The translations under genes were made by a program, and so were the position numbers. From NCBI GenBank assembly GCA_038087875.1, contig CM075985.1:25048001-25112000 (forward strand): DNA of 64,000 nt, read 5' to 3'. The DNA is from Malacoraja senta. Taxonomy: Eukaryota. This document shows, in pieces, positions 1 to 64,000 of this stretch. The notes beneath the pieces were generated by a model. It did not search any database. It was not told where the DNA came from and saw only the letters and a list, made by a program, of their open reading frames with translations. Each line of letters begins with the position of its first letter. Positions within the stretch are counted from its first letter, which is position 1.

Positions 1-466
1 CTCACATTTATCTATATTATACTGCATCTGCCCACTCACTCAACCTGTCCAGGTCACCCTGCAACCTCCTAACATCCTCTTCACACTTCACACTGCCACC
101 CAGCTTTGTGTCATCCGCAAAGTTGCTAGTGTTGCTCCTAATTCCCTCTTCCAAATCATTAACATAGATGATAAACAGTTGCGGCCCCAACACCGAGCCT
201 TGCGGCACTCCACTCGCCAATGCCTGCCATTCTGAAAAGGACCCGTTCACTCCTACTCTTTGCTTCCTGTCTGCCAATCAATTTTCTATCCATGTCAACA
301 CCCTACCCCCAATACCATGAGCTCTAATTTTAGTCAACAGTCTCCCATGCGGGACTTTATCAAAGGCTTTCTGAAAGTCTAGATACAATACATCCACTGG
401 CTCCCCTTCATCCATTTTACTTGTCATATTGTCAAAAAATTCCAGAAGATTAGTCAAGCATGATTT
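1..466 (-). mobile_element. CR1-type LINE RT fragment (host of LTR element 1; resumes at 8302)
   Basis: ORF 17..277 has GVPQGSVLGP and FADDTK RT motifs. The sequence tagtcaagcatgattt continues after the LTR element as atttccctttc, matching the uninterrupted CR1 copy near 52510. Confidence 0.92.
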
Positions 467-1420
467 TGTAGGGATTCTCGTTCCCTTTACTCAACTTCGG
501 GCCCAACTGCCTGAAAAAGGGGTTCCCCTAGGTTCTAGACCTCGGAATTATGGTGGGATATGATAAAAAGTTGACTTGACCAGAGCGTGCTGATGAGAGA
601 AAACAGAAACCAAGACGGTCTCAAAGCAAGTCTAAAATTTACAGGCTTTATTAAACAAATGAGAGATCGAATCTCACCAACACTACATAATACGTGACTA
701 AACTTATGCTTTAAACTAAGACTATGGGAGAAAATTATCGGGCACGTCGTAAAACTTATTTTACACAATTTTACTTGCAAGTACAGTACACCCCCTTTCC
801 CCCTTCTTCTCTCAACCTTTATCCTATTTCCGGGAACTTCACCAGGTCGTCTGGGGTACTTACAGCTAGGTTGATGCAGGCTCACGAGCCATCCAGCAGA
901 GCAGAAAGAGAGCGAGTTCTGGCTTGACCTCCTTTTTATACCTGAGTTTCTCCCTTGAACCCCCCCCCCTCCAGGTGGTCCTCTGGACAAAAGGTTCTTT
1001 TGATGATTCCCAGTTTCGATCTGGTATGAGCAATAGGCTTCCGATGATAAGGGGTTTGCTGATGTCACGATCCCTCAGCCTGATCGTTATCCCATCCAGA
1101 CTGGATGGGCTCCTGTTGTCCTGATGGATGAGCCATTCACGATGGTGATAGAGGTTGCTGGGCTGTTTACCCCCGTCTGCTGGGCTCTTTTCCTTCCTTT
1201 GTGTATTCCAAGATAATGTCATTATCTCCGTCTCAGCCTTTCCTGCTCACACCATTAGCATAGGGATGTAATGCCCAAGCCCACAGACAGGTTCGAAACT
1301 GGTTCTTCCTTTGTGGATTGGGTTTTTTTCCGTTGCAGTCAGCATGTCTGTTTTAAAAATGTCCATGGTCCTCATCCCCGAGTTCTTCCATAATCTGAGG
1401 ATTTGCCACAATAACTTACA
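467..1420 (-). repeat. 3' LTR of element 1 (954 bp)
   Basis: Near-identical to 7284-8301. TGTA...TACA termini, minus-strand TATAAAAA at ~933-940 and AATAAA at 647-652. Confidence 0.93.
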
Positions 1421-1705
1421 TGCCCCTATGATACGTCCAGGCTTGCACGGACCGTATCGATTGACAGAGTTAGTGGGCAATCCTCCAGCCTCAAGAGCTG
1501 TAAACACTCCTGGCGAGATGGTGAAGTTATGTACCCCGAAAGACCCCTTAATTGCTAAACCAGGCCCTCGAAGCACATTAATTTACACTATACCTCATTT
1601 TCTTTAAATCAATCCTACAAACCATACAGTACCATCATGACCATTCCCTGAAAATGCAGGGATCACAACATATGTACGAAACTATTGCAATGGAGTACAG
1701 ACATT

Positions 1706-2990
1706 TTACAGTGACGAGGTGTCGTTACAGCAACGTCGGGCGGCTCGATTTACCAGCTGTTGTAATTTGGCCATCCTCCTCCGCCTTTTAAATTTGCAAT
1801 TAATGCATAGCAAATACAGCACAATTATCATCTGGCAGATGATCAGAACATGGGACACGATGCGGACCCATGCTGGAACTATGATCCAGGACTCCAGGTC
1901 CCACCAACTTGGAGACTCGATCTCTTCGATCTCCCTGGCGATATCCAGTGTCTTTTGTTCCAGGGAGAAGAAGTGTTTGTGCGACAACTCGACCGCCACC
2001 AGCAACTCTTTTAATTTTTCATTCACTGGGGGAATATCATACCCAAAATGGGCCACATAGTTGGATAAGTCCGTTACATTTTCTTGTACCGAGAGGTGAA
2101 CCGAAGAAGGTTCCGGGATGGGTAATATTCGCTGCTGTGCCACATGGACTTCTGCCCTGGGTTTAAAACAGAAGCTGCTGTGTGGTATCGGGCACCACAG
2201 CTGTGATCCGTGCTGATACCGCTGGGCACTTGTGGTGACACAGTACGTCCCACTGCCTATATACGCCACCTTTGGAGGGACATGGTCTGCCGCCATTGCG
2301 CCATGGTACAGTTTATAGGCTGTGCCCCAACAGTCCTGAACCCACACTGAGTCCTAGCCTCGGCGCCCATGAGCTGGGGACACAGGATTACCTGTGCTCC
2401 CCGGCTCCGACAACCCAAAAGGTCAATGCCTGTCACAGCTTGCTCCCTCACTATGACATAGGGCGGGACCTTCCCGTAGCGAATATGCACCCCCCCACGA
2501 ACAACTCCCACGTTCTCCACTCGGTACAGAGGAGCTGGTCGTGCCGAGGTTCCCATCACCGGGATTCTTACGACCACTCCCATTATGGTGTGATTGGACT
2601 TTCCGCAATCCACTGGTACCGGGTAGGCCTCGGAGGCCACACGAAGCTGACAAGGACTCAAAGTGCTGTTATAAGGGTGTAGCGCTGCTAGGTGCTGGTT
2701 GCTTATCCAGGAGGGGACCCAACCTTGCCTCAGGTCTTCCAGGTTGCTCCTCCCTTCCCCCAACAACCACGCACCATACGGCCCACACACCTCATTCTGT
2801 GCAGCCTGATCGGACGCATTCCGGTCCTCTTTAATCAAAGCGTTTATCGATTTTGCATGTGTCCCCAATTGTGCTATGATTTCCTTTAGATGTAGAGTCA
2901 TTGCCACCTCTTCGTGCAGCCCCGATCCTACCACCGCATTTTCCTCCCCCAGAACCTCGTTGCCATCATCCATACGGCGGGGCTACCCAT
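1706..2990 (-). pseudogene. env: env, class I fusion glycoprotein of paramyxovirus-F-like type; frameshifted near 2290, N-terminal part apparently deleted
   Basis: ORFs 2257..2973 and 1706..2347 give a heptad region, VVRIP..LYRVENVG..VPPYVI..GIDLLGC..ILCP with F-like Cys spacing, a second heptad, a Trp-rich membrane-proximal segment, a TM helix (IVSHVLIICQMIIVLYLLCI) and a basic tail. Confidence 0.78.
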
Positions 2991-3311
2991 CTGGAAAACA
3001 AAGCAAAACACCTCCTTGCCTCCACATCGCTATCCGCCTCCCTGCACTCCATCACACCCATGGAAGAGTGGCCATCCGGCCGACGGTAGCGGCTACCGTC
3101 CTAATAATGGCATTCGGGGTTTTGTCTTTGTCTGTTGTGGTCTACTTTTCCACAGCCCATCCCTTCGATGCAGCCGACGTTCCCGTACTGTCCATCCCTG
3201 TACTCCCCTGTATCTATACAAAACCCTATATCTTATTACTAAACGCTAACTACATCTACTCACACACAAACCAATGCTATATACAACGCCACCCGTCTCC
3301 GGGTGGCCAAC

Positions 3312-5408
3312 TCATAACTGGTCCCCGTCACGCTGGGGCCACCCCTCTGGTGGGCCCACCCGTGCAGGCCAGAACTCCTCCTGTCGAGAGGCCTGACTGC
3401 CCCTCACCTCCCTTTGCACTACGGGGTTTCGAGATACCACTACATTCCCTGCGGAGACTGGGCTCCCTCCAGCCGCACTCCGTAGTGCCCTGTTTCGGCC
3501 ACTCTCCTTCCCGGCCTTCCTGTGGCCGGCCCTAGCCCTAGGTTTAATTAGGGATGGGGACCACCTTACCAGGGGTTTAGTGACCCTGTTACTCCTACGT
3601 CTGACCGGGGGCTCCCACACCAGAGGTGATACCTCCATCTCCTCTGCTTCTGCTAGTCTGCCTCTCTTAGGCAGTCTATGGTACCTGCCTGTGGAGGGCT
3701 GGAATCAGCATCCTTCCCCGCTGCTTCCAGTCCTCGCCCTGGGACACAGCCGGCTACTTCAGGTTGACTACCTGTGGGCTCGCCTGGCTCCACTACGGTT
3801 TCCACATCAACCTGGGTCTGTTCTTGATCCTGTTCTCTGACATGTACCCCTTTCTTACTTTTCCCTGCCCTTGTGGGGTCGAACAATTTACACTGGTTGA
3901 TGTGGAACCATTTGACTCTACGGGGAAGCTGAATGGCATACACCATGGGACTGGCCTTGTCCACTATGTTGTATGGGCCAGCATACAAGGGTTCAAACAC
4001 CCCTACCATAGCATATCTCCTGACCATTACCTGGTCCCCCACTGCCCACTCGCAATGCCTGCGAGGCTCCAGCAGTAGCTTGTTTCTTTGGTGCTGGGCC
4101 CCCATGTTTCTGGCTGCCTGCCAGTGAACCTGCCTAAGTTGTTCAAATAGCTTCTTGGCAAATTTGTCCCGGTTCACTTCCCTGAGCTGTCCCTCCGTTA
4201 GGGCTGGGACCATAACGTGCATGGGCGTTCTCATGACCCGGCCCGTCATAAGCTCATGGGGAGAGTACCCCGTACTCCTGGACTGGCTGGCCCGAATCCC
4301 CATAAGGACCAGGGGTAAAACCTCCACCCACCGGTTGGGTGAGTCCCCTGTTTCCTTCCTTATCCTTTCCTTTATTGTCCGGTTCAACCGCTCTACCGGA
4401 CCTGAGGACTGGGGGTGGTAGGCCACATGCCACTTGGCCTTGATGCCCAGTATTCTAAGGGTGGACTGCATGACCTGTCCCGTGAAATGGCTCCCCTGAT
4501 CTGACTCCACGAACTGTGGGAGTCCCCACCTGGTAAACACCTCCCTAACCAGGATTTTCGCCGTACCCATAGCGGTGGCTGCTCTGCAAGGGAAGGCCTC
4601 TACCCATTTTGAGAACACATCCACAAGGACTAAGCAGTACTTGTAACCCCCTTGAGCGGTTGGAAGGGGATCCGATGTAGTCGATTTGAATCGACTGCCA
4701 TGGCCCCTCCACCCTCCTGATGTGTCCGATAGAAACCTTCCTTTTCTGGGGATCTGGGTTGTTTGCTGCGCAAACCAGACAGCTTGCGCAAAAGTCGCGA
4801 ACGTCTTCCCTGAGCCCTGGCCACCATCCCGCTATCTCTACTCGCTGCCATGTGGTCTCTGGCCCGGGGTGACCTGACCCTGGACCCTCATGGGCTAGTT
4901 TTTTAAATTCCCTTCTGTACAGGGAAGGCACTACCCACTTATCTCCCTTGAATAACATGCCTTCCTTTACTGACATGTCTTTACCCCCATACGGTCCCTC
5001 TATCTTCTCCTGCCTGCAAATGGCTGCTGAGGCAGCCTTTAAAATGGGGTCTTGTGCCTGGACCGTGGTCAGGTCCGGGGCCAAAACCACTCCCGCACTT
5101 TCCTTTTCTCGAGGCTGCTCCCTGGCTGCAGCTACCTGTCCTTCCTCATAGGGGTCCCATGCTTTCCCACTCCTGGCTCCTTCCCTGGCCAAGCAATCCG
5201 CCCTCTGATTTCCCTCGCCCCGTGGCCTATAGGGCACCCCACTAGATAGAGGGGATGTACGGGGATTGTCCGTGTGGACAATGCTACTGGAAGCACCTGT
5301 GTCCAGCAGGTAACTCCCGACCACATCCTGGACCTCCATCTTGACCCAGGGTCTCCCACATGGGCCATATTCTAACGGGCATATGAATGTGGGCTGTTTC
5401 GCTGGCAG
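3312..5408 (-). pseudogene. pol: pol remnant: protease N-terminus fused in-frame to RNase H C-terminus, then integrase (frameshift near 4650)
   Basis: LLDTGAS protease motif is followed ~25 aa later by GNQRADCLAREGA. Integrase HHCC (AHEG..GHPG..CASCLVC), IQIDYIG, SDQGSHF and PQSSGPVERLN motifs are present. No RT motifs are present. Confidence 0.9.
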
Positions 5409-7211
5409 TCATAAAGATGCCGGGGGTGCGGATACAGGCGCTCCCTGGCCTGTTGCCATGGCTACCTGTCCGGACCCTCCCGCCTTTGACTGCAAATAGG
5501 TCAATAGATCTCTTACATCTATTGTTCCCGGCACTGCCGCTCCCTCCTCCGGGGCTGGGTCGGCTGTTACCGGGGTCCTATCCTCCACTGCTCTACTTGG
5601 GTTTCTGCACTCCCTCTTGTAGTGCCTGGGCTTCCCACACCCGTAGCACACCGGCCTCATCTCGGCAGAGGTCCGGCTGCCTTCCTGTTTCCACTGCCTC
5701 CTTTTGGTGGGTGCCGGTACTATATTGTGCACCTTGCCCTTAAAGGGCTTCTCCTCACTTCTCTCCCCGTTGCGATACGCAAGGGTGAGCTTCCTTATTA
5801 CCTCTGCCTCGTTAAGGTTTGGGTCCGCTGGACCGAACCAGTGCTCGGCCTTTGCCCTAACTCGTGGGAGGCAATTCGCTACCAGAGTCTTCAGCCAGTG
5901 GGCTGTTCTCTCATCTAAATTCCACCTATCTAAAGGCGTCCCACACGCTCCCTCGTACACTGCCCACAGTCTGTCTGCGAGCATGTCCGGGGCTCAGCTA
6001 CCTGCTGCATCGTCTCCGCACCCTGGCGAAAGGACTACTCTGATTCAACCCCATGGCCTCCAGAACCGCTGTCTGTGCCGCTATCCATGTTTCAGGCCTT
6101 CCCCCTTCCCTAGAGGTCACTGCCTTGCATAGGTATGAATCCAGGGTCATCAGTAGTAGCTTTACCCGTTCTACCTCATCGCAATTGTTTATATCGGCTG
6201 CCTGCTGCACCTCCATAAAATGCAATGACGGGTCGCCCGCCCTGGTTAACCTGGGAACGTGAGCCACCATCCCCCTCAGCACGTGTGCCCCATGGGGAAT
6301 GATGATATCACTCTCTATGGGCCCCCTATCTGCCTGCCCTACCGGGAGACCATATTTCCTTTGCCGTACCGGGCACATCTGCCCTACCCAGGGCTATTGC
6401 CCCTTTACCCCCTGCTCTCCCACCATGATCGGTAACACCACCACCTCGTGGTTTGCTACACATGGCGCAGACGCCGCTAACCGAGGGTGCTCTCCTGCTC
6501 CTCCTTGGGCCTGTCCCTCCCCGGACAACCCGAACCCCACCTGCCGACCCGGACCTATTCCCGGCGCCTCAGGAGGTGGTCTATTCCCCTTTGCCCCTGG
6601 GGAATCACGTGCTGAGGTAAGCCCTCTGCCCCTGGGGGACCCCCCTGGTCCTACCAGGTGAACCCGTCCCCTAGTCTTGGACAGAGTCTCCTCCAGCTGC
6701 GCTATCCTGGCAAGGCCCGTGATCACAATCCCCTAGCTCGCTACGGGCCACTCTGTATGCTGCTTGGATATCTTGGAACTTTCCCTCCAGCTCCCTGTAC
6801 CTCTGTGTACTCTGAGCCAGGAGTTCCTGGGCATTCCGTTCCCTCTCCTTTGCCTCTACCCCCTGGCATTGGAGGAATTCCTGGGCATTTCTGTGGGACT
6901 CCCTAGCCTGCAAGATACACGGCCTGGCTTCACTGACTTCCTCGTATAGCCCTTCCCCTTCTCTATCGCTTTCCTCAGCGCTGGCCCTAGCTTTTCTCAG
7001 TTGCTCTTCTAGACTCTCTACCTGTCTCTCCATTTTGGCTACCTGCTGTGATAGGCACGCTAGCCAAACTGCGTTTATTATACCTTTTGCTTTCCGTCCA
7101 TTCTGCTGCAGCTGCTGCAGGCTGCTGTGCTGCCAAAAGTGCTATCACCCATTGTTTGGTGTTGGTGAGATTGATCTTTTTAAACAGATAAGAGGATATT
7201 CTCTCCTCCAT
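5409..7211 (-). pseudogene. gag: gag (frameshifted): coiled-coil N-terminus, capsid-like core, CCHC zinc knuckle
   Basis: Successive minus ORFs 6987..7325, 6671..7033, 6394..6726, 5998..6378 and 5409..5984. CYGCGKPRHYKREC knuckle. Located between PBS and protease; start codon inferred. Confidence 0.85.
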
Positions 7212-7264
7212 CTTGCTACGTTCTCTCACCCCCTCTGGCAAATCACATATCCCAAACCACTGAG

Positions 7265-7282
7265 GTCCTGCCATGGTCGCCA
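7265..7282 (-). promoter_or_regulatory. Primer-binding site, tRNA-Arg-like
   Basis: Minus strand reads TGGCGACCATGGCAGGAC 1 nt after the 5' LTR end. It resembles the complement of vertebrate tRNA-Arg(TCG) 3' ends; tRNA identity is from memory. Confidence 0.7.
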
Positions 7283-7283
7283 T

Positions 7284-8301
7284 TGTATAGGGGTTTTGGT
7301 TCCCTTTACTCAACTTCGGGCCCAACTGCCTGAAAAAGGAGTTCCCCTAGATTCTAGACCTCGGAATTATGGTGGGATATGATAAAAGGTTGACTTGACC
7401 AGAGCGTGCTGATGAGAGAAAACAGTAACCAAGACGGACTCAAAGCAAGTCTAAAATTTATAGGCTTTATTAAACAAATGAGAGATCGAATCTCACCAAC
7501 ACTACATAATACATGACTAAACTTATGCTTTAAACTAAGACTATGGGAGAAAATTATCGGGCACGTCGTAAAACTTATTTTACACAATTTTACTTGCAAG
7601 TACAGTACACCCCCTTTCCCCTTCTTCTCTCAACCTTTATCCTATTTCCAGGAACTTCACCAGGTCATCTGGGGTACTTACAGCTAGTTCATGCAGGCTC
7701 ATGGGCAGAGCAGAAAGAGAGCGAGTTCTGGCTTGACTCCTGCTTTTTATACCTGAGTTTCTCCCTTGAAACCCCCCCCCCCCAGAAAGAGCAGGAAGAG
7801 AGAAAGAGTTCTGGCTGGACTTGGGTTTTATACCTGAGCTTCCTTTGAAACCCCCAGGTGGTCCTCTGGACAAAAGGGTCTTTTGATGATTCCCAGTTTC
7901 GATCTGGTATGAGCAATAGGCTTCCGATGATAAGGGGTTTGCTGATGTCATGATCCCTCAGCCTGATCGTTATCCCATCGTCTGGATGGGCTCCTGTTGT
8001 CCTGATGGATGAGCCATTCACGACGGTGATAGAGGTTGCTGGGCTGTTTACCCCCGTCTGCTGGGCTCTTTTCCTTCCTTTGTGTATTCCAAGATAATGT
8101 CATTATCTCCATCTCAGCCTTTCCTGCTCACACCATTAGCATAGTGGTGTAATGCCCAGGCCCACAGACAGGTACGAAACTGGTTCTTCCTTTGTGGATT
8201 GGTTTTTTTTCCGTTGCAGTCAGCATGTCTGTTTTAAAAATGTCCATGGTCCTCATCCCCGAGTTCTTCCATAATCTGAGGATTTGCCACAATAACTTAC
8301 A
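7284..8301 (-). repeat. 5' LTR of element 1 (1018 bp)
   Basis: Direct repeat of 467-1420 with an extra ~70 bp TATA-containing duplication. Flanked by the PBS and the ATTT TSD. Confidence 0.93.
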
Positions 8302-8700
8302 ATTTCCCTTTCAAAAATCCATGTTTACGTGGACTAATCCTTTTACTGCTATTCAAATGCCCCATTATTACCTCTTTGATAATTGTCTCCAGCATCTTTC
8401 CCACCATTGAAGTCAGGCTAACTGGTCTGTAATTCCCTGTTCTCTCTCTCCTCCCTCATCCTTCTCAACTAGAACAATTACAGGCTCAGAGTTGTCAAAC
8501 ACTCATTGTATGTTAACCCAATCATCCCCAGGATCATTCTCTTAAACCTCCTCTGGACCCTCTCCATGCCAGCACATCCTTTCTCAGATGTGGGATCCTA
8601 AACTGCTCTCAATACTCCAAATGCAGTCTGACCAGTGCCTGAAAAAGCCACAACATTACCATGCTTCCTTGCTTTCTCCCTTCTTCCCATCCCCTTTCCA
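8302..8700 (-). mobile_element. CR1 LINE fragments (continuation of the interrupted host plus a second degraded piece)
   Basis: Matches CR1 RT-region sequence seen in 52510-52670 (gtcaggctaactggtct). Boundaries approximate. Confidence 0.75.
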
Positions 8701-9352
8701 GCTCGGTTTGACTAGAGCCTTGATAAGGGCTGCAGGAAGAGAATGAGAACATCTGCAGATCCTGACAATTAGGTACAAATTGCATGGAGTGGATTGGATG
8801 AATGCAAACCAGACATACACATTGTACACATTGTACATATTGTTGCAATGATTTACTTTGCTAGATGTTGATTGGATTAAGTATTGAGCCTAGTCTGGGT
8901 TTCTTGAATATCAAGGCACATGTTGCGATGTTTGATTCCTTTCAGAAGCTCCATTTGAATACATTGTATTAGTCACTGTATTATTGGGTTGGGGAAATGT
9001 CTATCACGTACTGGGTTAATCGATATCAGTTATTGAACTGTAAAGACACTACCCCCATGTGGTTCAGCGCCCAGAGATTCGGGGACCTATAATAGTCCAC
9101 TCCCATGAGGTCCTGTGTCGATCTTCTGGGAGAGCGCTTCAGACTGTGTGACCTTCTGGAGTGTCTCTGCTTGAACGAGGCTAAAGAGGGCTTGGCCAGG
9201 CAGATACGAGGATCGAACCCATGGTGGTTAGGTATAGTAGTGGGAACTATAATTGTGTTTTGTCAAAATAAAGATTAGTTGCGCAAGTGCTTGACTCAGT
9301 GATTTTTGACTGAAACTAGACTGGGGGGGAAGCTTAGAATGAGCTATTTACA
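8701..9352 (+). repeat. 5' LTR of ERV2 (5'-truncated by ~125 bp)
   Basis: Aligns to 15481-16082 and ends gagctatttaCA, immediately followed by the PBS. Confidence 0.88.
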
Positions 9353-9353
9353 T

Positions 9354-9371
9354 TGGGGGCTCATCCGGGAT
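9354..9371 (+). promoter_or_regulatory. Primer-binding site, tRNA-Pro
   Basis: TGGGGGCTCATCCGGGAT matches the canonical Pro PBS TGGGGGCTCGTCCGGGAT at 17/18 positions. Confidence 0.92.
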
Positions 9372-10534
9372 CTCAATGGACCCCCAAACACAAGTTTGCG
9401 ATCAAGGGTGCTGAGCTGTTTCGATCGCGAGTGCAGAAATCAGGCGCACTGTGTGGTTTTTGCATTGATTTTCGGCACTTCGCTAGTCGGAGCGGATTGA
9501 TCATTCACAGGTTTGTGAAAGGGTCCAAACAGGATTGTTAGAACAGTGACTAGCAAGCACAGGTGGGGGGGGGGGGGGTTAGCACTCCTTTGGGTTAGGG
9601 GCCCATAAAACAGGGCGAGGAGTGGGCCAAAACGTGGTCACATTTGGCAGACTGCAGCTACTTTAATGAGAGCCTGACACGCTTCGAGGGCGAGGGGTGG
9701 CTCATTGTCCAGATTTGGTATCCAATTGGTGGGGTCTTGAAACACAGGTCTGGTCTACGTATTGATCTATCTTTGCCGGGAGCGCTGATTGGAAAGGTGC
9801 GTTCTGAAAATTGGCATAGACTAACAGTGCAAAGAGGCTAGGTGCTGAACCCCCGGTGCCCAGCAGAGAGGGATGTCTGCATGAAGGTATCTGAGTCCCT
9901 GGAGTGACGGATGAGGAATCTCGTAAAGGCACTGGGCTCGGTGGCTAGAGCATAGATTGGCTGGGAATACACTAGTCCATTCGAGACTTCATTGGGCAAT
10001 TTGAATTCGAGAGTCCGCGTATGTGGAGAGATACGCGCCAAAACTAGTTGGTCTGAGAACGAGTCTAGATGTGCAGAATCAAATTTCCAAATACAGAATT
10101 TCACATTGAAGTTCTGCCCGTACAGTAGAATTTGAATTTTGTGTAGATAGAACTTTGGAGGTTGTGCACGTTTGAGATCGATTACGAATAGCGGCTGATC
10201 AACAATGAATAGTAACCCTCTGATCAATTGTTGATTAGTACCAGATAGCAAAGTGTAACTGAGAGAAGGGAACCTGGTTTACTTGGTGAAAAGTACCCGG
10301 ATGCGAAAGGTACCCCTAATTCTGTAGAACTTAGAGAGGAGGGATAGAGGTCCCCCTATAGAAGTCCAGTCTTAGCAGGAGGAAAGTAACATTTAGGAGG
10401 AAATGTAGTCATTTAAGAAATAGTACCCCTCAGCAAAGAGTACCCTAGGAAGGGGAAAATCTTCGGTATCAGAGGGAGAGGTTCACTGATTGAAAACAGC
10501 GTGACGTGGCATATATATGGAGTGTTTGTAAACT

Positions 10535-11543
10535 GTAGCAATGTTACAAAATTTTGAGATTTTTAAAATCAAGTCTGTAATTTATCCCATCAGATAAAGC
10601 ATAAAAATACATTTAATTTGACACCTAATTCACTTTCATATGTTCAGTATTAAAAACGTTATGGTCATTTTCATACTCGGTAATTAGCATCTTGTTCCCT
10701 ATTGCTTTTCCATTGACTTAACACAAAAGCTGTGATCGAGGACCGTCAAAAGCCCATAACTTTCTTAAAAATGAAGAGAACTAAAAGAAATTTTCAGTTA
10801 TTATAGATTGAAGCATTCTGAAACAAATATGAAACAATCTTACTTAGATGACATGAAATTAAAGCATATAATTAGTTAGTTACCTAATTGTAGCTAATTA
10901 CAAAATTCAATTACTAGATCTAAACATCTATCAATTTCTTAAGAATAGATTAACGTTTTTAAATAGCCTAAGTGTCCAAATAACATTCACACAAGAATTC
11001 ACAATATAACATAATTTTTAAATCTCATTGTCATGGATTTATAGGCCAAATGGAAGGAATTTAATGTTTAATACCTGTAAATTAATGGGCATTTAAATCA
11101 TCTTGCGAGTGGGTTTTTCTGGAATGCGATCATTTGGAACGTTGATTTGCGGTGAATTTAACCCCGTATCGGCATGAAAAATACTGCCGTTAGTTCGGGG
11201 AAAAGAATCACCGTTTCGCATTTAAAAATGTGAATTAAAGGCCTCTTAAGAAGCACTTTTATACATAAAATAAACTGCTTTCGTTTACCTGTCCCGTGTG
11301 TGAAATCCGTCCCCGTTGTCGGCGTTGACGGCTTTCGAAGCTGATTTAAAAATGACTCCAGCGCTGAACTTCTCGATCGAATAAAAATAAAAAATACACA
11401 AAACGCCCGTCGGAACGATTATTCAGCAAAAGCTGGCACTCCAACGAAATATAATTCAGGACAAGGTAGGAGAAACCCGCGTTTTAACCCCGCCCCCCCT
11501 CAAAGGCGCCAAAATCGCGCACACAGCCAGTGGCAGAATTGCA
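10535..11543 (+). mobile_element. Non-autonomous DNA-transposon-like repeat inserted in ERV2 (family copy 1)
   Basis: AT-rich block starting GTAGCAATGTTACAAAA. An inverted homologous copy ends at 18150 (TTTTGTAACATTCCTAC). Superfamily not determined; right boundary approximate. Confidence 0.7.
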
Positions 11544-11756
11544 GGCTTCACTAGCACCTTGTATGACTTGTATCCGTCATAAATATATATATATTTTTTA
11601 GGCCTGCAGATTCTATATCCTGCAGATTCTACATCTGAACAGATTCTACCAATAGCAGATACTGGGGTACCAGATTCTTCGACCCTATTCACTCCATCAT
11701 TACTAGATCGTTTAGTAGCTTATGGCACCCGGAGTAGAACGAAGAGGTTAGCTCCG

Positions 11757-13131
11757 GTGTTTAAAGAAAGGGAAGGTATGTTAGATATAGTGCAACAGCC
11801 AGAGTATTTCTGTGAGCCGCAACCTAGACAGATTACACGAGTAGTAAGAAAGAGGAACGATTTATTTGGACAGTATCGGGAAACCCCTAGCGAGCGGGAA
11901 GATTCATCTGAGGGTGAGACAGTGATTGAAGATACTGAGATCGATTTTGATGTAACCGAAAGTTTACAAATTAAACAGATATCCCATAGGCAGTTCCCAG
12001 TAAGGGAAGGGCTGGGTACAGTGGATTCGACTAGCGCAGTAAGTATGAATATTCACCGTGCCACATACGTCCATACTCCATGGAATCCCAATAAAATAAT
12101 GGCAGTACTAAACAGAATCCCTGATAGGAAGAAGTCACCTGCTGCTCTTATAGATTATTTAAGAACCACAATGCGTGCATATCATGCAGATTCCCGGGAT
12201 TTGTGGGAGACCATACAACAGATAATTACTACAGCTGAAAATACCAAATTTCTAATAGCCCTAGGACACCCAACTTATGAAGCCTTGGCAAACGTAGTAG
12301 TGGATGACAGTGCAAGAGAAGAGGCTGTTTTAACGGCCCTTGCAAAAACGTTTCAGAAAACAAGTGATTTAAAACAAATTCTGGAAATAAAACCAGAAAA
12401 GGGTGAAGCAGCAGATGAATTTTTAGACTGTTTTTCAAAATTATATATGGACCAATCAGGTGACTAAGACTATCCAGAATGGAGCAAGTTCCCCACAGTA
12501 TTGTGCTATCTTATTGAATTGTCTCCCCACTAAAATAGCAGACTCAATTAAGACTGATAACAGGGACTGGTCTGAGAACCGAGCCAGTCAAATGGCCAGA
12601 GCTGTGAGGCACTATTGGAAGGAGGGTAGGAAACAGGAAAATTATCTTGTAAGTAGAAGAGAAAGTGAATGTATAGCCAAGAAAGAAGTGCCAAAATGTG
12701 ACTCTGAGCTATGAACCCCTAGAGTACCAGCAAATTACGGATTGGGAGAAATTAGGGTTCCAGATTACTCAGATTATTATTACAATTACACTACCAATTT
12801 AGAACCCATTCCAATGGAACTAAGGGGTAGAATAAAGGCAACCATATTGCCTAATCAATGCTACACTTGTGGGGGAATGGGACACTGGAATCGAGCCTGT
12901 CCAACAAAGGAGAGTGTGAGAGAGAGGGGTCAAAGAAGGGATTTCCAGGATTATGAAGAAATTAGAGATCCTAGAGAATATAGAAATATCCGAGATCTCA
13001 GGAATTATGGGAGGTCCTTCAATTTAAGAGACTACTGGGACCCGAGAGAACAGAGAGAGAGATGGCTCGAATGTCAGGAACCAAGAGATCACGCACCGTT
13101 CACTCAAGCCAATCCATTTTCTCAGTCCTGA
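11757..13131 (+). pseudogene. gag: ERV2 gag (disrupted)
   Basis: YVHTPWNP...P capsid start, MHR-like KPEKGEAADEFL and CYTCGGMGHWNRAC knuckle across ORFs 11757..12467, 12460..12714 and 12742..13131. Confidence 0.85.
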
Positions 13132-15261
13132 CTTACCAATCTGTCTAGGAATTGTGAACGTGGAGACATGACTCCTACTCTAGACCCCCCTCAAGTAATT
13201 TACCAGAATGAATGAATTGGATGTACTATCATAGTAAAAACTGAATATCACATAAAAGAAAATTGTAAACAATCTTATGACTGCCCAAGAAACCCCCTTG
13301 GAGCAAAGAACATTGTAAATCAAGAAGCTTGTCACATCTGTACACAATTAGGTCATTGGAGCAAAGAGTGCCCAGCGAGACGACAGAATATAGCAGAACA
13401 GAAGAAAAATCAAGGGGTAATAAAGAAAGTAAGGAAAGGAACCCAGTAGCTGGTGTCAGAGGAATGGGAACTAAGGAGAACTGAAATGGCACTAGAGAGA
13501 GAAGAAACAAACTTATTGTGCAGGAGGTATGGGAGTGGGGAAAGGAGCAATTGTACTAACTTGTTACTAAGTTTGTGCCTGCAGGACAGTAAAATCGACA
13601 ACTTACTAGCTGGGGAGTGAGGTAAAGAATATATGGACCCCTTGAGAATGGGCAGAAGACAGCTCAGGTAATATAGCTCCCCAGAAACAGGAACAAGAAG
13701 AAGAAGGAAATGATACTGTCCTGTCCCTTTAAGACACATCTGGGAAGGCCAACAGATAGAGAATACTGCTCCTCAGTATCCCTACTCCTTTGAAACTAAC
13801 ATCGAGGAAGAAGAAGAAGATACCTACCCTAGTGCCCAACTTTAACACCATCTAGCTTTTGACACCAGTGAAGGAAAGGAAAGTAACACTATCCAATCTT
13901 TCATAAAGAAACAACACAGCCAACATATGACGACTATTGGGGCGAGCTCCACTTTAAAGAACTGAATTTGAATTTGAAAATAGACATTCCTCTGTGGTTC
14001 GGGGCAAAATACTCACTTTGCGCCTAAATTTTGTTATAAATAAATTGATTTGAAAAGGGCTTATGGGATATAGTCTTACAAATTGTTAGAGAATTGACTG
14101 TGACTTGGCATTCTTCTCTTCTCTCACCCATAGGAGGATAATTGAATATGGCTTGGGACTATTTAGTTGCTATCAAGAAAGGGACAGACCCTAACGGATA
14201 TCAGGAATTAAGACATACCCTGGAAACGTAAGGTGGTAGAATGAAATGATGAGGTAGACTGAAAATTTATGAGTTCCCCTCAGAAAGTCAATATTAACCA
14301 TCTAGAAATTACTCAGTGGTTAGGAATCTAGTATAAGAGAGAACCCCTATAGACTGAGAGCCGAGCCAACATACTAAGGAAGAAATACTGGAGGAGAAGT
14401 CTATTGAATTAGAAGGAGAAACTTAAATGGGTGTTGAGATATCAGAGTCGATGTATTGGACCGGTGGATCTAAATTGTTTAACCCTTGATAGTAAAGCGG
14501 CTTCTATTATCAAGGTGGAAAGAAATTGTCCCTAGAATTGGCATTCTTAATTGGATTTATGATAAAATTGACAACATATGGAAATTGATTGATTAAATTT
14601 GAACAGCTGGGAATTCCACAGGAATTGGAATAGAATTGTCTTATCGGCCACAATGCTGTGGAATGAGAAGGATGAGATGGACACTGAAATTAAAAATATT
14701 AAATTGAAGGCTGAGCCTGAATTTGGTTGAATTGAAACATTCTTTATGGTTTGTTTTTAAATAAGAGTCACGCCTGAAGGGAAATTTGGACTGAACCCAG
14801 CTGAAATTTATATGAGAAACCATCATCAGATATACATATTATAACATTGTGTGAATACGGAGAGTGCTGATTAGTGTTGATCCTAGGATAGTAAAGAGTA
14901 TATTATAGAACAGAATAGTAATAGGGGTACAGTGATAGAGTAGAATATAATAGAGCAGAATAGTGAAATGGAATAGGGATAGTATTGCAGAATTACAGTG
15001 AATGTATGGGAAAGCATTAGTACATGAGTGGTAACTTGCTTTGTCCCTAGTTTTTCAGGAATTATAGTTATAGGTTCAACTATGGAACGGGATGGAAGAA
15101 TGGGCAACAACACAGATGGAGGGAATTCGCGCCCACGAAAACTCGGGGGGTGAAGACTCATCAGACGGAAATTGTAAAGCTACACCCACGAAAACTCGGG
15201 AAGCTTGACAAGATTCTGGGAAGAAACATCATCGTCTTGTTGTTTTTAATAGATGCAGAAT

Positions 15262-15264
<3 letters not shown>

Positions 15265-15297
<33 letters not shown>
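15265..15297. repeat. (TA)n microsatellite
   Basis: Direct reading. Confidence 0.95.
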
Positions 15298-15302
<5 letters not shown>

Positions 15303-15342
15303 CTGACTATTTGGTTATCATAAATGATGGTTTATCATATAT

Positions 15343-15357
15343 GATAAAAGGAAGGAA
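15343..15357 (+). promoter_or_regulatory. Polypurine tract of ERV2
   Basis: gataaaaggaaggaa directly before the TGT of the 3' LTR. Confidence 0.8.
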
Positions 15358-16082
15358 TGTTAATTCAGGCCAAATTGGAGAGGCCAAGGCACTAAAATTC
15401 AGTAAAGGCTTCTGGGCTGCTAGGCCATTTGGTCAATTTAAATGTGTCTTCTGCAGAAATAGGACAAGCTGCAGAATGGTGCCAGTTTGTCTAGAGCCTA
15501 GATAAGAGCTGCAGGAAGAGAATGGAACATCTGCAGATCCTGACAATTAGGTGCAAATTGCTGGAATGGATTGGATGAATGCAAACCAGACATACATATT
15601 GTACATATTGTTGCAAAGCTTTACTTTGCTAGATGCTGATTAGATTAAGTATTGAGCCTTGTCTGGGTTTCTTGAATATCTAGGCACATGTTGCGATGTT
15701 TGCTTCCTTTCAGAAGCTCCGTTTGAATACATTGTATTAGTCACTGTATTATTGGGTTGGGGAAATGTCTATTATGTACTGGGTTAATCAATATCGGTTA
15801 TTGGACTGTAAAGAGACCTATAAAAGGCCGCTCCCACGAGATCCTGTGTCGATCTTCTGGGAGAACGCTTGGGACTGCGTGACCTTCTGGAGTGTCTCTG
15901 CTTGGACGAGGCTAAAGAGGGATTGGCCAGGCAGATACGAGGATCAAACCCGTGGTGGTTAGGTATAGTAATGGAAACTGTAATTGTGCTTTGTCACAAT
16001 AAAGATTAGTTGTGCAAGTGCTTGACTCCGTGATTTTTGACTGAAACTAGACTTGGGGGAAGTTTAGTAAGAGCTATTTACA
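15358..16082 (+). repeat. 3' LTR of ERV2 (725 bp)
   Basis: TGT...ACA termini, TATAAAA at ~15819 and AATAAA at ~15998. Confidence 0.9.
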
Positions 16083-16240
16083 GATTAATTGGCCTCAGTA
16101 AATTGCCCCAAGTGTGTAGGGAGTGGATCAGAAAGTGGGATTACAAAGAACTTGTGTGTACAGGTGATCGAAGGTTGGCGTGGACTCAGTGAGCCGAAGG
16201 GCCTCTTTCTTTGCCGTACCTCTATACGAAACTAAACTAA
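16083..16240 (+). mobile_element. 3' half of an HE1-like SINE
   Basis: Similar to the reverse complement of part of 37755-37870, with a CR1-like 3' tail and an (ACTAA)n end. Confidence 0.6.
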
Positions 16241-16459
16241 ATCCTGAAATGCATCCAATCTGTGGACACTGATGAAGGCTGTCAAAGTACATTGCAAAAT
16301 ATAGATCTGCTACAAAACTGAGGGAGAGAGGGCAAATGGAAGCAGATGGAATTAAATTTGAGCAAATATGAGGTGTTGCACCTTGGGAGGTCGAATGTAA
16401 GAGGAAAGGATACAGTTACTGGAAAGACCCTTAACAACATTAACATACAGAGGTACCTT

Positions 16460-18150
16460 GTGATCGCAGAAATTAAATTTAAACGTGACTAAAAACGCCT
16501 TCTGCGTCTTCAACAACACGGATCGCAATATCAGGACAAAACAAAAGGTATGTTGTTTATTTAACATCTTATTCTGCTTTTTCGTGTGGTTTCATTTTAA
16601 TCTTATGATGTGAAAATGTTATTTAAGCCCACATCTTGGCCATGCCGTGTCTTGCCTGCCGATATGTGCTTAAATTTATGGCAACGGCAACATTCCAATC
16701 GATCACATTCCAGAAACATCCACTCTCAAGATAATTAAATTCATTCTTTTTTTGCACAATCATGTCATAAGAACATCTAAATCATCTATATTTTGTGTTA
16801 TTGTCTATCCATGATCAATATTTTCATACTAAATATGCAGATGTATTGTCAAAAATAGGCAGAGGTAATTGTGCAGACAATAATGATTTAATTATCTTGA
16901 GAGTGGATGTTTCTGTATTAATTTATGGGAATTAAACATTAAATCCCTTCCATTTGGCATATATGACAGAGATTTAAAAATCATGTTATATTGTGAATTC
17001 TTGTGTGAATGGGATCAGTTTGTTATTTGTTATTTGGATACAGGCTATTTTAAAATTTTAGCCTTTTCTTAAGAAATGGATAGATGTTTAGATCTAGTAA
17101 TTGAATTTAGATTAATTTAATTGATTAGATGAATTGAATTGATTTGATGAAACTGATGAATATGATTTTTTTGTTGGCTATTTACTATTTGATTTTGTGT
17201 TTAACTTTATCATTTCTACCTTTCTTTCTAAAACTGCAAATAATAACTTGTTTCTGTTAATGCTGTTCAGTGGTTTTTTTTCTTTACATTTTAAACAGAT
17301 GTCTCTGAAGAAGAAATGCAAAATTGTCAATCCAAATGCCCAGCAAAAGAGACTGATTTAGACGGCATTCGCAGAGATTATCCGAATTTGGACTACTCCA
17401 AATATGATGATCTACAGGACATTTTTAATGGGAAAGTATTGGGCAGAAAGGCATGTCATGCATGGTTTGAAGACCAAATATTTGTAGTCTACAATGCCAA
17501 AATTGAAAAGTTGATGAAAAACAAGGTGTACAGAGTTGCTTATTGGTTACAATCTGAGGAGTATGATGATGCTACTGGTTATGATATGCCAATGTACCAG
17601 CCAGCAACTGATCTTCTCCATAAAGACTTGTTTTTTTGCTTGAAATTGTAATTTCTTTATCTGTCTCTTATGGACTTACTTCATATAATACAATAACATT
17701 AAAGTTCTGGTCTTGAGAATATCACATTTTTGAATTTTCAAGGCAGTCTGTGTGTTTACTATTTCCGTCACAACGGTCAATTTTGTAATTAGCTACCATT
17801 AGGTAACTAGTATTTATATTCTAGTTATCCAAGGTCATCCAAGTAAAATATTTCATATTTGTTTCAGAATGCTTCAATCTATAATAACTGAAAATTTCAT
17901 TCAGTTCTCTTAATTTTTAAGAAAGTTATAGGCTTTGGACTGTCCTTGATCACAGCTTTTGTGTTAAGTCAATGGAAAAGCAATAGGGAACAGGATGCTA
18001 ATTTCTGAGTATGAAAATGACCATAACTTTTAAATTACTGAATATATGAAAGTGAATTAGGTGTCAAATTAAAGTTATTTTAATGCTTTATCTGATGGTA
18101 TAAATTACAGGCTTGATTTTTAAAATCTCAAAATTTTGTAACATTCCTAC
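16460..18150 (-). mobile_element. DNA-transposon-like repeat (family copy 2, inverted relative to 10535-11543) with an extra ~670 bp coding segment
   Basis: 17779-18150 and ~16920-17108 are reverse-complement homologues of 10535-11085. Left boundary approximate. Confidence 0.7.
17300..17651 (+). CDS. Putative terminal exon encoding a Spindlin/Tudor-like domain inside the DNA transposon
   Basis: Acceptor-like ttttaaacag precedes ORF 17316..17651. Pattern VLGRKACHAW...YNAKI...YRVAYW...MYQPATDLLHKDL resembles Spin/Ssty Tudor repeats by eye. Confidence 0.45.
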
Positions 18151-18154
18151 CCCA

Positions 18155-20260
18155 TCATTGGGACTTTTTTCCTGCATCTAGCTTGTCCAGTCCTGTTATA
18201 ATTTTATATGTTTCTGTAAGATCCCCTCTCTTCCTTCCAAATTCCAGTGAATACAAGCCAACTCTTTCCAATCTTTCCTCATATGACAGTCCCGCCATCT
18301 CAGGGATTAACCTCGTGAACCTACGCTGCAATGCCTCAATAGCAAGGATGTTCTTCCTCAAATTAGGAAATCAAAACTGCACACAATGCTACAGATGTAA
18401 TCTCACCAGGGCCCTGTACAACTACAGAAGGATCTCTTTGCTCCTATACTCAACTCCTCTCATTATGAAAGCCAACATGCCATTAGCTTTCTTCACTGCC
18501 TGCTGTACCTGCATGTGACTGGTGTACATGGTCACCCAGGTCTCGTTGCACTTCCCTTTTTCCTAATCTGACACCGTTGAGATGATAATCTGCCTCCTTG
18601 TTCTAGCAGCCAACCAAAGTGGATAACCTCACATTTATCTACATTATACTGCATCTGCCCACTCACCCAACCTGTCCAACTCACCCTGTAACCTGCTCGC
18701 ATCCTCTTCGCAATTCACACTGCCACCCAGCTTTGTGTCATCTGCAAATTTGCTAGTGTTACTTTTAATCCCATCATCTAAATCATTAATATATGTTGTA
18801 AATAGTTGCAGCCCCAACACCGAGCCTTGCAGCACGCCACTCGCCACTGCCTGCCATTCTGACAGGAACCCGTTTATATCTACTCTCCTTTTCCTGTCTA
18901 CCAACCAATTCTCTATTCATGCCAATATTCTACCCCCAATACCATGTGCTCTAATTTTGCCCACTAATCTCCTGTGTGGGACCTTATCAAAAGTTTTCTG
19001 AAAGTCCAGATATACTACATCCACTGGCTCTCCTTCATCCATTTTACTTTTCACATCAATAAAATCCAGAAATTTAGTCAAGCAGCATTTGCACTTCATA
19101 AATCCATGCTGACTCGGACCAATCCTATTACTGTTATCCAAATGCGCCTTTATTACTTTATTTAACAATTGACACCAGCATCTTCCCCACCACCGATGTC
19201 AGGCTAACTGGTCTATAATTCCCCATTTTCTCTCTCGCTCCTTTCTTGAAAAGTGAGATAACATTAGCTACCCTCCAATCCACAGGAACTGATCCTGAAT
19301 CTATAGAACATTGGAAAATGATCACCAATGCGTCCACGATTTCTAGAGTCACCTCCTTGGATACCCTGGCATGCAGACCATCTGGCCCTGGAATTTATCA
19401 GCCTTCAGTCTACACAATACTATTTCTCGCCTAATGCAAATTTCTTTCAGGTCCTCTGTCTCCATAGTTCAGTGGTTCGTAACCTTTTTGGCATACGTTC
19501 GCACATCTGCGAACAAAATACTGTATGTGGTATGTACCTTTGTTAGGGTCCTAAAAATGGGCTCAACAAATGGATATGTTATTTATGACCCCTTCATGTC
19601 CCCGGGTAAAGCCCCAAATGCCCCCCTCATAGGGGTCCTGACACACAGGTTAAGAACCACTGCCCTAGATCCTCTGTCCTCTAGTACATCTGGGAGGTTG
19701 GTTCTGTCTTCACTAAGGAAGACACAAAGTACCTGTTCAACTCTTCTGCCATTTCCTTGTTCCCCATAATAATTTCATCTGTGTCTGCCGTCAAGGGACC
19801 CACATTTGTCTTTACTAATCTTTTTCTCTTAATATACCTAAAGAAGCTTTTACTATCCTTCTTTATATTCTTGGACAGCTCATCCTCGTAATTCATCTTT
19901 TCACCCCGTATTGTCCTTTTTGTTTCCTTCTGTTGTCCTTTGAAAGTTTCCCAAACCTCTGGCTTCCCGCTACTCTTTGCTTTGTTATGCACCTTTTCTT
20001 TTAGTTTTATTCCATCCCTAACTTCCCTTGTCAGCCACGGTTGACTCTTACTCCCCTTAGAATCTTTCCTCCACTTTGGAATGAAATGATCCTGCATCTT
20101 CTGATTATGCCCAGAAATTCCTGCCATTGCTGTTCCACCGTTACTCCTGCTAGGATCCTTTTCCAGTTGACCTTGGCCAGCTCCTCGCTCATGCCTTCAT
20201 AGGCCCCTTTGTAACACTGACACATCTGATTTAACCTTCTCCCTCTCAAATTGCATTAAC
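18155..20260 (-). mobile_element. CR1 LINE ORF2 fragment (~2.1 kb), decayed
   Basis: Minus ORFs with NYRPVSLTSVVGK, QHGF, YLDFQKTFDKVPH, QGSVLG, FADDTK and QRRFTRLIP. Confidence 0.92.
19470..19662. mobile_element. hAT (Charlie-like) MITE inserted in CR1
   Basis: TIRs CAGTGGTTCGTAACCT / AGGTTAAGAACCACTG. Decayed 8-bp TSD ccatagtt / ccctagat. Confidence 0.85.
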
Positions 20261-20261
20261 T

Positions 20262-20880
20262 GGATGGAGCATTGAGTATAAGAGTTAGGAAGTCAGTTTT
20301 ACAGCAACTTCATAGGACTTTGGTTCGGCCACATTTCCAATACTGTGTAAAGTCATGATCGCTACATTACAGCAAGGATTTGGAGGCTTTGGGAGGGTGC
20401 AGAAGAGGTTAATCAGCAAGTTGCCTAGATTAGAGGTTATTAGTGAAAAAATCAGTGAAAAGCAAGTATATTTCCTACTTTAAACAACCAAGAACTTTAC
20501 GTCCTGTCTTCCAGTCTTCTTGCCGCTTTATAGGACTTTGTTTAGGCTGCATTTGGAATATTGTATGGTTCAGCCAGTGTGCAGCTCTAGTTGTCATGAA
20601 CAGCAAGGATGTGGTAGCTCTGGAGAGGGTTCAACAAGGTTTTACCAGAATACTGCCTGCACTACAGAATATTGGCTACAAGGAGATGTTGGACAAACTT
20701 GGATTGTTTTTTCTGTTGTGTCAGAGACTGAGAGGAGACACGATAGAAGTATATAAAATTATGAGGCACAGATAGGGTAGACAATCAAACCTTTTCCCGA
20801 TGGTGGCAATGTCCAAGACTGGACGGCATAGCTTTAAGTGAAAAGTGGCATAGTTGAAAGGATACAAGGGAAGACGTTTT
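20262..20880 (+). mobile_element. Degraded CR1 3' fragments
   Basis: LYRTLFRLHLEYC, LERVQQGFTRILP and RLRGDTIEVYKIM motifs. Confidence 0.8.
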
Positions 20881-21072
20881 TTTTAAAACAGTGTGTACTA
20901 TTTTATTTACCCTTTTATTGTGAGAGTGGGATTTGAGCAGGAATAAGTAGAGTTAAGAGATGCAAGTTAAGATACATCATTGGAAATATTTGCTGTTGAA
21001 TTAGTTTTTAGCATGGATGTAGCAATCTTATGAAGACCTTGCCAAAGTTGAAATAAGATGAACTGATAGAAC

Positions 21073-21170
21073 ATAGGTACACAAAAATGCTGGAGAAACT
21101 CAGCGGGTGCAGCAGCATCTATGGAGCGAAGGAAATAGGCAACGTTTCGGGCCGAAACCCTTCTTCAGAC
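21073..21170 (-). mobile_element. Penelope-like element terminal fragment with minimal hammerhead ribozyme motif
   Basis: Minus strand gtCTGAAGAagggtttcggcccGAAACgttg has the CUGANGA and GAAAC cores flanking a GGGTT/GGCCC stem. Confidence 0.65.
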
Positions 21171-21284
21171 ATAGGACTGGGCTGCATCAGCTTAAGACAA
21201 CTTTACTACATCTGCCTCCAAAACTATAGAACGTTAACTGTGCTTGCTGATATTCAAGGCATTGGAGCAGTGTAAAGGTTGAAG

Positions 21285-21290
21285 TTTATT
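21285..21290 (-). terminator. Candidate polyadenylation signal of the mucin gene
   Basis: AATAAA on the minus strand ~400 nt downstream of the stop codon at 21686. Confidence 0.5.
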
Positions 21291-21685
21291 TTGGCAATAA
21301 ATGTTTCATTGAGGTTACCACAAGCAGGTTATATTAAAAGTAGTGAATACATGCATTCCACTACTTTGCACACAAGGTGTGTTGATTGTGAATAATTCTG
21401 TATATTTAGTTTTTTCTTGAAAATAAATTAGAACTCTGAACAGAAGAGGGAGAGTTTGGTTATTTGCGAGAAAGTTTTTATTAGTTTGCATCTCTAATAG
21501 TAGAATTATTGATAGATTGCATGCAATAGAAAGGTGCATTCCAAGATGCTACAATTCATTAATAAGAAGGGAAGGGATTGAATAACAGCCTGGTAAGATT
21601 TTAGGCTGGCATCAGGGAGATATTTAAGACCGTATTAAAAAAAATTTAACTAACAAAGCATTTCATGTTATTGAAATTGAAATCT

Positions 21686-21872
21686 CTAGTTCTTGTATAA
21701 CAGGTATTCTTCCTCGTTTTCACATTTTTTGCACATGCAAGACTTGATGTCAGTATAAGCGTACGTTTCAGTATTTCCATCCTCACACTGTAGTTTTGCA
21801 CTCTTTTCTTCTGTCTCCCTTTCTTCACAGCACTGACATAAATGAACCATCCTCTTTGTTTTAGGGTCAAAT
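21686..21872 (-). CDS. Mucin last coding exon, CTCK C-terminal half
   Basis: ttcttccag| then FDPKTKRMVHLCQCCEERETEEKSAKLQCEDGNTETYAYTDIKSCMCKKCENEEEYLLYKN*. Confidence 0.93.
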
Positions 21873-24800
21873 CTGGAAGAAAATCAACATACTTTCTGAA
21901 TAAATGTAAGGGATGCTAGCCTCGTTTACATTAGCAAAGTCTTTTGTTTTGAACAGAATTTATGATCCACATAGAAAAATGACATCTGGCTTAATGACGG
22001 ATTGCTGTTTCTATGGCCAGTTGCATACAGTGGCTTGCAAAAGTTTTCATACCTCTTGAACTTTTCCACATTTTGTCACGTTACAACCACAAACGTAAAT
22101 GTATTTTATTGGGATTTTATGCGATAGACCAACACAAAGTGGTGCATAATTGTGAAGTGGAAGGAAAATGATACATGCTTTTCAAAATTTTTTACAAATA
22201 AAAAACTGAAAAGTGTCGCGTGCAAAAGTATTCAGCCCCCCTGAGTCAATACTTTGTAGAACCACCTTTCGCTGCAATTACAGCTGCAAGTCTTTTGGGG
22301 TATGTCTCTACCAGCTTTGCACATCTAGAGACTGAAATTTTTGCCCATTCTTCTTTGCAAAATAGCTCAAGCTCAGTCAGATTGGATGGAGAGCATCTGT
22401 GAACAGCAATTTTCAAGTCTTGCCAGAGACTTTCAATTGGATTTAGGTCTGGACTTTGACTGGGCCATTCTAACACATGAATATGCTTTGATCTAAACCA
22501 TTCCATTGTAGCTCTGGCTGTATGTTTAGGGTCGTTGTCCTGCTGGAAGGTGAACATCCGCCCCAGTTTCAAGTCTTTTGCAGACTCCAACAGGTTTTCT
22601 TCCAAGATTGCCCTGTATTTGGCTCCATCCATCTTCCCATCAACTCTGACCAGCTTCCCCGTCCCTGCTGAAGAAAAGCATCCCCACAGCATGATGCTGC
22701 CACCACCATGTTTCACAGTGGGGATGGTGTGTTCAGGGTGATGTGCAGTGTTAGGTTTCCGCCACACATAGCGTTTTGCATTTAGGCCAAAAACTTCAAT
22801 TTTGGTCTCATCTGACCAGAGCACCTTCCTCCACATGTTTGCTGTGTCCCCCACATGGCTTGTGGCAAACTGCAAACGGGACTTCTTATGGCTTTTTTTA
22901 AAACAATGGCTTTCTTCTTGCCACTCTTCCTTAAAGGCCCGATTTGTGGAGTGCACGACTAATAGTTGTCCTGTGGACAGATTCTCCCACTTGAGCTGTG
23001 GATCTCTGCAGCTCCTCCAGAGTTACCATGGGCCTCTTGGCTGCTTCTCTGATCAATGCTCTCCTTGCCCGACCTGTCAGTTTAAGTGGACAGCCTTGTC
23101 TTGGTAGGTTTGCAGTTGTGCCATACTCTTTCCATTTTCAGATGATGGATTGAACAGTGCTCCGTGAGATGTTCAAAGCTTGGGATAATTTTTTATAACC
23201 TAACCCTGCTTTAAACTTCTCCACAACTTTATCCCTGACCTGTCTGGTGTGTTCCTTGGGCTTCATGATGCTGTTTGTTCACTAATGTTCTCTAACAAAC
23301 CTCTGAGGCCTTCACAGAACAGCTGTATTTATACTGAGATTAGATTATATACAAGTGGACTCTATTTACTAATTAGGTGACTTCTGAAGGCAATTGGTTG
23401 CACTGGATTTTATTTAGGGGTAACAGAGTAAAGGGGGCTGAATACTTTTGCACGCAACACTTTTCAGTTTTTTATTTGTAAAAAAATTTGAACACCATGT
23501 ATCATTTTCCCTCCACTTCACAATTATGCGCCACTTTGTGTTGGTCTATCACATAAAATCCCCAAAAAATACATTTACGTTTGTGGTTGTAACGTGACAA
23601 AATGTGGAAAAGTTCAAGGGGTATGAATACTTTTGCAAGCCACTGTATATGCTGCAGGTCTGAGGTGAGAAGCAATTGGGAGTAATAAGGCACAATTAAT
23701 ACAGATTAAGTAATTAAACAAAGGAACAAACAGTAAATGTCAAAAATGCTCACAGGATATACATGGTAGTACATCTGAGATAGATATGGCAATTTTGGCT
23801 ATTTATTCAGAATGGATTTTCAAAGCTAAATGAATATTTAAAAAAAAATTCACTTACTCAGTACTTGAAAAGCAGTTCCCTACACATTGTTTCATTTCAA
23901 TATCTGTTTGGCAAGTGCCATTGCCAACTATTTTATGAACAACTGTGGTCTTGCAATCTGAAACATAATCATTCATATATAATGACTTGCAAGAAACAAA
24001 AAGTATTAATACATTTTGAGCGGTATTCAACATTTCTTTAAAGATGGAGAAAAATGTATCAAAATAATATTTTAGATCAGAAGAAGCATTCACTTGTATC
24101 TTGTTGACAACACAATCCCCATTGAAACAAATGAGAGGTGCATGGGGGGGGGGGGGGGGGGGTTGAGGGGGGGTTGAGTTGTCAAAGATCCTGCTCCAGA
24201 TCTAATCTGGTACTGAATCCCACAGCATATTTACAGAATTTAAATGCAGGATTGAATTTCAGGGGAAAGTGTTTGAATATCATGACAGTCAGGCTGTTTG
24301 AGTAAATTTGGGACTTCTGTGTTTGACTGTACATGTGTGGATTCCCAATTCACAAGCATTTCAGTTCCAAATCACCGATGTGCAGCCACAGCATCGGGAC
24401 CAGTATCACCTTAAGCAACTTGGTCTCAATCTTAGTTTGATGCTATTAAGAAGTATGTTTAACTAGGTGATACCTCACAATGAACACCATTTCACGAAAG
24501 ATAATTAAAACTAATTAATATTTATTCCAACTGAAAAATAACTTGCTTTCACACGCGGAAACACATTCAGTACTATTTTCTGTCATCATCATTCCATCTG
24601 GGCAAAAGCATCCCGCCTCTGAAGTGTGCGTGCCAGGTTCCACTGTGCTGAAAAGGATGCAAACATTTTTAAATAGTAATAATTTTTTTGACATTCAACT
24701 CTTAAAAAAGATTGTTAAAGTATTTATAAGTGGTCTATTAATACATGTCAAAATACTTACTGGTTGACACAGCGATCATCTGTTTTGTTTGGGCATGCCT

Positions 24801-27800
24801 TGTAAACCAAATTGTGCGGACATGTATGGTCTTGAAATAAAAGACAAGTATTAATGGTACAAGTTAAACACAAATACAATGGCTGTGAGGTCATTGTATA
24901 AATTCATTAACAATAATAACACTCCAACACTCATAACAAAACCTCTTGCCTCAAAATGTTCTGACTGGCACATCTTTCACTGTGTTAAAGTTAGCTATCA
25001 TTAGCTGTAAACGCCCAAACAGAGTACCCATTGCGGTGTACTAAAGAATCAAGACATACCAACTCAAAGCCTAAATTATTAGTTCATTAGTTAGAAGCAT
25101 TGCATGCCGTCACATTTTTTGTATTCATTATCAATGTTTGAGAGGTAGGGCTGATTGTCTAGAAACTGGAGTTCACCTTTATTTGGGGCACTAAACAAGT
25201 GCTATAATAAGTACTAACTGTCAACCAAGGAACCTCAAAGCAAGGCAAAACTGGAAAATTAACTACCGGTAATTGAAAAATAATTGTGGTTGTTTGCTGA
25301 GTTTAAACTCAAGTTGCCTTGTTCGTGATGGCAGCTATCCTCCGCCTGTTGTGTTTTTGGCATGATGAACCTTGGGTAGCAAGTCTTGGCCAAAATCTCA
25401 AGCCAGCTACAGAATAGCTGTATAAAAGTTTCCACCGTGGGGAGTACATGTTGCTTTAATGCATGTGCCCTTTCCACCCCAGAACTGTCAGTACAGATTA
25501 AGATACATGCCACGAGCAGTCCCATGCCACTGCCAAGTAATCGTTCATCACGCTGTCGAGACTGAAGGATGCCTTCAAGTTCTGCAGAGCTGCAATGACT
25601 ATTTAAGAGACCTAAAAATGCTGGGTAAAATTTGCACAGTGAAAAATGCCCATGTCCCATTGGGGATACTTAAGTCTTCTAGCTCATTTGTTGCAAGCTT
25701 GATCCTCGTTTAAATGGGGGTTACAAACAAAAAAATCTAGGTTCCATATTATTGCCTTAAAAGAATAAACCAAGACAGAGAAGAATGTTATGTACATTGT
25801 CCCAGAGCTGTACATCACAGTGATGGGCCCAGCATGGCCATGCTGTCCTTTTTGCTCATATACACTAATCATCTCATGCTTGTTTTGGATTAAATTCTGC
25901 CAACACTTCACCCATCTTTCCAACTGATTTGTATCCTGTCTTCCAGACCATCCACAATATTAACCCATATAACAAACAGTAAATGTCCTAGTTGCAATCC
26001 CTGTGGTACATCACCAGTTACAGACTTCCAATCAGAGAAACATCCTCCCATTATTATTCCCTTCCTCCTAGCATCAAGCCAATTTTGGATACAATTAGCC
26101 AGCTCATCTTGGATTCCTTGTGCCTTAATCTTTTTAGACTAGCCTGCTATGCACAATCCTATCAAATGTCTCACTAAAGTCTTCTGTAGACACCATCTAC
26201 CTGTCTGCCTTCTTAGGTCTCCTTGGTTAACTATCCCCAAAAACCTAAAAACTGGTGAAACAGGACTTGCCCTTCATAAAGCCACAGGGGAAAAACTAGA
26301 TATACAAAGTCGTAAAATGTTGATGAATTTCTATGGATTGCTTCTGGTTGCATAAAGAACTATATATTTTTTTGCACTAGTATTGTGGTTATTAATGTAT
26401 TTAATATTATATATTATCTGTGTTTTGCATTCACATGCCAATTTTGCTGCTGCAAGTAAGAACTTCAGTCATTTGTTGTCATTATATATGACTATTGAAC
26501 ACTATTGGCTCTTGAAGCCATCTTGGTGTCAGATTAATTAGGGCAATTAAGGCAAAAAGCAAAGGAACATGAAAGATCTATGAAATGCCATCTGAGCAAA
26601 AGGAAACATTCAATGGATTAGATAGGGAGAAATTTTGAATAATTACAAATAGGCTAATTACTACGTGGTGAACTGACTATTATCAGAAGATTGTAGTTCT
26701 GCAATATGGTCCTCCAATGTGCATTGGATTTCTCCAATGTAGGGATCACAAAGATCAACCCGCAATATACTAGATTGGATAAAATATAGGCGAATCACTG
26801 TGCCATGCAAAAGTACTGAAATGTTGAGAAGGGATTAAGTAAAAGAGCAAGGGTAACATGGGAACATGCCATGAGAAGGGGAGAGGTTGGTTACATCAGT
26901 TAATTGAGATTTGTTTCCACTTAAAACAAATATAAATTTCTCAGTATTTGTAATGATAATGCTTACGTGGACCTTGGAGGTGCAGCAATCAAAGAGAAGC
27001 AGGGAGAAGAGCTTATTGGCTGAAACCCGTGGGAGAGGTGAGTCCGAGGGGGAAAGACAGTTTAAAAAGAGCGCCAAAAGGCCAGTATTAGCACAGTGCT
27101 CACATGGATCTTGGAGAAGCAACAATCAAAGAGAAGCAGGGAGAAGAGCTTATTGACTGAAACCCATGGGAAAGGCGTCAGAGGCGAGTCAGAGGGGGAA
27201 AAACTGTTTAAAACTGAGGAATTGGATTTATAAATAGGCAATTTATCAGCCAATATAAGCAAAGCTGCTCTAGGGGAGTGGTAGTGAGGGAGCTGCCTTG
27301 TGAGGGAAGTGTGAGTCTTTGGCTAATGCGAGTAAAGTATGAGCCTTTGGCTCGAGAGTCTTCGGCGAGGAGGCTGAGGAGTGGAGACTACGCAAAAAGC
27401 TGGAGAGGACGGGACGCTGTGAACACATGACAGGTGAGATGAGATAAAGTGATGTTTGCAGAATGTGGGAGGCCAGGGACACGGATGGAGCCTCTGGCTG
27501 CTAGAACTGTGGCAAGTGCGTCCAGGTTCCGCACATGAAGGACCGTGTTAGAGCACTGGAGAAGCGGCTGGTTGACCTCAGGGCCATCCGGGAAAATGAG
27601 AGTTTCCTGGACAGGACCTACAGTGAGGTGGTCACGCCAAGGATACGGGAAGAACGAAGGTGTGTGACTGAGAGAAAGGGGGGTAACCATTGAGCACAGG
27701 AGACCCAGGTGGCTGTACCTAATGAAAACGGGTACACTCTCTTGGGAAATGTCGGAGAGACGACGCTTCCAGTCTGAGCGGCGGACACGTCTGTTGCTCC

Positions 27801-30800
27801 AATCCTTGAGATAGACAATAGACAATAGGTGCAGGAGCAGGCTATTCGGCCCTTCGAGCCAGCATCGCCATTCAGTACCCCATTCCTGCCTTCTCCCCAT
27901 ATCCCCTGACTCCGCTATTTTTAAGAGCCCTATCTAGCTCTCTCTTGAAAGCATCCAGAGAACCTGCCTCCACCGCCTCTGAGGCAGAGAATTCCACAGA
28001 CTCACCACTCTCTGTGAGAAAAAGTGTTTCCTCGTCTCCGTTCTAAATGGCTTACCCCTTATTCTTAAACTGTGGCCCCTGGTTCTGGATTCCCCCAACA
28101 TCGGGAACATGTTTCCTGCCTCCAGCGTGTCCAAACCGTTAACAATCTTATATGTTTCAATAAGATCCCCTCTCATCCTTCTAAACTCCAGAGTGTACAA
28201 GCCCAGCCGCTCCATTCTCTCAGCATATGACAGTCCCGCCATCTTGGGATTTAACCTTGTAAACCTACGCTGCACACCCTCAATAGCAAGAATGTCCTTC
28301 CTCAAATTAGGGGACCAAAACTGCACACAGTACTCCAGGTGTGGTCTCACTAGGGCTCTGTACAACTGCAGAAGGACCTCTTTGCTCCTATACTCGACTC
28401 CTCTTGTTATAAAGGCCAACATGCCATTCGCTTTCTTCACTGCCTGCTGTACCTGCATGCTTACTTTCATAGACTGATGAACAAGGACCCCCCAGATCCC
28501 GTTATACTTCCCCTTTTCCCAAACTTGACACCATTTAGATAGTAATCTGCCTTCCTGTTTTTGACACCAAAGTGGATAACCTCACATTTATCCACATTAA
28601 ACTTCATCTGCCCTCTCCTCCAACCTGTCCAAGTCACCCAGCATTCTGGAGATTAGTGGGCTAAATGAGGGCACGTGGTATTGAGGGTAGAGTGCTGACA
28701 TGGATAGAAAATTGTTTGGCAGACAGGAAACAGAGTAGGGATTAACAAGTGCCTTTCTGAATGGCAGGCAGTGACTAGTGGGGTGATGCAAGGCTCGGTG
28801 CTGGGACCGCAGCTATTCACAATATAGATCAATGATTTAGATGAAGGGATTCAAAGTAACATCAGCAAATTTGCAGATGGCACAAAGCTGGGTGGCAGTG
28901 TGAACTGTGAGGAGGTTGCTATAAGAATGCAGGGTGATGGATAGGTTGGGTGAGTGGGCAGATGCAGTTTCATGTGAATAAATGTGAGGTTATCCACTTT
29001 GGTAGCAGAAACAGGAAGGCAGATTATTATCTAAATAATGTCAAGTAGGGAAAAGGGGAAGTACAACAGGATCTGGAGGTCCTTGTTCATCAGTCAATTA
29101 AAGTAAGCATGCAGGTACAGCAGGTAGTGAAGAAAGCAAATGGCATGTTGGCCTTTATAACAAGTGGAGTTGTGTATAGGAGCAAAAAGGTCCTTCTGCA
29201 GATGTATAGGGCCCTAGTGAGACCACACCTGGAGTATTGTGTGCAGTTTTGGTCCCCTAATTTGAGAAAGGACATTCTTGCTATTGTGCAAGTGCAGCGT
29301 AGGTTTACAAGGTTAATTTCCAGGATGGCAGGACTGTCATATGCTGAGAGAATGGAGTGGCTGGGCTTGTATACTTTGGAGTTTAGATGGATGAGAGGGG
29401 ATCTTATTGAAACACAAGATTATTAAGGGTTTGGACATGCTAGAGGCAGGGAACATGTTCCCGATGTTGGGGGAGTCCAGAACCAGGGGCCGCAGTTTAA
29501 GAATAAGGGTAAGCCATTTAGAATGGAGACGAGGAAACGCTTTCTCACAGAGTTGCGAGTCTGTGGAATTCTCTGTCTCTGGATACTTTCAAGAGAGTGT
29601 TAGATAGGGCTCTTAAAGATAGCGGAGTCAGGGGATATGGGGAGAAGGTAGGAATGGGGTTGATCATTCTACATGCCTGGAATGGGGTTGATTGGGGATG
29701 ATCAGCAATGAATGGCGGTGCAAGCTCGAAGGGCCGAAAGGCCTACTCCTACCTATTGTCTAACGCAGTTGTTCCTTTCCAAAGATTTAATCAGGGTTTG
29801 TGAGGCATGTAGAACATCACATTAACCATGACTGCCTGTGTTTTCAGGTCAACTCCTCTGCTGGCAGTTGCGGATCAAGTGGAAATACATTTAATTTGAA
29901 TGGAGAAATACAGACTCATCAGCTGTGTTCTCCTATCCAGGGAGATATGACATCTGGCAAGTGCACATTGTGGAGTAGTAAGTGAATACACATCCACCTT
30001 GTTCCCTGCCTCAGTCACTTCGTCACTAAGATCAGTTTGTAACATTCTCCCACACCAGGTGTGAAACAACTGACCAATAATCTCTTTGTTCTCCAAGTAA
30101 TATAAAAATGTTGACAGTTTTCCAATCAAAACGTTACATTTGTGAATTTTGATAGCCAAAATCTACATTTAGCATTTGGTGTAAAAAACATTCGTTCAGG
30201 AGAATATTTTCTCTCAAATTTCTCTTTTTTGTGTCAATATACAAAATGTAGATCTTTCACCTTAATTTGTTTTAATTTTCTTTGTGAAGTGAGTGGAGAT
30301 TGTGGATAAAATATTTGTTAAAAAAACATGGCTAATTCCTAGGATATTCTACATTGCAATGTACAGCAGACTTGTTTCTCAGCAAGCTATACTTAGTTGT
30401 GCATAGTGGGAATCCAGTGGAAGCTGCAAGCAGAATCGTGGAATTGTTAAAACTCTGTTGTCACTTTTAGTGAAAAAGATTTAGACGTTAGCAGAATTTT
30501 GGCCACACTTATCCCCTGCAAACAAAATAATTATTTGTACTGTAATTACAGGCAGGTTGCTGGAATTTAATTATTTGCATGCCTTATAGTACTTACTGCA
30601 CGATCCATTTGTGTAAGGTCTCCAGTCAACACAAAATCCCAATTTAAAGCACTCATCTGCAGCAGCGTCCAAGCTACTACAAGTAACATTTGGCCCGCAG
30701 TTATCATAGATACAAGTCTCTTTAAAGTGCTCAATGCCAACCTTCTGTCTGCATTTTTCAAATGGCCTGAATAGAGGAAGAGAGAGCAGTGCACTTCTGA

Positions 30801-33800
30801 GAGCATGTTTTATCATCTGGGAATAGCTGACTTATTGACATTTTCTGTTTTGTAGTAGATGTCTTAGAAAATAATAGTACAATTAAGCAACTTCAACTTG
30901 GTTTATGAAAAGAAAAATGTTGACAAATTTATTACAGTCCTTTGAAATTGTGACTGGCAGGGTGGATTAAATAAAATAAATATACACAATGAATTTTGGA
31001 TTTCAAGCATTATTTGATAAGGTGCCATATAAGGGCTGCCTGGTAATATTGGGAATGTTACTTTTGGATTGAGGATTGACTGATTAACAGAAAGTGGATA
31101 GTTGGGATAAATGGGTCATCTTTCAGTTGGCAAACTAACCAAACCATACTGTTCCAACATTCCCTGCAGTACTTTCCTTAGAACTTCATTGCAAGACATG
31201 AACCTGGAATTTCCTGTGAATCAGTCCTGAACCCTTACTTGCCTCATGTGTTTTGTTGAGGACAGGCTTTTTGTGCCTGTAGGAGATACATAGAAAATAG
31301 GTGCAGTAGGCCATTCAGCCCTTCGAGCCAGCACCACCATTCAATGTGATCATGGCTGATCATCCATAATCAGTACCCCCATTCCTGCCTTCTCCCCATA
31401 TCCCTTGATTCTGCTAGCCTAAGAGGTCTATCCAACTATCTTTTGAATGCATCCAGTGAATCGGCCTCTATTGCCTTCTGAGGCAGAGAATTCCACAAAT
31501 TCACAACTCTCTGGGTGAAAAAGTTTTTCCTCATCTCAGTCCTAAATGGCCTACCCCTTATTCTTAACCTGTGGCTCCTGGTTCTGGACTCCCCCAGCAT
31601 CGCAAACATGTTTCCTGCATCAAGCGTGTCCAATCCCTTAATAATTGTAGATGTTTCTGTAGGGCGCTGAGCAAGACAATCTTCCTCCCAAAGAATGCAT
31701 TATATCTGACATTAGAAGACATTAAATATATTGGGACCCATCAACCAAAGAAAAATTAGAAAAAAGTGGAAGGAGATTAGGATAAGGGGGTTTAAGGAAG
31801 GGACTGAGGAAGAGCATGTTGGTAAGACTGCATGTTGTGCCCACAAAGTTATGTTGACAAATTTATTAGTTAAAAAAAATGTACCTATCAGGATGGATTA
31901 AAGGAAACAAGTACATGCAATGTATCTGGCATTCCAAAAAAATGTGGAATTTGTTCTGAAAAGCATGTTGTAAATGGTTTTTACAACATATGGTTACACA
32001 TATGTGTAAAATGAAGAGAAAGTATTAAGCAGTCCCAGTCCTTCATTGATGTTAATTCAATTTTTCTTCTGGAAGGATCAATTCAACATTGTTATTTCTA
32101 AATTGCCAAATTTGTTCAAAGACTGAACAATAATTTCATTTGTTTACTGCCAAAGTAAGTTTTTAAATTTTGGTCAAATTAAGCCAAAGCAGAGAGCTTC
32201 AAGCCGCAAAAGCCTGTGAGCTGAATGGTTGATTTCATGCTGTGGACTCAATTAAATTCATTGGAATTTAGTGCACTAATTGGATACATATTTTGAGAAA
32301 CATAAATGTGAGTAACAAGTTCACTTACTTTCCTGTAATGAGGTCACAGATGGGGTGTTTATAAGGGCATGGAGTCGAAGTAGGCGTTACTCTACAAGGA
32401 GGCCCGGAAATGGAATTGCCTTGACAGTAAGGTTTCTTGATATCGTTATATATCCATTCGGAAGCAGTTGTGGAACAACAGTCAGAAGATACACCTGTAC
32501 CATTTCTTCTTGAGCAGGGTCCTATCTCAGCAAAACATTATTTAGCAGAGTTACCAGTAAAATTGCCATAAAGTAAAATTAAAACTGTAAAAAATTACTA
32601 TGTACATTACATACCACATTGGCCTTGAGTGTTAGTTAAGAATGAATCTGCAATACTTATTGTAAATAGGAAATTAGCAGCAGTAATGTTTGTAAGAATT
32701 CCAGGAATTGATATGTGAGTTTTTGACCTTTGTTCAGTAATGTTGAATTCATTTGTAAAATAGGGAATCTTCATATCATGTCCATTGACTGTTAACTGTG
32801 AAAGTAAGTACAAATACTTTAGGAATGCTATCCAGGTTACAAGTTTAAAAACGAAAGAATTGAAGTACAAAAAGTTCAGGCCCATCAATTAACTGCAGGT
32901 TATGAGCTGCATAAATTTTTTTTTTTTTTTTAAATAAAAAAAATGACTAGGATTGAATGGGATTGGCAATGTTGTAGTTTAAATGGAAACATCAGGTTGT
33001 ATGGTATGTGGGGCTTTTCAATAGCAAGGCCTGTTTGGGTGCCTGGGGCTTCTCGGTCTCGGTGTGAAGGTTTTTCAAAAGTATTCTACTATGATGTTTT
33101 CACACTGAGGGAAGCATTTTGGTATCCCTTTTACCAGACCAGTTGAGATTGGATTGAGCTGTTGCAATACCAGGGTACCAATGAACATTCTGAATGAACT
33201 ATGTTAATTACCTGTTGGTTTGTCCACTTATAAGAAACATTTGGAATGAATATCACAAATTGTTTGCATTGTTAGTTTTCTAAGAACATTAGAAGTAGGC
33301 CACGAGTTACTTAATGGCATCTATTGGGGAAAAAAAATAATAATATGAATGGCACTTACCTTATTATTTTCAGGTGAAATTGTAATAATATTTTCTTTGT
33401 AAAAAATAATTAGTTGTTTTGGACACGATTTAGGTATGCCTTCAAAACAATAATAATTGTCTACCAGGACTGAAAAGTTATATTTGGGAATTATTTCTTC
33501 GACGGCAGTATATGTACAATTCCCAAAGAAGTCATAATTGATCCCATGAAAGGTGCGATAATGTGGATCTCCCCATATTTTACATTCGTCTAAAATTAAA
33601 AATACAATTTCAGTATGGCAGAAAAGTAAGAACAATACAAATCACTGTGAAAGATAAATTGTTTAACAGAGGAATGATACTGACAAACACATTCCAATCG
33701 ATAACAACAGCCATTGTCAGTTATGATTTTCACAGGACGCTTCCCATCACGACAAGGTTTGTGGTGCGAGGGTATTTCTGGACAGCTGTAATTCATTACG

Positions 33801-36800
33801 CGAATTATGCCATGGACCAGACAAGTATAATTCTTGCACTTTGTTGTCCAGGTTTCATTGCACTAAAGAGAAAACAAACATTAAATTCATAAATAATCCT
33901 AAATTACTCATTTGTCAAACATAGAATGGGAACTGCTTTTACCTGGTGTTTGCTAACTCCAATTTAAAATGTTGCTACCTGAAAACTCTTTTCTTAGCTC
34001 ACTGGTATCTTCAAAATGTATGAGAACTGAAGGATTAAATAGAATCCAAATTAGCTCATCTCAATGTTTCCTAATTGTCCATTTGTTGATTTGCATCACA
34101 GTGCTATCTTTCCATCAGTTCTCGTTAATGCAAGCATTACTTGAAAAACTCTTGCCATTCCTGTTAATACACAGCAACACCATCATTCATGGAAATGAAA
34201 CTTTAGTGCTAGGAAGACCTTTTATTTCACCCAGAAGCAATATCAAGCACAAACCACATTGATTTTGCTAAAATGTTTGCAGGTGCGAATACCTGTGATT
34301 CATTAACGATCTGCCTTTTTAGATCAACAGGTGTCTTTGCCCAATCTCCCATTTTGTCTGATGCTGGATAGCCTGTCACCATATACATTAGTTGTACAAC
34401 TTCAGTTCATGGTTTCCAAGTGTTGATTGTACAGATTAGATAGTGGAGGTGACACAAAGATCTACCCTGACTGGTTGAGATCGTGCTCTTTGGATCAGCA
34501 GTTGGTACTAAGTATGAGTGGAGCCAAGATGGCCCACGATTTAAGACCATGTGATGTTTACATAATAATGTCACCTCTTCCCTATTTCTAACACTGCCCA
34601 TAATGTCCATTACTAACATTTATGTCCACTCTACATCTTCCCAAAATTATATGTACTTCAGAAAAATGTGGGATATGGTCAGGAGTTCACTGGTTTGATT
34701 TTATGTCTTGTAGGTGATATTTTCTTAGGCCACACGCTCTATGTACTGGAGTGGCTCCTGATTCAGGTAAGCCCCAGGCTGCTGCAGGTCTTCCTCCGTC
34801 GCCCTCAACTGGCTTGGCCCGCGATCCGACATCCCTCTCCTTGCCCGACCACCTTTATGTTCCGGGGGTGCCTCCTGCACCCAAGCTTGAATGTGTTGGA
34901 GTTACTACCCTGGTCCCTCTCCTAGTGGCCCACATCTCAGGTCTGTCGTCGCCTGCAGCTCCCTGCTCCTCAGCTCGCTGGTCTTCAGGGTCGAGCTTGG
35001 TGGCTTGCCGGGTCATCCTTCATCCGGCCTCCTGGGTGAGTTCTGGCTCTGCAGCATCGTGGGAGCCTTCTGCTGCTGCACAGCATCCCGAGAGCACTGG
35101 GTTGTAGGTTACCCAAGCAACATATGAGGTGCTCTTCCTCCATTCTTCCCCATCAACATCTATCCTGTCCAGTTCCCTGAGGATATTACATAGATTGGCC
35201 CTCATTCTCTAATGCCAAAGGATATAGACCCAAGCAGCCTATTGTCTCGAGAAGTTGTGGCTGTTTGGGGCATATTCTATGCAGAATAATCTTAGTCAAA
35301 GTTAAAATGAGCAACATGTTGTTTGACATTAATATGTATGCTTCACAACATCTGTACATATGCACATTGCTTGCAAGCAGCCCACTTCTAATTTATACTA
35401 CGTGCTGAGGGCGTTTCTGCCTAATTGTGTTTAAGGATCTGTCCTGAAGCATGTAACACTGCATAATCTGATAGAACTGCCACTTCATCAGTCACAATAA
35501 ATAACAAAATGTAGGTATTTTTGCATTATTTACCAGATTCTATTTCTTCCAGACCCTCTATAACATTTTGGTACCACAATTGTGTACTTGGTGTACATCT
35601 ATTCACACAGTAGATATCTAGATACCAATTTTTTTAAATATTGAATCTTATTCTTTTGTCCTGCTTTATTTTCATATTTTCACATCAATACTGACTTCTA
35701 TCAGTGTTTTAATCTTCCCCTATTTTCTAGTTATTTTTCCTTCCCTTTCTGTTCAAATAAGACTTTCCTCATTTTTATTAAGTCTCCTTTTGGTTGAATA
35801 ACCTCCCTCATGTATCTCACATCTAGATATTCCCCAAGATGTTTAAAAATATCTAAAACTATAAAAAAAATATTAACTTTAGCGGTAACATCTGCTGCTT
35901 ATCATTGATTTGTGAACTCTTACATTGAGATATCTGAACTTACTTTTCTTCGTGGCGTTGTTTCACAAACACATTCTTCTACAGTTGTGGGTGGGGTAAT
36001 TGGCGACATTGAACTGACTGTGCTTGGAGATAAAGTTGTCCCAGGATTACAGCAGACTCTAATTTTATAGTCCAAACACCTGCTATAGTTGGAAGATTCT
36101 TTATTATAAGTACAAATCAGTCCTTTTTTTAAATTACACGTGACATTGTCTTTCGTTTCACTGATCGGAAGCTGTGGAATGCCGACAGCCTCGCACTCAA
36201 TGTTACTTATGGTGTAAGGGGAAACTGAACATAATTTGTTACGTATTGGCTCCAGTAATTCGGAATCATCTTTATTGTGAATAGATGGTGAATTTTGATT
36301 GGACCATGCAGACCATGTACCATCACAAACCAGTTCTGAAATATAAGATAGTGATACATTTACAACATAACCGTCAAGTTAATATGCAACAATTACATGC
36401 AATGATATCTCAGCCAAAAAAATATCATGTAGGTAAGTTATCGTCTAGTTTTTGAAAGTATTTAATATTTTATGTTGAACTCTTGCCAGGATGGAATTAG
36501 CAACAAGCCCAGTTGCAGTTGTGACTTTTATTGTTGAAAATATTGACATTCACAGGATTCCAATTTCAAATGAAGCATTGAGAGGATTTCAACAGATGGA
36601 GAGGAAGGTACAAATTAAAAGGCTGTTTGTTGTTAACTACAGCTAAGGTGTTTGATTTCAAATACAATAGAAAAATCTGGTTGTTTGACTAACAATGTAA
36701 CATTTGCAGAATTGCTTGTGTTTCTGAACCCTTTTAAATTACAGGACAAATGAAGAAAAGGATAGAAATTTAATGATTAAAAGACAAGGAAAAATATTTG

Positions 36801-38846
36801 AAGACATTTGAGAAAAACTCTTTTGGCATGTGAAAGCATGTAAATTGAGAAGCATTATCTTCATTATGTTCAAATATTTTCCTGAACATTAAGGTGATAT
36901 TGGGGAAAAATGAATGAACAGATATCGCAAGAAAGAAAAAGTGAAGCTCCAGCATTATTTTTAGAATGTTCAATGGGAAATGGGTTCCTCCTTGTAGTTA
37001 ACTGGAAAGGAAATTATTTGCAAAAATGACAATCAATCTGCAAATGTTCGAGTAGGTAATTTTGTGCAATTTAAAGCAAAGAAACTTTGAGAAAATTGAT
37101 AACGACTTGCAATTTGTTGTTTACCAGAGATTTAGTAGAGCTGTTGGTAAGACTGCACTGATGGATGTGACTGTCTACACCAAAGTTGAACAAACAACAT
37201 TCAAGTCAAAGAATATTCTCATCTCATCATTACTTACCAGTTGTTGAACTGGGAGTGGACACTGTTGTTCTACCCGCTGTTGGCGTAGTGGCTTCTGAGC
37301 AGAAAGAAAAAAATACTCAGAAATACTGCAACCGGTTTGTTTTCTTTGCGTTTTACTGCCACTTTATTCTTATAAGAATCAAGTGTAAATATAGAAATTA
37401 TTGGATATAAATGCTAAGTCGCTAGTTTTGCAAAATTCTACAATGTAAAGTGCAGTTGTTTCCCAATGAGTAACGAGTAGAAGATCTAATAGTAGTTCCC
37501 ATCGATATAAGGGACATAATTCACTGATATGATTTGACTAAAAAGTATGTCCCTTCAGTTCTCTTTTCTCTCGCTAAGTGGAGGACATTCCCGACATAAC
37601 TTGCTGGGCATGTTTTCTTACTCTGCATTTTACAACTCCAACATTCTTTTGTCTATGTTCTCACACTCAAAGTGCTCTAATAGACTCCCTCTGAAAAAGT
37701 AAAGTCGGAAAGCTCTGAAAGCATTCGTGAGAAACACAAATCTGAAAGAAGCTTAGATACAGCACGGAAACAGACCCTTCAGCCCATCGAGTCCATGCTG
37801 ACCAGTGATCCCTGTACACTAGCACTATCCTACACACTTCGGACAATTTACCAAAGCCAATTAACCTTCAGACCTGAATGTCTTTGGAATGTGGGAGGAA
37901 ACCGGAGCAGCCTGGGGACAGCCACATGGTCACGGGGAGAATGTACAAATTCTGTACAGACAGCACCCGTAGTCAGGATCAAACCTGGGTCTGTGGCATT
38001 GTAAGGCAGCAACTCTACTGCTGATCATTACTTGTTTAGAAATAAACTTTCCCTGATAATTCAGCAAATAGCAATAGCCAGAATACTAGTAAACATCCAT
38101 TGTCATGAAGGCTCCAGGAGAAACTAAATCCATTGAAATTTAAAATGCATCTAGTAACTGTCTTGGAGATGTGCAAGAGAAACATTTCATTGCACTGAGA
38201 AATGCAGATAATACACCAACAATGAGAATGTGGAGATTAAATGTTACTGAAGTGGAAAAAAGAAAGCCACATACTAGTAAAATGTTTCAAATAGTGCCAT
38301 CTCTTTCTTGAAATAAAGTTTCTCGAACGAGCTTTTCCAAAATAATTGCAATATTTCTGAAAATAGGAATTCTTTACACTGAGATACACAGAATACCCAA
38401 GAGGGACATGTCCTTTACTCTTGTTGCTGTAAAGTCAGAATATGAATTTATATGCACTCCTTATTTCCAACCACACAAGCATTTCTCTAATCATTTGAAT
38501 GAATTCATCACTTACCCGTTGTTGAAATGGAAGTAGTCAAAGTTGTAACTTGGAAAGAAACACAAAAACATTTTAAAATGGAGAAACATGTAGTGGATTG
38601 CAATCCAGCAGTATTGGGCGAGACACAATGCTATGTTATTTCAGTGGCTCATTTTCCATATCCCTCTGATGAACATCGAAGATTCAATACATCATAAGAG
38701 ATTAAACTTTGCCTTATCTCCATCTGTACATTTCAAACCCAAGCTTCACTCACTGGCTCTCAATGATGCCAGCTGAAGAAACATCCTAAGAAGGAAATCA
38801 AAGGGCAAAAGGGGGGCAGGAGATCACTCTGGCAGACGAGAGAGAG

Positions 38847-38899
<53 letters not shown>

Positions 38900-41800
38900 A
38901 ACTCCTTGGAAACCAACGTGATCATTGCTGTGTGAAGTCGAAGGAGATGGACAAACTCCATAATGAGTATTTTCCCTCTGTGTTTACTGTGGAGAAAGAT
39001 GCAAAGACTGGGGAACTTGGGATAGTTAAAGGAACTGTCTTGAGGACAGTCTGTATTACATTGGAAGAGATGCTGAACATCCAAAGGATTATCAAGATGG
39101 ATAAATCTCCCGGGCCTGATCAGAGATATCGGAGTATGCTGTGCGAAGCCAAATAATAAATTGCAGATGCCTGGCTGAAGTATACAAATCATCAATATAT
39201 ATGGGTGAGGTGCCGGAAGACTGGAGGGTGGCTAATGTTGTGCCACTATTTAAGAAGGGCTGCAAGGAAAAGCCTGAGAACTATAGACGAGTGAACCTAA
39301 TGACTGCGGTAGGCAAGTTACTGGAGCGTGTTCTGAAAGAAAAGATATGTATGCATTGGGACCGACAGGGGCTGATTAGGGATGGTCAGCATGGTTTTGT
39401 GAGTGCGATTTGCTTGTATTTCTAGCGAAACAAGCATTTCTAATGTCATTTGATCAAACACTTCACTTACCAAATGTTGAACTGAAAGGAGGCTGATGTG
39501 TTGTTGTGGTGGTAACTGGGGAAAAAAAAAAAATTGCTACAGCTTTCTGAGTACACCGATGATTTAAAACCTCTTCAGATATGAAGCTCCATCTTGTCTC
39601 GATTTGTAAAGGGCAAACTCTGATCTAAATCAACGCTCACTAGCTTTCTATTATGTCATATAGGGAAACATTCTGTCTACTATATTATTCAAGCTGGTGT
39701 ACTGAATGTGGAGAGAACAAAAATCGGTATTAATGAATAGTGAATTCAGATTTCTTCAATATCATAAATTTATGGTGGAGAACCTATCGACCTGCACCAC
39801 CAGGCCGGGCTGGAGCCACCACCACCTACCTGGCTGGTTCCAGACTGGGCCAAATGCCGCTATTGCCAGCCCACACCACTTCATTGGCCACTTCCAGGCA
39901 CCACCACCATCGCCATCGCCACTGCCAACCCTTTCCTGCACTCCTGCAGGCCACGACCAACGACTCCACTGAATCCTTACCTCTTCCTTGGGTGACAGCA
40001 GGCTGGAGCCATCATCACACCTGGATATTAGGACCAGTTCCAGTCTGAGAGTCTGAAGATGGGGACCTAAAATGTCATATATTCTTGTTTTCCAGAGATG
40101 CTGCCTGACCTGCTGAGTTACTTCAGCACTTTGTGTTCTTTTGTGTATTAACGTGTATCTGCGGTTGTTGTTTTTTTTGCATATTGGACACCATTCCCCC
40201 TCCCATCCACTGCCTGTTATAACTAGTCTTAACTACATTACAATATATCCAGAAATTAGGGATCTGTTTGAAGATGTTTACTAAGTAATTAGAAATATAT
40301 AAATATGCAAAGATACACAGATAGCATTTCTATCAGGTTCCACAGAAATTGTAAATTTACCGATCTTTGACATCAGGATAAAGATAGGTCTCGACCGAAA
40401 ACGCCACCTATTCCTTTTCTCCAGAGATGCTGCCTGACCCACCATTACTCCACCATTTTGTGCCAATCGTCAGTGTCAACCAGCATCTGCAGTGCCTTCC
40501 TAAGTATATCTAAACGATGAAGGAACATATTTCCCCCTTTGGGAGTTGACAATACAAGCTAATGTGTCACTGGTCTTGTGAACTTATACAATGAAAGAGG
40601 TTGGTACTTGTCCAATATGAAATTAATGGGCATTCTCATTACATGTTAAAGTGGCCCTGTGACGTTCCTTCCCAGACTGCTCTGCCTTGCACTCTGAACA
40701 GGTGTCACACCGTATCACATGATTTCCTTTTTCCCACCAATGCCATCCACATGAAGAGCATACACAGCACGTGGACAATGAATGGCTCAAACCTGAACAA
40801 ACGTGCTGAAAATATTGAAATAATGACCTACCCGTGCTTGTACTTTTACCGCTAACAAATAAAGGGAAATAGACACTTCAACCTCTCTTCAAATCTAAAT
40901 GCGACAGAAGTGAGAATTTCACAAATGTTTTAATCAAAACCACTGATGTTGAGGAATTTGTTTACTGTAACTACCCACCAGGTGTGCTATCTTCGATACA
41001 CGGATGAGGCAAGACCAGTTTAATAGCTTATGCTGAAGACATAATGAAACAAGTAATTCTCTCATTTACCGGATAATATAAGTTTGTACTGCTGGTAGTT
41101 GTGGTCTCTTCTGTTACGGACTGATAGCAAACTCGAAGTCAGAACAAAGTTAGGTCCCATTCAAGGAGCTTTCAGTGTCCTGTGCAGGTTAACCCTATGT
41201 TTTTGTCGCATATCACATTGACTCAAGAGAGTACAAGCCCAGTACCGACAAATGCTCACCATAAGTTAAACTACTCATTCCTGGGATCTTTCTTCTAAGC
41301 CTCCTCTGGACCCTCTCCAGAGCTAGCACATCCTTCCTCAGATATAGTGCCCAAAATTGCTCACAATATTCCAAATGTGGCCTTACCAGTGCCTTATAGA
41401 GCCTCACCATTACATTCCTATTTTTGTATAAAGCCCTCTTGAAATAAATGCAAGCATTGAGTTTGCTCTCTTTATTACTGATACGACTGGCAGATTAACT
41501 TTTTGGGAATCCTGTGCTAACACTCACAGGTCCCATTGCACCTCCAATTTCTGGATTCTCACCCCATTAGGTAAGTCTCCAGGTCCTGACATGATATTCC
41601 CTAGGACATTGAGGGAAGTTAGTGTAGAAATAGCAGGGGCTATGACAGAAATATTTCAAATATCATTAGAAACGGGAATGGTGCCGGAGGATTGGCGTAC
41701 TGCGCATTTTATTCCATTGTTTAAAAAGGGGTCTAAGAGTAAACCTAGCAATTATAGACTTTTTAGTTTGACGTCAGTGGTGGGCAAATTAATGGAAAGG

Positions 41801-44800
41801 ATACTTAGAGATAATTTATATAATCATCTGGATAAACAGGGTCTGATTAGGAACAGTCAACATGGATTTGTGCCTGGAAGGTCATGTTTGACTAAATTTT
41901 TTAAGAGGTTACTAGGGAAATTGATGAGGGTAAAGCGGTGGATGTTGTCTATATGGACTTCAGTAAGGCCTTTGACAAGGTTCCACATGGAAGGTTGGTT
42001 AAGAAGGTTCAATTGTTGGGTATTAATAGTGGAGTAGCAAGATGGATGCAACAGTGGCTGAATGGGAGATATCAGAGAGTAATGGTGGATAACTGTTTGT
42101 CAGGTTGGAGGCCGGTGACTAGTGGGGTGCCTCAGGGATCTGTGTTGGGTCCACTGTTGTTTGTATTATACATGAATGAACTGGATGAAGGTGTGGTAAA
42201 TTGGATTAGTAATTATGCAGATGATACTAAGATAGGTGGTGTTGTGGATAATGAAGTAGATTTTCAAAGTCTACAGAGAGATTTAGGCCATTTGGAAGAG
42301 TGGGCTGAAAGATGGCAGATGGAGTTTAATGCTGATAAGTGTGAGGTGCTACATCTTGGCAGGACAAATCAAAATAGGACGTACATGGTAAATGGTAGTG
42401 AATTGAGGAATGCAGTTGAACAGAGGGATCTAGGAATAACTGTGCATAATTCCCTGAAGGTGGAATCTCATGTAGATGGGGTGGTAAAGAAAGCTTTTGG
42501 TGTGCTGGCCTTTATAAATCAGAGCATTGCATATAGAAGTTGGGATGTAATGTTAAAATTGTACAAGGCATTGGTGAGGCGAATACTGGAATATGGTGTA
42601 CAATTCTGGTCGCCAAATTATAGGAAAGATGTCAACAAAACAGAGAGAGTACAGAAGGGATTTACTAGAATGTTGCCTGGGTTTCAGCACCTAAGTTACA
42701 GAGAAAGGTTGAACAAGATAGGTCTTTATTCTTTGGAGCGCAGAACGTTAAGGGGGGACCTGATAGAGGTCTTTAAAATTATGAGAGGGATAGACAGAGT
42801 GGACGTGGATAAGCTTTTTCCATTAAGAGTAGGGAAGATTCAAACAAGAGGACATGATTTGAGAATTAAGGGACAAAAGTTTAGGGGCAACATAAACTCA
42901 GAGAGTGGTAGCTGTGTGGAATGAGCTTCCAGTGGAAGTGGTGAAGGCAGGTTCGTTTTTATCATTTAAAAATAAATTGGATAGGTATATGGACGGGAAA
43001 GGAATGGAGGGTTCTGGTCTGAGTGCAGGTAGATGGAACTAGGTGAGAGTATGTGTTCGGCACGGACTAGAAGGGCCGAGATGACCTGTTTCTGTGCTGT
43101 GATTGTTATATGGTTATAAGGTTATGGTTATTTAGAAAATAGTCTAGCCTTTATTCCTACTACCAAAATGCATGACTCCACACTTTGCTACACGATATTC
43201 CATCTGCCATTTCCCTGCCAACTCTCCCAACCTGTCCAGGTCCTTCTGCAGAGTCCCTGCTTTCTCTACACTACCTGCCCCTCCACCTATTTTCGTATCA
43301 TCAGCAAACTTTGCCCCAAAGCCTTCAATCCATCGTCCAAATCATGAATATACAACATGAAGAGCAGCGGCCCCAGCACCAACCCATGCGGAATACCACT
43401 ATTCACTGGCAGGCAACCAGAAAAAGCTGCCTTTAGTGCCACTCTTTGTCTTCTGCAATCCAGCCAACATGCGATACATGCTAGTATCTGCCCTTTGATA
43501 CCATGGGCTCCCATCTTCTCAAGCAGCATAACGTGTGGCACCTTATCAAAGGCTTTCTGAAAATCTAAGAAAACAACATCTACGGACCTTTGCCTGTCCA
43601 GCTCCGATGCAGCAAACTGTCAATTCCACCTCTTCTTATAAAGGTATTCTGATATAATAATAGATAAATAAAGAGATGCAACGAGTTCAGTGAATGTGGT
43701 GTTGTAATCTGTGCTTAGATTTCATTTATTGTGTAAATGCAGAATGCATCTTTGAAACTAGCAAGGATTAATGCTGGACGTTTTGCAGTTTACAATACAT
43801 TTCGAAAAGACTTCGAAGTAAATGTAGAGGGTTGATTAGTAAGTTTGCAGGTGACGCCAAGATTGGCAGAGTCAGGAAAAGTTCACCTTTATAGAACTTT
43901 GGTTCGGCCGCATATGTATTGCGTGCAGTTTCGGTCTCCACATACTAGAAGGTTTTGAAGGCATGGATAGTGTATAGAACAGGTTGACAGAATGCTGCTT
44001 AATTGAGGATATTAGGTATTAGAAGAGGTTGGACAAAATTGGATTGTTATCTCGAGAAGATCGGAAGTTGAGGGGAAGTTGATGGTAGTGTATGGATATA
44101 CGAGAGGCATAAAGAGGATAGAGTGTTATTGCCAGGGTAGAAATGTCAAAGGCTAGAGGGCACAGCTTTAAGGTGAGTGGGGTAAAATATAAAATAAATT
44201 AACGTGGTAATATTTTTTTTTAAATGGAAGGAGCCTCATCTTCAGCACAGATATTGTGGGCTGGTCCTGTGTTCCACGGTTCTATTTGTTGATTTATAAT
44301 ATGTCTACCTGAGAGAGCAACTTTTGCAAAAATTCCAATGTTGAAAATTCTAGTTAAGGATTGACATGTGCTTGTATTTCTGGTGAAATCTATATTTCCA
44401 CTGTTATATGAACAACCCTTACCAGATGTGGAACTGGGAGAAGGCTGATGTGTTGGTGTTGTAGTTGTAACTGGGAAAACAAAAAGAAAAATTCAGCTGC
44501 TGCAGCTTTCTGATGTTGAGTACACTGATGATTGATAACCCCTTAAGAGGTGAAACTCCTTCTTATCTCAATCTGTAACAGGCAAACTCTGATCCAAATC
44601 AATGCTCACTAGCTTTCAATTATATCATATAGGGAAATATCTTATCCACTTCTATATTATTCAAGCAGGTGTACTGAATGTGGAGAAAACAAAATCATGA
44701 ATTTCATTGCATCCAGTAAATTACAATAATCTTGTACATTTCCACACAGACTGCTGCTCTTGATGAAACTGCGCTGGTGAATGCATTTGTGTATTCATAT

Positions 44801-47800
44801 ACGTAACAATGCAATTTTTCATATCATTTGAAGAAGTCCATCACAGACCAGTTTTTGAATGATGAACAGATCGAGTGATTGTTGTCCATCCTGTTGTAAT
44901 GTTAATTTGGAAAAAGAAAGAACGAGAATCAAACAGAAGAAATTCTTGATCACTGCAAGGCAGTATTAGTGATCATCATCCACTATTTGGTTATTTTATA
45001 GACACTCAAAGTTAGAGCAAAAAATAAATAACTTTACCTTACAAGACAAAATGGTCATTGATATTTTTGGCTACTTTTCCCGAGGCAAATTGAACTGCAG
45101 ATTATGTTGATGGATTTGTGTCAAATACTCTCATTGTTTGCTTTTGTAATTATTTGGTGATTCTATTGAAATAAAAACTCACCACTTATGGAACTGGTAG
45201 AAGGAGTTGTTGTCACTTTGGTTGTAGTTGGCTCTGCTGGAGAACAATGGAAAGTATTAAAAAATGAAGCACACCAGCTCCATTTGCAACTAGTCAGAAA
45301 GTGACTTGACGAAACATGGTGAAGTGGATACGAAAAGTAATGATTAAAGTGCAGTCATCAAATACAACATAGCAAGGTTAGGTACCATGGAGCAAACCAT
45401 CAGTTGCACCTCTTCTTATAAAAGTATTCTGACGTAATAATAGATAAATGAAGGGATGCATAGAATACAGTGAACACGGGTGTCAGAATCTGTACACAGA
45501 TTTCATTTGTTTTGTAAATGCAGAGTGCAACTTTCAAACAAGGATCGATGCTGGATGTCTTGCATTTTGCGATACATTTTGAAATGACTTGGAAGTAAAT
45601 GTGGATGGGTTGATAAGTAAAGGCTCTGTCTTATGGTGTTGCGGTCATCGGCGGTGAAGCGAGGCTTCGCCTGTAGAGTGGACCGCACGGCAACGGCGAG
45701 AGCGCCGAGCCTATGCCACGGGAGCGCCGCACAGATGCTGCGCGGGGGCCGAGTGATTTAAATACGGCCGGTCCCACGTGCTTGCGGTAAGTAAAAAAAA
45801 AGGGCGGGCCGACTGCGATGATGTCATTTTGGATCTGCGGGGCTGTGGCGGCGGCCGTGCCGCACTCGTGCCTCACTGGCGGAGGCTGTGCGGTAGGGAC
45901 ATATTTTTGAACAGTGTTGGTTTTAGTTTAGCACCGTGCGGTGTTGGGAACAACGCCGCACGGCCCCGGAATTGTGCGTTTGACCGAGTGCGCGGTCTAT
46001 GGCGGCCCAGGAGCAGTAGATTCTTCCCGTTTCGCCGCCAATGACCACAGACTCGTGAGACAGGCCTTTAAGTTTGCAGATGACACCAAGATTGGCGTAG
46101 TTCTGGAAGAGTTTGGAAGTCATGTTACAGCTTTGTAGATCTTTGGTTAGGCTGCATTTGAAGTATTGTGTGCAGTTTTGGTTTCCGCACACAGGAAGCA
46201 TTTCAAGGCTTTCGAGAGTGTAAAGAGCAGGTTGACCAGAATGCTGCCTAATAGTAAGATTAAACGAGAACTTACCTAATTTTAAGTTTGATCTTCATTT
46301 TATGAGGAGTTACGTGATTCTGATTGGTGATTACGTGAAGAACCCCGCCAGTGCGTCAATCTTCGAAGCAGCGGTGTGAAATCACAAAAAACAACAAGCG
46401 AAGTAATATAGTATCATAATAAAACGAGTAATACAAGAACTTCCATCTGACCTTTATGATAGAGGGTTGGGTCGTGGTGGGCACGTAATCACCAACGTAA
46501 CTCCTCACAAAATAAAGATCAAACTTAGGTAAGTTCTCGTTTAATCTTACTATTTTACTTCGGAGTCACGTGAGTGACTACGTGAAGATTTTAAAGCTTT
46601 GTGATTTCATGCCGCAGACAAAGCCCGGCTTCTCAATGCATTGATTGACTCGGAACGAGAATATTCAATTATGCATTAATAATAACATTTGTACCACAAA
46701 TGCAGTAATTCATTTATTTGAATAAAAGAATTAATAGTATCCCCTTTAACCCAGGGAAAATTAAGCAGAACTTAATATAGTATTTGCAAACAGCCCTGTA
46801 TTGGCAATAGCCCGATGGTAAAAGTATTGAAACACCAACTTATTAGATCACCCGGCGTCTGTGAGAATATGATCGACGGGACTTCCTTCGCCCTGGTCGT
46901 CAATGTTGCTGCTAAACTGAATGGAATGTAAAACCATCAATGTTCACACGTGCAGCAACTAAAACTTGTTTTTAACCATCTTAAAATAGTCTAAACTGAC
47001 ACTATCTTGTATGGTTTTTCGTGAATGATAAACAATCTTGTTTTCATATTTCATAAGATCTTTGTAGCCTCAATTTTTTGCAATAAATATGTCTTAACAT
47101 ACAGACATGGATCCATAAAATATGTTAATAAAACAATCTTGAATCCTGTCACACCTGATCCTACTTAATTTGAGTAGTTCATAAAATGTAAAACATAACA
47201 TAATCCTGAGGTACTTCTGTGTATCTGTAACTTTGTAATGTTACAAGTGCCATAAACATGACTACCTTCATGCTGAACTTGGCCAAATCAGAATCGTACC
47301 AAGACTCCTTTGATGAAGTAGCTTAAAACAATTCTATATTCCGGATTCCCTCCTAGGTTTAGAAGGTCTGGAATTAAAATTCCTTCCATTAATCTGGAAA
47401 TAAAAGAACGAGACTCAACAGGATGTCTTTCCAACCTCATCAAATAAAAACGAGGAATAATATACTACTGTGTGAATAAATCGCACTATACCTCAACCCA
47501 TTAAATAGAGGTCAATCCAAGATATTTGAGACATGTGCCGTACAACATTCCATATCCTTTTATACTCAGAAATGTTTTCCCCTCATTCTTTACATAATGG
47601 GAAAGCAGTATTTACAGAGTCACAACTCAGATTCACAAATGTACTGCTTTTGAGTACTCTTCCGCCAGACTGCTGTAAGCATGTCCACAGCATGCCCAGA
47701 CAATCCTCTTTTTTAAACCTGCATCCATACAGGCATATGACGGATGTTGCTCTCCAATTATCGAATACACCAGTAACTTCCTTCTTTTGGGAACATTTAT

Positions 47801-50800
47801 CAGAAACTGTGTCATAAATTCCAATATCAAAGGGAACCATGGCTGCGTAGACCCGTCTGGTACCACGAATACCCCAGAGGCAGCATACTGCTTCGTTTTA
47901 AGCAGACACCGATTTATGAGACAGGATGAAGTAAAATGCATATAACAACATACCATCCTAATATAGCGAGAAACATCCATCGCCACTGTCTCCCGATGTA
48001 GTCCCATAACACATATCTCTGTAACTGGTGATTGAGTCTGGATGGAAACAAGTCATATCTGGCTTCCCAAATCTGACTATTATATCATTAAAAAATCTTA
48101 AGGTTAAACATCCATTCTTTGTTATCATGGAAATTCCACCCATACAATTAATACATGCCATTGCTGTAGTGTTGTTAATTTGAAACTGAACATGCAGATT
48201 ATTTGTATTTAACAACAAGCTTGTAGCTCATAAGCCTACCAATAGACTTTAAAACGTCGATTCTCCATGTCTGTAAAATAATACTTCTTCCATATGCCAT
48301 CTGTCCACAGATGGATACCTTTTCAGTGGCACCAATCTTAGTCCACTGATATCAGTCTGTTAAGACCATGGAAGGCTGTGCAATCCGTATCTTGCTTGAA
48401 CTACTGAAGACATGTTAAATCCACTACTGCAATCAGAAGCAGCATTTGTTGTTTAATTGCATGGCCTATCAAAAAATGGCCATCATGCATCTTAGTGTTT
48501 TTTCTTTTTGCAGTCTGCAGCTGCTGGTAGTCCAATGGCCCATATTGTATTGCTGGAAATAACACTAATTCTCCTAACAAGCTGGCCACCTGTCTTAATT
48601 GAAGATTGTTGCTTTTCCAACTGCTTAATACAACCATCAATTAGCTTTACCCTTTACCCTGGGTAAATTACTACCTTTTCAATTGAATCAAATAATCAAT
48701 TGTTGTAAGTATCGTTAACTTAATTTCTCTCTGGATGAATTAAACCAAATTTTCAAAAGTGGTTTGAATAATTTGAGAGAGATAACTCACGAATTCTCTT
48801 GTTCGTCCTAATTAGGACATCATCCAGTTAAGCCATTCACATCTGTCCTTGGACTCTAATTAGCCGCAAAATTGGTTTTACCAATTTAGTGAATTTCTAG
48901 GGACTGAAGTTAACCCGTTAGACAGAACTTTGAATTGCCATAATTGTTCCTTTAGATAATTCTATCTTATAAATGAACAAACACTAAGTAATATACATCT
49001 TTCAGATCTATAAGTGCCATAAAACATCTTTTTTGAAATAAATTGTTTGGCAGTCTCAAAGTCTCTATTTTGAAGTGTCCATACTTCACAAATTTTTAAA
49101 GACTTGCCAGATCTAAAATACTCCTCACCTTTTGAGGTTGAGAAATTTTAAACACAATTTGGTGGTTTTGATAAACCGACCTTTCAATTACTTGTTTATA
49201 AACAAGTTTTCAATTCAGCTTGAACCTCCATCAATTATTTTTATGTGAAATTGGAGTGTTCTGCTTGGAACATGCTGGATGGCAAATCAGTATTTGAATC
49301 GAATCAATTAGAAACCTTTCTATAATACTCAGAATAATAACTGAAGTAATTTGCTTCCAATATTTGGCTGTTTTTGCCTTAATATGTTCCCATAAGAACC
49401 AGGTCCACCTACCTCCTTTGTCATCTGAGTGACCTGTGGTCCCTGGCTCTTGGCAGGCAAAACCCACGCTTTTATGTTTTCCTGCTGCAGGACATCAACT
49501 GCGTACCTGCTTCAATGGTCGATTTAATCCTGATGTCGGTCCAGGATTTTGTATGATGTCTGAAAGGATACGTCCTCTTTGCAGACTTGACGACCATTGA
49601 TGTTGTGATCAACTTTGCTGTTTTTGCCTCATTATCCAACTCTTTCCCACGATTCATGAGGTTTTTTCTCTGAAGAGTAAGTTGAATGACTGCACATTGC
49701 TGGGCTTTACAGAGTTGCTGCAACTTTGGGTTGATTGGTGGACCGAATGGCATACTTCCTGAAACAATTCATCTTGAAGTGGGCGCTACATAGCAACCTT
49801 AGTGCCACTTGATGCATCTCCATCCATGGCCTCCATCCATCGTTTTGCAAATTGCAGTTGTTCATCAACCCAGCAGCTTCAATATTCTCTGCAGTTTACT
49901 TTCCTTAGGCTTACATGCCTTCGCCCATCTGACCCCTTATCTTGGTTCACTGCTAGTACTTTCAGCAATACGCAGTTCCTTGGGATCTCGTGCTTTTTTG
50001 GCATTTTCATCCATCGTAAACTACTAGAGCTGATGGCAGACACAATAGTTGATCACAGAGACCGCGTCCTTTCCAGTGGCTCTCCTGACTCTGACGGGGC
50101 AGCGATTCGTACTACCAGGAGTAAAACATCTGGCAGCTGCCGTCTTCGCTTGTATCGGCCTCACCGTCAGACTCAGGGTTAGAACTCTCACAGAGCAGCA
50201 AATCGTACTGCCAGGAATAACCCATCTGGCAGCTGCCGTCTTCGCTTGTTTTGGAAACTCTGCTGACCCTGTGCACGCGCCTCATCAATGAGGGTGCTAT
50301 CAAGCAGCCCTTTAATAGGTGCTGCTGACCTGGCTTCTGGAGCCTGGTTCTGACATCACTCCTCCTGGAGTATGTTTCGTTGGAGCAACCTGTGTACAGG
50401 TTATCCATTTGGAATATCCACTCAGAAAGTGGTATCCAGCCTTGGAGGTGAATCCCAAACTGACTCTTGCTCCATGGCCCTGACTTGTATGTTGCCTAGC
50501 ACCCAACTGACGCTGGCTCCGTTCTTTTCTTTAATGCACAAGTCCACAGTTCTCCCCGCTCCCAGCCGGCGACTGTTGTAGGATATGAGGCAGTCCTTTA
50601 CCGACCGCATCCCCGCAGCTTTTTATCGGCTTTGCCTTGCCCCACTGGTGCTGACTAAATTCACTTCAGCCCCAATATCCCCAGTCGCTATGCTGTCTGC
50701 TGGCGACTGTACCGTGGTCAGAGGCGGCTGGTCGCCGACCGCAATCTCGCGACTTTCTACCGGCTGAGTCACTCGCCTCCTCCCGTTTTTTCCATGGCGC

Positions 50801-53800
50801 CTGTGGAAAAAATCCCCACAGACCCACAGCAAACGGACACGGAAATACTTCCAAAAAAGTTTATACTTACCTTGTAGTTTAAAAACTACAATTCCACTAG
50901 AGGAGCTCTGCTCCTCGTGTCCGTTTGCGCCAATGCGTCTGACGTAATGACGCGCAGGTGCACTGGCGGGATTCTTCACGTAGTCACTCACGTGACTCCG
51001 AAGTAAAATGTAAGATATTTGTTGTTCGGTTGGTAAAATTGGATTATTTTCTCGAGAAGATCGGAAGTTGAGGGAACACCTGATGGTGGTGTCTGGAAAT
51101 AAGAGACGCATAAATAGGGTAGAGTGTTATTTCCAGGGTAGAAATGTCAAAGGCTAGAGGGCACAGCTTTAAGGTGAGTGGGGGAAAATGTAATGGAGAT
51201 TACCGTATTAAGATTTTTAACATTTAAAAAAAAATGTTCGGCACAGATAATAGACAATAAACAATAGTTGCAGAAGTAGACCATTCGGCCCTTCGTGCCA
51301 GCACTGCCATTCAATGTGATCATGGCTGATCATCCCCAATCAGTACCCCGTTCCTGCCTTTTCCCCATATCCCCTGACTCCGCTATCTTTAAGAGCCCTA
51401 TCTAGCTCTCTCTTGAAAGTATCCAGAGAACCGTCCTCCACCGCCGTCTGAGGCAGAGAATTCCACAGACTCACAACTCTCTGTGAGAAAAAGTGTTTCT
51501 TCATCTCCATTTTAAATGGCTTACCTCTTATTCTTAAACTGTGCCCCCTGGTTCTGGATTCCCCAACATCGGGAACATGTTTCCTGCCTCTAGCGTGTCC
51601 AAATCCTTAACAATCTTATATGTTTCAATAAAATTCCCTCTCATCCTTCTAAACTCCAGAGTGTACAAGCCCAGCCACCCCATTATCTCAGCACATGACA
51701 GTCCCGCCATCCCGGGAATTAACCTTGTAAACCTACGCTGCACTCCCTCAATAGCAAGAATGTCCGTCCTCAAATTATGGGACCAAAACTGCACACAATA
51801 CTCCAGGTGTGGTCTCACTAGGGCCCTGTACAACTGCAGAAGGACCTCTTTGCTCCTATACTCGAATCTTCTTGTTGTAAAGGCCAACATGCCATTCGCT
51901 TTCTTCACTGCCTTCTGTACCTGCATGTTTACTTTCATAGACTGATGAACAAGGACCCCCCAGATCACGTTGTACTTCCCCTTTTCCCAACTTGACGCCA
52001 TTTAGATCAAATCTGCCTTCCTGTTTTTGATACCAAAGTGGATAACCTCACATTTATCCACATTAAACTTCATCTGCCGTGCATCTGCCCACTCCCCCAA
52101 CCTGTCCAAGTCACCCTGCATTCTCATAGCATCCTCCTCACAGTACACTCTGCCACCCAACTTTGTGTCATCTGCAAATTTGCTAATGTTACTTTGAATC
52201 CTTTCATCCAAATCATTGATGTATATTGTAAATAGCTGCGGTCCCAGCACCTAGCCTTGTGGTACCCCACTATTCACTGCCTGCCATTCTGAAAGGGACC
52301 CGTTAATCCCTACTCTTTGTTTCCTATCTGCCAACCAATTTTCTATCCATGTCAGCACTCTACCCCCAATACCATGTGCCCTAATTTTGCCCACTAATCT
52401 CCAATGTGGGACCTTATCAAATGCTTTCTGAAAGTCCAGGTACACTACATCCACTGGCTCTCCCTTTTCCATTTTCCTAGTTACACCCTCAAAAAATTCC
52501 AGAAGATTAGTCAAGCATGATTTCCCCTTCGTAAATCCATGCTGACTCGGACCGATCCTGTTACTGCTATCCAAATGTGCAGCAATTTCATCTTTTATAA
52601 TTGACTCCAGCATCTTCCCTACCACCAATGTCAGGTTAACTGGTCTATAATTCCCTGTTTTCTCTCTCCCGCCATTCTTAAAAAGTGGGATAACATTAGC
52701 TACCCTCCAATCCACAGGAACTGATCCTGAGTCTATAGAACATTGGAAAATTATCACCAATGCATCCACGATTTCTAGAGCCGCTTCCTGGAGTACCCTG
52801 GGATGCAGACCATCAGGCTCTGGGGATTTATCAGCCTTCAGTCCCATCAGTCTACCCAACACCATTTCCTGTCTAATGTGGATTTCCTTCAGTTCCTCCA
52901 TCACCCCAGATCTTCTGACCACTACTATATCAGAAAGATTGTTTGTGTCCTCCTTAGTGAAGACGGATCCAAAGTACCTGTTCAACTCATCTGCCATTTC
53001 CTTATTCCCCATAATAAATTCACGTTTTTCGGTCTTCAAGGATCCAACTTTGGTCTTAACTAATTCTTTCCTCTTCACATACCTAAAGAAGCGTTTACTA
53101 TCCCCCTTTATATTCTTGGCTAGCTTACCTTCGTACCTCAACTTTTCTCCTCGTATTGTCTTTTTAGTTATCTTCTGTTGCTCTTTAAACATTACCCAAT
53201 CCTTTTGCTTCCCGCTCATCTTTGCTACGTTGTACTTCTTCTCTTTTATTTTTTTACTGTCCCTGATGTCCCTTGTCAGCCACAGTCGCCCCTTACTGCC
53301 CTTGGAATCTTTCTTCCTCCTAGGAATGAACTGATCCTGCACCTTCTGTATTATTCCTAGAAATACCTGCCATTGGTGTTCCACTGTCATCCCTGCTAGT
53401 GCATCTTTCAGTCAACTTTGGCCAGCTCCTCCCTCATGGCCCCATAGTCTCCTTTATTCAACTGTAACAATGACACCTCCGATCTACCCTTCTCCCTCTC
53501 CAATTGTAGATTAAACCTGACCATATTAAGGTCAATACCTGCTAATGGCTCATTAACCTCAAGTTCCTTTATAAAAATCCGGTTCATTACATAACACTAA
53601 ATCCAGAAGTGCCTTCTCCCTGGTTGGCACCAATACAAGCTGCTCTAAGAATCCATCACAATGGCACTACAAAGTAACGTTCTTGGGGTCCAGTACCAAC
53701 CTGATTTTCCTAGTCTACCTGCATGTTGTAATCTCCCATAACAACCACAGCATTACCTTTGCTACATGCCAATTATATCCTCTGATTCAACTTGCACCCT

Positions 53801-56800
53801 ATGTCCAGGCTACTGTTTGTGGGCCTGTAGATAAGTCCCATTGGTGTCTTTTTACCCCTACAATTTCTTAGTTCTATCCATAGTGACACCACATCAACTG
53901 TTTTAGTTCACAATGATACTGTGGACTGAAGATATTGTGGATTGTGGTACTGTGCTGTACTGTTGTATTTGTAGATTTATAATATGTCAGCCTAAGAGTA
54001 CTACTTTCTCAAAAATTGCAACGTTGAAAATACTAAATAAGGATTGACATGTGCTTGCATTTCTAGTAAAACATGCATTTCTGATGTCATTTGAACAAAT
54101 ACTTCACTTACCAGATGTGGAACTGGAAGGAGGGTGATGTGTTGATGCAGTTGTAACTGGGGAAAAAAAAGAAAACATTCAGCTGCTGCAGCTTTCTGAT
54201 GTTGAGTACACTGATGATTGATAACACCTTAAGAGATGAAACTCCTTCTATCTCGATCAGTAACAGGCAAACTCTGATCCAAATCAATGCTCTAGCTTTC
54301 AATTATGTCATATAGAGAGATATCTTATCCACTTCTATATTATTCAAGCAGGTGTACTGAATGTGGAAAGAACAAAATCATGAATTTAAATGCATCCTGC
54401 AAATGACAATAATCTTGCACATTTCCACAGACTGCTGCTCTTGATGAACCTGCGCTGGTGAATGCATTCGTATAATCATATACGTAACAATGCAAATTTT
54501 CTTATATCATTTGAAGAAATCCATCACTTACCAGTTGTTGAATGATGAACAGACGGAGTGATTGTTGTACTTCCTGTTGTAATTGTAATTTGGAAACAGA
54601 AAGAAAAATAATCAAATTGAAGACATTTTTGACTACTGCAAAGTAGTCAAATTGATCATCGTCCACTATTTGGTTATTTTATAGACACTCAATGTTAGAG
54701 CAAAAATAAATTATTGCTTTTTAATATAACATGGTCTCCTTCAGGTGGATGTGGAAATGTCAACATTGGTACAAAAAACACTATAAAATGACTATAAAAA
54801 TCACTATTTAATCACTATAAAAAATCACTATTTAAAACCACTATTGAGGAAGGACATCCTTGTGATTGAGTCAGTGCAGCGTAGGATCACGAGATTGATC
54901 CCAGGGATGGCGGGGATGGCATATGAGGAAAGATTGAAAAAACTAGGCTTGTATTCACTGGAGTTTAGAAGGATGAGGGGGTTTCTTATAGCAACATATA
55001 AAATTATAAAAGGACTGGACAAGCTAGAGGCAGGAAAATTGTTCCCAATGTTGGGCGAGTCCAGAACCAGGAGCCACAGTCTTAGAATAAAGGGGAGGTC
55101 ATTTAAGACTGAGGTGAGAAAAAACATTTTCACCCAGTTAGTTCTGAATTTATGGAATTCCCTGACACAGAGGGCAGTGGAGGTCAAATCACTGGATGGA
55201 TTTAAGAGAGAGTTAGATAGAGCTCTAGGGTCTAGTGGAGTCAAGGGATATGGGGAGAAGACAGGCACGGGTTATTGATAGGGGACGATCAGCCATGATC
55301 ATAATGAATGGCGGTGCTGTTTCGAAGGGCCGAATGGCCTCCTCCTCCACCTATTTTCTTTGTTTCTATGTTACAATGTTTCTATGTTAATCATGTGATT
55401 TTTTTCAAAACTTTATTTACCTTACTAGACAAAATGGTGCTTGTTTTTTTGGCTATATCCTGAGGCAACTTGAAATGCAGATTTGAGTTGATGGATTTGT
55501 GTCAAATACTCTCATTGTTTGCTTTTGTAATTATTTGGTGATTCTATTGAAAAAAGAACTCACCACTTGTGGAACTGGTAGAGGGAGTTGTTGTTACTTT
55601 GGTTGTACTTGGCTCTGCTGACGAACAAGGGAAAGTATTAAAAAATGCTGCACACCAGCTCCATTTGCAACTAATTAGAGAGAGTGACTTGACAAACATG
55701 GTGAAGTGGATACGTCAAGTAATGATTAATGTTCAGTCCTCAAATACAACATAGCAAGGTTAGGTACCATGGAGCAAACCATCAGTTGCACCTGTTCTTA
55801 TAAATGTATTCTGACGTAATGATAGATAAATTAGGGGATGCATAGAGTACAGTTAACATGGGTGTCGCAATCTGTACACAGATTTAACTTGATTTGTAAA
55901 TGCAGAGTGCAACTTTCAAACAAGGATCGATGCTGAATTTTTTGCAATTTGCGATACATTTCTAAAAGTCTTGGAAGTACATGTAGATGGGTTGATTAGT
56001 AAGTTTGCAGATGACACCAAGATTGGTATAGTTCTGGAAGAGTTTGGAAGTCATGTAACAGCTTTGTAGATCTTTGGTTAGGCCACATTTGAAGTATTCA
56101 ATGCTCTAGCTTTCAATTATGTCATATAGGAAAATATCTTATCCACTTCTATATTATTCAAGCAGGTGTACTGAATGTGGAAAGAACAAAATCATGAATT
56201 TTATTGCATCCTGTAAATGACAATAATCTTGTACATTTCCACAGACTGCTGCTCTTCATGAAACTACGCTGGTGAATGCATTTGTGTATTCATATACGTA
56301 ACAATGCATTTTTTCTTATATCATTTGAAGAAATCCATCACTTACCAATTGTTGATTGATGAACAGACGGAGTGATTGTTGTACTTCCTGTTGTAATTGT
56401 AATTTGGAAACAGAAAGAAAAATCATCAAATTGAAGACATTTTTGACTACGGCAAAGCAGTAAAATTGATCATCATCCACTATTTGGTTATTTTAGAGAC
56501 ACTCAATGTTAGAGCAAAAATAAATTATTGTTTTTTAATATAACATGGTCTCCTTCAGGTGGATAAGTGGAAATGGCAACATTGGTACAAAAATCACTAT
56601 TTAATCATGTGACGTTTTTCAAAACTTTTTTTACCTTACTAGACAAAATGGTGCTTGATTTTTTTGGCTATATCCTGAGGCAACTTGAAATGCAGATTTG
56701 AGTTGATGGATTTGAGTCAAATACTCTCATTGTTTGCTTCTGTAATTATTTGGTGAATCTATTGAAAAAAGAACTCACCACTTGTGGAACTGGTAGAGGG

Positions 56801-59800
56801 AGTTGTTGTTATTTTGGTTGTAGTTGGCTCTGCTGGAGAACATGGGAAAGTATTAAAAAAATGCTGAATACCAGCTCCATTAGCAACTCATTAGAGAGAG
56901 TGACTTGACAAACATGGTGAAGTGGATACGAAAAGTAATGATTAATGTGCAGTCCTCAAATACAACATAGCAAGGTTAGGTACCATGGAGCAAACCATCA
57001 GTTGCACCTGTTCTTATAAATGTATTCTGCCATAATGATAGATAAATGAAAGGATGCATAGAGTACAGTGAACATGGGTGTCGCAATCTGTACACAGATT
57101 TAACTTGATTTGTAAATGTAGAGTGCAACTTTCAAACAAGGATCGATGCTGAATTTTTTGCAATTTGCGATACATTTCTAAAAGACTTGGAAGTAAGTGA
57201 AGATGGGTTGATTAGTAAGTTTGCAGATGACACCAAGATTGGTGTAGTTCTGGAAGAGTTTGGAAGTCATGTTACAGCTTTGTAGATCTTTGGTTAGGCC
57301 ACATTTGAAGTATTGCGTGCAGTTTTGGTCTCAACACACAGGAAGCATTTGAAGGCTTTGGAGAGTGTAAAGAACAGGTTGACCAGAATGTTGCCTAATG
57401 TAAGTTATTTGTTGTTCGGTTGGTAAAATTGGATTATTTTCTCGAGAAGATCGGAAGTTGAGGGAACACCTGATGGTAGTGTCTGGAAATATGAGACGCA
57501 TAAATAGGGTAGAGTGTTATTTCCATGGTAGAAATGTCAAAGGCTAGAGGGCACAGCTTTAAGGTGAGTGGGGGAAAATGTAATGGAGATTACCGTATTA
57601 AGATTTTTAACAATTAAAAAAAAATGTTCGGCACAGATACTGTGGACCGAAGATATTGTGGATTGTGGTCCTGCGCTGTACTGTTGTATTTGACGATTTA
57701 TAAAATGTCAGCCTAAGTGTACTACTTTCGCAAAAATTGCAACGTTGAAAATACTAAATAAGGATTGACATGTGCTTGCATTTCTAGTAAAACATGCATT
57801 TCTGATGTCATTTGAACAAATACTTCACTTACCAGATGTGGAACTGGGAGGAGGGGAATGTGTTGTTGATGCAGTTGTAACTGGGAAAACAAAAGTAAAA
57901 ATTCAGCTGCTGCAGCTTTCTGATGTTGAGTACACTGATGATTAATAACGCCTTAATAGATGAAACTCCTTCTATCTTGATCTGTAACAGGCAAACACTG
58001 ATCCAAATCAATGCTCACTAGCTTTCAATTTATGTCAGATAGGGAAATATCTTATCCACTTCTATATTATTCAAGCAGGTGTACTGAATGTGGAAAGAAC
58101 AAAATCATGAATTTAATTGCATCCTGTAAATGACAATAATCTTGTACATTTCCACAGACTGCTGCTCTTGATGACACTGCGCTGGTGAATGCATTCGTGT
58201 ATTCATATACGTAACAATGCAATTTTTCTTATATCATTTGAAGAAATCCATCACTTACCAGTTGTTGAATGATGAACAGATGGAGTGATTGTTGTACTTC
58301 CTGTTGTAATTATAATTTGGAAACAGAAAGAAAAATAATCAAATTGAAGACATTTTTGACTACTGCAAAGCAGTAAAATTGATCATCATCCACTATTTGG
58401 TTATTTTATAGACACTCAAGCTTAGAGCAAAAATAAATTATTGCTTTTTAATATAACATGGTCTCCTTCAGGTGGATGTGGAAATGTCAACATTGGTACA
58501 AAAATCACTATTTAATCATGTGACGTTTTTCAAAACTTTATTTACCTTACTAGACAAAATGGTGCTTGATTTTTTTGGCTATTTTCCTGAGGCAACTTGA
58601 AATGCAGATTTGAGTTGATGGATTTGTGTCAAATAATCTCATTGTTTTCTTTTGTAATTAATTGGTGATTCAATTGAAAAAAGAACTCACCACTTGTGAA
58701 ACTGGTAGAGGGAGTTGTTACTTTGGTTGTAGTTGGCTCTGCTGGAGAACAAGGGAAAGTATTAAAAAATGCTGCACATCAGCTCTATTTGCAGCTAATT
58801 AGAGAGAGTGACTTGACAAACATGGTGAAGTGGATACGAAAAGTAATGATTAATGTGCAGTCCTCAAATACATCATAGCAAGGTTAGGTACCATGGAGCA
58901 AACCATCAGTTGCACCTGTTCTTATAAATGGATTCTGACGTAATGATAGATAAATGAAGGGATGCATAGAGTACAGTGAACATGGGTGTCGCAATATGTA
59001 CACAGATTTAACTTGATTTGTAAATGCAGAGTGCAACTTTCAAACAAGGATCGATGCTGAATTTTTTGCAATTTGCGATACATTTCTAAAAGACTTGGAA
59101 GTAAATGAAGATGGGTTGATTAGTAAGTTTGAAGATGACACCAAGATTAGTGTAGTTCTGGAAGAGTTTGGAAGACATGTTACAGCTTTGTAGATCTTTG
59201 GTTAGGCCACATTTGAAGTATTGCGTGCAGTTTTGGTCTCAACACACAGGAAGCATTTGAAGGCTTTGGCGAGTGTAAAGAACAGGTTGACCAGAATGCT
59301 GCCTAATGTAAGATATTTGTTGTTCGGTTGATGAAATTGGATTATTTTCTCGAGAAGATCGGAAGTTGAGGGAACACCTGATGGTAGTGTCTGGAAATAT
59401 GAGACGCATAAATAGGGTAGTGTTATTTCCAGGGTAGAAATGTCAAAGGCTAGAGGACACAGCTTTAAGGTGAGTGGGGGAAAATGTAATGGAGTTTACC
59501 GTATTAAGATTTTTAACATTTTTTAAAAAATGATCGGCACAGATACTGTGGACTGAAGATATTGTGGATTGTGGTCCTGCACTGTACTGTTGTATTTGAC
59601 GATTTATAAAATGTCAGCCTAAGAGTACTACTTTCGCAAAAATTGCAACGTTGAAAATACTAAATAAGGATTGACATGTGCTTGCATTTCTAGTAAAACA
59701 TGCATTTCTGGTCATTTCAACAAATCACTTACCAGATGTGGAACTGGGAGGAGGGTGATGTGTTGTTGATGCAGTTGTAACTGGGAAAACAAAAGTAAAA

Positions 59801-62800
59801 ATTCAGCTGCTGCAGCTTTCTGATGTTGAGTACGCTGATGATTGATAACGCCTTAAGAGATGAAACTCCTTCTATCTCGATCTGTAACAGGCAAACTCTG
59901 ATCCAAATCAATGCTCTAGCTTTCAATTATGTCATATAGGGAAATATCTTATCCACTTCTATATTATTCAAGCAGGTGTACTGAATGTGGAAAGATCAAA
60001 ATCATGAATTTTATTGCATCCTGTAAATAACAATAATCTTGTACATTTCCACAGACTGCTGCTCTTGATGAAACTGCGCTGGTGAATGCATTCGTGTATA
60101 CATATACGTAACAATGCAATTGTTCTTATATCATTTGAAGAAATCCATCACTTACCAGTTGTTGAATGATGAACAGACGGAGTGATTGTTGTACTTCCTG
60201 TTGTAATTGTAATTTGGAAACAGAAAGAAAAATAATCAAATTGAAGACATTTTTGACTACTGCAAAGCAGTAAAATTGATCATCATCCACTATTTGGTTA
60301 TTTTATAGACACTCAATGTTAGAGCAAAAATAAATTATTGCTTTTTAATATAACATGGTCTCCTTCAGGTGGATGTGGAAATGTCAACATTGGTACAAAA
60401 ATCACTATAAAATGACTATAAAAATCACTATTTAATCACTATAAAAAATCACTATTTAAAACCACTATTGAGGAAGGACATCCTTGTGATTGAGTCAGTG
60501 CAGCGTAGGATCACGAGATTGATCCCAGGGATGGCAGGGATGGCATATGAGGAAAGATTGAAAAAACTAGGCTTGTATTCACTGGAGTTTAGAAGGATGA
60601 GGGGGTTTCTTATAGCAACATATAAAATTATAAAAGGACTGGACAAGCTAGAGGCAGGAAAATTGTTCCCAATGTTGGGCGAGTCCAGAACCAGGAGCCA
60701 CAGTCTTAGAATAAAGGGGAGGTCATTTAAGACTGAGGTGAGAAAAAACATTTTCACCCAGTTAGTTGTGAATTTATGGAATTCCCTGACACAGAGGGCA
60801 GTGGAGGTCAAATCACTGGATGGATTTAAGAGAGAGTTAGATAGAGCTCTAGGGTCTAGTGGAGTCAAGGGATATGGGGAGAAGACAGGCACGGGTTATT
60901 GATAGGGGACGATCAGCCATGATCATAATGAATGGCGGTGCTGTTTCGAAGGGCCGAATGGCCTCCTCCTCCACCTATTTTCTTTGTTTCTATGTTGCAA
61001 TGTTTCTATGTTAATCATGTGACGTTTTTCAAAACTTTATTTACCTTACTAGACACAATGGTGCTTGATTGTTTTGGCTATTTCCTGAGGCAACTTGAAA
61101 TGCAGATTTGAGTTGATGGATTTGTGTCAAATACTCTCATTGTTTGCTTTTGTAATTATTTGGTGATTCTATTGAAAAAAGAACTCACCACTTGTGGAAC
61201 TGGTAGAGGGAGTTGTTGTTACTTTGGTTGTACTTGGCTCTGCTGACGAACAAGGGAAAGTATTAAAAAATGCTGCACACCAGCTCCATTTGCAACTAAT
61301 TAGAGAGAGTGACTTGACAAACATGGTGAAGTGGATACGACAAGTAATGATTAATGTGCAGTCCTCAAATACAACATAGCAAGGTTAGGTACCATGGAGC
61401 AAACCATCAGTTGCACCTGTTCTTATAAATGTATTCTGACGTAATGATAGATAAATTAGGGGATGCATAGAGTACAGTGAACATGAGTGTCGCAATCTGT
61501 TCACAGATTTAACTTGATTTGTAAATGCAGAGTGCAACTTTCAAACAAGGATCGATGCTGAATTTTTTGCAATTTGCGATACATTTCTAAAAGTCTTGGA
61601 AGTACATGTAGATGGGTTGATTAGTAAGTTTGCAGATGACACCAAGATTGGTATAGTTCTGGAAGAGTTTGGAAGTCATGTAACAGATTTGTAGATCTTT
61701 GGTTAGGCCACATTTGAAGTATTCAATGCTCTAGCTTTCAATTATGTCATATAGGGAAATATCTTATCCACTTCTATATTATTCAAGCAGGTATACTGAA
61801 TGTGGAAAGAACAAAATCATGAATTTTATTGCATCCTGTAAATGACAATAATCTTGTACATTTCCACAGACTGCTGCTCTTCATGAAACTACGCTGGTGA
61901 ATGCATTCGTGTATTCATATACGTAACAATGCAATTTTTCTTGTATCATTTGAAGAAATCCATCACTTACCAGTTGTTGAATGATGAACAGACGGAGTGA
62001 TTGTTGTACTTCCTGTTGTAATTGTAATTTGGAAACAGAAAGAAAAATCATCAAATTGAAGACATTTTTGACTACGGCAAAGCAGTAAAATTGATCATCA
62101 TCCACTATTTGGTTATTTTAGAGACACTCAATGTTAGAGCAAAAATAAATTATTGTTTTTTAATATAACATGGTCTCCTTCAGGTGGATAAGTGGAAATG
62201 GCAACATTGGTACAAAAATCACTATTTAATCATGTGACGTTTTTCAAAACTTTTTTTACCTTACTAGACAAAATGGTGCTTGATTTTTTTGGCTATATCC
62301 TGAGGCAACTTGAAATGCAGATTTGAGTTGATGGATTTGAGTCAAATACTCTCATTGTTTGCTTCTGTAATTATTTGGTGAATCTATTGAAAAAAGAACT
62401 CACCACTTGTGGAACTGGTAGAGGGAGTTGTTGTTACTTTGGTTGTAGTTGGCTCTGCTGGAGAACAAGGGAAAGTATTAAAAAAATGCTGAATACCAGC
62501 TCCATTAGCAACTAATTAGAGAGAGTGATTTGACAAACATGGTGAAGTGGATACGAAAAGTAATGATTAATGTGCAGTCCTCAAATACAACATAGCAAGG
62601 TTAGGTACCATGGAGCAAACCATCAGTTGCACCTGTTCTTATAAATGTATTCTGACGTAATGATAGATAAATGAAAGGATGCATAGAGTACAGTGAACAT
62701 GGGTGTCGCAATCTGTACACAGATTTAACTTGATTTGTAAATGCAGAGTGCAACTTTCAAACAAGGATCGATGCTGAATTTTTTGCAATTTGCGATACAT

Positions 62801-63925
62801 TTCTAAAAGACTTGGAAGTAAGTGAAGATGGGTTGATTAGTAAGTTTGCAGATGACACCAAGATTGGTGTAGTTCTGGAAGAGTTTGGAAGTCATGTAAC
62901 AGCTTTGTAGATCTTTGGTTAGGCCACATTTGAAGTATTGCGTGCAGTTTTGGTCTCAACACACAGGAAGCATTTGAAGGCTTTGGAGAGTGTAAAGAAC
63001 AGGTTGACCAGAATGCTGCCTAATGTAAGTTATTTGTTGTTCGGTTGGTAAAATTGGATTATTTTCTCGAGAAGATCGGAAGTTGAGGGAACACCTGATG
63101 GTAGTGTCTGGAAATATGAGACGCATAAATAGGGTAGAGTGTTATTTCCATGGTAGAAATGTCAAAGGCTAGAGGGCACAGCTTTAAGGTGAGTGGGGAA
63201 AAATGTAATGGAGATTACCGTATTAAGATTTTTAACAATTAAAAAAAAATGTTCGGCACAGATACTGTGGACCGAAGATATTGTGGATTGTGGTCCTGCG
63301 CTGTACTGTTGTATTTGACGATTTATAAAATGTCAGCCTAAGTGTACTACTTTCGCAAAAATTGCAACGTTGAAAATACTAAATAAGGATTGACATGTGC
63401 TTGCATTTCTAGTAAAACATGCATTTCTGATGTCATTTGAACAAATACTTCACTTACCAGATGTGGAACTGGGAGGAGGGGAATGTGTTGTTGATGCAGT
63501 TGTAACTGGGAAAACAAAAGTAAAAATTCAGCTGCTGCAGCTTTCTGATGTTGAGTACACTGATGATTAATAACGCCTTAATAGATGAAACTCCTTCTAT
63601 CTTGATCTGTAACAGGCAAACACTGATCCAAATCAATGCTCACTAGCTTTCAATTTATGTCAGATAGGGAAATATCTTATCCACTTCTATATTATTCAAG
63701 CAGGTGTACTGAATGTGGAAAGAACAAAATCATGAATTTAATTGCATCCTGTAAATGACAATAATCTTGTACATTTCCACAGACTGCTGCTCTTGATGAC
63801 ACTGCGCTGGTGAATGCATTCGTGTATTCATATACGTAACAATGCAATTTTTCTTATATCATTTGAAGAAATCCATCACTTACCAGTTGTTGAATGATGA
63901 ACAGACGGAGTGATTGTTGTACTTC
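21686..63925 (-). CDS. Gel-forming mucin (MUC2/MUC5-like), spliced, 5'-partial (continues beyond the window)
   Basis: Exon chain with compatible phases: PTS microexons > CysD > VWD (GDPH) > C8 > TIL > CTCK > stop. Confidence 0.93.
22028..23645 (-). mobile_element. Full-length Tc1 transposon (1618 bp) in the last mucin intron
   Basis: TA TSDs and ~210 bp TIRs starting CAGTGGCTTGCAAAAGT. Confidence 0.96.
22246..23266 (-). pseudogene. Tc1 DD34E transposase (premature TGA at 23138-23140; frameshift near 22895)
   Basis: Starts MKPKEHTRQVRDKVVEKFK; has WSDETK, QQDNDPKH and SPDLNPIE motifs. Confidence 0.93.
23858..23957 (-). CDS. Mucin exon, CTCK N-terminal half
   Basis: tttcag|..CKTTVVHKIVGNGTCQTDIEMKQCVGNCFSST..|gtaagt; 100 nt, phase 1 to phase 2. 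Confidence 0.92.
24547..24647 (-). CDS. Mucin exon, TIL second half (probable GC donor)
   Basis: ccttttcag|..TVEPGTHTSEAGCFCPDGMMMTENSTECVSACE..|gcaagt. Confidence 0.85.
24761..24830 (-). CDS. Mucin exon, TIL first half
   Basis: tttcaag|..HTCPHNLVYKACPNKTDDRCVN..|gtaagt; 70 nt. Confidence 0.9.
26950..27810 (+). mobile_element. CR1 5' region/ORF1 remnant with a ~130 bp tandem duplication
   Basis: Zinc-finger-like VCRMWEARD...CGKCVQ plus leucine-zipper remnants near 27450-27620. Duplicated gcaatcaaagagaagcagggagaagagcttattg. Confidence 0.6.
27811..28645 (-). mobile_element. CR1 3' end (5'-truncated)
   Basis: ORF 27934..28470 (LYRALVRPHLEYCVQFWSP), 3' UTR and (CTATTGT)n tail. Confidence 0.92.
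28646..29760 (+). mobile_element. CR1 3' end (5'-truncated), back-to-back with the previous copy
   Basis: ORF 29109..29426 and 3' UTR ending cctattgtct. Confidence 0.92.
30597..30766 (-). CDS. Mucin exon, C8 domain
   Basis: ctattcag|..PFEKCRQKVGIEHFKETCIYDNCGPNVTCSSLDAAADECFKLGFCVDWRPYTNGSC..|gtaagt; 170 nt. Confidence 0.94.
31286..31645 (-). mobile_element. CR1 3' end fragment
   Basis: ORF 31436..31633 (FFTQRVVNLWNSLP) plus 3' UTR. Confidence 0.88.
32329..32521 (-). CDS. Mucin exon, VWD end / C8 linker
   Basis: tag|..PCSRRNGTGVSSDCCSTTASEWIYNDIKKPYC...HPICDLITG..|gtaagt; 193 nt, phases fit both neighbours. Confidence 0.85.
32615..32795 (-). CDS. Mucin exon, VWD C-terminal part
   Basis: tttcacag|LTVNGHDMKIPYF...FLTNTQGQC G|gtatgt; 181 nt. 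Confidence 0.92.
33360..33589 (-). CDS. Mucin exon, VWD N-terminal part with GDPH
   Basis: [31 protein letters not shown]...ENNK|gtaagt; 230 nt. Confidence 0.95.
33685..33862 (-). CDS. Mucin exon, Cys-rich region before VWD
   Basis: ctctttag|CNETWTTKCKNYTC...GKRPVKIITDNGCCYRLECV|gtcagt; 178 nt. Confidence 0.9.
35944..36335 (-). CDS. Mucin exon, CysD (WxxW) domain plus short PTS; absent from the ORF track
   Basis: tttcag|..LVCDGTWSAWSNQNSP...IECEAVG...VTCNLKKGLIC...CLDYKIRVCC...CVCETTPRRK|gtaagt. Confidence 0.94.
37238..37294 (-). CDS. Mucin PTS microexon (57 nt)
   Basis: ctgctcag|..ATTPTAGRTTVSTPSSTT G|gtaagt; phase 1-1. Confidence 0.85.
37755..38024 (-). mobile_element. HE1-like tRNA-derived SINE (elasmobranch V-SINE type)
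   Basis: tRNA-like head, central ggaggaaaccggag...ggggagaatgtacaaa domain and CR1-like tail. Family recognised by eye. Confidence 0.75.
38516..38548 (-). CDS. Mucin PTS microexon (33 nt)
   Basis: ctttccaag|..TTLTTSISTT G|gtaagt; phase 1-1. Confidence 0.8.
38836..38897. repeat. (GA)n microsatellite
   Basis: Direct reading. Confidence 0.95.
38930..39400 (+). mobile_element. CR1 ORF2 internal fragment
   Basis: KSPGPD, VPEDWRVANVVPLFKKG and QHGF motifs. Confidence 0.85.
39471..39515 (-). CDS. Mucin PTS microexon, type A-like (45 nt)
   Basis: ttccccag|..TTTTTHQPPFSSTF G|gtaagt. Confidence 0.83.
41213..43590 (-). mobile_element. CR1 fragment split by a younger opposite-strand CR1
   Basis: Minus ORFs 41213..41410 and 43287..43541. 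The host reads ccccattag [insert] tttagaaaatagtct. Confidence 0.8.
41571..43130 (+). mobile_element. CR1 3' 1.55 kb (RT), nested
   Basis: ORF 41938..42924 with GVPQGSVLGP and YADDTK; (GGTTAT)n tail. Confidence 0.92.
44423..44470 (-). CDS. Mucin PTS microexon A0 (48 nt)
   Basis: ttttcccag|..TTTTPTHQPSPSSTS G|gtaagg. Confidence 0.83.
45183..45236 (-). CDS. Mucin PTS microexon C0 (54 nt)
   Basis: ttctccag|..EPTTTKVTTTPSTSSIS G|gtgagt. Confidence 0.83.
45621..46068. mobile_element. PIF/Harbinger-like MITE
   Basis: GC-rich 448 bp insert absent from paralogous units, with TAA TSD and imperfect TIRs AGGCTCTGTCTTATG / CGTGAGACAGGCCTT. Confidence 0.8.
46250..51009 (-). mobile_element. DIRS1-type tyrosine-recombinase retrotransposon, complete termini, decayed ORFs
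   Basis: Internal region ~46482-46590 is complementary to both termini, and ATT is present at both ends. RT (NGLTSVPRKFTK), RNase H (INNTTAMACIN), methyltransferase-like (VVPDGSTQPWFP) and weak YR remnants. Absent from paralogous units. Confidence 0.9.
51247..53890 (-). mobile_element. CR1 LINE, ~2.6 kb, 5'-truncated
   Basis: ORFs 52251..53390, 52002..52250 and 51534..52001 cover RT to the C-terminus; 3' UTR and tail present. Confidence 0.95.
54112..54156 (-). CDS. PTS microexon A1 (45 nt)
   Basis: ccccag|..TTASTHHPPSSSTS G|gtaagt. Confidence 0.83.
54532..54573 (-). CDS. PTS microexon B1 (42 nt)
   Basis: acaacag|..STTITPSVHHSTT G|gtaagt; weak acceptor. Confidence 0.65.
54843..55387 (+). 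mobile_element. CR1 3' end inserted in a repeat unit
   Basis: ORF 54844..55278 and (TTTCTATG)n tail; absent in sister units. Confidence 0.92.
55564..55617 (-). CDS. PTS microexon C1 (54 nt)
   Basis: cag|CAG..EPSTTKVTTTPSTSSTS G|gtgagt. Confidence 0.82.
56346..56387 (-). CDS. PTS microexon B2 (42 nt)
   Basis: STTITPSVHQSTI; gtaagt donor. Confidence 0.62.
56779..56832 (-). CDS. PTS microexon C2 (54 nt)
   Basis: EPTTTKITTTPSTSSTS; gtgagt donor. Confidence 0.82.
57833..57880 (-). CDS. PTS microexon A3 (48 nt)
   Basis: TTASTTHSPPPSSTS; canonical splice sites. Confidence 0.83.
58259..58300 (-). CDS. PTS microexon B3 (42 nt)
   Basis: STTITPSVHHSTT; gtaagt donor. Confidence 0.65.
58691..58741 (-). 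CDS. PTS microexon C3 (51 nt)
   Basis: One-codon-shorter variant EPTTTKVTTPSTSFTS; frame preserved. Confidence 0.82.
59733..59780 (-). CDS. PTS microexon A4 (48 nt)
   Basis: TTASTTHHPPPSSTS; canonical splice sites. Confidence 0.83.
60156..60197 (-). CDS. PTS microexon B4 (42 nt)
   Basis: STTITPSVHHSTT; gtaagt donor. Confidence 0.65.
60467..61012 (+). mobile_element. CR1 3' end, duplicate of 54843-55387
   Basis: Same truncation point and near-identical ORF (60468..60902). Confidence 0.92.
61189..61242 (-). CDS. PTS microexon C4 (54 nt)
   Basis: EPSTTKVTTTPSTSSTS; gtgagt donor. Confidence 0.82.
61971..62012 (-). CDS. PTS microexon B5 (42 nt)
   Basis: STTITPSVHHSTT; gtaagt donor. Confidence 0.65.
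62404..62457 (-). CDS. PTS microexon C5 (54 nt)
   Basis: EPTTTKVTTTPSTSSTS; gtgagt donor. Confidence 0.82.
63458..63505 (-). CDS. PTS microexon A6 (48 nt)
   Basis: TTASTTHSPPPSSTS; canonical splice sites. Confidence 0.83.
63884..63925 (-). CDS. PTS microexon B6 (42 nt)
   Basis: STTITPSVHHSTT; gtaagt donor. Confidence 0.65.
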
Positions 63926-64000
63926 CTGTTGTAATTATAATTTGGAAACAGAAAGAAAAATAATCAAATTGAAGACATTTTTGACTACTGCAAAGTAGTC

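What the first reader, a model, noticed from the sequence alone, without database searches (positions are those of the whole stretch)
37238..63925. Mucin PTS domain built from an array of symmetric phase-1 microexon cassettes
Seen: at least 19 tiny segments (33-57 nt) on the minus strand, each bounded by AG and G|GTAAG or G|GTGAG. Each is a multiple of 3 and phase 1-1, and each encodes a Thr/Ser/Pro peptide. Three main types recur: A TTASTTHHPPPSSTS, B STTITPSVHHSTT and C EPTTTKVTTTPSTSSTS. Length variants differ only by whole codons (45/48 and 51/54), while the flanking introns carry arbitrary indels, which suggests selection on frame. Known: mammalian MUC2/MUC5AC/MUC5B encode most of the PTS region in very large exons, whereas cassette-type repeat exons occur in frog integumentary mucins. 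Inference: any subset can be skipped in frame, so one locus could tune mucin length and O-glycan load both by splicing and by copy number. The ORF track does not show this.
Basis: partly seen in the sequence, partly recalled or inferred. Interest (0 to 1): 0.85.

Follow-up and report, generated by a model that had tools for sequence, protein, structure and literature searches.

The report
Skate mucin core of micro-exons
The sugar-carrying core of a skate or ray mucus-protein gene is encoded here by 20 tiny frame-compatible exons that multiplied as genomic repeats; this layout is real and conserved, but it is already known from chicken and frog mucins and is present in shark gene models.

Summary
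On the minus strand, 37238-63925 holds 20 segments of 33-57 nt. Each is bounded by AG and G|GTAAGT or G|GTGAGT, has a length divisible by 3, is phase 1-1 and encodes a Thr/Ser/Pro-rich peptide. The same scan finds none elsewhere in the window, on the other strand or in 200 shuffles.

The segments lie directly upstream of the CysD, VWD, C8 and cystine-knot exons of a MUC2/MUC5-type gel-forming mucin. The syntenic RefSeq model in sawfish (Pristis pectinata mucin-2-like) splices the orthologous 57-nt exon and a 60-nt cassette onto the CysD exon exactly as predicted. Between the two species the exons are 78-88% identical and their flanks 36-70%. All 7 exon length changes are multiples of 3, against 5 of 21 intron indels (p about 7e-4). 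Two dead cassettes show what relaxed constraint looks like.

No RNA run holding this gene was found, so splicing here is inferred, and exon skipping is untested. Catshark and smooth-hound RefSeq isoforms do differ by single cassettes and single residues.

Multi-exon PTS domains are published for chicken Muc13, chicken MUC2 and Xenopus Otogl. This scan has already noted the same design at several other loci of this genome.

Verdict: a new member of a known kind.

The parts
63884..63925 (-). Micro-exon B (42 nt, GSTTITPSVHHSTT), phase 1-1
63458..63505 (-). Micro-exon A (48 nt, VTTASTTHSPPPSSTS)
62404..62457 (-). Micro-exon C (54 nt, or 51 from the second AG of CAGCAG; AEPTTTKVTTTPSTSSTS)
61971..62012 (-). 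Micro-exon B (42 nt)
61189..61242 (-). Micro-exon C (54/51 nt)
60156..60197 (-). Micro-exon B (42 nt)
59733..59780 (-). Micro-exon A (48 nt, VTTASTTHHPPPSSTS)
58691..58741 (-). Micro-exon C with a 3-nt in-frame deletion (51/48 nt)
58259..58300 (-). Micro-exon B (42 nt)
57833..57880 (-). Micro-exon A (48 nt)
56779..56832 (-). Micro-exon C (54/51 nt)
56346..56387 (-). Micro-exon B (42 nt, GSTTITPSVHQSTI)
55564..55617 (-). Micro-exon C (54/51 nt)
54532..54573 (-). Micro-exon B (42 nt)
54112..54156 (-). Micro-exon A with a 3-nt in-frame deletion (45 nt)
53915..64000 (-). Young higher-order tandem repeat. The period is about 5,625 bp with eight exons (B A C B C B A C). Neighbouring copies are 98.3% identical and the three subunits of about 1.9 kb are about 95% identical. 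It runs off the window end.
   Evidence: k-mer depth 440-495 against 18-25 for single-copy DNA
45183..45236 (-). Old micro-exon C (54/51 nt), about 90% identical to the young C units
44849..44891 (-). Dead B cassette. The donor GTAAGT has become GTCTGT, and T/P codons have changed to W, R and K.
44423..44470 (-). Old micro-exon A (48 nt, VTTTTPTHQPSPSSTS)
41070..41120 (-). Dead cassette, homologous to the sawfish 60-nt exons. It has a 5-nt deletion behind the acceptor and has lost its donor.
39471..39515 (-). Old micro-exon A (45 nt, VTTTTTHQPPFSSTF), about 80% identical to the young units
38516..38548 (-). Micro-exon B' (33 nt, VTTLTTSISTT). It keeps the ancestral CCAAG acceptor and has a 24-nt in-frame deletion relative to the sawfish 57-nt exon.
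37238..37294 (-). Micro-exon X (57 nt, EATTPTAGRTTVSTPSSTT; CAGAAG tandem acceptor). It is the ortholog of the sawfish exon L001:10708-10764, which is part of a RefSeq model.
35944..36335 (-). CysD exon (392 nt, phase 1->0), with a short PTS tail
   Evidence: (PF13330, E 4e-16)
21716..33862 (-). C-terminal exons of the same gene: D4 VWD (about 33363-33587), C8 (about 30577-30765) and the cystine knot (about 23836-23961 and 21716-21880). All mapped exons are intact.

Best explanation
The stretch is the 3' part of the central PTS (mucin) domain of a MUC2/MUC5-type gel-forming mucin gene of a skate or ray, transcribed from the minus strand.

The domain is not one giant exon. It is a chain of micro-exons of 33-57 nt, each encoding 11-19 residues rich in Thr, Ser and Pro, which would be O-glycosylated. 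Every intron in the chain is phase 1, so the exons join in frame with each other and with the phase-1 acceptor of the CysD exon.

The chain grew by unequal crossing-over of genomic units that carry exons together with their introns.
1. A [B A C] unit of about 1.9 kb was triplicated.
2. The middle copy lost its A exon and gained a transposon fragment.
3. The resulting 5.6-kb unit of eight exons was then amplified further. Two copies lie in the window and probably several more lie beyond it.

Cassettes are also lost. Two copies have mutated donors and/or frameshifts.

Shown here: the anatomy, the gene identity, the frame constraint, the cross-species conservation, and the use of the orthologous exons in a sawfish RefSeq model.

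Inferred: that these exons are spliced into mRNA in this species, that the peptides are glycosylated, and that most cassettes are included constitutively, with some NAGNAG variation and occasional skipping.
For: - Anatomy and chance control.
- Gene identity: Pfam finds CysD, VWD, C8 and Cys_knot on the same strand directly downstream. The best solved relatives are the MUC5B, MUC5AC and MUC2 CysD domains and the MUC2 C-terminal region. All mapped C-terminal exons are intact.
- Ortholog: the Pristis pectinata locus L001 is syntenic, with introns that align at 68-75% identity. Its RefSeq protein XP_051890114.1 (accession) reads MTITETTTTEATTGKTTSR | EVRTPTESRKTVSIPSSTT | EPVCNG..., which is exactly the 60-nt and 57-nt AG..GTAAGT segments joined to the CysD exon.
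- A neighbouring sawfish mucin, XP_051890192.1 (accession), has its PTS region in phase 1-1 exons of 51, 60 (seven of them), 57 and 54 nt.
- Cross-species identity of exon against flanks is 84% vs 59/70% (X), 78-83% vs 36-60% (C) and 88% vs 58-64% (B').
- All 7 exon length changes are multiples of 3, against 5 of 21 intron indels; Fisher p = 6.7e-4.
- Negative controls inside the locus: the dead cassettes have lost their donors, and one carries a 5-nt deletion.
- Amplification history.
- Independent DNA contigs of the same species match the window with no differences.
Against: - No transcript evidence exists for this gene in this species. Both run searches returned only DNA runs, and no read or contig shows a splice joint.
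- A search with the joined A+B+C peptide found no database protein.
- Within the window, exon substitution rates are barely lower than intron rates, as expected for a low-complexity domain.
- ACA/ACT-rich codon runs favour 3-nt slippage mechanically, which weakens the indel argument.
- RefSeq models in relatives are predictions, not cloned cDNAs.
Confidence: 0.85

Rival explanations
1. The cassettes form a regulated combinatorial system in which tissue- or state-specific skipping of subsets tunes mucin length and O-glycan load. It comes on top of germline copy-number change.
For: - All introns are phase 1, so any skip stays in frame.
- C and X exons carry tandem NAGNAG acceptors.
- RefSeq lists at least 39 isoforms of Scyliorhinus canicula mucin-2-like and at least 48 of a Mustelus asterias mucin. 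These differ by +/-1 residue (A or E at cassette borders), by single cassettes of 15, 20 or 21 aa, and by multi-cassette blocks.
- FIM-C.1 polymorphism is attributed to alternative splicing (PMC7177656).
- The same idea was raised for chicken Muc13 (PMC1552070).
Against: - Nothing was tested in this species, because no RNA was found.
- Isoform models across near-identical repeat exons can come from ambiguous short-read junction mapping.
- Donors match the consensus almost perfectly and pyrimidine tracts are long, which favours constitutive inclusion.
- An earlier follow-up on a neighbouring array of this genome (s1-174995, not checked by me) reported splicing as predicted but no mixing and matching.
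Confidence: 0.15
2. The array, or the whole gene copy, is a decaying paralogue that is no longer expressed. On this view the intact-looking cassettes are simply too young to have broken.
For: - No RNA run holds the CysD exon.
- Two cassettes are already dead.
- The young copies are 95-98% identical, so their intactness says little.
Against: - The old, diverged cassettes (about 80-90% identity) and X, B' and C keep their splice sites, frame and composition.
- They are better conserved than their flanks against sawfish.
- All mapped C-terminal exons are intact.
- The sawfish ortholog is annotated as a coding gene.
Confidence: 0.07
3. The array is a non-coding tandem repeat or transposon-derived array that only looks like exons by chance.
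For: The region is a higher-order tandem repeat with transposon fragments in it.
Against: - The scan gives 0 hits in controls against 19 in the region.
- The segments share strand and frame with the adjacent CysD exon.
- The orthologous segments are used in a RefSeq model.
- Conservation peaks on the segments themselves.
Confidence: 0.01

Closest known systems
Chicken Muc13 PTS domain (Lang, Hansson and Samuelsson 2006, PMC1552070)
   Same: The PTS domain is split into many exons and each exon encodes one repeat unit. The authors proposed that splicing could vary the domain length within one individual, and suggested the design may be ancestral.
   Different: Muc13 is a transmembrane SEA mucin with one repeat type of 20 aa. 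Here the gene is a secreted CysD/VWD/CTCK gel-forming mucin with three interleaved cassette types of 14-18 aa, arranged as a higher-order genomic repeat.
Chicken MUC2 (PMC3549977) and Xenopus tropicalis Otogl (PMC5789918)
   Same: Both are gel-forming mucins whose central mucin domain is multi-exonic. In chicken MUC2 the repeats span exons 32-45, and Otogl is described as 'multiexonic'.
   Different: The chicken repeat units are 69 aa, much larger than here. Otogl lacks typical CysD domains. Neither paper describes micro-exons under 60 nt or phase symmetry.
RefSeq models of elasmobranch mucin-2-like and mucin-5AC-like genes (Pristis pectinata XP_051890114.1 and XP_051890192.1; Scyliorhinus canicula XP_038667154.1 and its other isoforms)
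   Same: They share the gene family, the cassette size of 51-60 nt and phase 1-1. The X exon is orthologous, and B- and C-like cassettes are homologous. Many isoforms differ by single cassettes.
   Different: These are predictions in other species, and I found no paper describing them. The sawfish ortholog model is truncated: it starts at an internal Met in a micro-exon, while at least 6 cassette-like exons lie unannotated upstream (L001:1261-8879).
Human MUC2, MUC5AC, MUC5B and MUC6 (PMC9712336)
   Same: They share the protein architecture of PTS interrupted by CysD, then D4 and a cystine knot.
   Different: In human the whole mucin domain is one exon of 9-13 kb, and its length varies by VNTR inside that exon, not by exon number.
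Frog integumentary mucin FIM-C.1 (Hauser and Hoffmann 1992, as cited in PMC7177656)
   Same: It is a secreted mucin whose size heterogeneity is attributed to alternative splicing of repetitive parts. Its modules are of class 1-1 (PMC7350206, stated there for TFF modules).
   Different: It is built with TFF modules and is not a MUC2/5 ortholog. I could not read the primary paper, so its exon structure is unchecked.
Titin PEVK exons (from my own knowledge, not checked here)
   Same: It works the same way on paper: dozens of short, frame-compatible repeat exons whose differential inclusion sets the length of an unstructured segment.
   Different: It is an unrelated intracellular protein without glycosylation. 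It is only a functional analogy for the untested splicing hypothesis.

Membership tests
Gel-forming mucin of the MUC2/MUC5AC/MUC5B type | CysD (Mucin2_WxxW) domain within or next to the PTS region | tested here: met
   PF13330, E 4e-16, over 36335-35944. The best solved matches are the MUC5B, MUC5AC and MUC2 CysD domains.
Gel-forming mucin of the MUC2/MUC5AC/MUC5B type | C-terminal D4 (VWD-C8) assembly and a cystine knot | tested here: met
   VWD E 2.9e-15, C8 E 2e-9 and Cys_knot E 4.5e-6, on the same strand and in order. The exons are intact. The VWD exon matches the MUC2 C-terminal region among its best hits.
Gel-forming mucin of the MUC2/MUC5AC/MUC5B type | PTS domain rich in Thr, Ser and Pro | tested here: met
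   The joined cassettes give 315 aa with 72% S+T+P. This rests on predicted splicing.
Gel-forming mucin of the MUC2/MUC5AC/MUC5B type | N-terminal D1-D2-D'-D3 assemblies | not testable with these tools
   The 5' part of the gene lies beyond the window end.
Gel-forming mucin of the MUC2/MUC5AC/MUC5B type | Dense O-glycosylation and secretion as a polymer | not testable with these tools
   This needs biochemistry.
Multi-exon PTS domain with one repeat unit per exon (chicken Muc13 type) | Each repeat unit is bounded by its own splice acceptor and donor | tested here: met
   All 20 of 20 have AG with a pyrimidine tract and G|GTRAG(T/G).
Multi-exon PTS domain with one repeat unit per exon (chicken Muc13 type) | Units join in frame (same intron phase throughout) | tested here: met
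   All are phase 1-1 with lengths divisible by 3. Length changes occur only in whole codons.
Multi-exon PTS domain with one repeat unit per exon (chicken Muc13 type) | Transcript evidence that the units are spliced together | tested here: inconclusive
   No RNA run was found for this gene. The orthologous exons are joined in the sawfish RefSeq model, which is a prediction.
Alternatively spliced cassette-exon array | Isoforms that differ by inclusion of individual cassettes | tested here: inconclusive
   Not testable in this species with the runs found. RefSeq isoforms of catshark and Mustelus relatives differ by cassettes of 15-21 aa, but mapping artefacts are possible.
NAGNAG tandem acceptors | Two AGs 3 nt apart at the acceptor, both usable in frame | tested here: met
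   CAGCAG is present at all six C exons and CAGAAG at X. Use of both sites is not tested. Shark isoforms differ by +/-1 residue (A or E) in the PTS region.

The most novel reading that the evidence does not exclude
Elasmobranch gel-forming mucins use their micro-exon arrays as a regulated splicing rheostat. Tissue- or challenge-specific inclusion of cassette subsets, plus NAGNAG choice, would set the rod length and glycan density of the mucus polymer within one animal. Unequal crossing-over of exon-bearing units would set the range available to each lineage.
Probability: 0.15. Interest if true: 0.6.

Novelty: new member of a known kind. Interest (0 to 1): 0.3.

Why it matters
The locus shows that a MUC2/MUC5-type mucin in cartilaginous fish encodes its glycosylated core in dozens of phase-1 micro-exons rather than in one giant exon, as in mammals.

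This supports the suggestion made for Muc13 in 2006 that the split design may be ancestral. If so, mammalian giant PTS exons could be derived by intron loss.

The locus also gives a clean, datable picture of how such a domain evolves:
- It grows by amplification of exon-plus-intron units.
- It is pruned by donor loss and frameshift.
- It is retuned by an in-frame acceptor shift of 15 nt.

In practice, ORF-based or default gene finders miss or truncate these genes. The sawfish ortholog model starts inside the array.

If cassette choice proves to be regulated, the locus would offer a way to vary mucus properties within one individual. That part is untested.

Tried and rejected
- RNA evidence. 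Two run searches, on 33300-37400 and on the CysD exon alone, returned only DNA runs of this species and close relatives. X1 and X2, labelled 'RNA?', behaved as low-coverage DNA that matched only transposons. No splice joints were seen in either read-laying.
- Close-relative comparison on 44200-45400. Paralogous high-depth contigs and about 5% divergence leave too few exon sites to test constraint. Its only useful result is the depth ratio, which suggests about 20 copies of the young units.
- Protein search with the joined A+B+C peptide (49 aa): no candidate. No annotated protein of this species carrying the cassettes was recovered.
- DNA for the shark loci of P0012, P0001 and P0155 could not be fetched. 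Exon borders of the shark isoform differences are therefore unverified.
- Within-window exon against intron substitution rates show only a slight difference, so I did not use them as evidence.
- I rejected the chance or non-coding repeat reading.
- I rejected the idea that the cassettes are fragments of a former large exon broken up by transposons. The introns between cassettes are themselves homologous among units and between species, and each boundary carries conserved splice signals.
- Literature searches for shark mucin exon structure and for 'phase 1-1' mucin exons found no direct description.
Full report
**1. What is in the sequence**

A composition scan of all six frames finds Thr/Ser/Pro-rich open stretches clustered on the minus strand between 37.2 and 63.9 kb. 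I then required an AG acceptor, a GT[AG]AG donor, a length divisible by 3 and an open phase-1 frame. That gives 20 distinct segments of 33-57 nt.

- A: 45 or 48 nt, VTTASTTH(H/S)PPPSSTS
- B: 42 nt, GSTTITPSVHHSTT
- C: 54 or 51 nt, (A)EPTTTKVTTTPSTSSTS

There are also two singletons, B' (33 nt) and X (57 nt). Every donor is G|GTAAGT or G|GTGAGT, with one G|GTAAGG. Acceptors follow tracts that are 75-85% pyrimidine. In the young B copies the tract lies 18 nt upstream, with no intervening AG.

The same scan gives 19 loci in 37-64 kb on the minus strand. It gives none on the rest of that strand, none on the plus strand and none in 200 shuffles. The copies are paralogues, however, so they represent roughly six independent lineages.

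**2. The gene**

Directly downstream on the same strand lie these exons:
- A CysD exon at 36335-35944 (PF13330, E 4e-16).
- A D4 VWD exon and a C8 exon.
- Two cystine-knot exons.

The best solved relatives are the MUC5B, MUC5AC and MUC2 CysD domains and the MUC2 C-terminal region.

The CysD exon has a phase-1 acceptor, so X joins it as ...SSTT|ELVCDG. It is 392 nt long and ends in phase 0. It is therefore not itself symmetric, which is a small correction to my own first reading. All C-terminal exons mapped with a sawfish protein are intact.

Joined, the 20 cassettes give 315 aa with 37.5% Thr, 23.2% Ser and 11.4% Pro.

**3. Repeat history**

Self-comparison shows a higher-order repeat with a period of about 5,625 bp, carrying eight exons in the order B A C B C B A C. 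Neighbouring copies are 98.3% identical. Each is made of three subunits of about 1.9 kb that are about 95% identical. The middle subunit has lost its A exon and gained a transposon fragment.

Older copies lie downstream:
- C and A at 45.2 and 44.4 kb (82-90% identity)
- A at 39.5 kb (about 80%)
- B' and X

The long introns of 8.9 and 4.9 kb hold LINE reverse-transcriptase fragments.

In DNA contigs of the same species, contigs matching the young units have k-mer depth 440-495, against 18-25 for single-copy contigs. This suggests about 20 copies of the young units. It agrees with an earlier first-stage note (s1-193204) that the array continues for about 45 kb beyond the window. It is an estimate, not a count.

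**4. Are they exons?**

No RNA run holding this gene was found, and no splice joint appears in what could be laid. The case is therefore comparative.

(a) *A syntenic ortholog uses them.* A profile-free search with the CysD exon led to Pristis pectinata mucin-2-like XP_051890114.1. Its locus is syntenic with window 21.2-37.3 kb, and the introns align at 68-75%. That RefSeq model begins MTITETTTTEATTGKTTSR | EVRTPTESRKTVSIPSSTT | EPVCNG. These pieces are exactly a 60-nt and a 57-nt AG..GTAAGT segment joined to the CysD exon. The 57-nt exon is the ortholog of X.

(b) *A second sawfish mucin has the same design.* The neighbouring XP_051890192.1 encodes its PTS region in phase 1-1 exons of 51, 60 (seven of them), 57 and 54 nt, separated by introns of 1-7 kb. 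The design is thus general in these genes and is already present in public gene models.

(c) *The exons are better conserved than their flanks.* The table gives identity between the window and sawfish.

| Cassette | Exon identity | Flank identity |
|---|---|---|
| X | 84% | 59% and 70% |
| C | 78-83% | 36-60% |
| B' | 88% | 58-64% |

(d) *Length changes preserve the frame.* Seven exon length changes are all multiples of 3:
- A loses 3 nt.
- C loses 3 nt.
- Window C is 3 nt shorter than the sawfish C-like exon.
- B' loses 24 nt.
- The young B copies lose 15 nt.
- One sawfish X paralogue gains 3 nt.
- Another sawfish X paralogue loses 21 nt.

In the largest paralogue alignment, 16 of 21 intron indels are not multiples of 3. 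Fisher p = 6.7e-4. One caveat applies: ACA/ACT runs favour 3-nt slippage.

(e) *An acceptor shift kept the frame.* B' and the sawfish exon use CCAAG|TTACA. The young B copies read CCAAA and use the next AG, 15 nt downstream, which is in frame.

(f) *Dead cassettes serve as internal controls.* The B copy at 44891-44849 has the donor GTCTGT and carries W, R and K in place of T, P and T. The homologue of the sawfish 60-nt exon at about 41120-41070 has a 5-nt deletion behind its acceptor and no donor. This is how these sequences look when they are not maintained.

Within the window, substitution rates in live exons are only slightly below those of introns. That is expected for a low-complexity domain, and I do not count it as evidence.

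**5. Is cassette choice used?**

The anatomy permits any in-frame skip. C and X also carry NAGNAG acceptors (CAGCAG and CAGAAG). I could not test usage here.

There is indirect support. RefSeq lists at least 39 isoforms of Scyliorhinus canicula mucin-2-like (2421-2945 aa) and at least 48 of a Mustelus asterias mucin (3046-3104 aa). Compared pairwise, they differ in three ways:
- by +/-1 residue (A or E), the pattern a NAGNAG acceptor would give
- by single cassettes of 15, 20 or 21 aa
- by blocks of 37-235 aa

These could be real. They could also be artefacts of short-read junctions mapped among near-identical exons. I could not fetch the DNA to check the exon borders. An earlier follow-up on a neighbouring array of this genome (s1-174995, unchecked) reported correct splicing but no mixing and matching.

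I rate regulated tuning at about 0.15. Some low-level skipping or NAGNAG variation is considerably more likely.

**6. What is known**

- Human MUC2, MUC5AC, MUC5B and MUC6 have the mucin domain in one exon (PMC9712336).
- Chicken Muc13 has one repeat per exon, and its authors proposed both splicing-based length control and an ancestral origin for the design (PMC1552070).
- In chicken MUC2 the repeats span exons 32-45 (PMC3549977).
- The Xenopus Otogl mucin domain is multi-exonic (PMC5789918).
- FIM-C.1 heterogeneity is ascribed to alternative splicing (PMC7177656).

I found no paper on exon structure in shark or ray mucins. The survey of Lang et al. 2016 covers only Callorhinchus gene counts.

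This scan has also noted the same design at several other loci of this genome. Two of these were followed up and judged to be of a known kind.

**7. Verdict**

The structural interpretation is supported, and the splicing-tuning inference is untested. This is a new member of a known kind. It has instructive evolutionary detail (higher-order amplification, acceptor shift, cassette death) but no new principle.

Noticed in passing
L001:1261-8879 (Pristis pectinata, upstream of the annotated start at 10001): At least six further cassette-like phase 1-1 exons (1261-1302, 1585-1641, 2440-2496, 4895-4954, 5424-5483, 8844-8879) lie upstream of the RefSeq model XP_051890114.1. That model starts at an internal Met inside a micro-exon, so the public model looks 5'-truncated.
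   Followed up: partly
window 44200-45400 (run X4): Contigs of the same species that match the young cassette units have k-mer depth 440-495, against 18-25 for single-copy contigs. This implies about 20 genomic copies of the units, far more than the 4-6 in the window.
   Followed up: partly
proteins P0155, P0253-P0266 (Scyliorhinus canicula) and P0169, P0267-P0280 (Mustelus asterias): RefSeq carries dozens of isoforms per shark mucin gene. They differ by single residues at cassette borders, by single cassettes of 15-21 aa and by larger blocks. This is either real combinatorial splicing or a systematic annotation artefact on repeat exons.
   Followed up: partly
window 22249-23022 (-): An open 258-aa Tc1/mariner-type DDE_3 transposase ORF (E 5e-13) sits in the intron between the two cystine-knot exons.
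   Followed up: no
window 41905-42921 (+) and 43290-43619 (-): LINE reverse-transcriptase fragments (RVT_1, E 2e-24 and 3e-11) fill the 4.9-kb intron between the cassettes at 44.4 and 39.5 kb.
   Followed up: no
window 54773-54845 and 60397-60469: A short AAAAATCACTAT-type tandem repeat (period 11-24) lies at the edge of a transposon-tail fragment. That fragment is inserted once per 5.6-kb unit and is a useful marker that the insertion predates the last amplification.
   Followed up: no
window 38838-38897: A (GA)30 microsatellite lies in the intron between the A exon at 39.5 kb and B'. Reads appear cut there.
   Followed up: no
window 1-8500: A GC-rich (50-54%) LTR-retrotransposon-like block carries an integrase ORF (rve, E 1e-13, 3656-4831, minus strand) and repeated terminal segments. 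Another first-stage note covers it.
   Followed up: no
window 11583-13446 (+): A run of ORFs includes a CCHC zinc-knuckle motif and looks gag-like. The 294-aa ORF has no Pfam hit.
   Followed up: no
window 44417-44418 (run X5): In a closely related species the donor of the old A cassette (GTAAGG here) reads GTAATT, which is weaker still. This cassette may be on its way out.
   Followed up: no

What the first reader, a model, noticed from the sequence alone, without database searches (positions are those of the whole stretch)
53915..64000. Exon-bearing higher-order tandem repeat (3 subunits, 8 microexons, ~5.62 kb) with datable internal markers
Seen: a basic ~1.9 kb unit contains A, B and C exons plus a decayed CR1 relic. 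One subunit gained a CR1 3' end (54843 and 60467), and the next lost ~0.7 kb including exon A (junction gaagtattcaatgctctagc at ~56095 and ~61720). Both markers recur 5.62 kb apart. Inference: the array first grew as monomers and then amplified as a trimer, satellite-style, inside a coding gene. It is probably copy-number polymorphic.
Basis: partly seen in the sequence, partly recalled or inferred. Interest (0 to 1): 0.7.

Follow-up and report, generated by a model that had tools for sequence, protein, structure and literature searches.

The report
Three-unit repeat block in skate mucin gene
A 5.6-kb block of three 1.9-kb repeat units, each carrying tiny in-frame exons for the sugar-coated part of a skate mucus protein, has been duplicated in tandem; the structure is real, but both its ingredients are already known elsewhere.

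Summary
Observation confirmed. 53915-58374 matches 59542-63999 at 98.3% (period 5627 bp). The 1.9-kb sub-units are only 94-97% alike. Both markers recur in both copies: a 5'-truncated CR1 insert (54844-55381 and 60468-61005) and a ~0.69-kb deletion (junctions 56097/98 and 61722/23).

The exons lie on the minus strand. There are 15 micro-exons of 42-54 nt in the stretch. All are phase 1-1 with canonical splice sites, and S+T is 64%. Their frame runs into a phase-1 CysD exon, followed by VWD, C8 and cystine-knot exons. So this is the PTS (sugar-carrying) core of a MUC2/MUC5-type gel-forming mucin. Earlier scan notes call the genome a skate.

Trees pair C1/C1', C2/C2' and B2/B2', so one three-unit block was duplicated. 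Only 1.8 copies are visible. Divergence between them is mosaic: 5.6% in the first 750 bp, about 1% elsewhere, and a 706-bp identical tract. That undermines clean dating. Satellite-style amplification and copy-number polymorphism were not tested. Splicing was not shown directly.

Multi-exon PTS domains are published (chicken Muc13, frog Otogl), and so are exon-bearing three-unit higher-order repeats (HORs; NBPF/Olduvai). This scan has already found sister micro-exon mucin arrays on other DNA of this genome. Verdict: a new member of a known kind.

The parts
53915..59541 (-). First (gene-3'-most) 5627-bp block: sub-units 1 (53915-56097), 2 (56098-57635) and 3 (57636-59541)
59542..64000 (-). Second block (sub-units 1', 2' and the start of 3'), cut by the window end
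   Evidence: 98.3% to 53915-58374
54112..54156 (-). Micro-exon A1, 45 nt, phase 1-1, xTTASTHHPPSSSTS. The other A exons are 48 nt: 57833-57880, 59733-59780, 63458-63505
54532..54573 (-). Micro-exon B1, 42 nt, xSTTITPSVHHSTT. The other B exons: 56346-56387, 58259-58300, 60156-60197, 61971-62012, 63884-63925
55564..55617 (-). Micro-exon C1, 54 nt with a tandem CAGCAG acceptor, xEPSTTKVTTTPSTSSTS. The other C exons: 56779-56832, 58691-58741 (51 nt), 61189-61242, 62404-62457
54844..55381 (+). 5'-truncated CR1 3' end inserted in the intron between exons C1 and B1. It is preceded by an expanded (AAAATCACTAT)n tract at 54773-54844. The twin copy is at 60468-61005
   Evidence: empty site visible at 56583-56610 and 58495-58520
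56097..56098 (.). Junction of a ~0.69-kb deletion that removed the relic's 3' end and the whole A region with exon A. The twin junction is at 61722/61723
57135..57635 (+). Decayed CR1 relic present in every unit, antisense to the gene. Other copies: about 55920-56097 (cut short), 59045-59541, 62760-63260
   Evidence: CR1 ORF2 residues 199-295 at 57251-57517 and 59159-59431; FADD motif read
51250..53914 (-). CR1 element inserted at a monomer boundary with a 4-bp target duplication (GATA). It marks the visible left end of the homogeneous array
51007..51249 (-). Relic tail of the next unit to the left: 97.9% to the position-2 relic, 95.1% to position 3
43607..46260 (-). Older decayed unit, 78-92% to copy 3. 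It carries exons C-old 45183-45236, B-old 44849-44890 (donor weakened to GTCTGT) and A-old 44423-44470
37238..37294 (-). Last PTS micro-exon before CysD, 57 nt, xATTPTAGRTTVSTPSSTT. It resembles the residues just before CysD in a sawfish gene model. A further A-type exon lies at 39471-39515
35944..36335 (-). CysD exon (Mucin2_WxxW). Its acceptor is in phase 1, matching the micro-exon frame
21689..33862 (-). C-terminal exons of the gene: pre-D4 Cys-rich 33680-33760, VWD 33363-33587, C8 30577-30765, TIL-like 24545-24831, cystine knot 23836-23961 and 21716-21880, with the stop near 21689

Best explanation
The stretch is the 3'-most end of a tandem array of 1.9-kb genomic units. The array encodes, on the minus strand, the Pro/Thr/Ser-rich, O-glycosylated core of a MUC2/MUC5-type gel-forming mucin of a skate.

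Each full unit carries three micro-exons, read C, then B, then A along the gene, plus an old CR1 fragment in an intron. Every exon starts with two bases and ends with one base of a split codon. Any number and order of units therefore keeps the reading frame. That is why an intronic CR1 insertion and a 0.69-kb deletion removing exon A were tolerated.

A block of three neighbouring units carrying both scars was then copied in tandem, most likely by unequal homologous recombination between units out of register. This gives the 5627-bp period. Each block adds 126 residues, about 64% of them Ser or Thr.

Shown here: the repeat structure, the markers, the exon anatomy, frame continuity into CysD, and the identity of the gene family.

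Inferred: the recombination mechanism, splicing of these particular exons, and glycosylation.

The divergence between the two blocks is uneven, and identity decays stepwise toward the array's edge. This suggests that conversion or crossover kept reshaping the copies after the duplication.
For: - Period and identities: (HOR partners 98.5-100%; different positions 94-97%).
- Clades (C1,C1'), (C2,C2') and (B2,B2') at 100/98-99.
- Shared markers.
- All 20 micro-exons have lengths divisible by 3, AG acceptors with pyrimidine tracts and GTAAGT/GTGAGT donors. Exon length changes are 3-nt only.
- The CysD exon acceptor is in phase 1.
- Pfam hits: CysD 5.8e-16, VWD 2.9e-15, C8 2e-9, Cys_knot 4.5e-6.
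- PDB: MUC5B/5AC/MUC2 CysD and the MUC2 D4 region.
- The sawfish model XP_051890114.1 'mucin-2-like' is collinear with the CysD-to-knot exons. Its PTS residues before CysD resemble exon 37238-37294.
- In two small runs of a related species, depth sits in the exon A and C bins (27-80). Neighbouring intron bins read from 0 to under 4.
- Identity falls toward the array edge (98, 92, 90, 86, 78%), and TE insertions sit only there.
Against: - No splice junction read was seen. The joints table was filled by CR1 contigs, the two small runs are only guessed to be RNA, and exon B bins were nearly empty.
- The exons are no more conserved than the introns among recent copies (6.5% versus 7.5% variable sites).
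- Only 1.8 blocks are visible.
- Abundant contigs from elsewhere are consensus-like and do not carry position-specific signatures.
- A1/B1 do not pair with A1'/B1'.
Confidence: 0.8

Rival explanations
1. A true, many-copy higher-order repeat. The three-unit block, with both scars, is the amplification unit of the whole array of roughly 50 kb, is still being homogenised, and varies in copy number between individuals.
For: - Two-tier identity and shared markers.
- A 706-bp tract with no difference between blocks, where about 7 differences are expected. This suggests recent conversion.
- An X1 contig nearest to C2'/C2 but identical to neither, so a third C2-like copy exists.
Against: - That third contig is only 1% nearer to position 2 than to positions 1 and 3. 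The X2 contig is equidistant to all.
- The edge relic is in the wrong register.
- No population data are available.
Confidence: 0.35
2. Assembly artefact: a single 5.6-kb block was written twice.
For: The region is repetitive and the window ends inside it. The best DNA holders, X1 and X2, may be the assembly's own samples.
Against: - There are 78 differences between the copies, including an in-frame 3-nt indel. They are distributed unevenly.
- Read contigs show further, non-identical copies.
Confidence: 0.03
3. A non-coding intronic macrosatellite. The micro-exons are open frames kept only because the copies are young, and they are not spliced into the mRNA.
For: There is no excess conservation of exons over introns among recent copies. 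No junction reads were seen.
Against: - The older copies at 78-90% identity still keep frame, length divisible by 3 and splice signals.
- The frame matches the CysD acceptor phase.
- S/T/P makes up 76% of the residues counted.
- The sawfish gene model has PTS residues spliced directly to CysD.
- Depth in the related species sits in the exon A and C bins.
Confidence: 0.07

Closest known systems
NBPF / Olduvai (DUF1220) triplets: 3mer HOR of ~1.6-kb exon-bearing units in human NBPF genes (PMC9584774, PMC11675761)
   Same: Tandem units of 1.6-1.9 kb, each carrying small exons, grouped in threes. The three-unit block is the copied unit inside a protein-coding gene.
   Different: NBPF monomers differ by about 20% and encode a folded domain from two exons. 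Here the monomers differ by 3-6% and encode disordered PTS peptide from three micro-exons. Only one block duplication is seen. The positions are told apart by structural scars (a TE insert and a deletion) as well as by substitutions.
Chicken Muc13 PTS domain encoded by multiple exons, one repeat per exon (PMC1552070)
   Same: A mucin domain written as many near-identical small exons instead of one large exon.
   Different: Muc13 is a transmembrane SEA-domain mucin with 20-residue repeats. Here the gene is a gel-forming CysD/VWD mucin with three alternating exon types. No higher-order block was described for Muc13.
Xenopus tropicalis Otogl (MucXS), with a multi-exonic central mucin domain (PMC5789918)
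   Same: A gel-forming mucin whose central domain is multi-exonic.
   Different: The paper states that Otogl lacks typical CysD domains. The present gene has a CysD next to the array.
Pristis pectinata 'mucin-2-like' XP_051890114.1 (P0040)
   Same: Collinear with the CysD, pre-D4, VWD, C8 and cystine-knot exons of the window (55-81% identity per exon). It has PTS residues directly before CysD.
   Different: The model is only 496 aa and holds just the last few PTS residues.
LPA kringle IV-2 repeat and the nebulin triplicate region (own knowledge, not checked here)
   Same: Kilobase-scale, intron-containing, exon-bearing tandem units in frame. Copy-number variation changes protein length.
   Different: These encode folded domains in mammalian genes and have no three-unit substructure with TE scars.

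Membership tests
Gel-forming mucin of the MUC2/MUC5 type | PTS (Pro/Thr/Ser-rich) region | tested here: met
   Micro-exon translations give S+T 76 of 118 and P 14 of 118 per block.
Gel-forming mucin of the MUC2/MUC5 type | CysD (Mucin2_WxxW) domain within or next to the PTS region | tested here: met
   PF13330 at 5.8e-16. The best PDB hits are MUC5B, MUC5AC and MUC2 CysD. This feature is defined in PMC4948705.
Gel-forming mucin of the MUC2/MUC5 type | C-terminal fourth VWD-C8-TIL unit | tested here: met
   VWD 2.9e-15, C8 2e-9, and TIL only weak at 0.025. The VWD exon matches the MUC2 C-terminal D4 structures at 3.5e-17.
Gel-forming mucin of the MUC2/MUC5 type | C-terminal cystine knot | tested here: met
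   PF00007 at 4.5e-6 on 21689-21883. It is collinear with the end of P0040.
Gel-forming mucin of the MUC2/MUC5 type | N-terminal D1-D2-D'-D3 assembly | not testable with these tools
   The gene's 5' part lies beyond the window end.
Higher-order tandem repeat (HOR) | Copies at the same position in successive blocks are much more alike than neighbouring monomers | tested here: met
   98.5-100% against 94-97%, with clades at 100%. The exception is the A1/B1 edge piece, at 95.6-96.4%.
Higher-order tandem repeat (HOR) | Several (three or more) head-to-tail blocks with the same period | tested here: inconclusive
   Only 1.8 blocks lie in the window. Read contigs show further monomers but no clear position signature.
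Multi-exonic PTS domain (chicken Muc13 / frog Otogl design) | Each small exon encodes one repeat unit, with a frame-compatible phase | tested here: met
   All exons are phase 1-1 and 42-57 nt.
Multi-exonic PTS domain (chicken Muc13 / frog Otogl design) | Exons shown to be spliced into mRNA | tested here: inconclusive
   One search shows depth in the exon A and C bins in two runs guessed to be RNA, from a related species. No junctions were listed. The sawfish model supports only the last PTS exon to CysD joint.

The most novel reading that the evidence does not exclude
The three-unit block with its TE and deletion scars is the living amplification unit of the whole array of more than 50 kb in a MUC2/MUC5-type gene. 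Block number would then vary between individual skates. Mucin rod length would evolve by macrosatellite-style unequal crossing-over of intron-containing cassettes, and the scars would let each crossover be traced.
Probability: 0.3. Interest if true: 0.45.

Novelty: new member of a known kind. Interest (0 to 1): 0.3.

Why it matters
In mammals, mucin length varies through repeats inside one giant exon. Here the same end is reached with kilobase units that carry introns, so the domain can change by unequal recombination and, in principle, by exon skipping. The scars give a clear worked example of how such an array grows: first by single units, then by a larger block. The edge of the array shows how homogenisation fades. 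It is useful for annotating cartilaginous-fish mucins, whose database models miss most of these exons. It does not open a new kind of system.

Tried and rejected
- Tandem Repeats Finder found only the 11-24-bp tract at the CR1 junction, because the 1.9-kb and 5.6-kb periods exceed its range.
- The single read-laying run was swamped by the CR1 insert, with depth of 1e5-1e6. All listed joints were CR1 artefacts, so splice junctions could not be read. Contig depths could not be turned into copy number.
- No run on record as RNA exists for the window's own species.
- Exon-versus-intron conservation gave no signal.
- A 6-mer search of the 150 representative relatives for the A/B/C peptides found only low-complexity chance matches, and none with all three types.
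The sawfish locus and the Logan contig of P0015 could therefore not be fetched for a cross-species comparison of the array.
Exons were searched one at a time by reference.
- I rejected absolute dating from the 1% and 5% divergences. Divergence between the blocks is mosaic, and I have no checked substitution rate for skates.
Full report
**What is there.**
- A self-comparison of the window shows that 53915-58374 and 59542-63999 align at 98.3% over 4464 columns, a period of 5627 bp. Shorter pieces inside the stretch match each other at 94-97%.
- The basic unit is 1906 bp (57636-59541). I split it into four parts: an A region, a B region, a C region and a decayed CR1 fragment.
- On the + strand the stretch reads as follows:
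  - copy 1, 53915-56097
  - copy 2, 56098-57635
  - copy 3, 57636-59541
  - then 1' (59542-61722), 2' (61723-63260) and the start of 3', cut by the window end.
- Tandem Repeats Finder sees none of this because the periods are too long. It reports only a short (AAAATCACTAT)n tract at 54773-54844 and its twin at 60397-60468.
- The window has no N runs.

**The markers.**
- Copy 1 carries a 5'-truncated CR1 3' end at 54844-55381. It matches residues 222-319 of a CR1 ORF2 found elsewhere in the window.
- The empty site is visible in copies 2 and 3.
- The CR1 copy in block two (60468-61005) differs at only three sites.
- Between copy 1 and copy 2 about 0.69 kb is missing. The loss covers the 3' end of the relic and the whole A region with its exon. 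The junction is the same at 56097/56098 and 61722/61723.
- The relic in every unit matches CR1 ORF2 residues 199-295 and lies on the + strand.

**The exons and the gene.**
- The exons are on the minus strand. In 53915-64000 there are 15 micro-exons:
  - A, 45/48 nt, xTTAST(T)H(H/S)PP(P/S)SSTS
  - B, 42 nt, xSTTITPSVHHSTT
  - C, 51/54 nt, xEP(S/T)TTKVTT(T)PSTSSTS.
- Each has a pyrimidine tract and an AG acceptor, and a GTAAGT or GTGAGT donor.
- Each begins with two bases and ends with one base (G) of a split codon.
- One block encodes 378 nt, or 126 residues. Among the 118 residues counted exon by exon, 76 are Ser or Thr and 14 are Pro.
- Further, older micro-exons of the same types lie at 45183-45236, 44849-44890, 44423-44470, 39471-39515 and 37238-37294.
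- The next exon downstream, 36335-35944, has its acceptor in phase 1. The micro-exon frame therefore reads straight into it.
- That exon is a CysD domain (Mucin2_WxxW, 5.8e-16). Further downstream come VWD (2.9e-15), C8 (2e-9), a weak TIL and a cystine knot (4.5e-6), with the stop near 21689.
- The CysD exon is nearest to the solved CysD domains of MUC5B, MUC5AC and MUC2. The VWD exon is nearest to the MUC2 C-terminal D4 structures.
- CysD plus a fourth VWD unit is what separates MUC2/MUC5 from MUC6/MUC19 in the literature (PMC4948705).
- A search of 1.84 billion representatives with the CysD exon found 285 relatives.
  - The best long ones are shark proteins named 'mucin-5AC-like' or left uncharacterised.
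  - The best spliced short one is 'mucin-2-like' of the sawfish Pristis pectinata, XP_051890114.1, at 66% identity.
  - The sawfish model is collinear with the window's exons from CysD to the knot.
  - Its residues just before CysD (…SRKTVSIPSSTT-E-PVCNG) resemble exon 37238-37294 followed by the CysD exon (…GRTTVSTPSSTT-E-LVCDG).
Every exon was searched by reference on its own.

**Is it a higher-order repeat?**
- Identities by position:
  - C1/C1' 98.5%, C2/C2' 98.9%, B2/B2' 98.6%, B3/B3' 99.2%, A3/A3' 100%, R2/R2' 99.4%
  - different positions 94-97%.
- Maximum-likelihood trees rooted with the old unit give (C1,C1'), (C2,C2') and (B2,B2') at 100/98-99.
- Together with the two shared scars, this shows that a block of three already-diverged units was copied as a whole.
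- Three facts complicate the picture.
  - First, of the 78 differences between the blocks, 42 fall in the first 750 bp (53915-54664, 5.6%) and 36 in the remaining 3.7 kb (about 1%). The switch lies within about 100 bp of the CR1 junction tract. In the trees B1 does not pair with B1'.
  - Second, there is a 706-bp tract (57575-58280) with no difference at all, where about seven are expected.
  - Third, the relic piece just left of the array (51007-51249) is 97.9% like the position-2 relic and only 95.1% like position 3, the type a strict HOR would put there.
- The history is therefore a mosaic of duplication plus later conversion or crossover. The divergences are not clean clocks.

**The array edge.**
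- Toward the 3' end of the gene, identity to copy 3 falls stepwise:
  - 95-98% at 51007-51249
  - 92% at 46069-46260
  - 90% at 45033-45620
  - 86% at 44249-45056
  - 78.5% at 43607-44217
  - 80% for a fragment at 39408-39722.
- This flank has taken up private insertions. One is a 2.66-kb CR1 on the minus strand at 51250-53914, with a 4-bp GATA target duplication. Another is a 4.75-kb insert at about 46253-51006.
- In the old unit the exons stay open and keep lengths divisible by three. The B-type donor has weakened to GTCTGT.
- Fading homogenisation at the edge is what tandem arrays usually show. That statement is my own knowledge.

**Reads.**
- Two runs of one organism (X1 and X2, from two samples of one study) hold 96-97% of the sampled words of 30500-37400. 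Seven other organisms hold 17-23%, as expected for relatives a few per cent diverged. No run is on record as RNA.
- The single read-laying run, on 53915-59541, was dominated by the CR1 insert. The 15 joints shown are all CR1 artefacts, and 112 more were not shown.
- Three things were useful.
  - An X1 contig spans the CR1 5' junction (54755-54870) with one difference.
  - A 607-nt X1 contig and a 521-nt X2 contig, rebuilt from the listed differences, are identical to no copy in the window. They are 97-98.5% like all positions. More, rather consensus-like monomers therefore exist elsewhere, but the three-unit register of the bulk array is not shown.
  - In two small runs of a related organism, guessed to be RNA, depth sits in the bins that hold exon C (27-80) and exon A (11-51). 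Neighbouring intron bins read from 0 to under 4, and exon B bins are near 0. This suggests spliced RNA or exon-only conservation. It does not prove splicing.
- Exons are not more conserved than introns among the recent copies (6.5% versus 7.5% variable sites). Both exon indels are 3 nt.

**How it most likely works.**
- Units recombine out of register. Because all cassettes are symmetric in phase 1, any gain, loss or internal deletion is frame-neutral.
- The PTS rod therefore lengthens or shortens in steps of 14-18 residues per exon, or 126 residues per block.
- The recombination mechanism, the splicing of these exons and O-glycosylation are inferred, not shown.

**What is known.**
- Chicken Muc13 has its PTS domain on multiple exons, one repeat each (PMC1552070).
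- The central domain of frog Otogl is multi-exonic (PMC5789918).
- Human NBPF genes hold 3mer HORs of ~1.6-kb units, each with two exons (PMC9584774, PMC11675761).
- Earlier notes of this scan, which I did not check, call the genome a skate. They report sister micro-exon mucin arrays 141, 184 and 246 kb beyond this window's end, one of them said to be spliced as predicted. Another note says this array runs on for about 45 kb.
- The present stretch is thus a clear example of two known designs combined, not a new kind.

**Limits.**
- Copy-number polymorphism and the structure beyond 64000 remain untested.

Noticed in passing
window 51250-53914: CR1 element on the minus strand with long RT and C-terminal ORFs. 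It is inserted exactly at a monomer boundary with a 4-bp GATA target duplication and an (ATTGTCTA)-type 3' tail. It is private to the array edge.
   Followed up: partly
window ~46253-51006: A 4.75-kb insertion of unknown type splits the CR1 relic of the old unit. It contains a 66-bp direct repeat (50088-50153 and 50184-50249, 86%) and a G+C-richer part.
   Followed up: no
window 22246-22956 (minus): An intact-looking 236-aa Tc1/mariner-type transposase ORF sits in the intron between the two cystine-knot exons of the mucin gene.
   Followed up: no
window 500-8000: LTR retrotransposon with an integrase ORF (3653-4624, minus). Near-identical ORF starts at 535-1068 and 7637-7951 suggest the two LTRs.
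   Followed up: no
window 54773-54844 and 60397-60468: The target motif AAAATCACTAT is expanded about six-fold exactly at the 5' junction of the truncated CR1 insert. The switch from 5.6% to 1% divergence between the blocks lies within about 100 bp of it.
   Followed up: partly
window 32607-32888 (minus); P0040 residues 281-295: An open frame with a VWD-like continuation (LTVNGHDMKIPYF) lies between the VWD and C8 exons. The sawfish model passes from the first half of VWD to C8 after about 15 residues, so the D4 VWD may be shortened or mis-modelled.
   Followed up: no
Read laying on window 57332 and 54844: Genomic contigs join relic position 57332 to insert position 54844. The old relic and the younger insert are adjacent parts of the same CR1 consensus, so this is a mapping effect and not a rearrangement.
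   Followed up: partly
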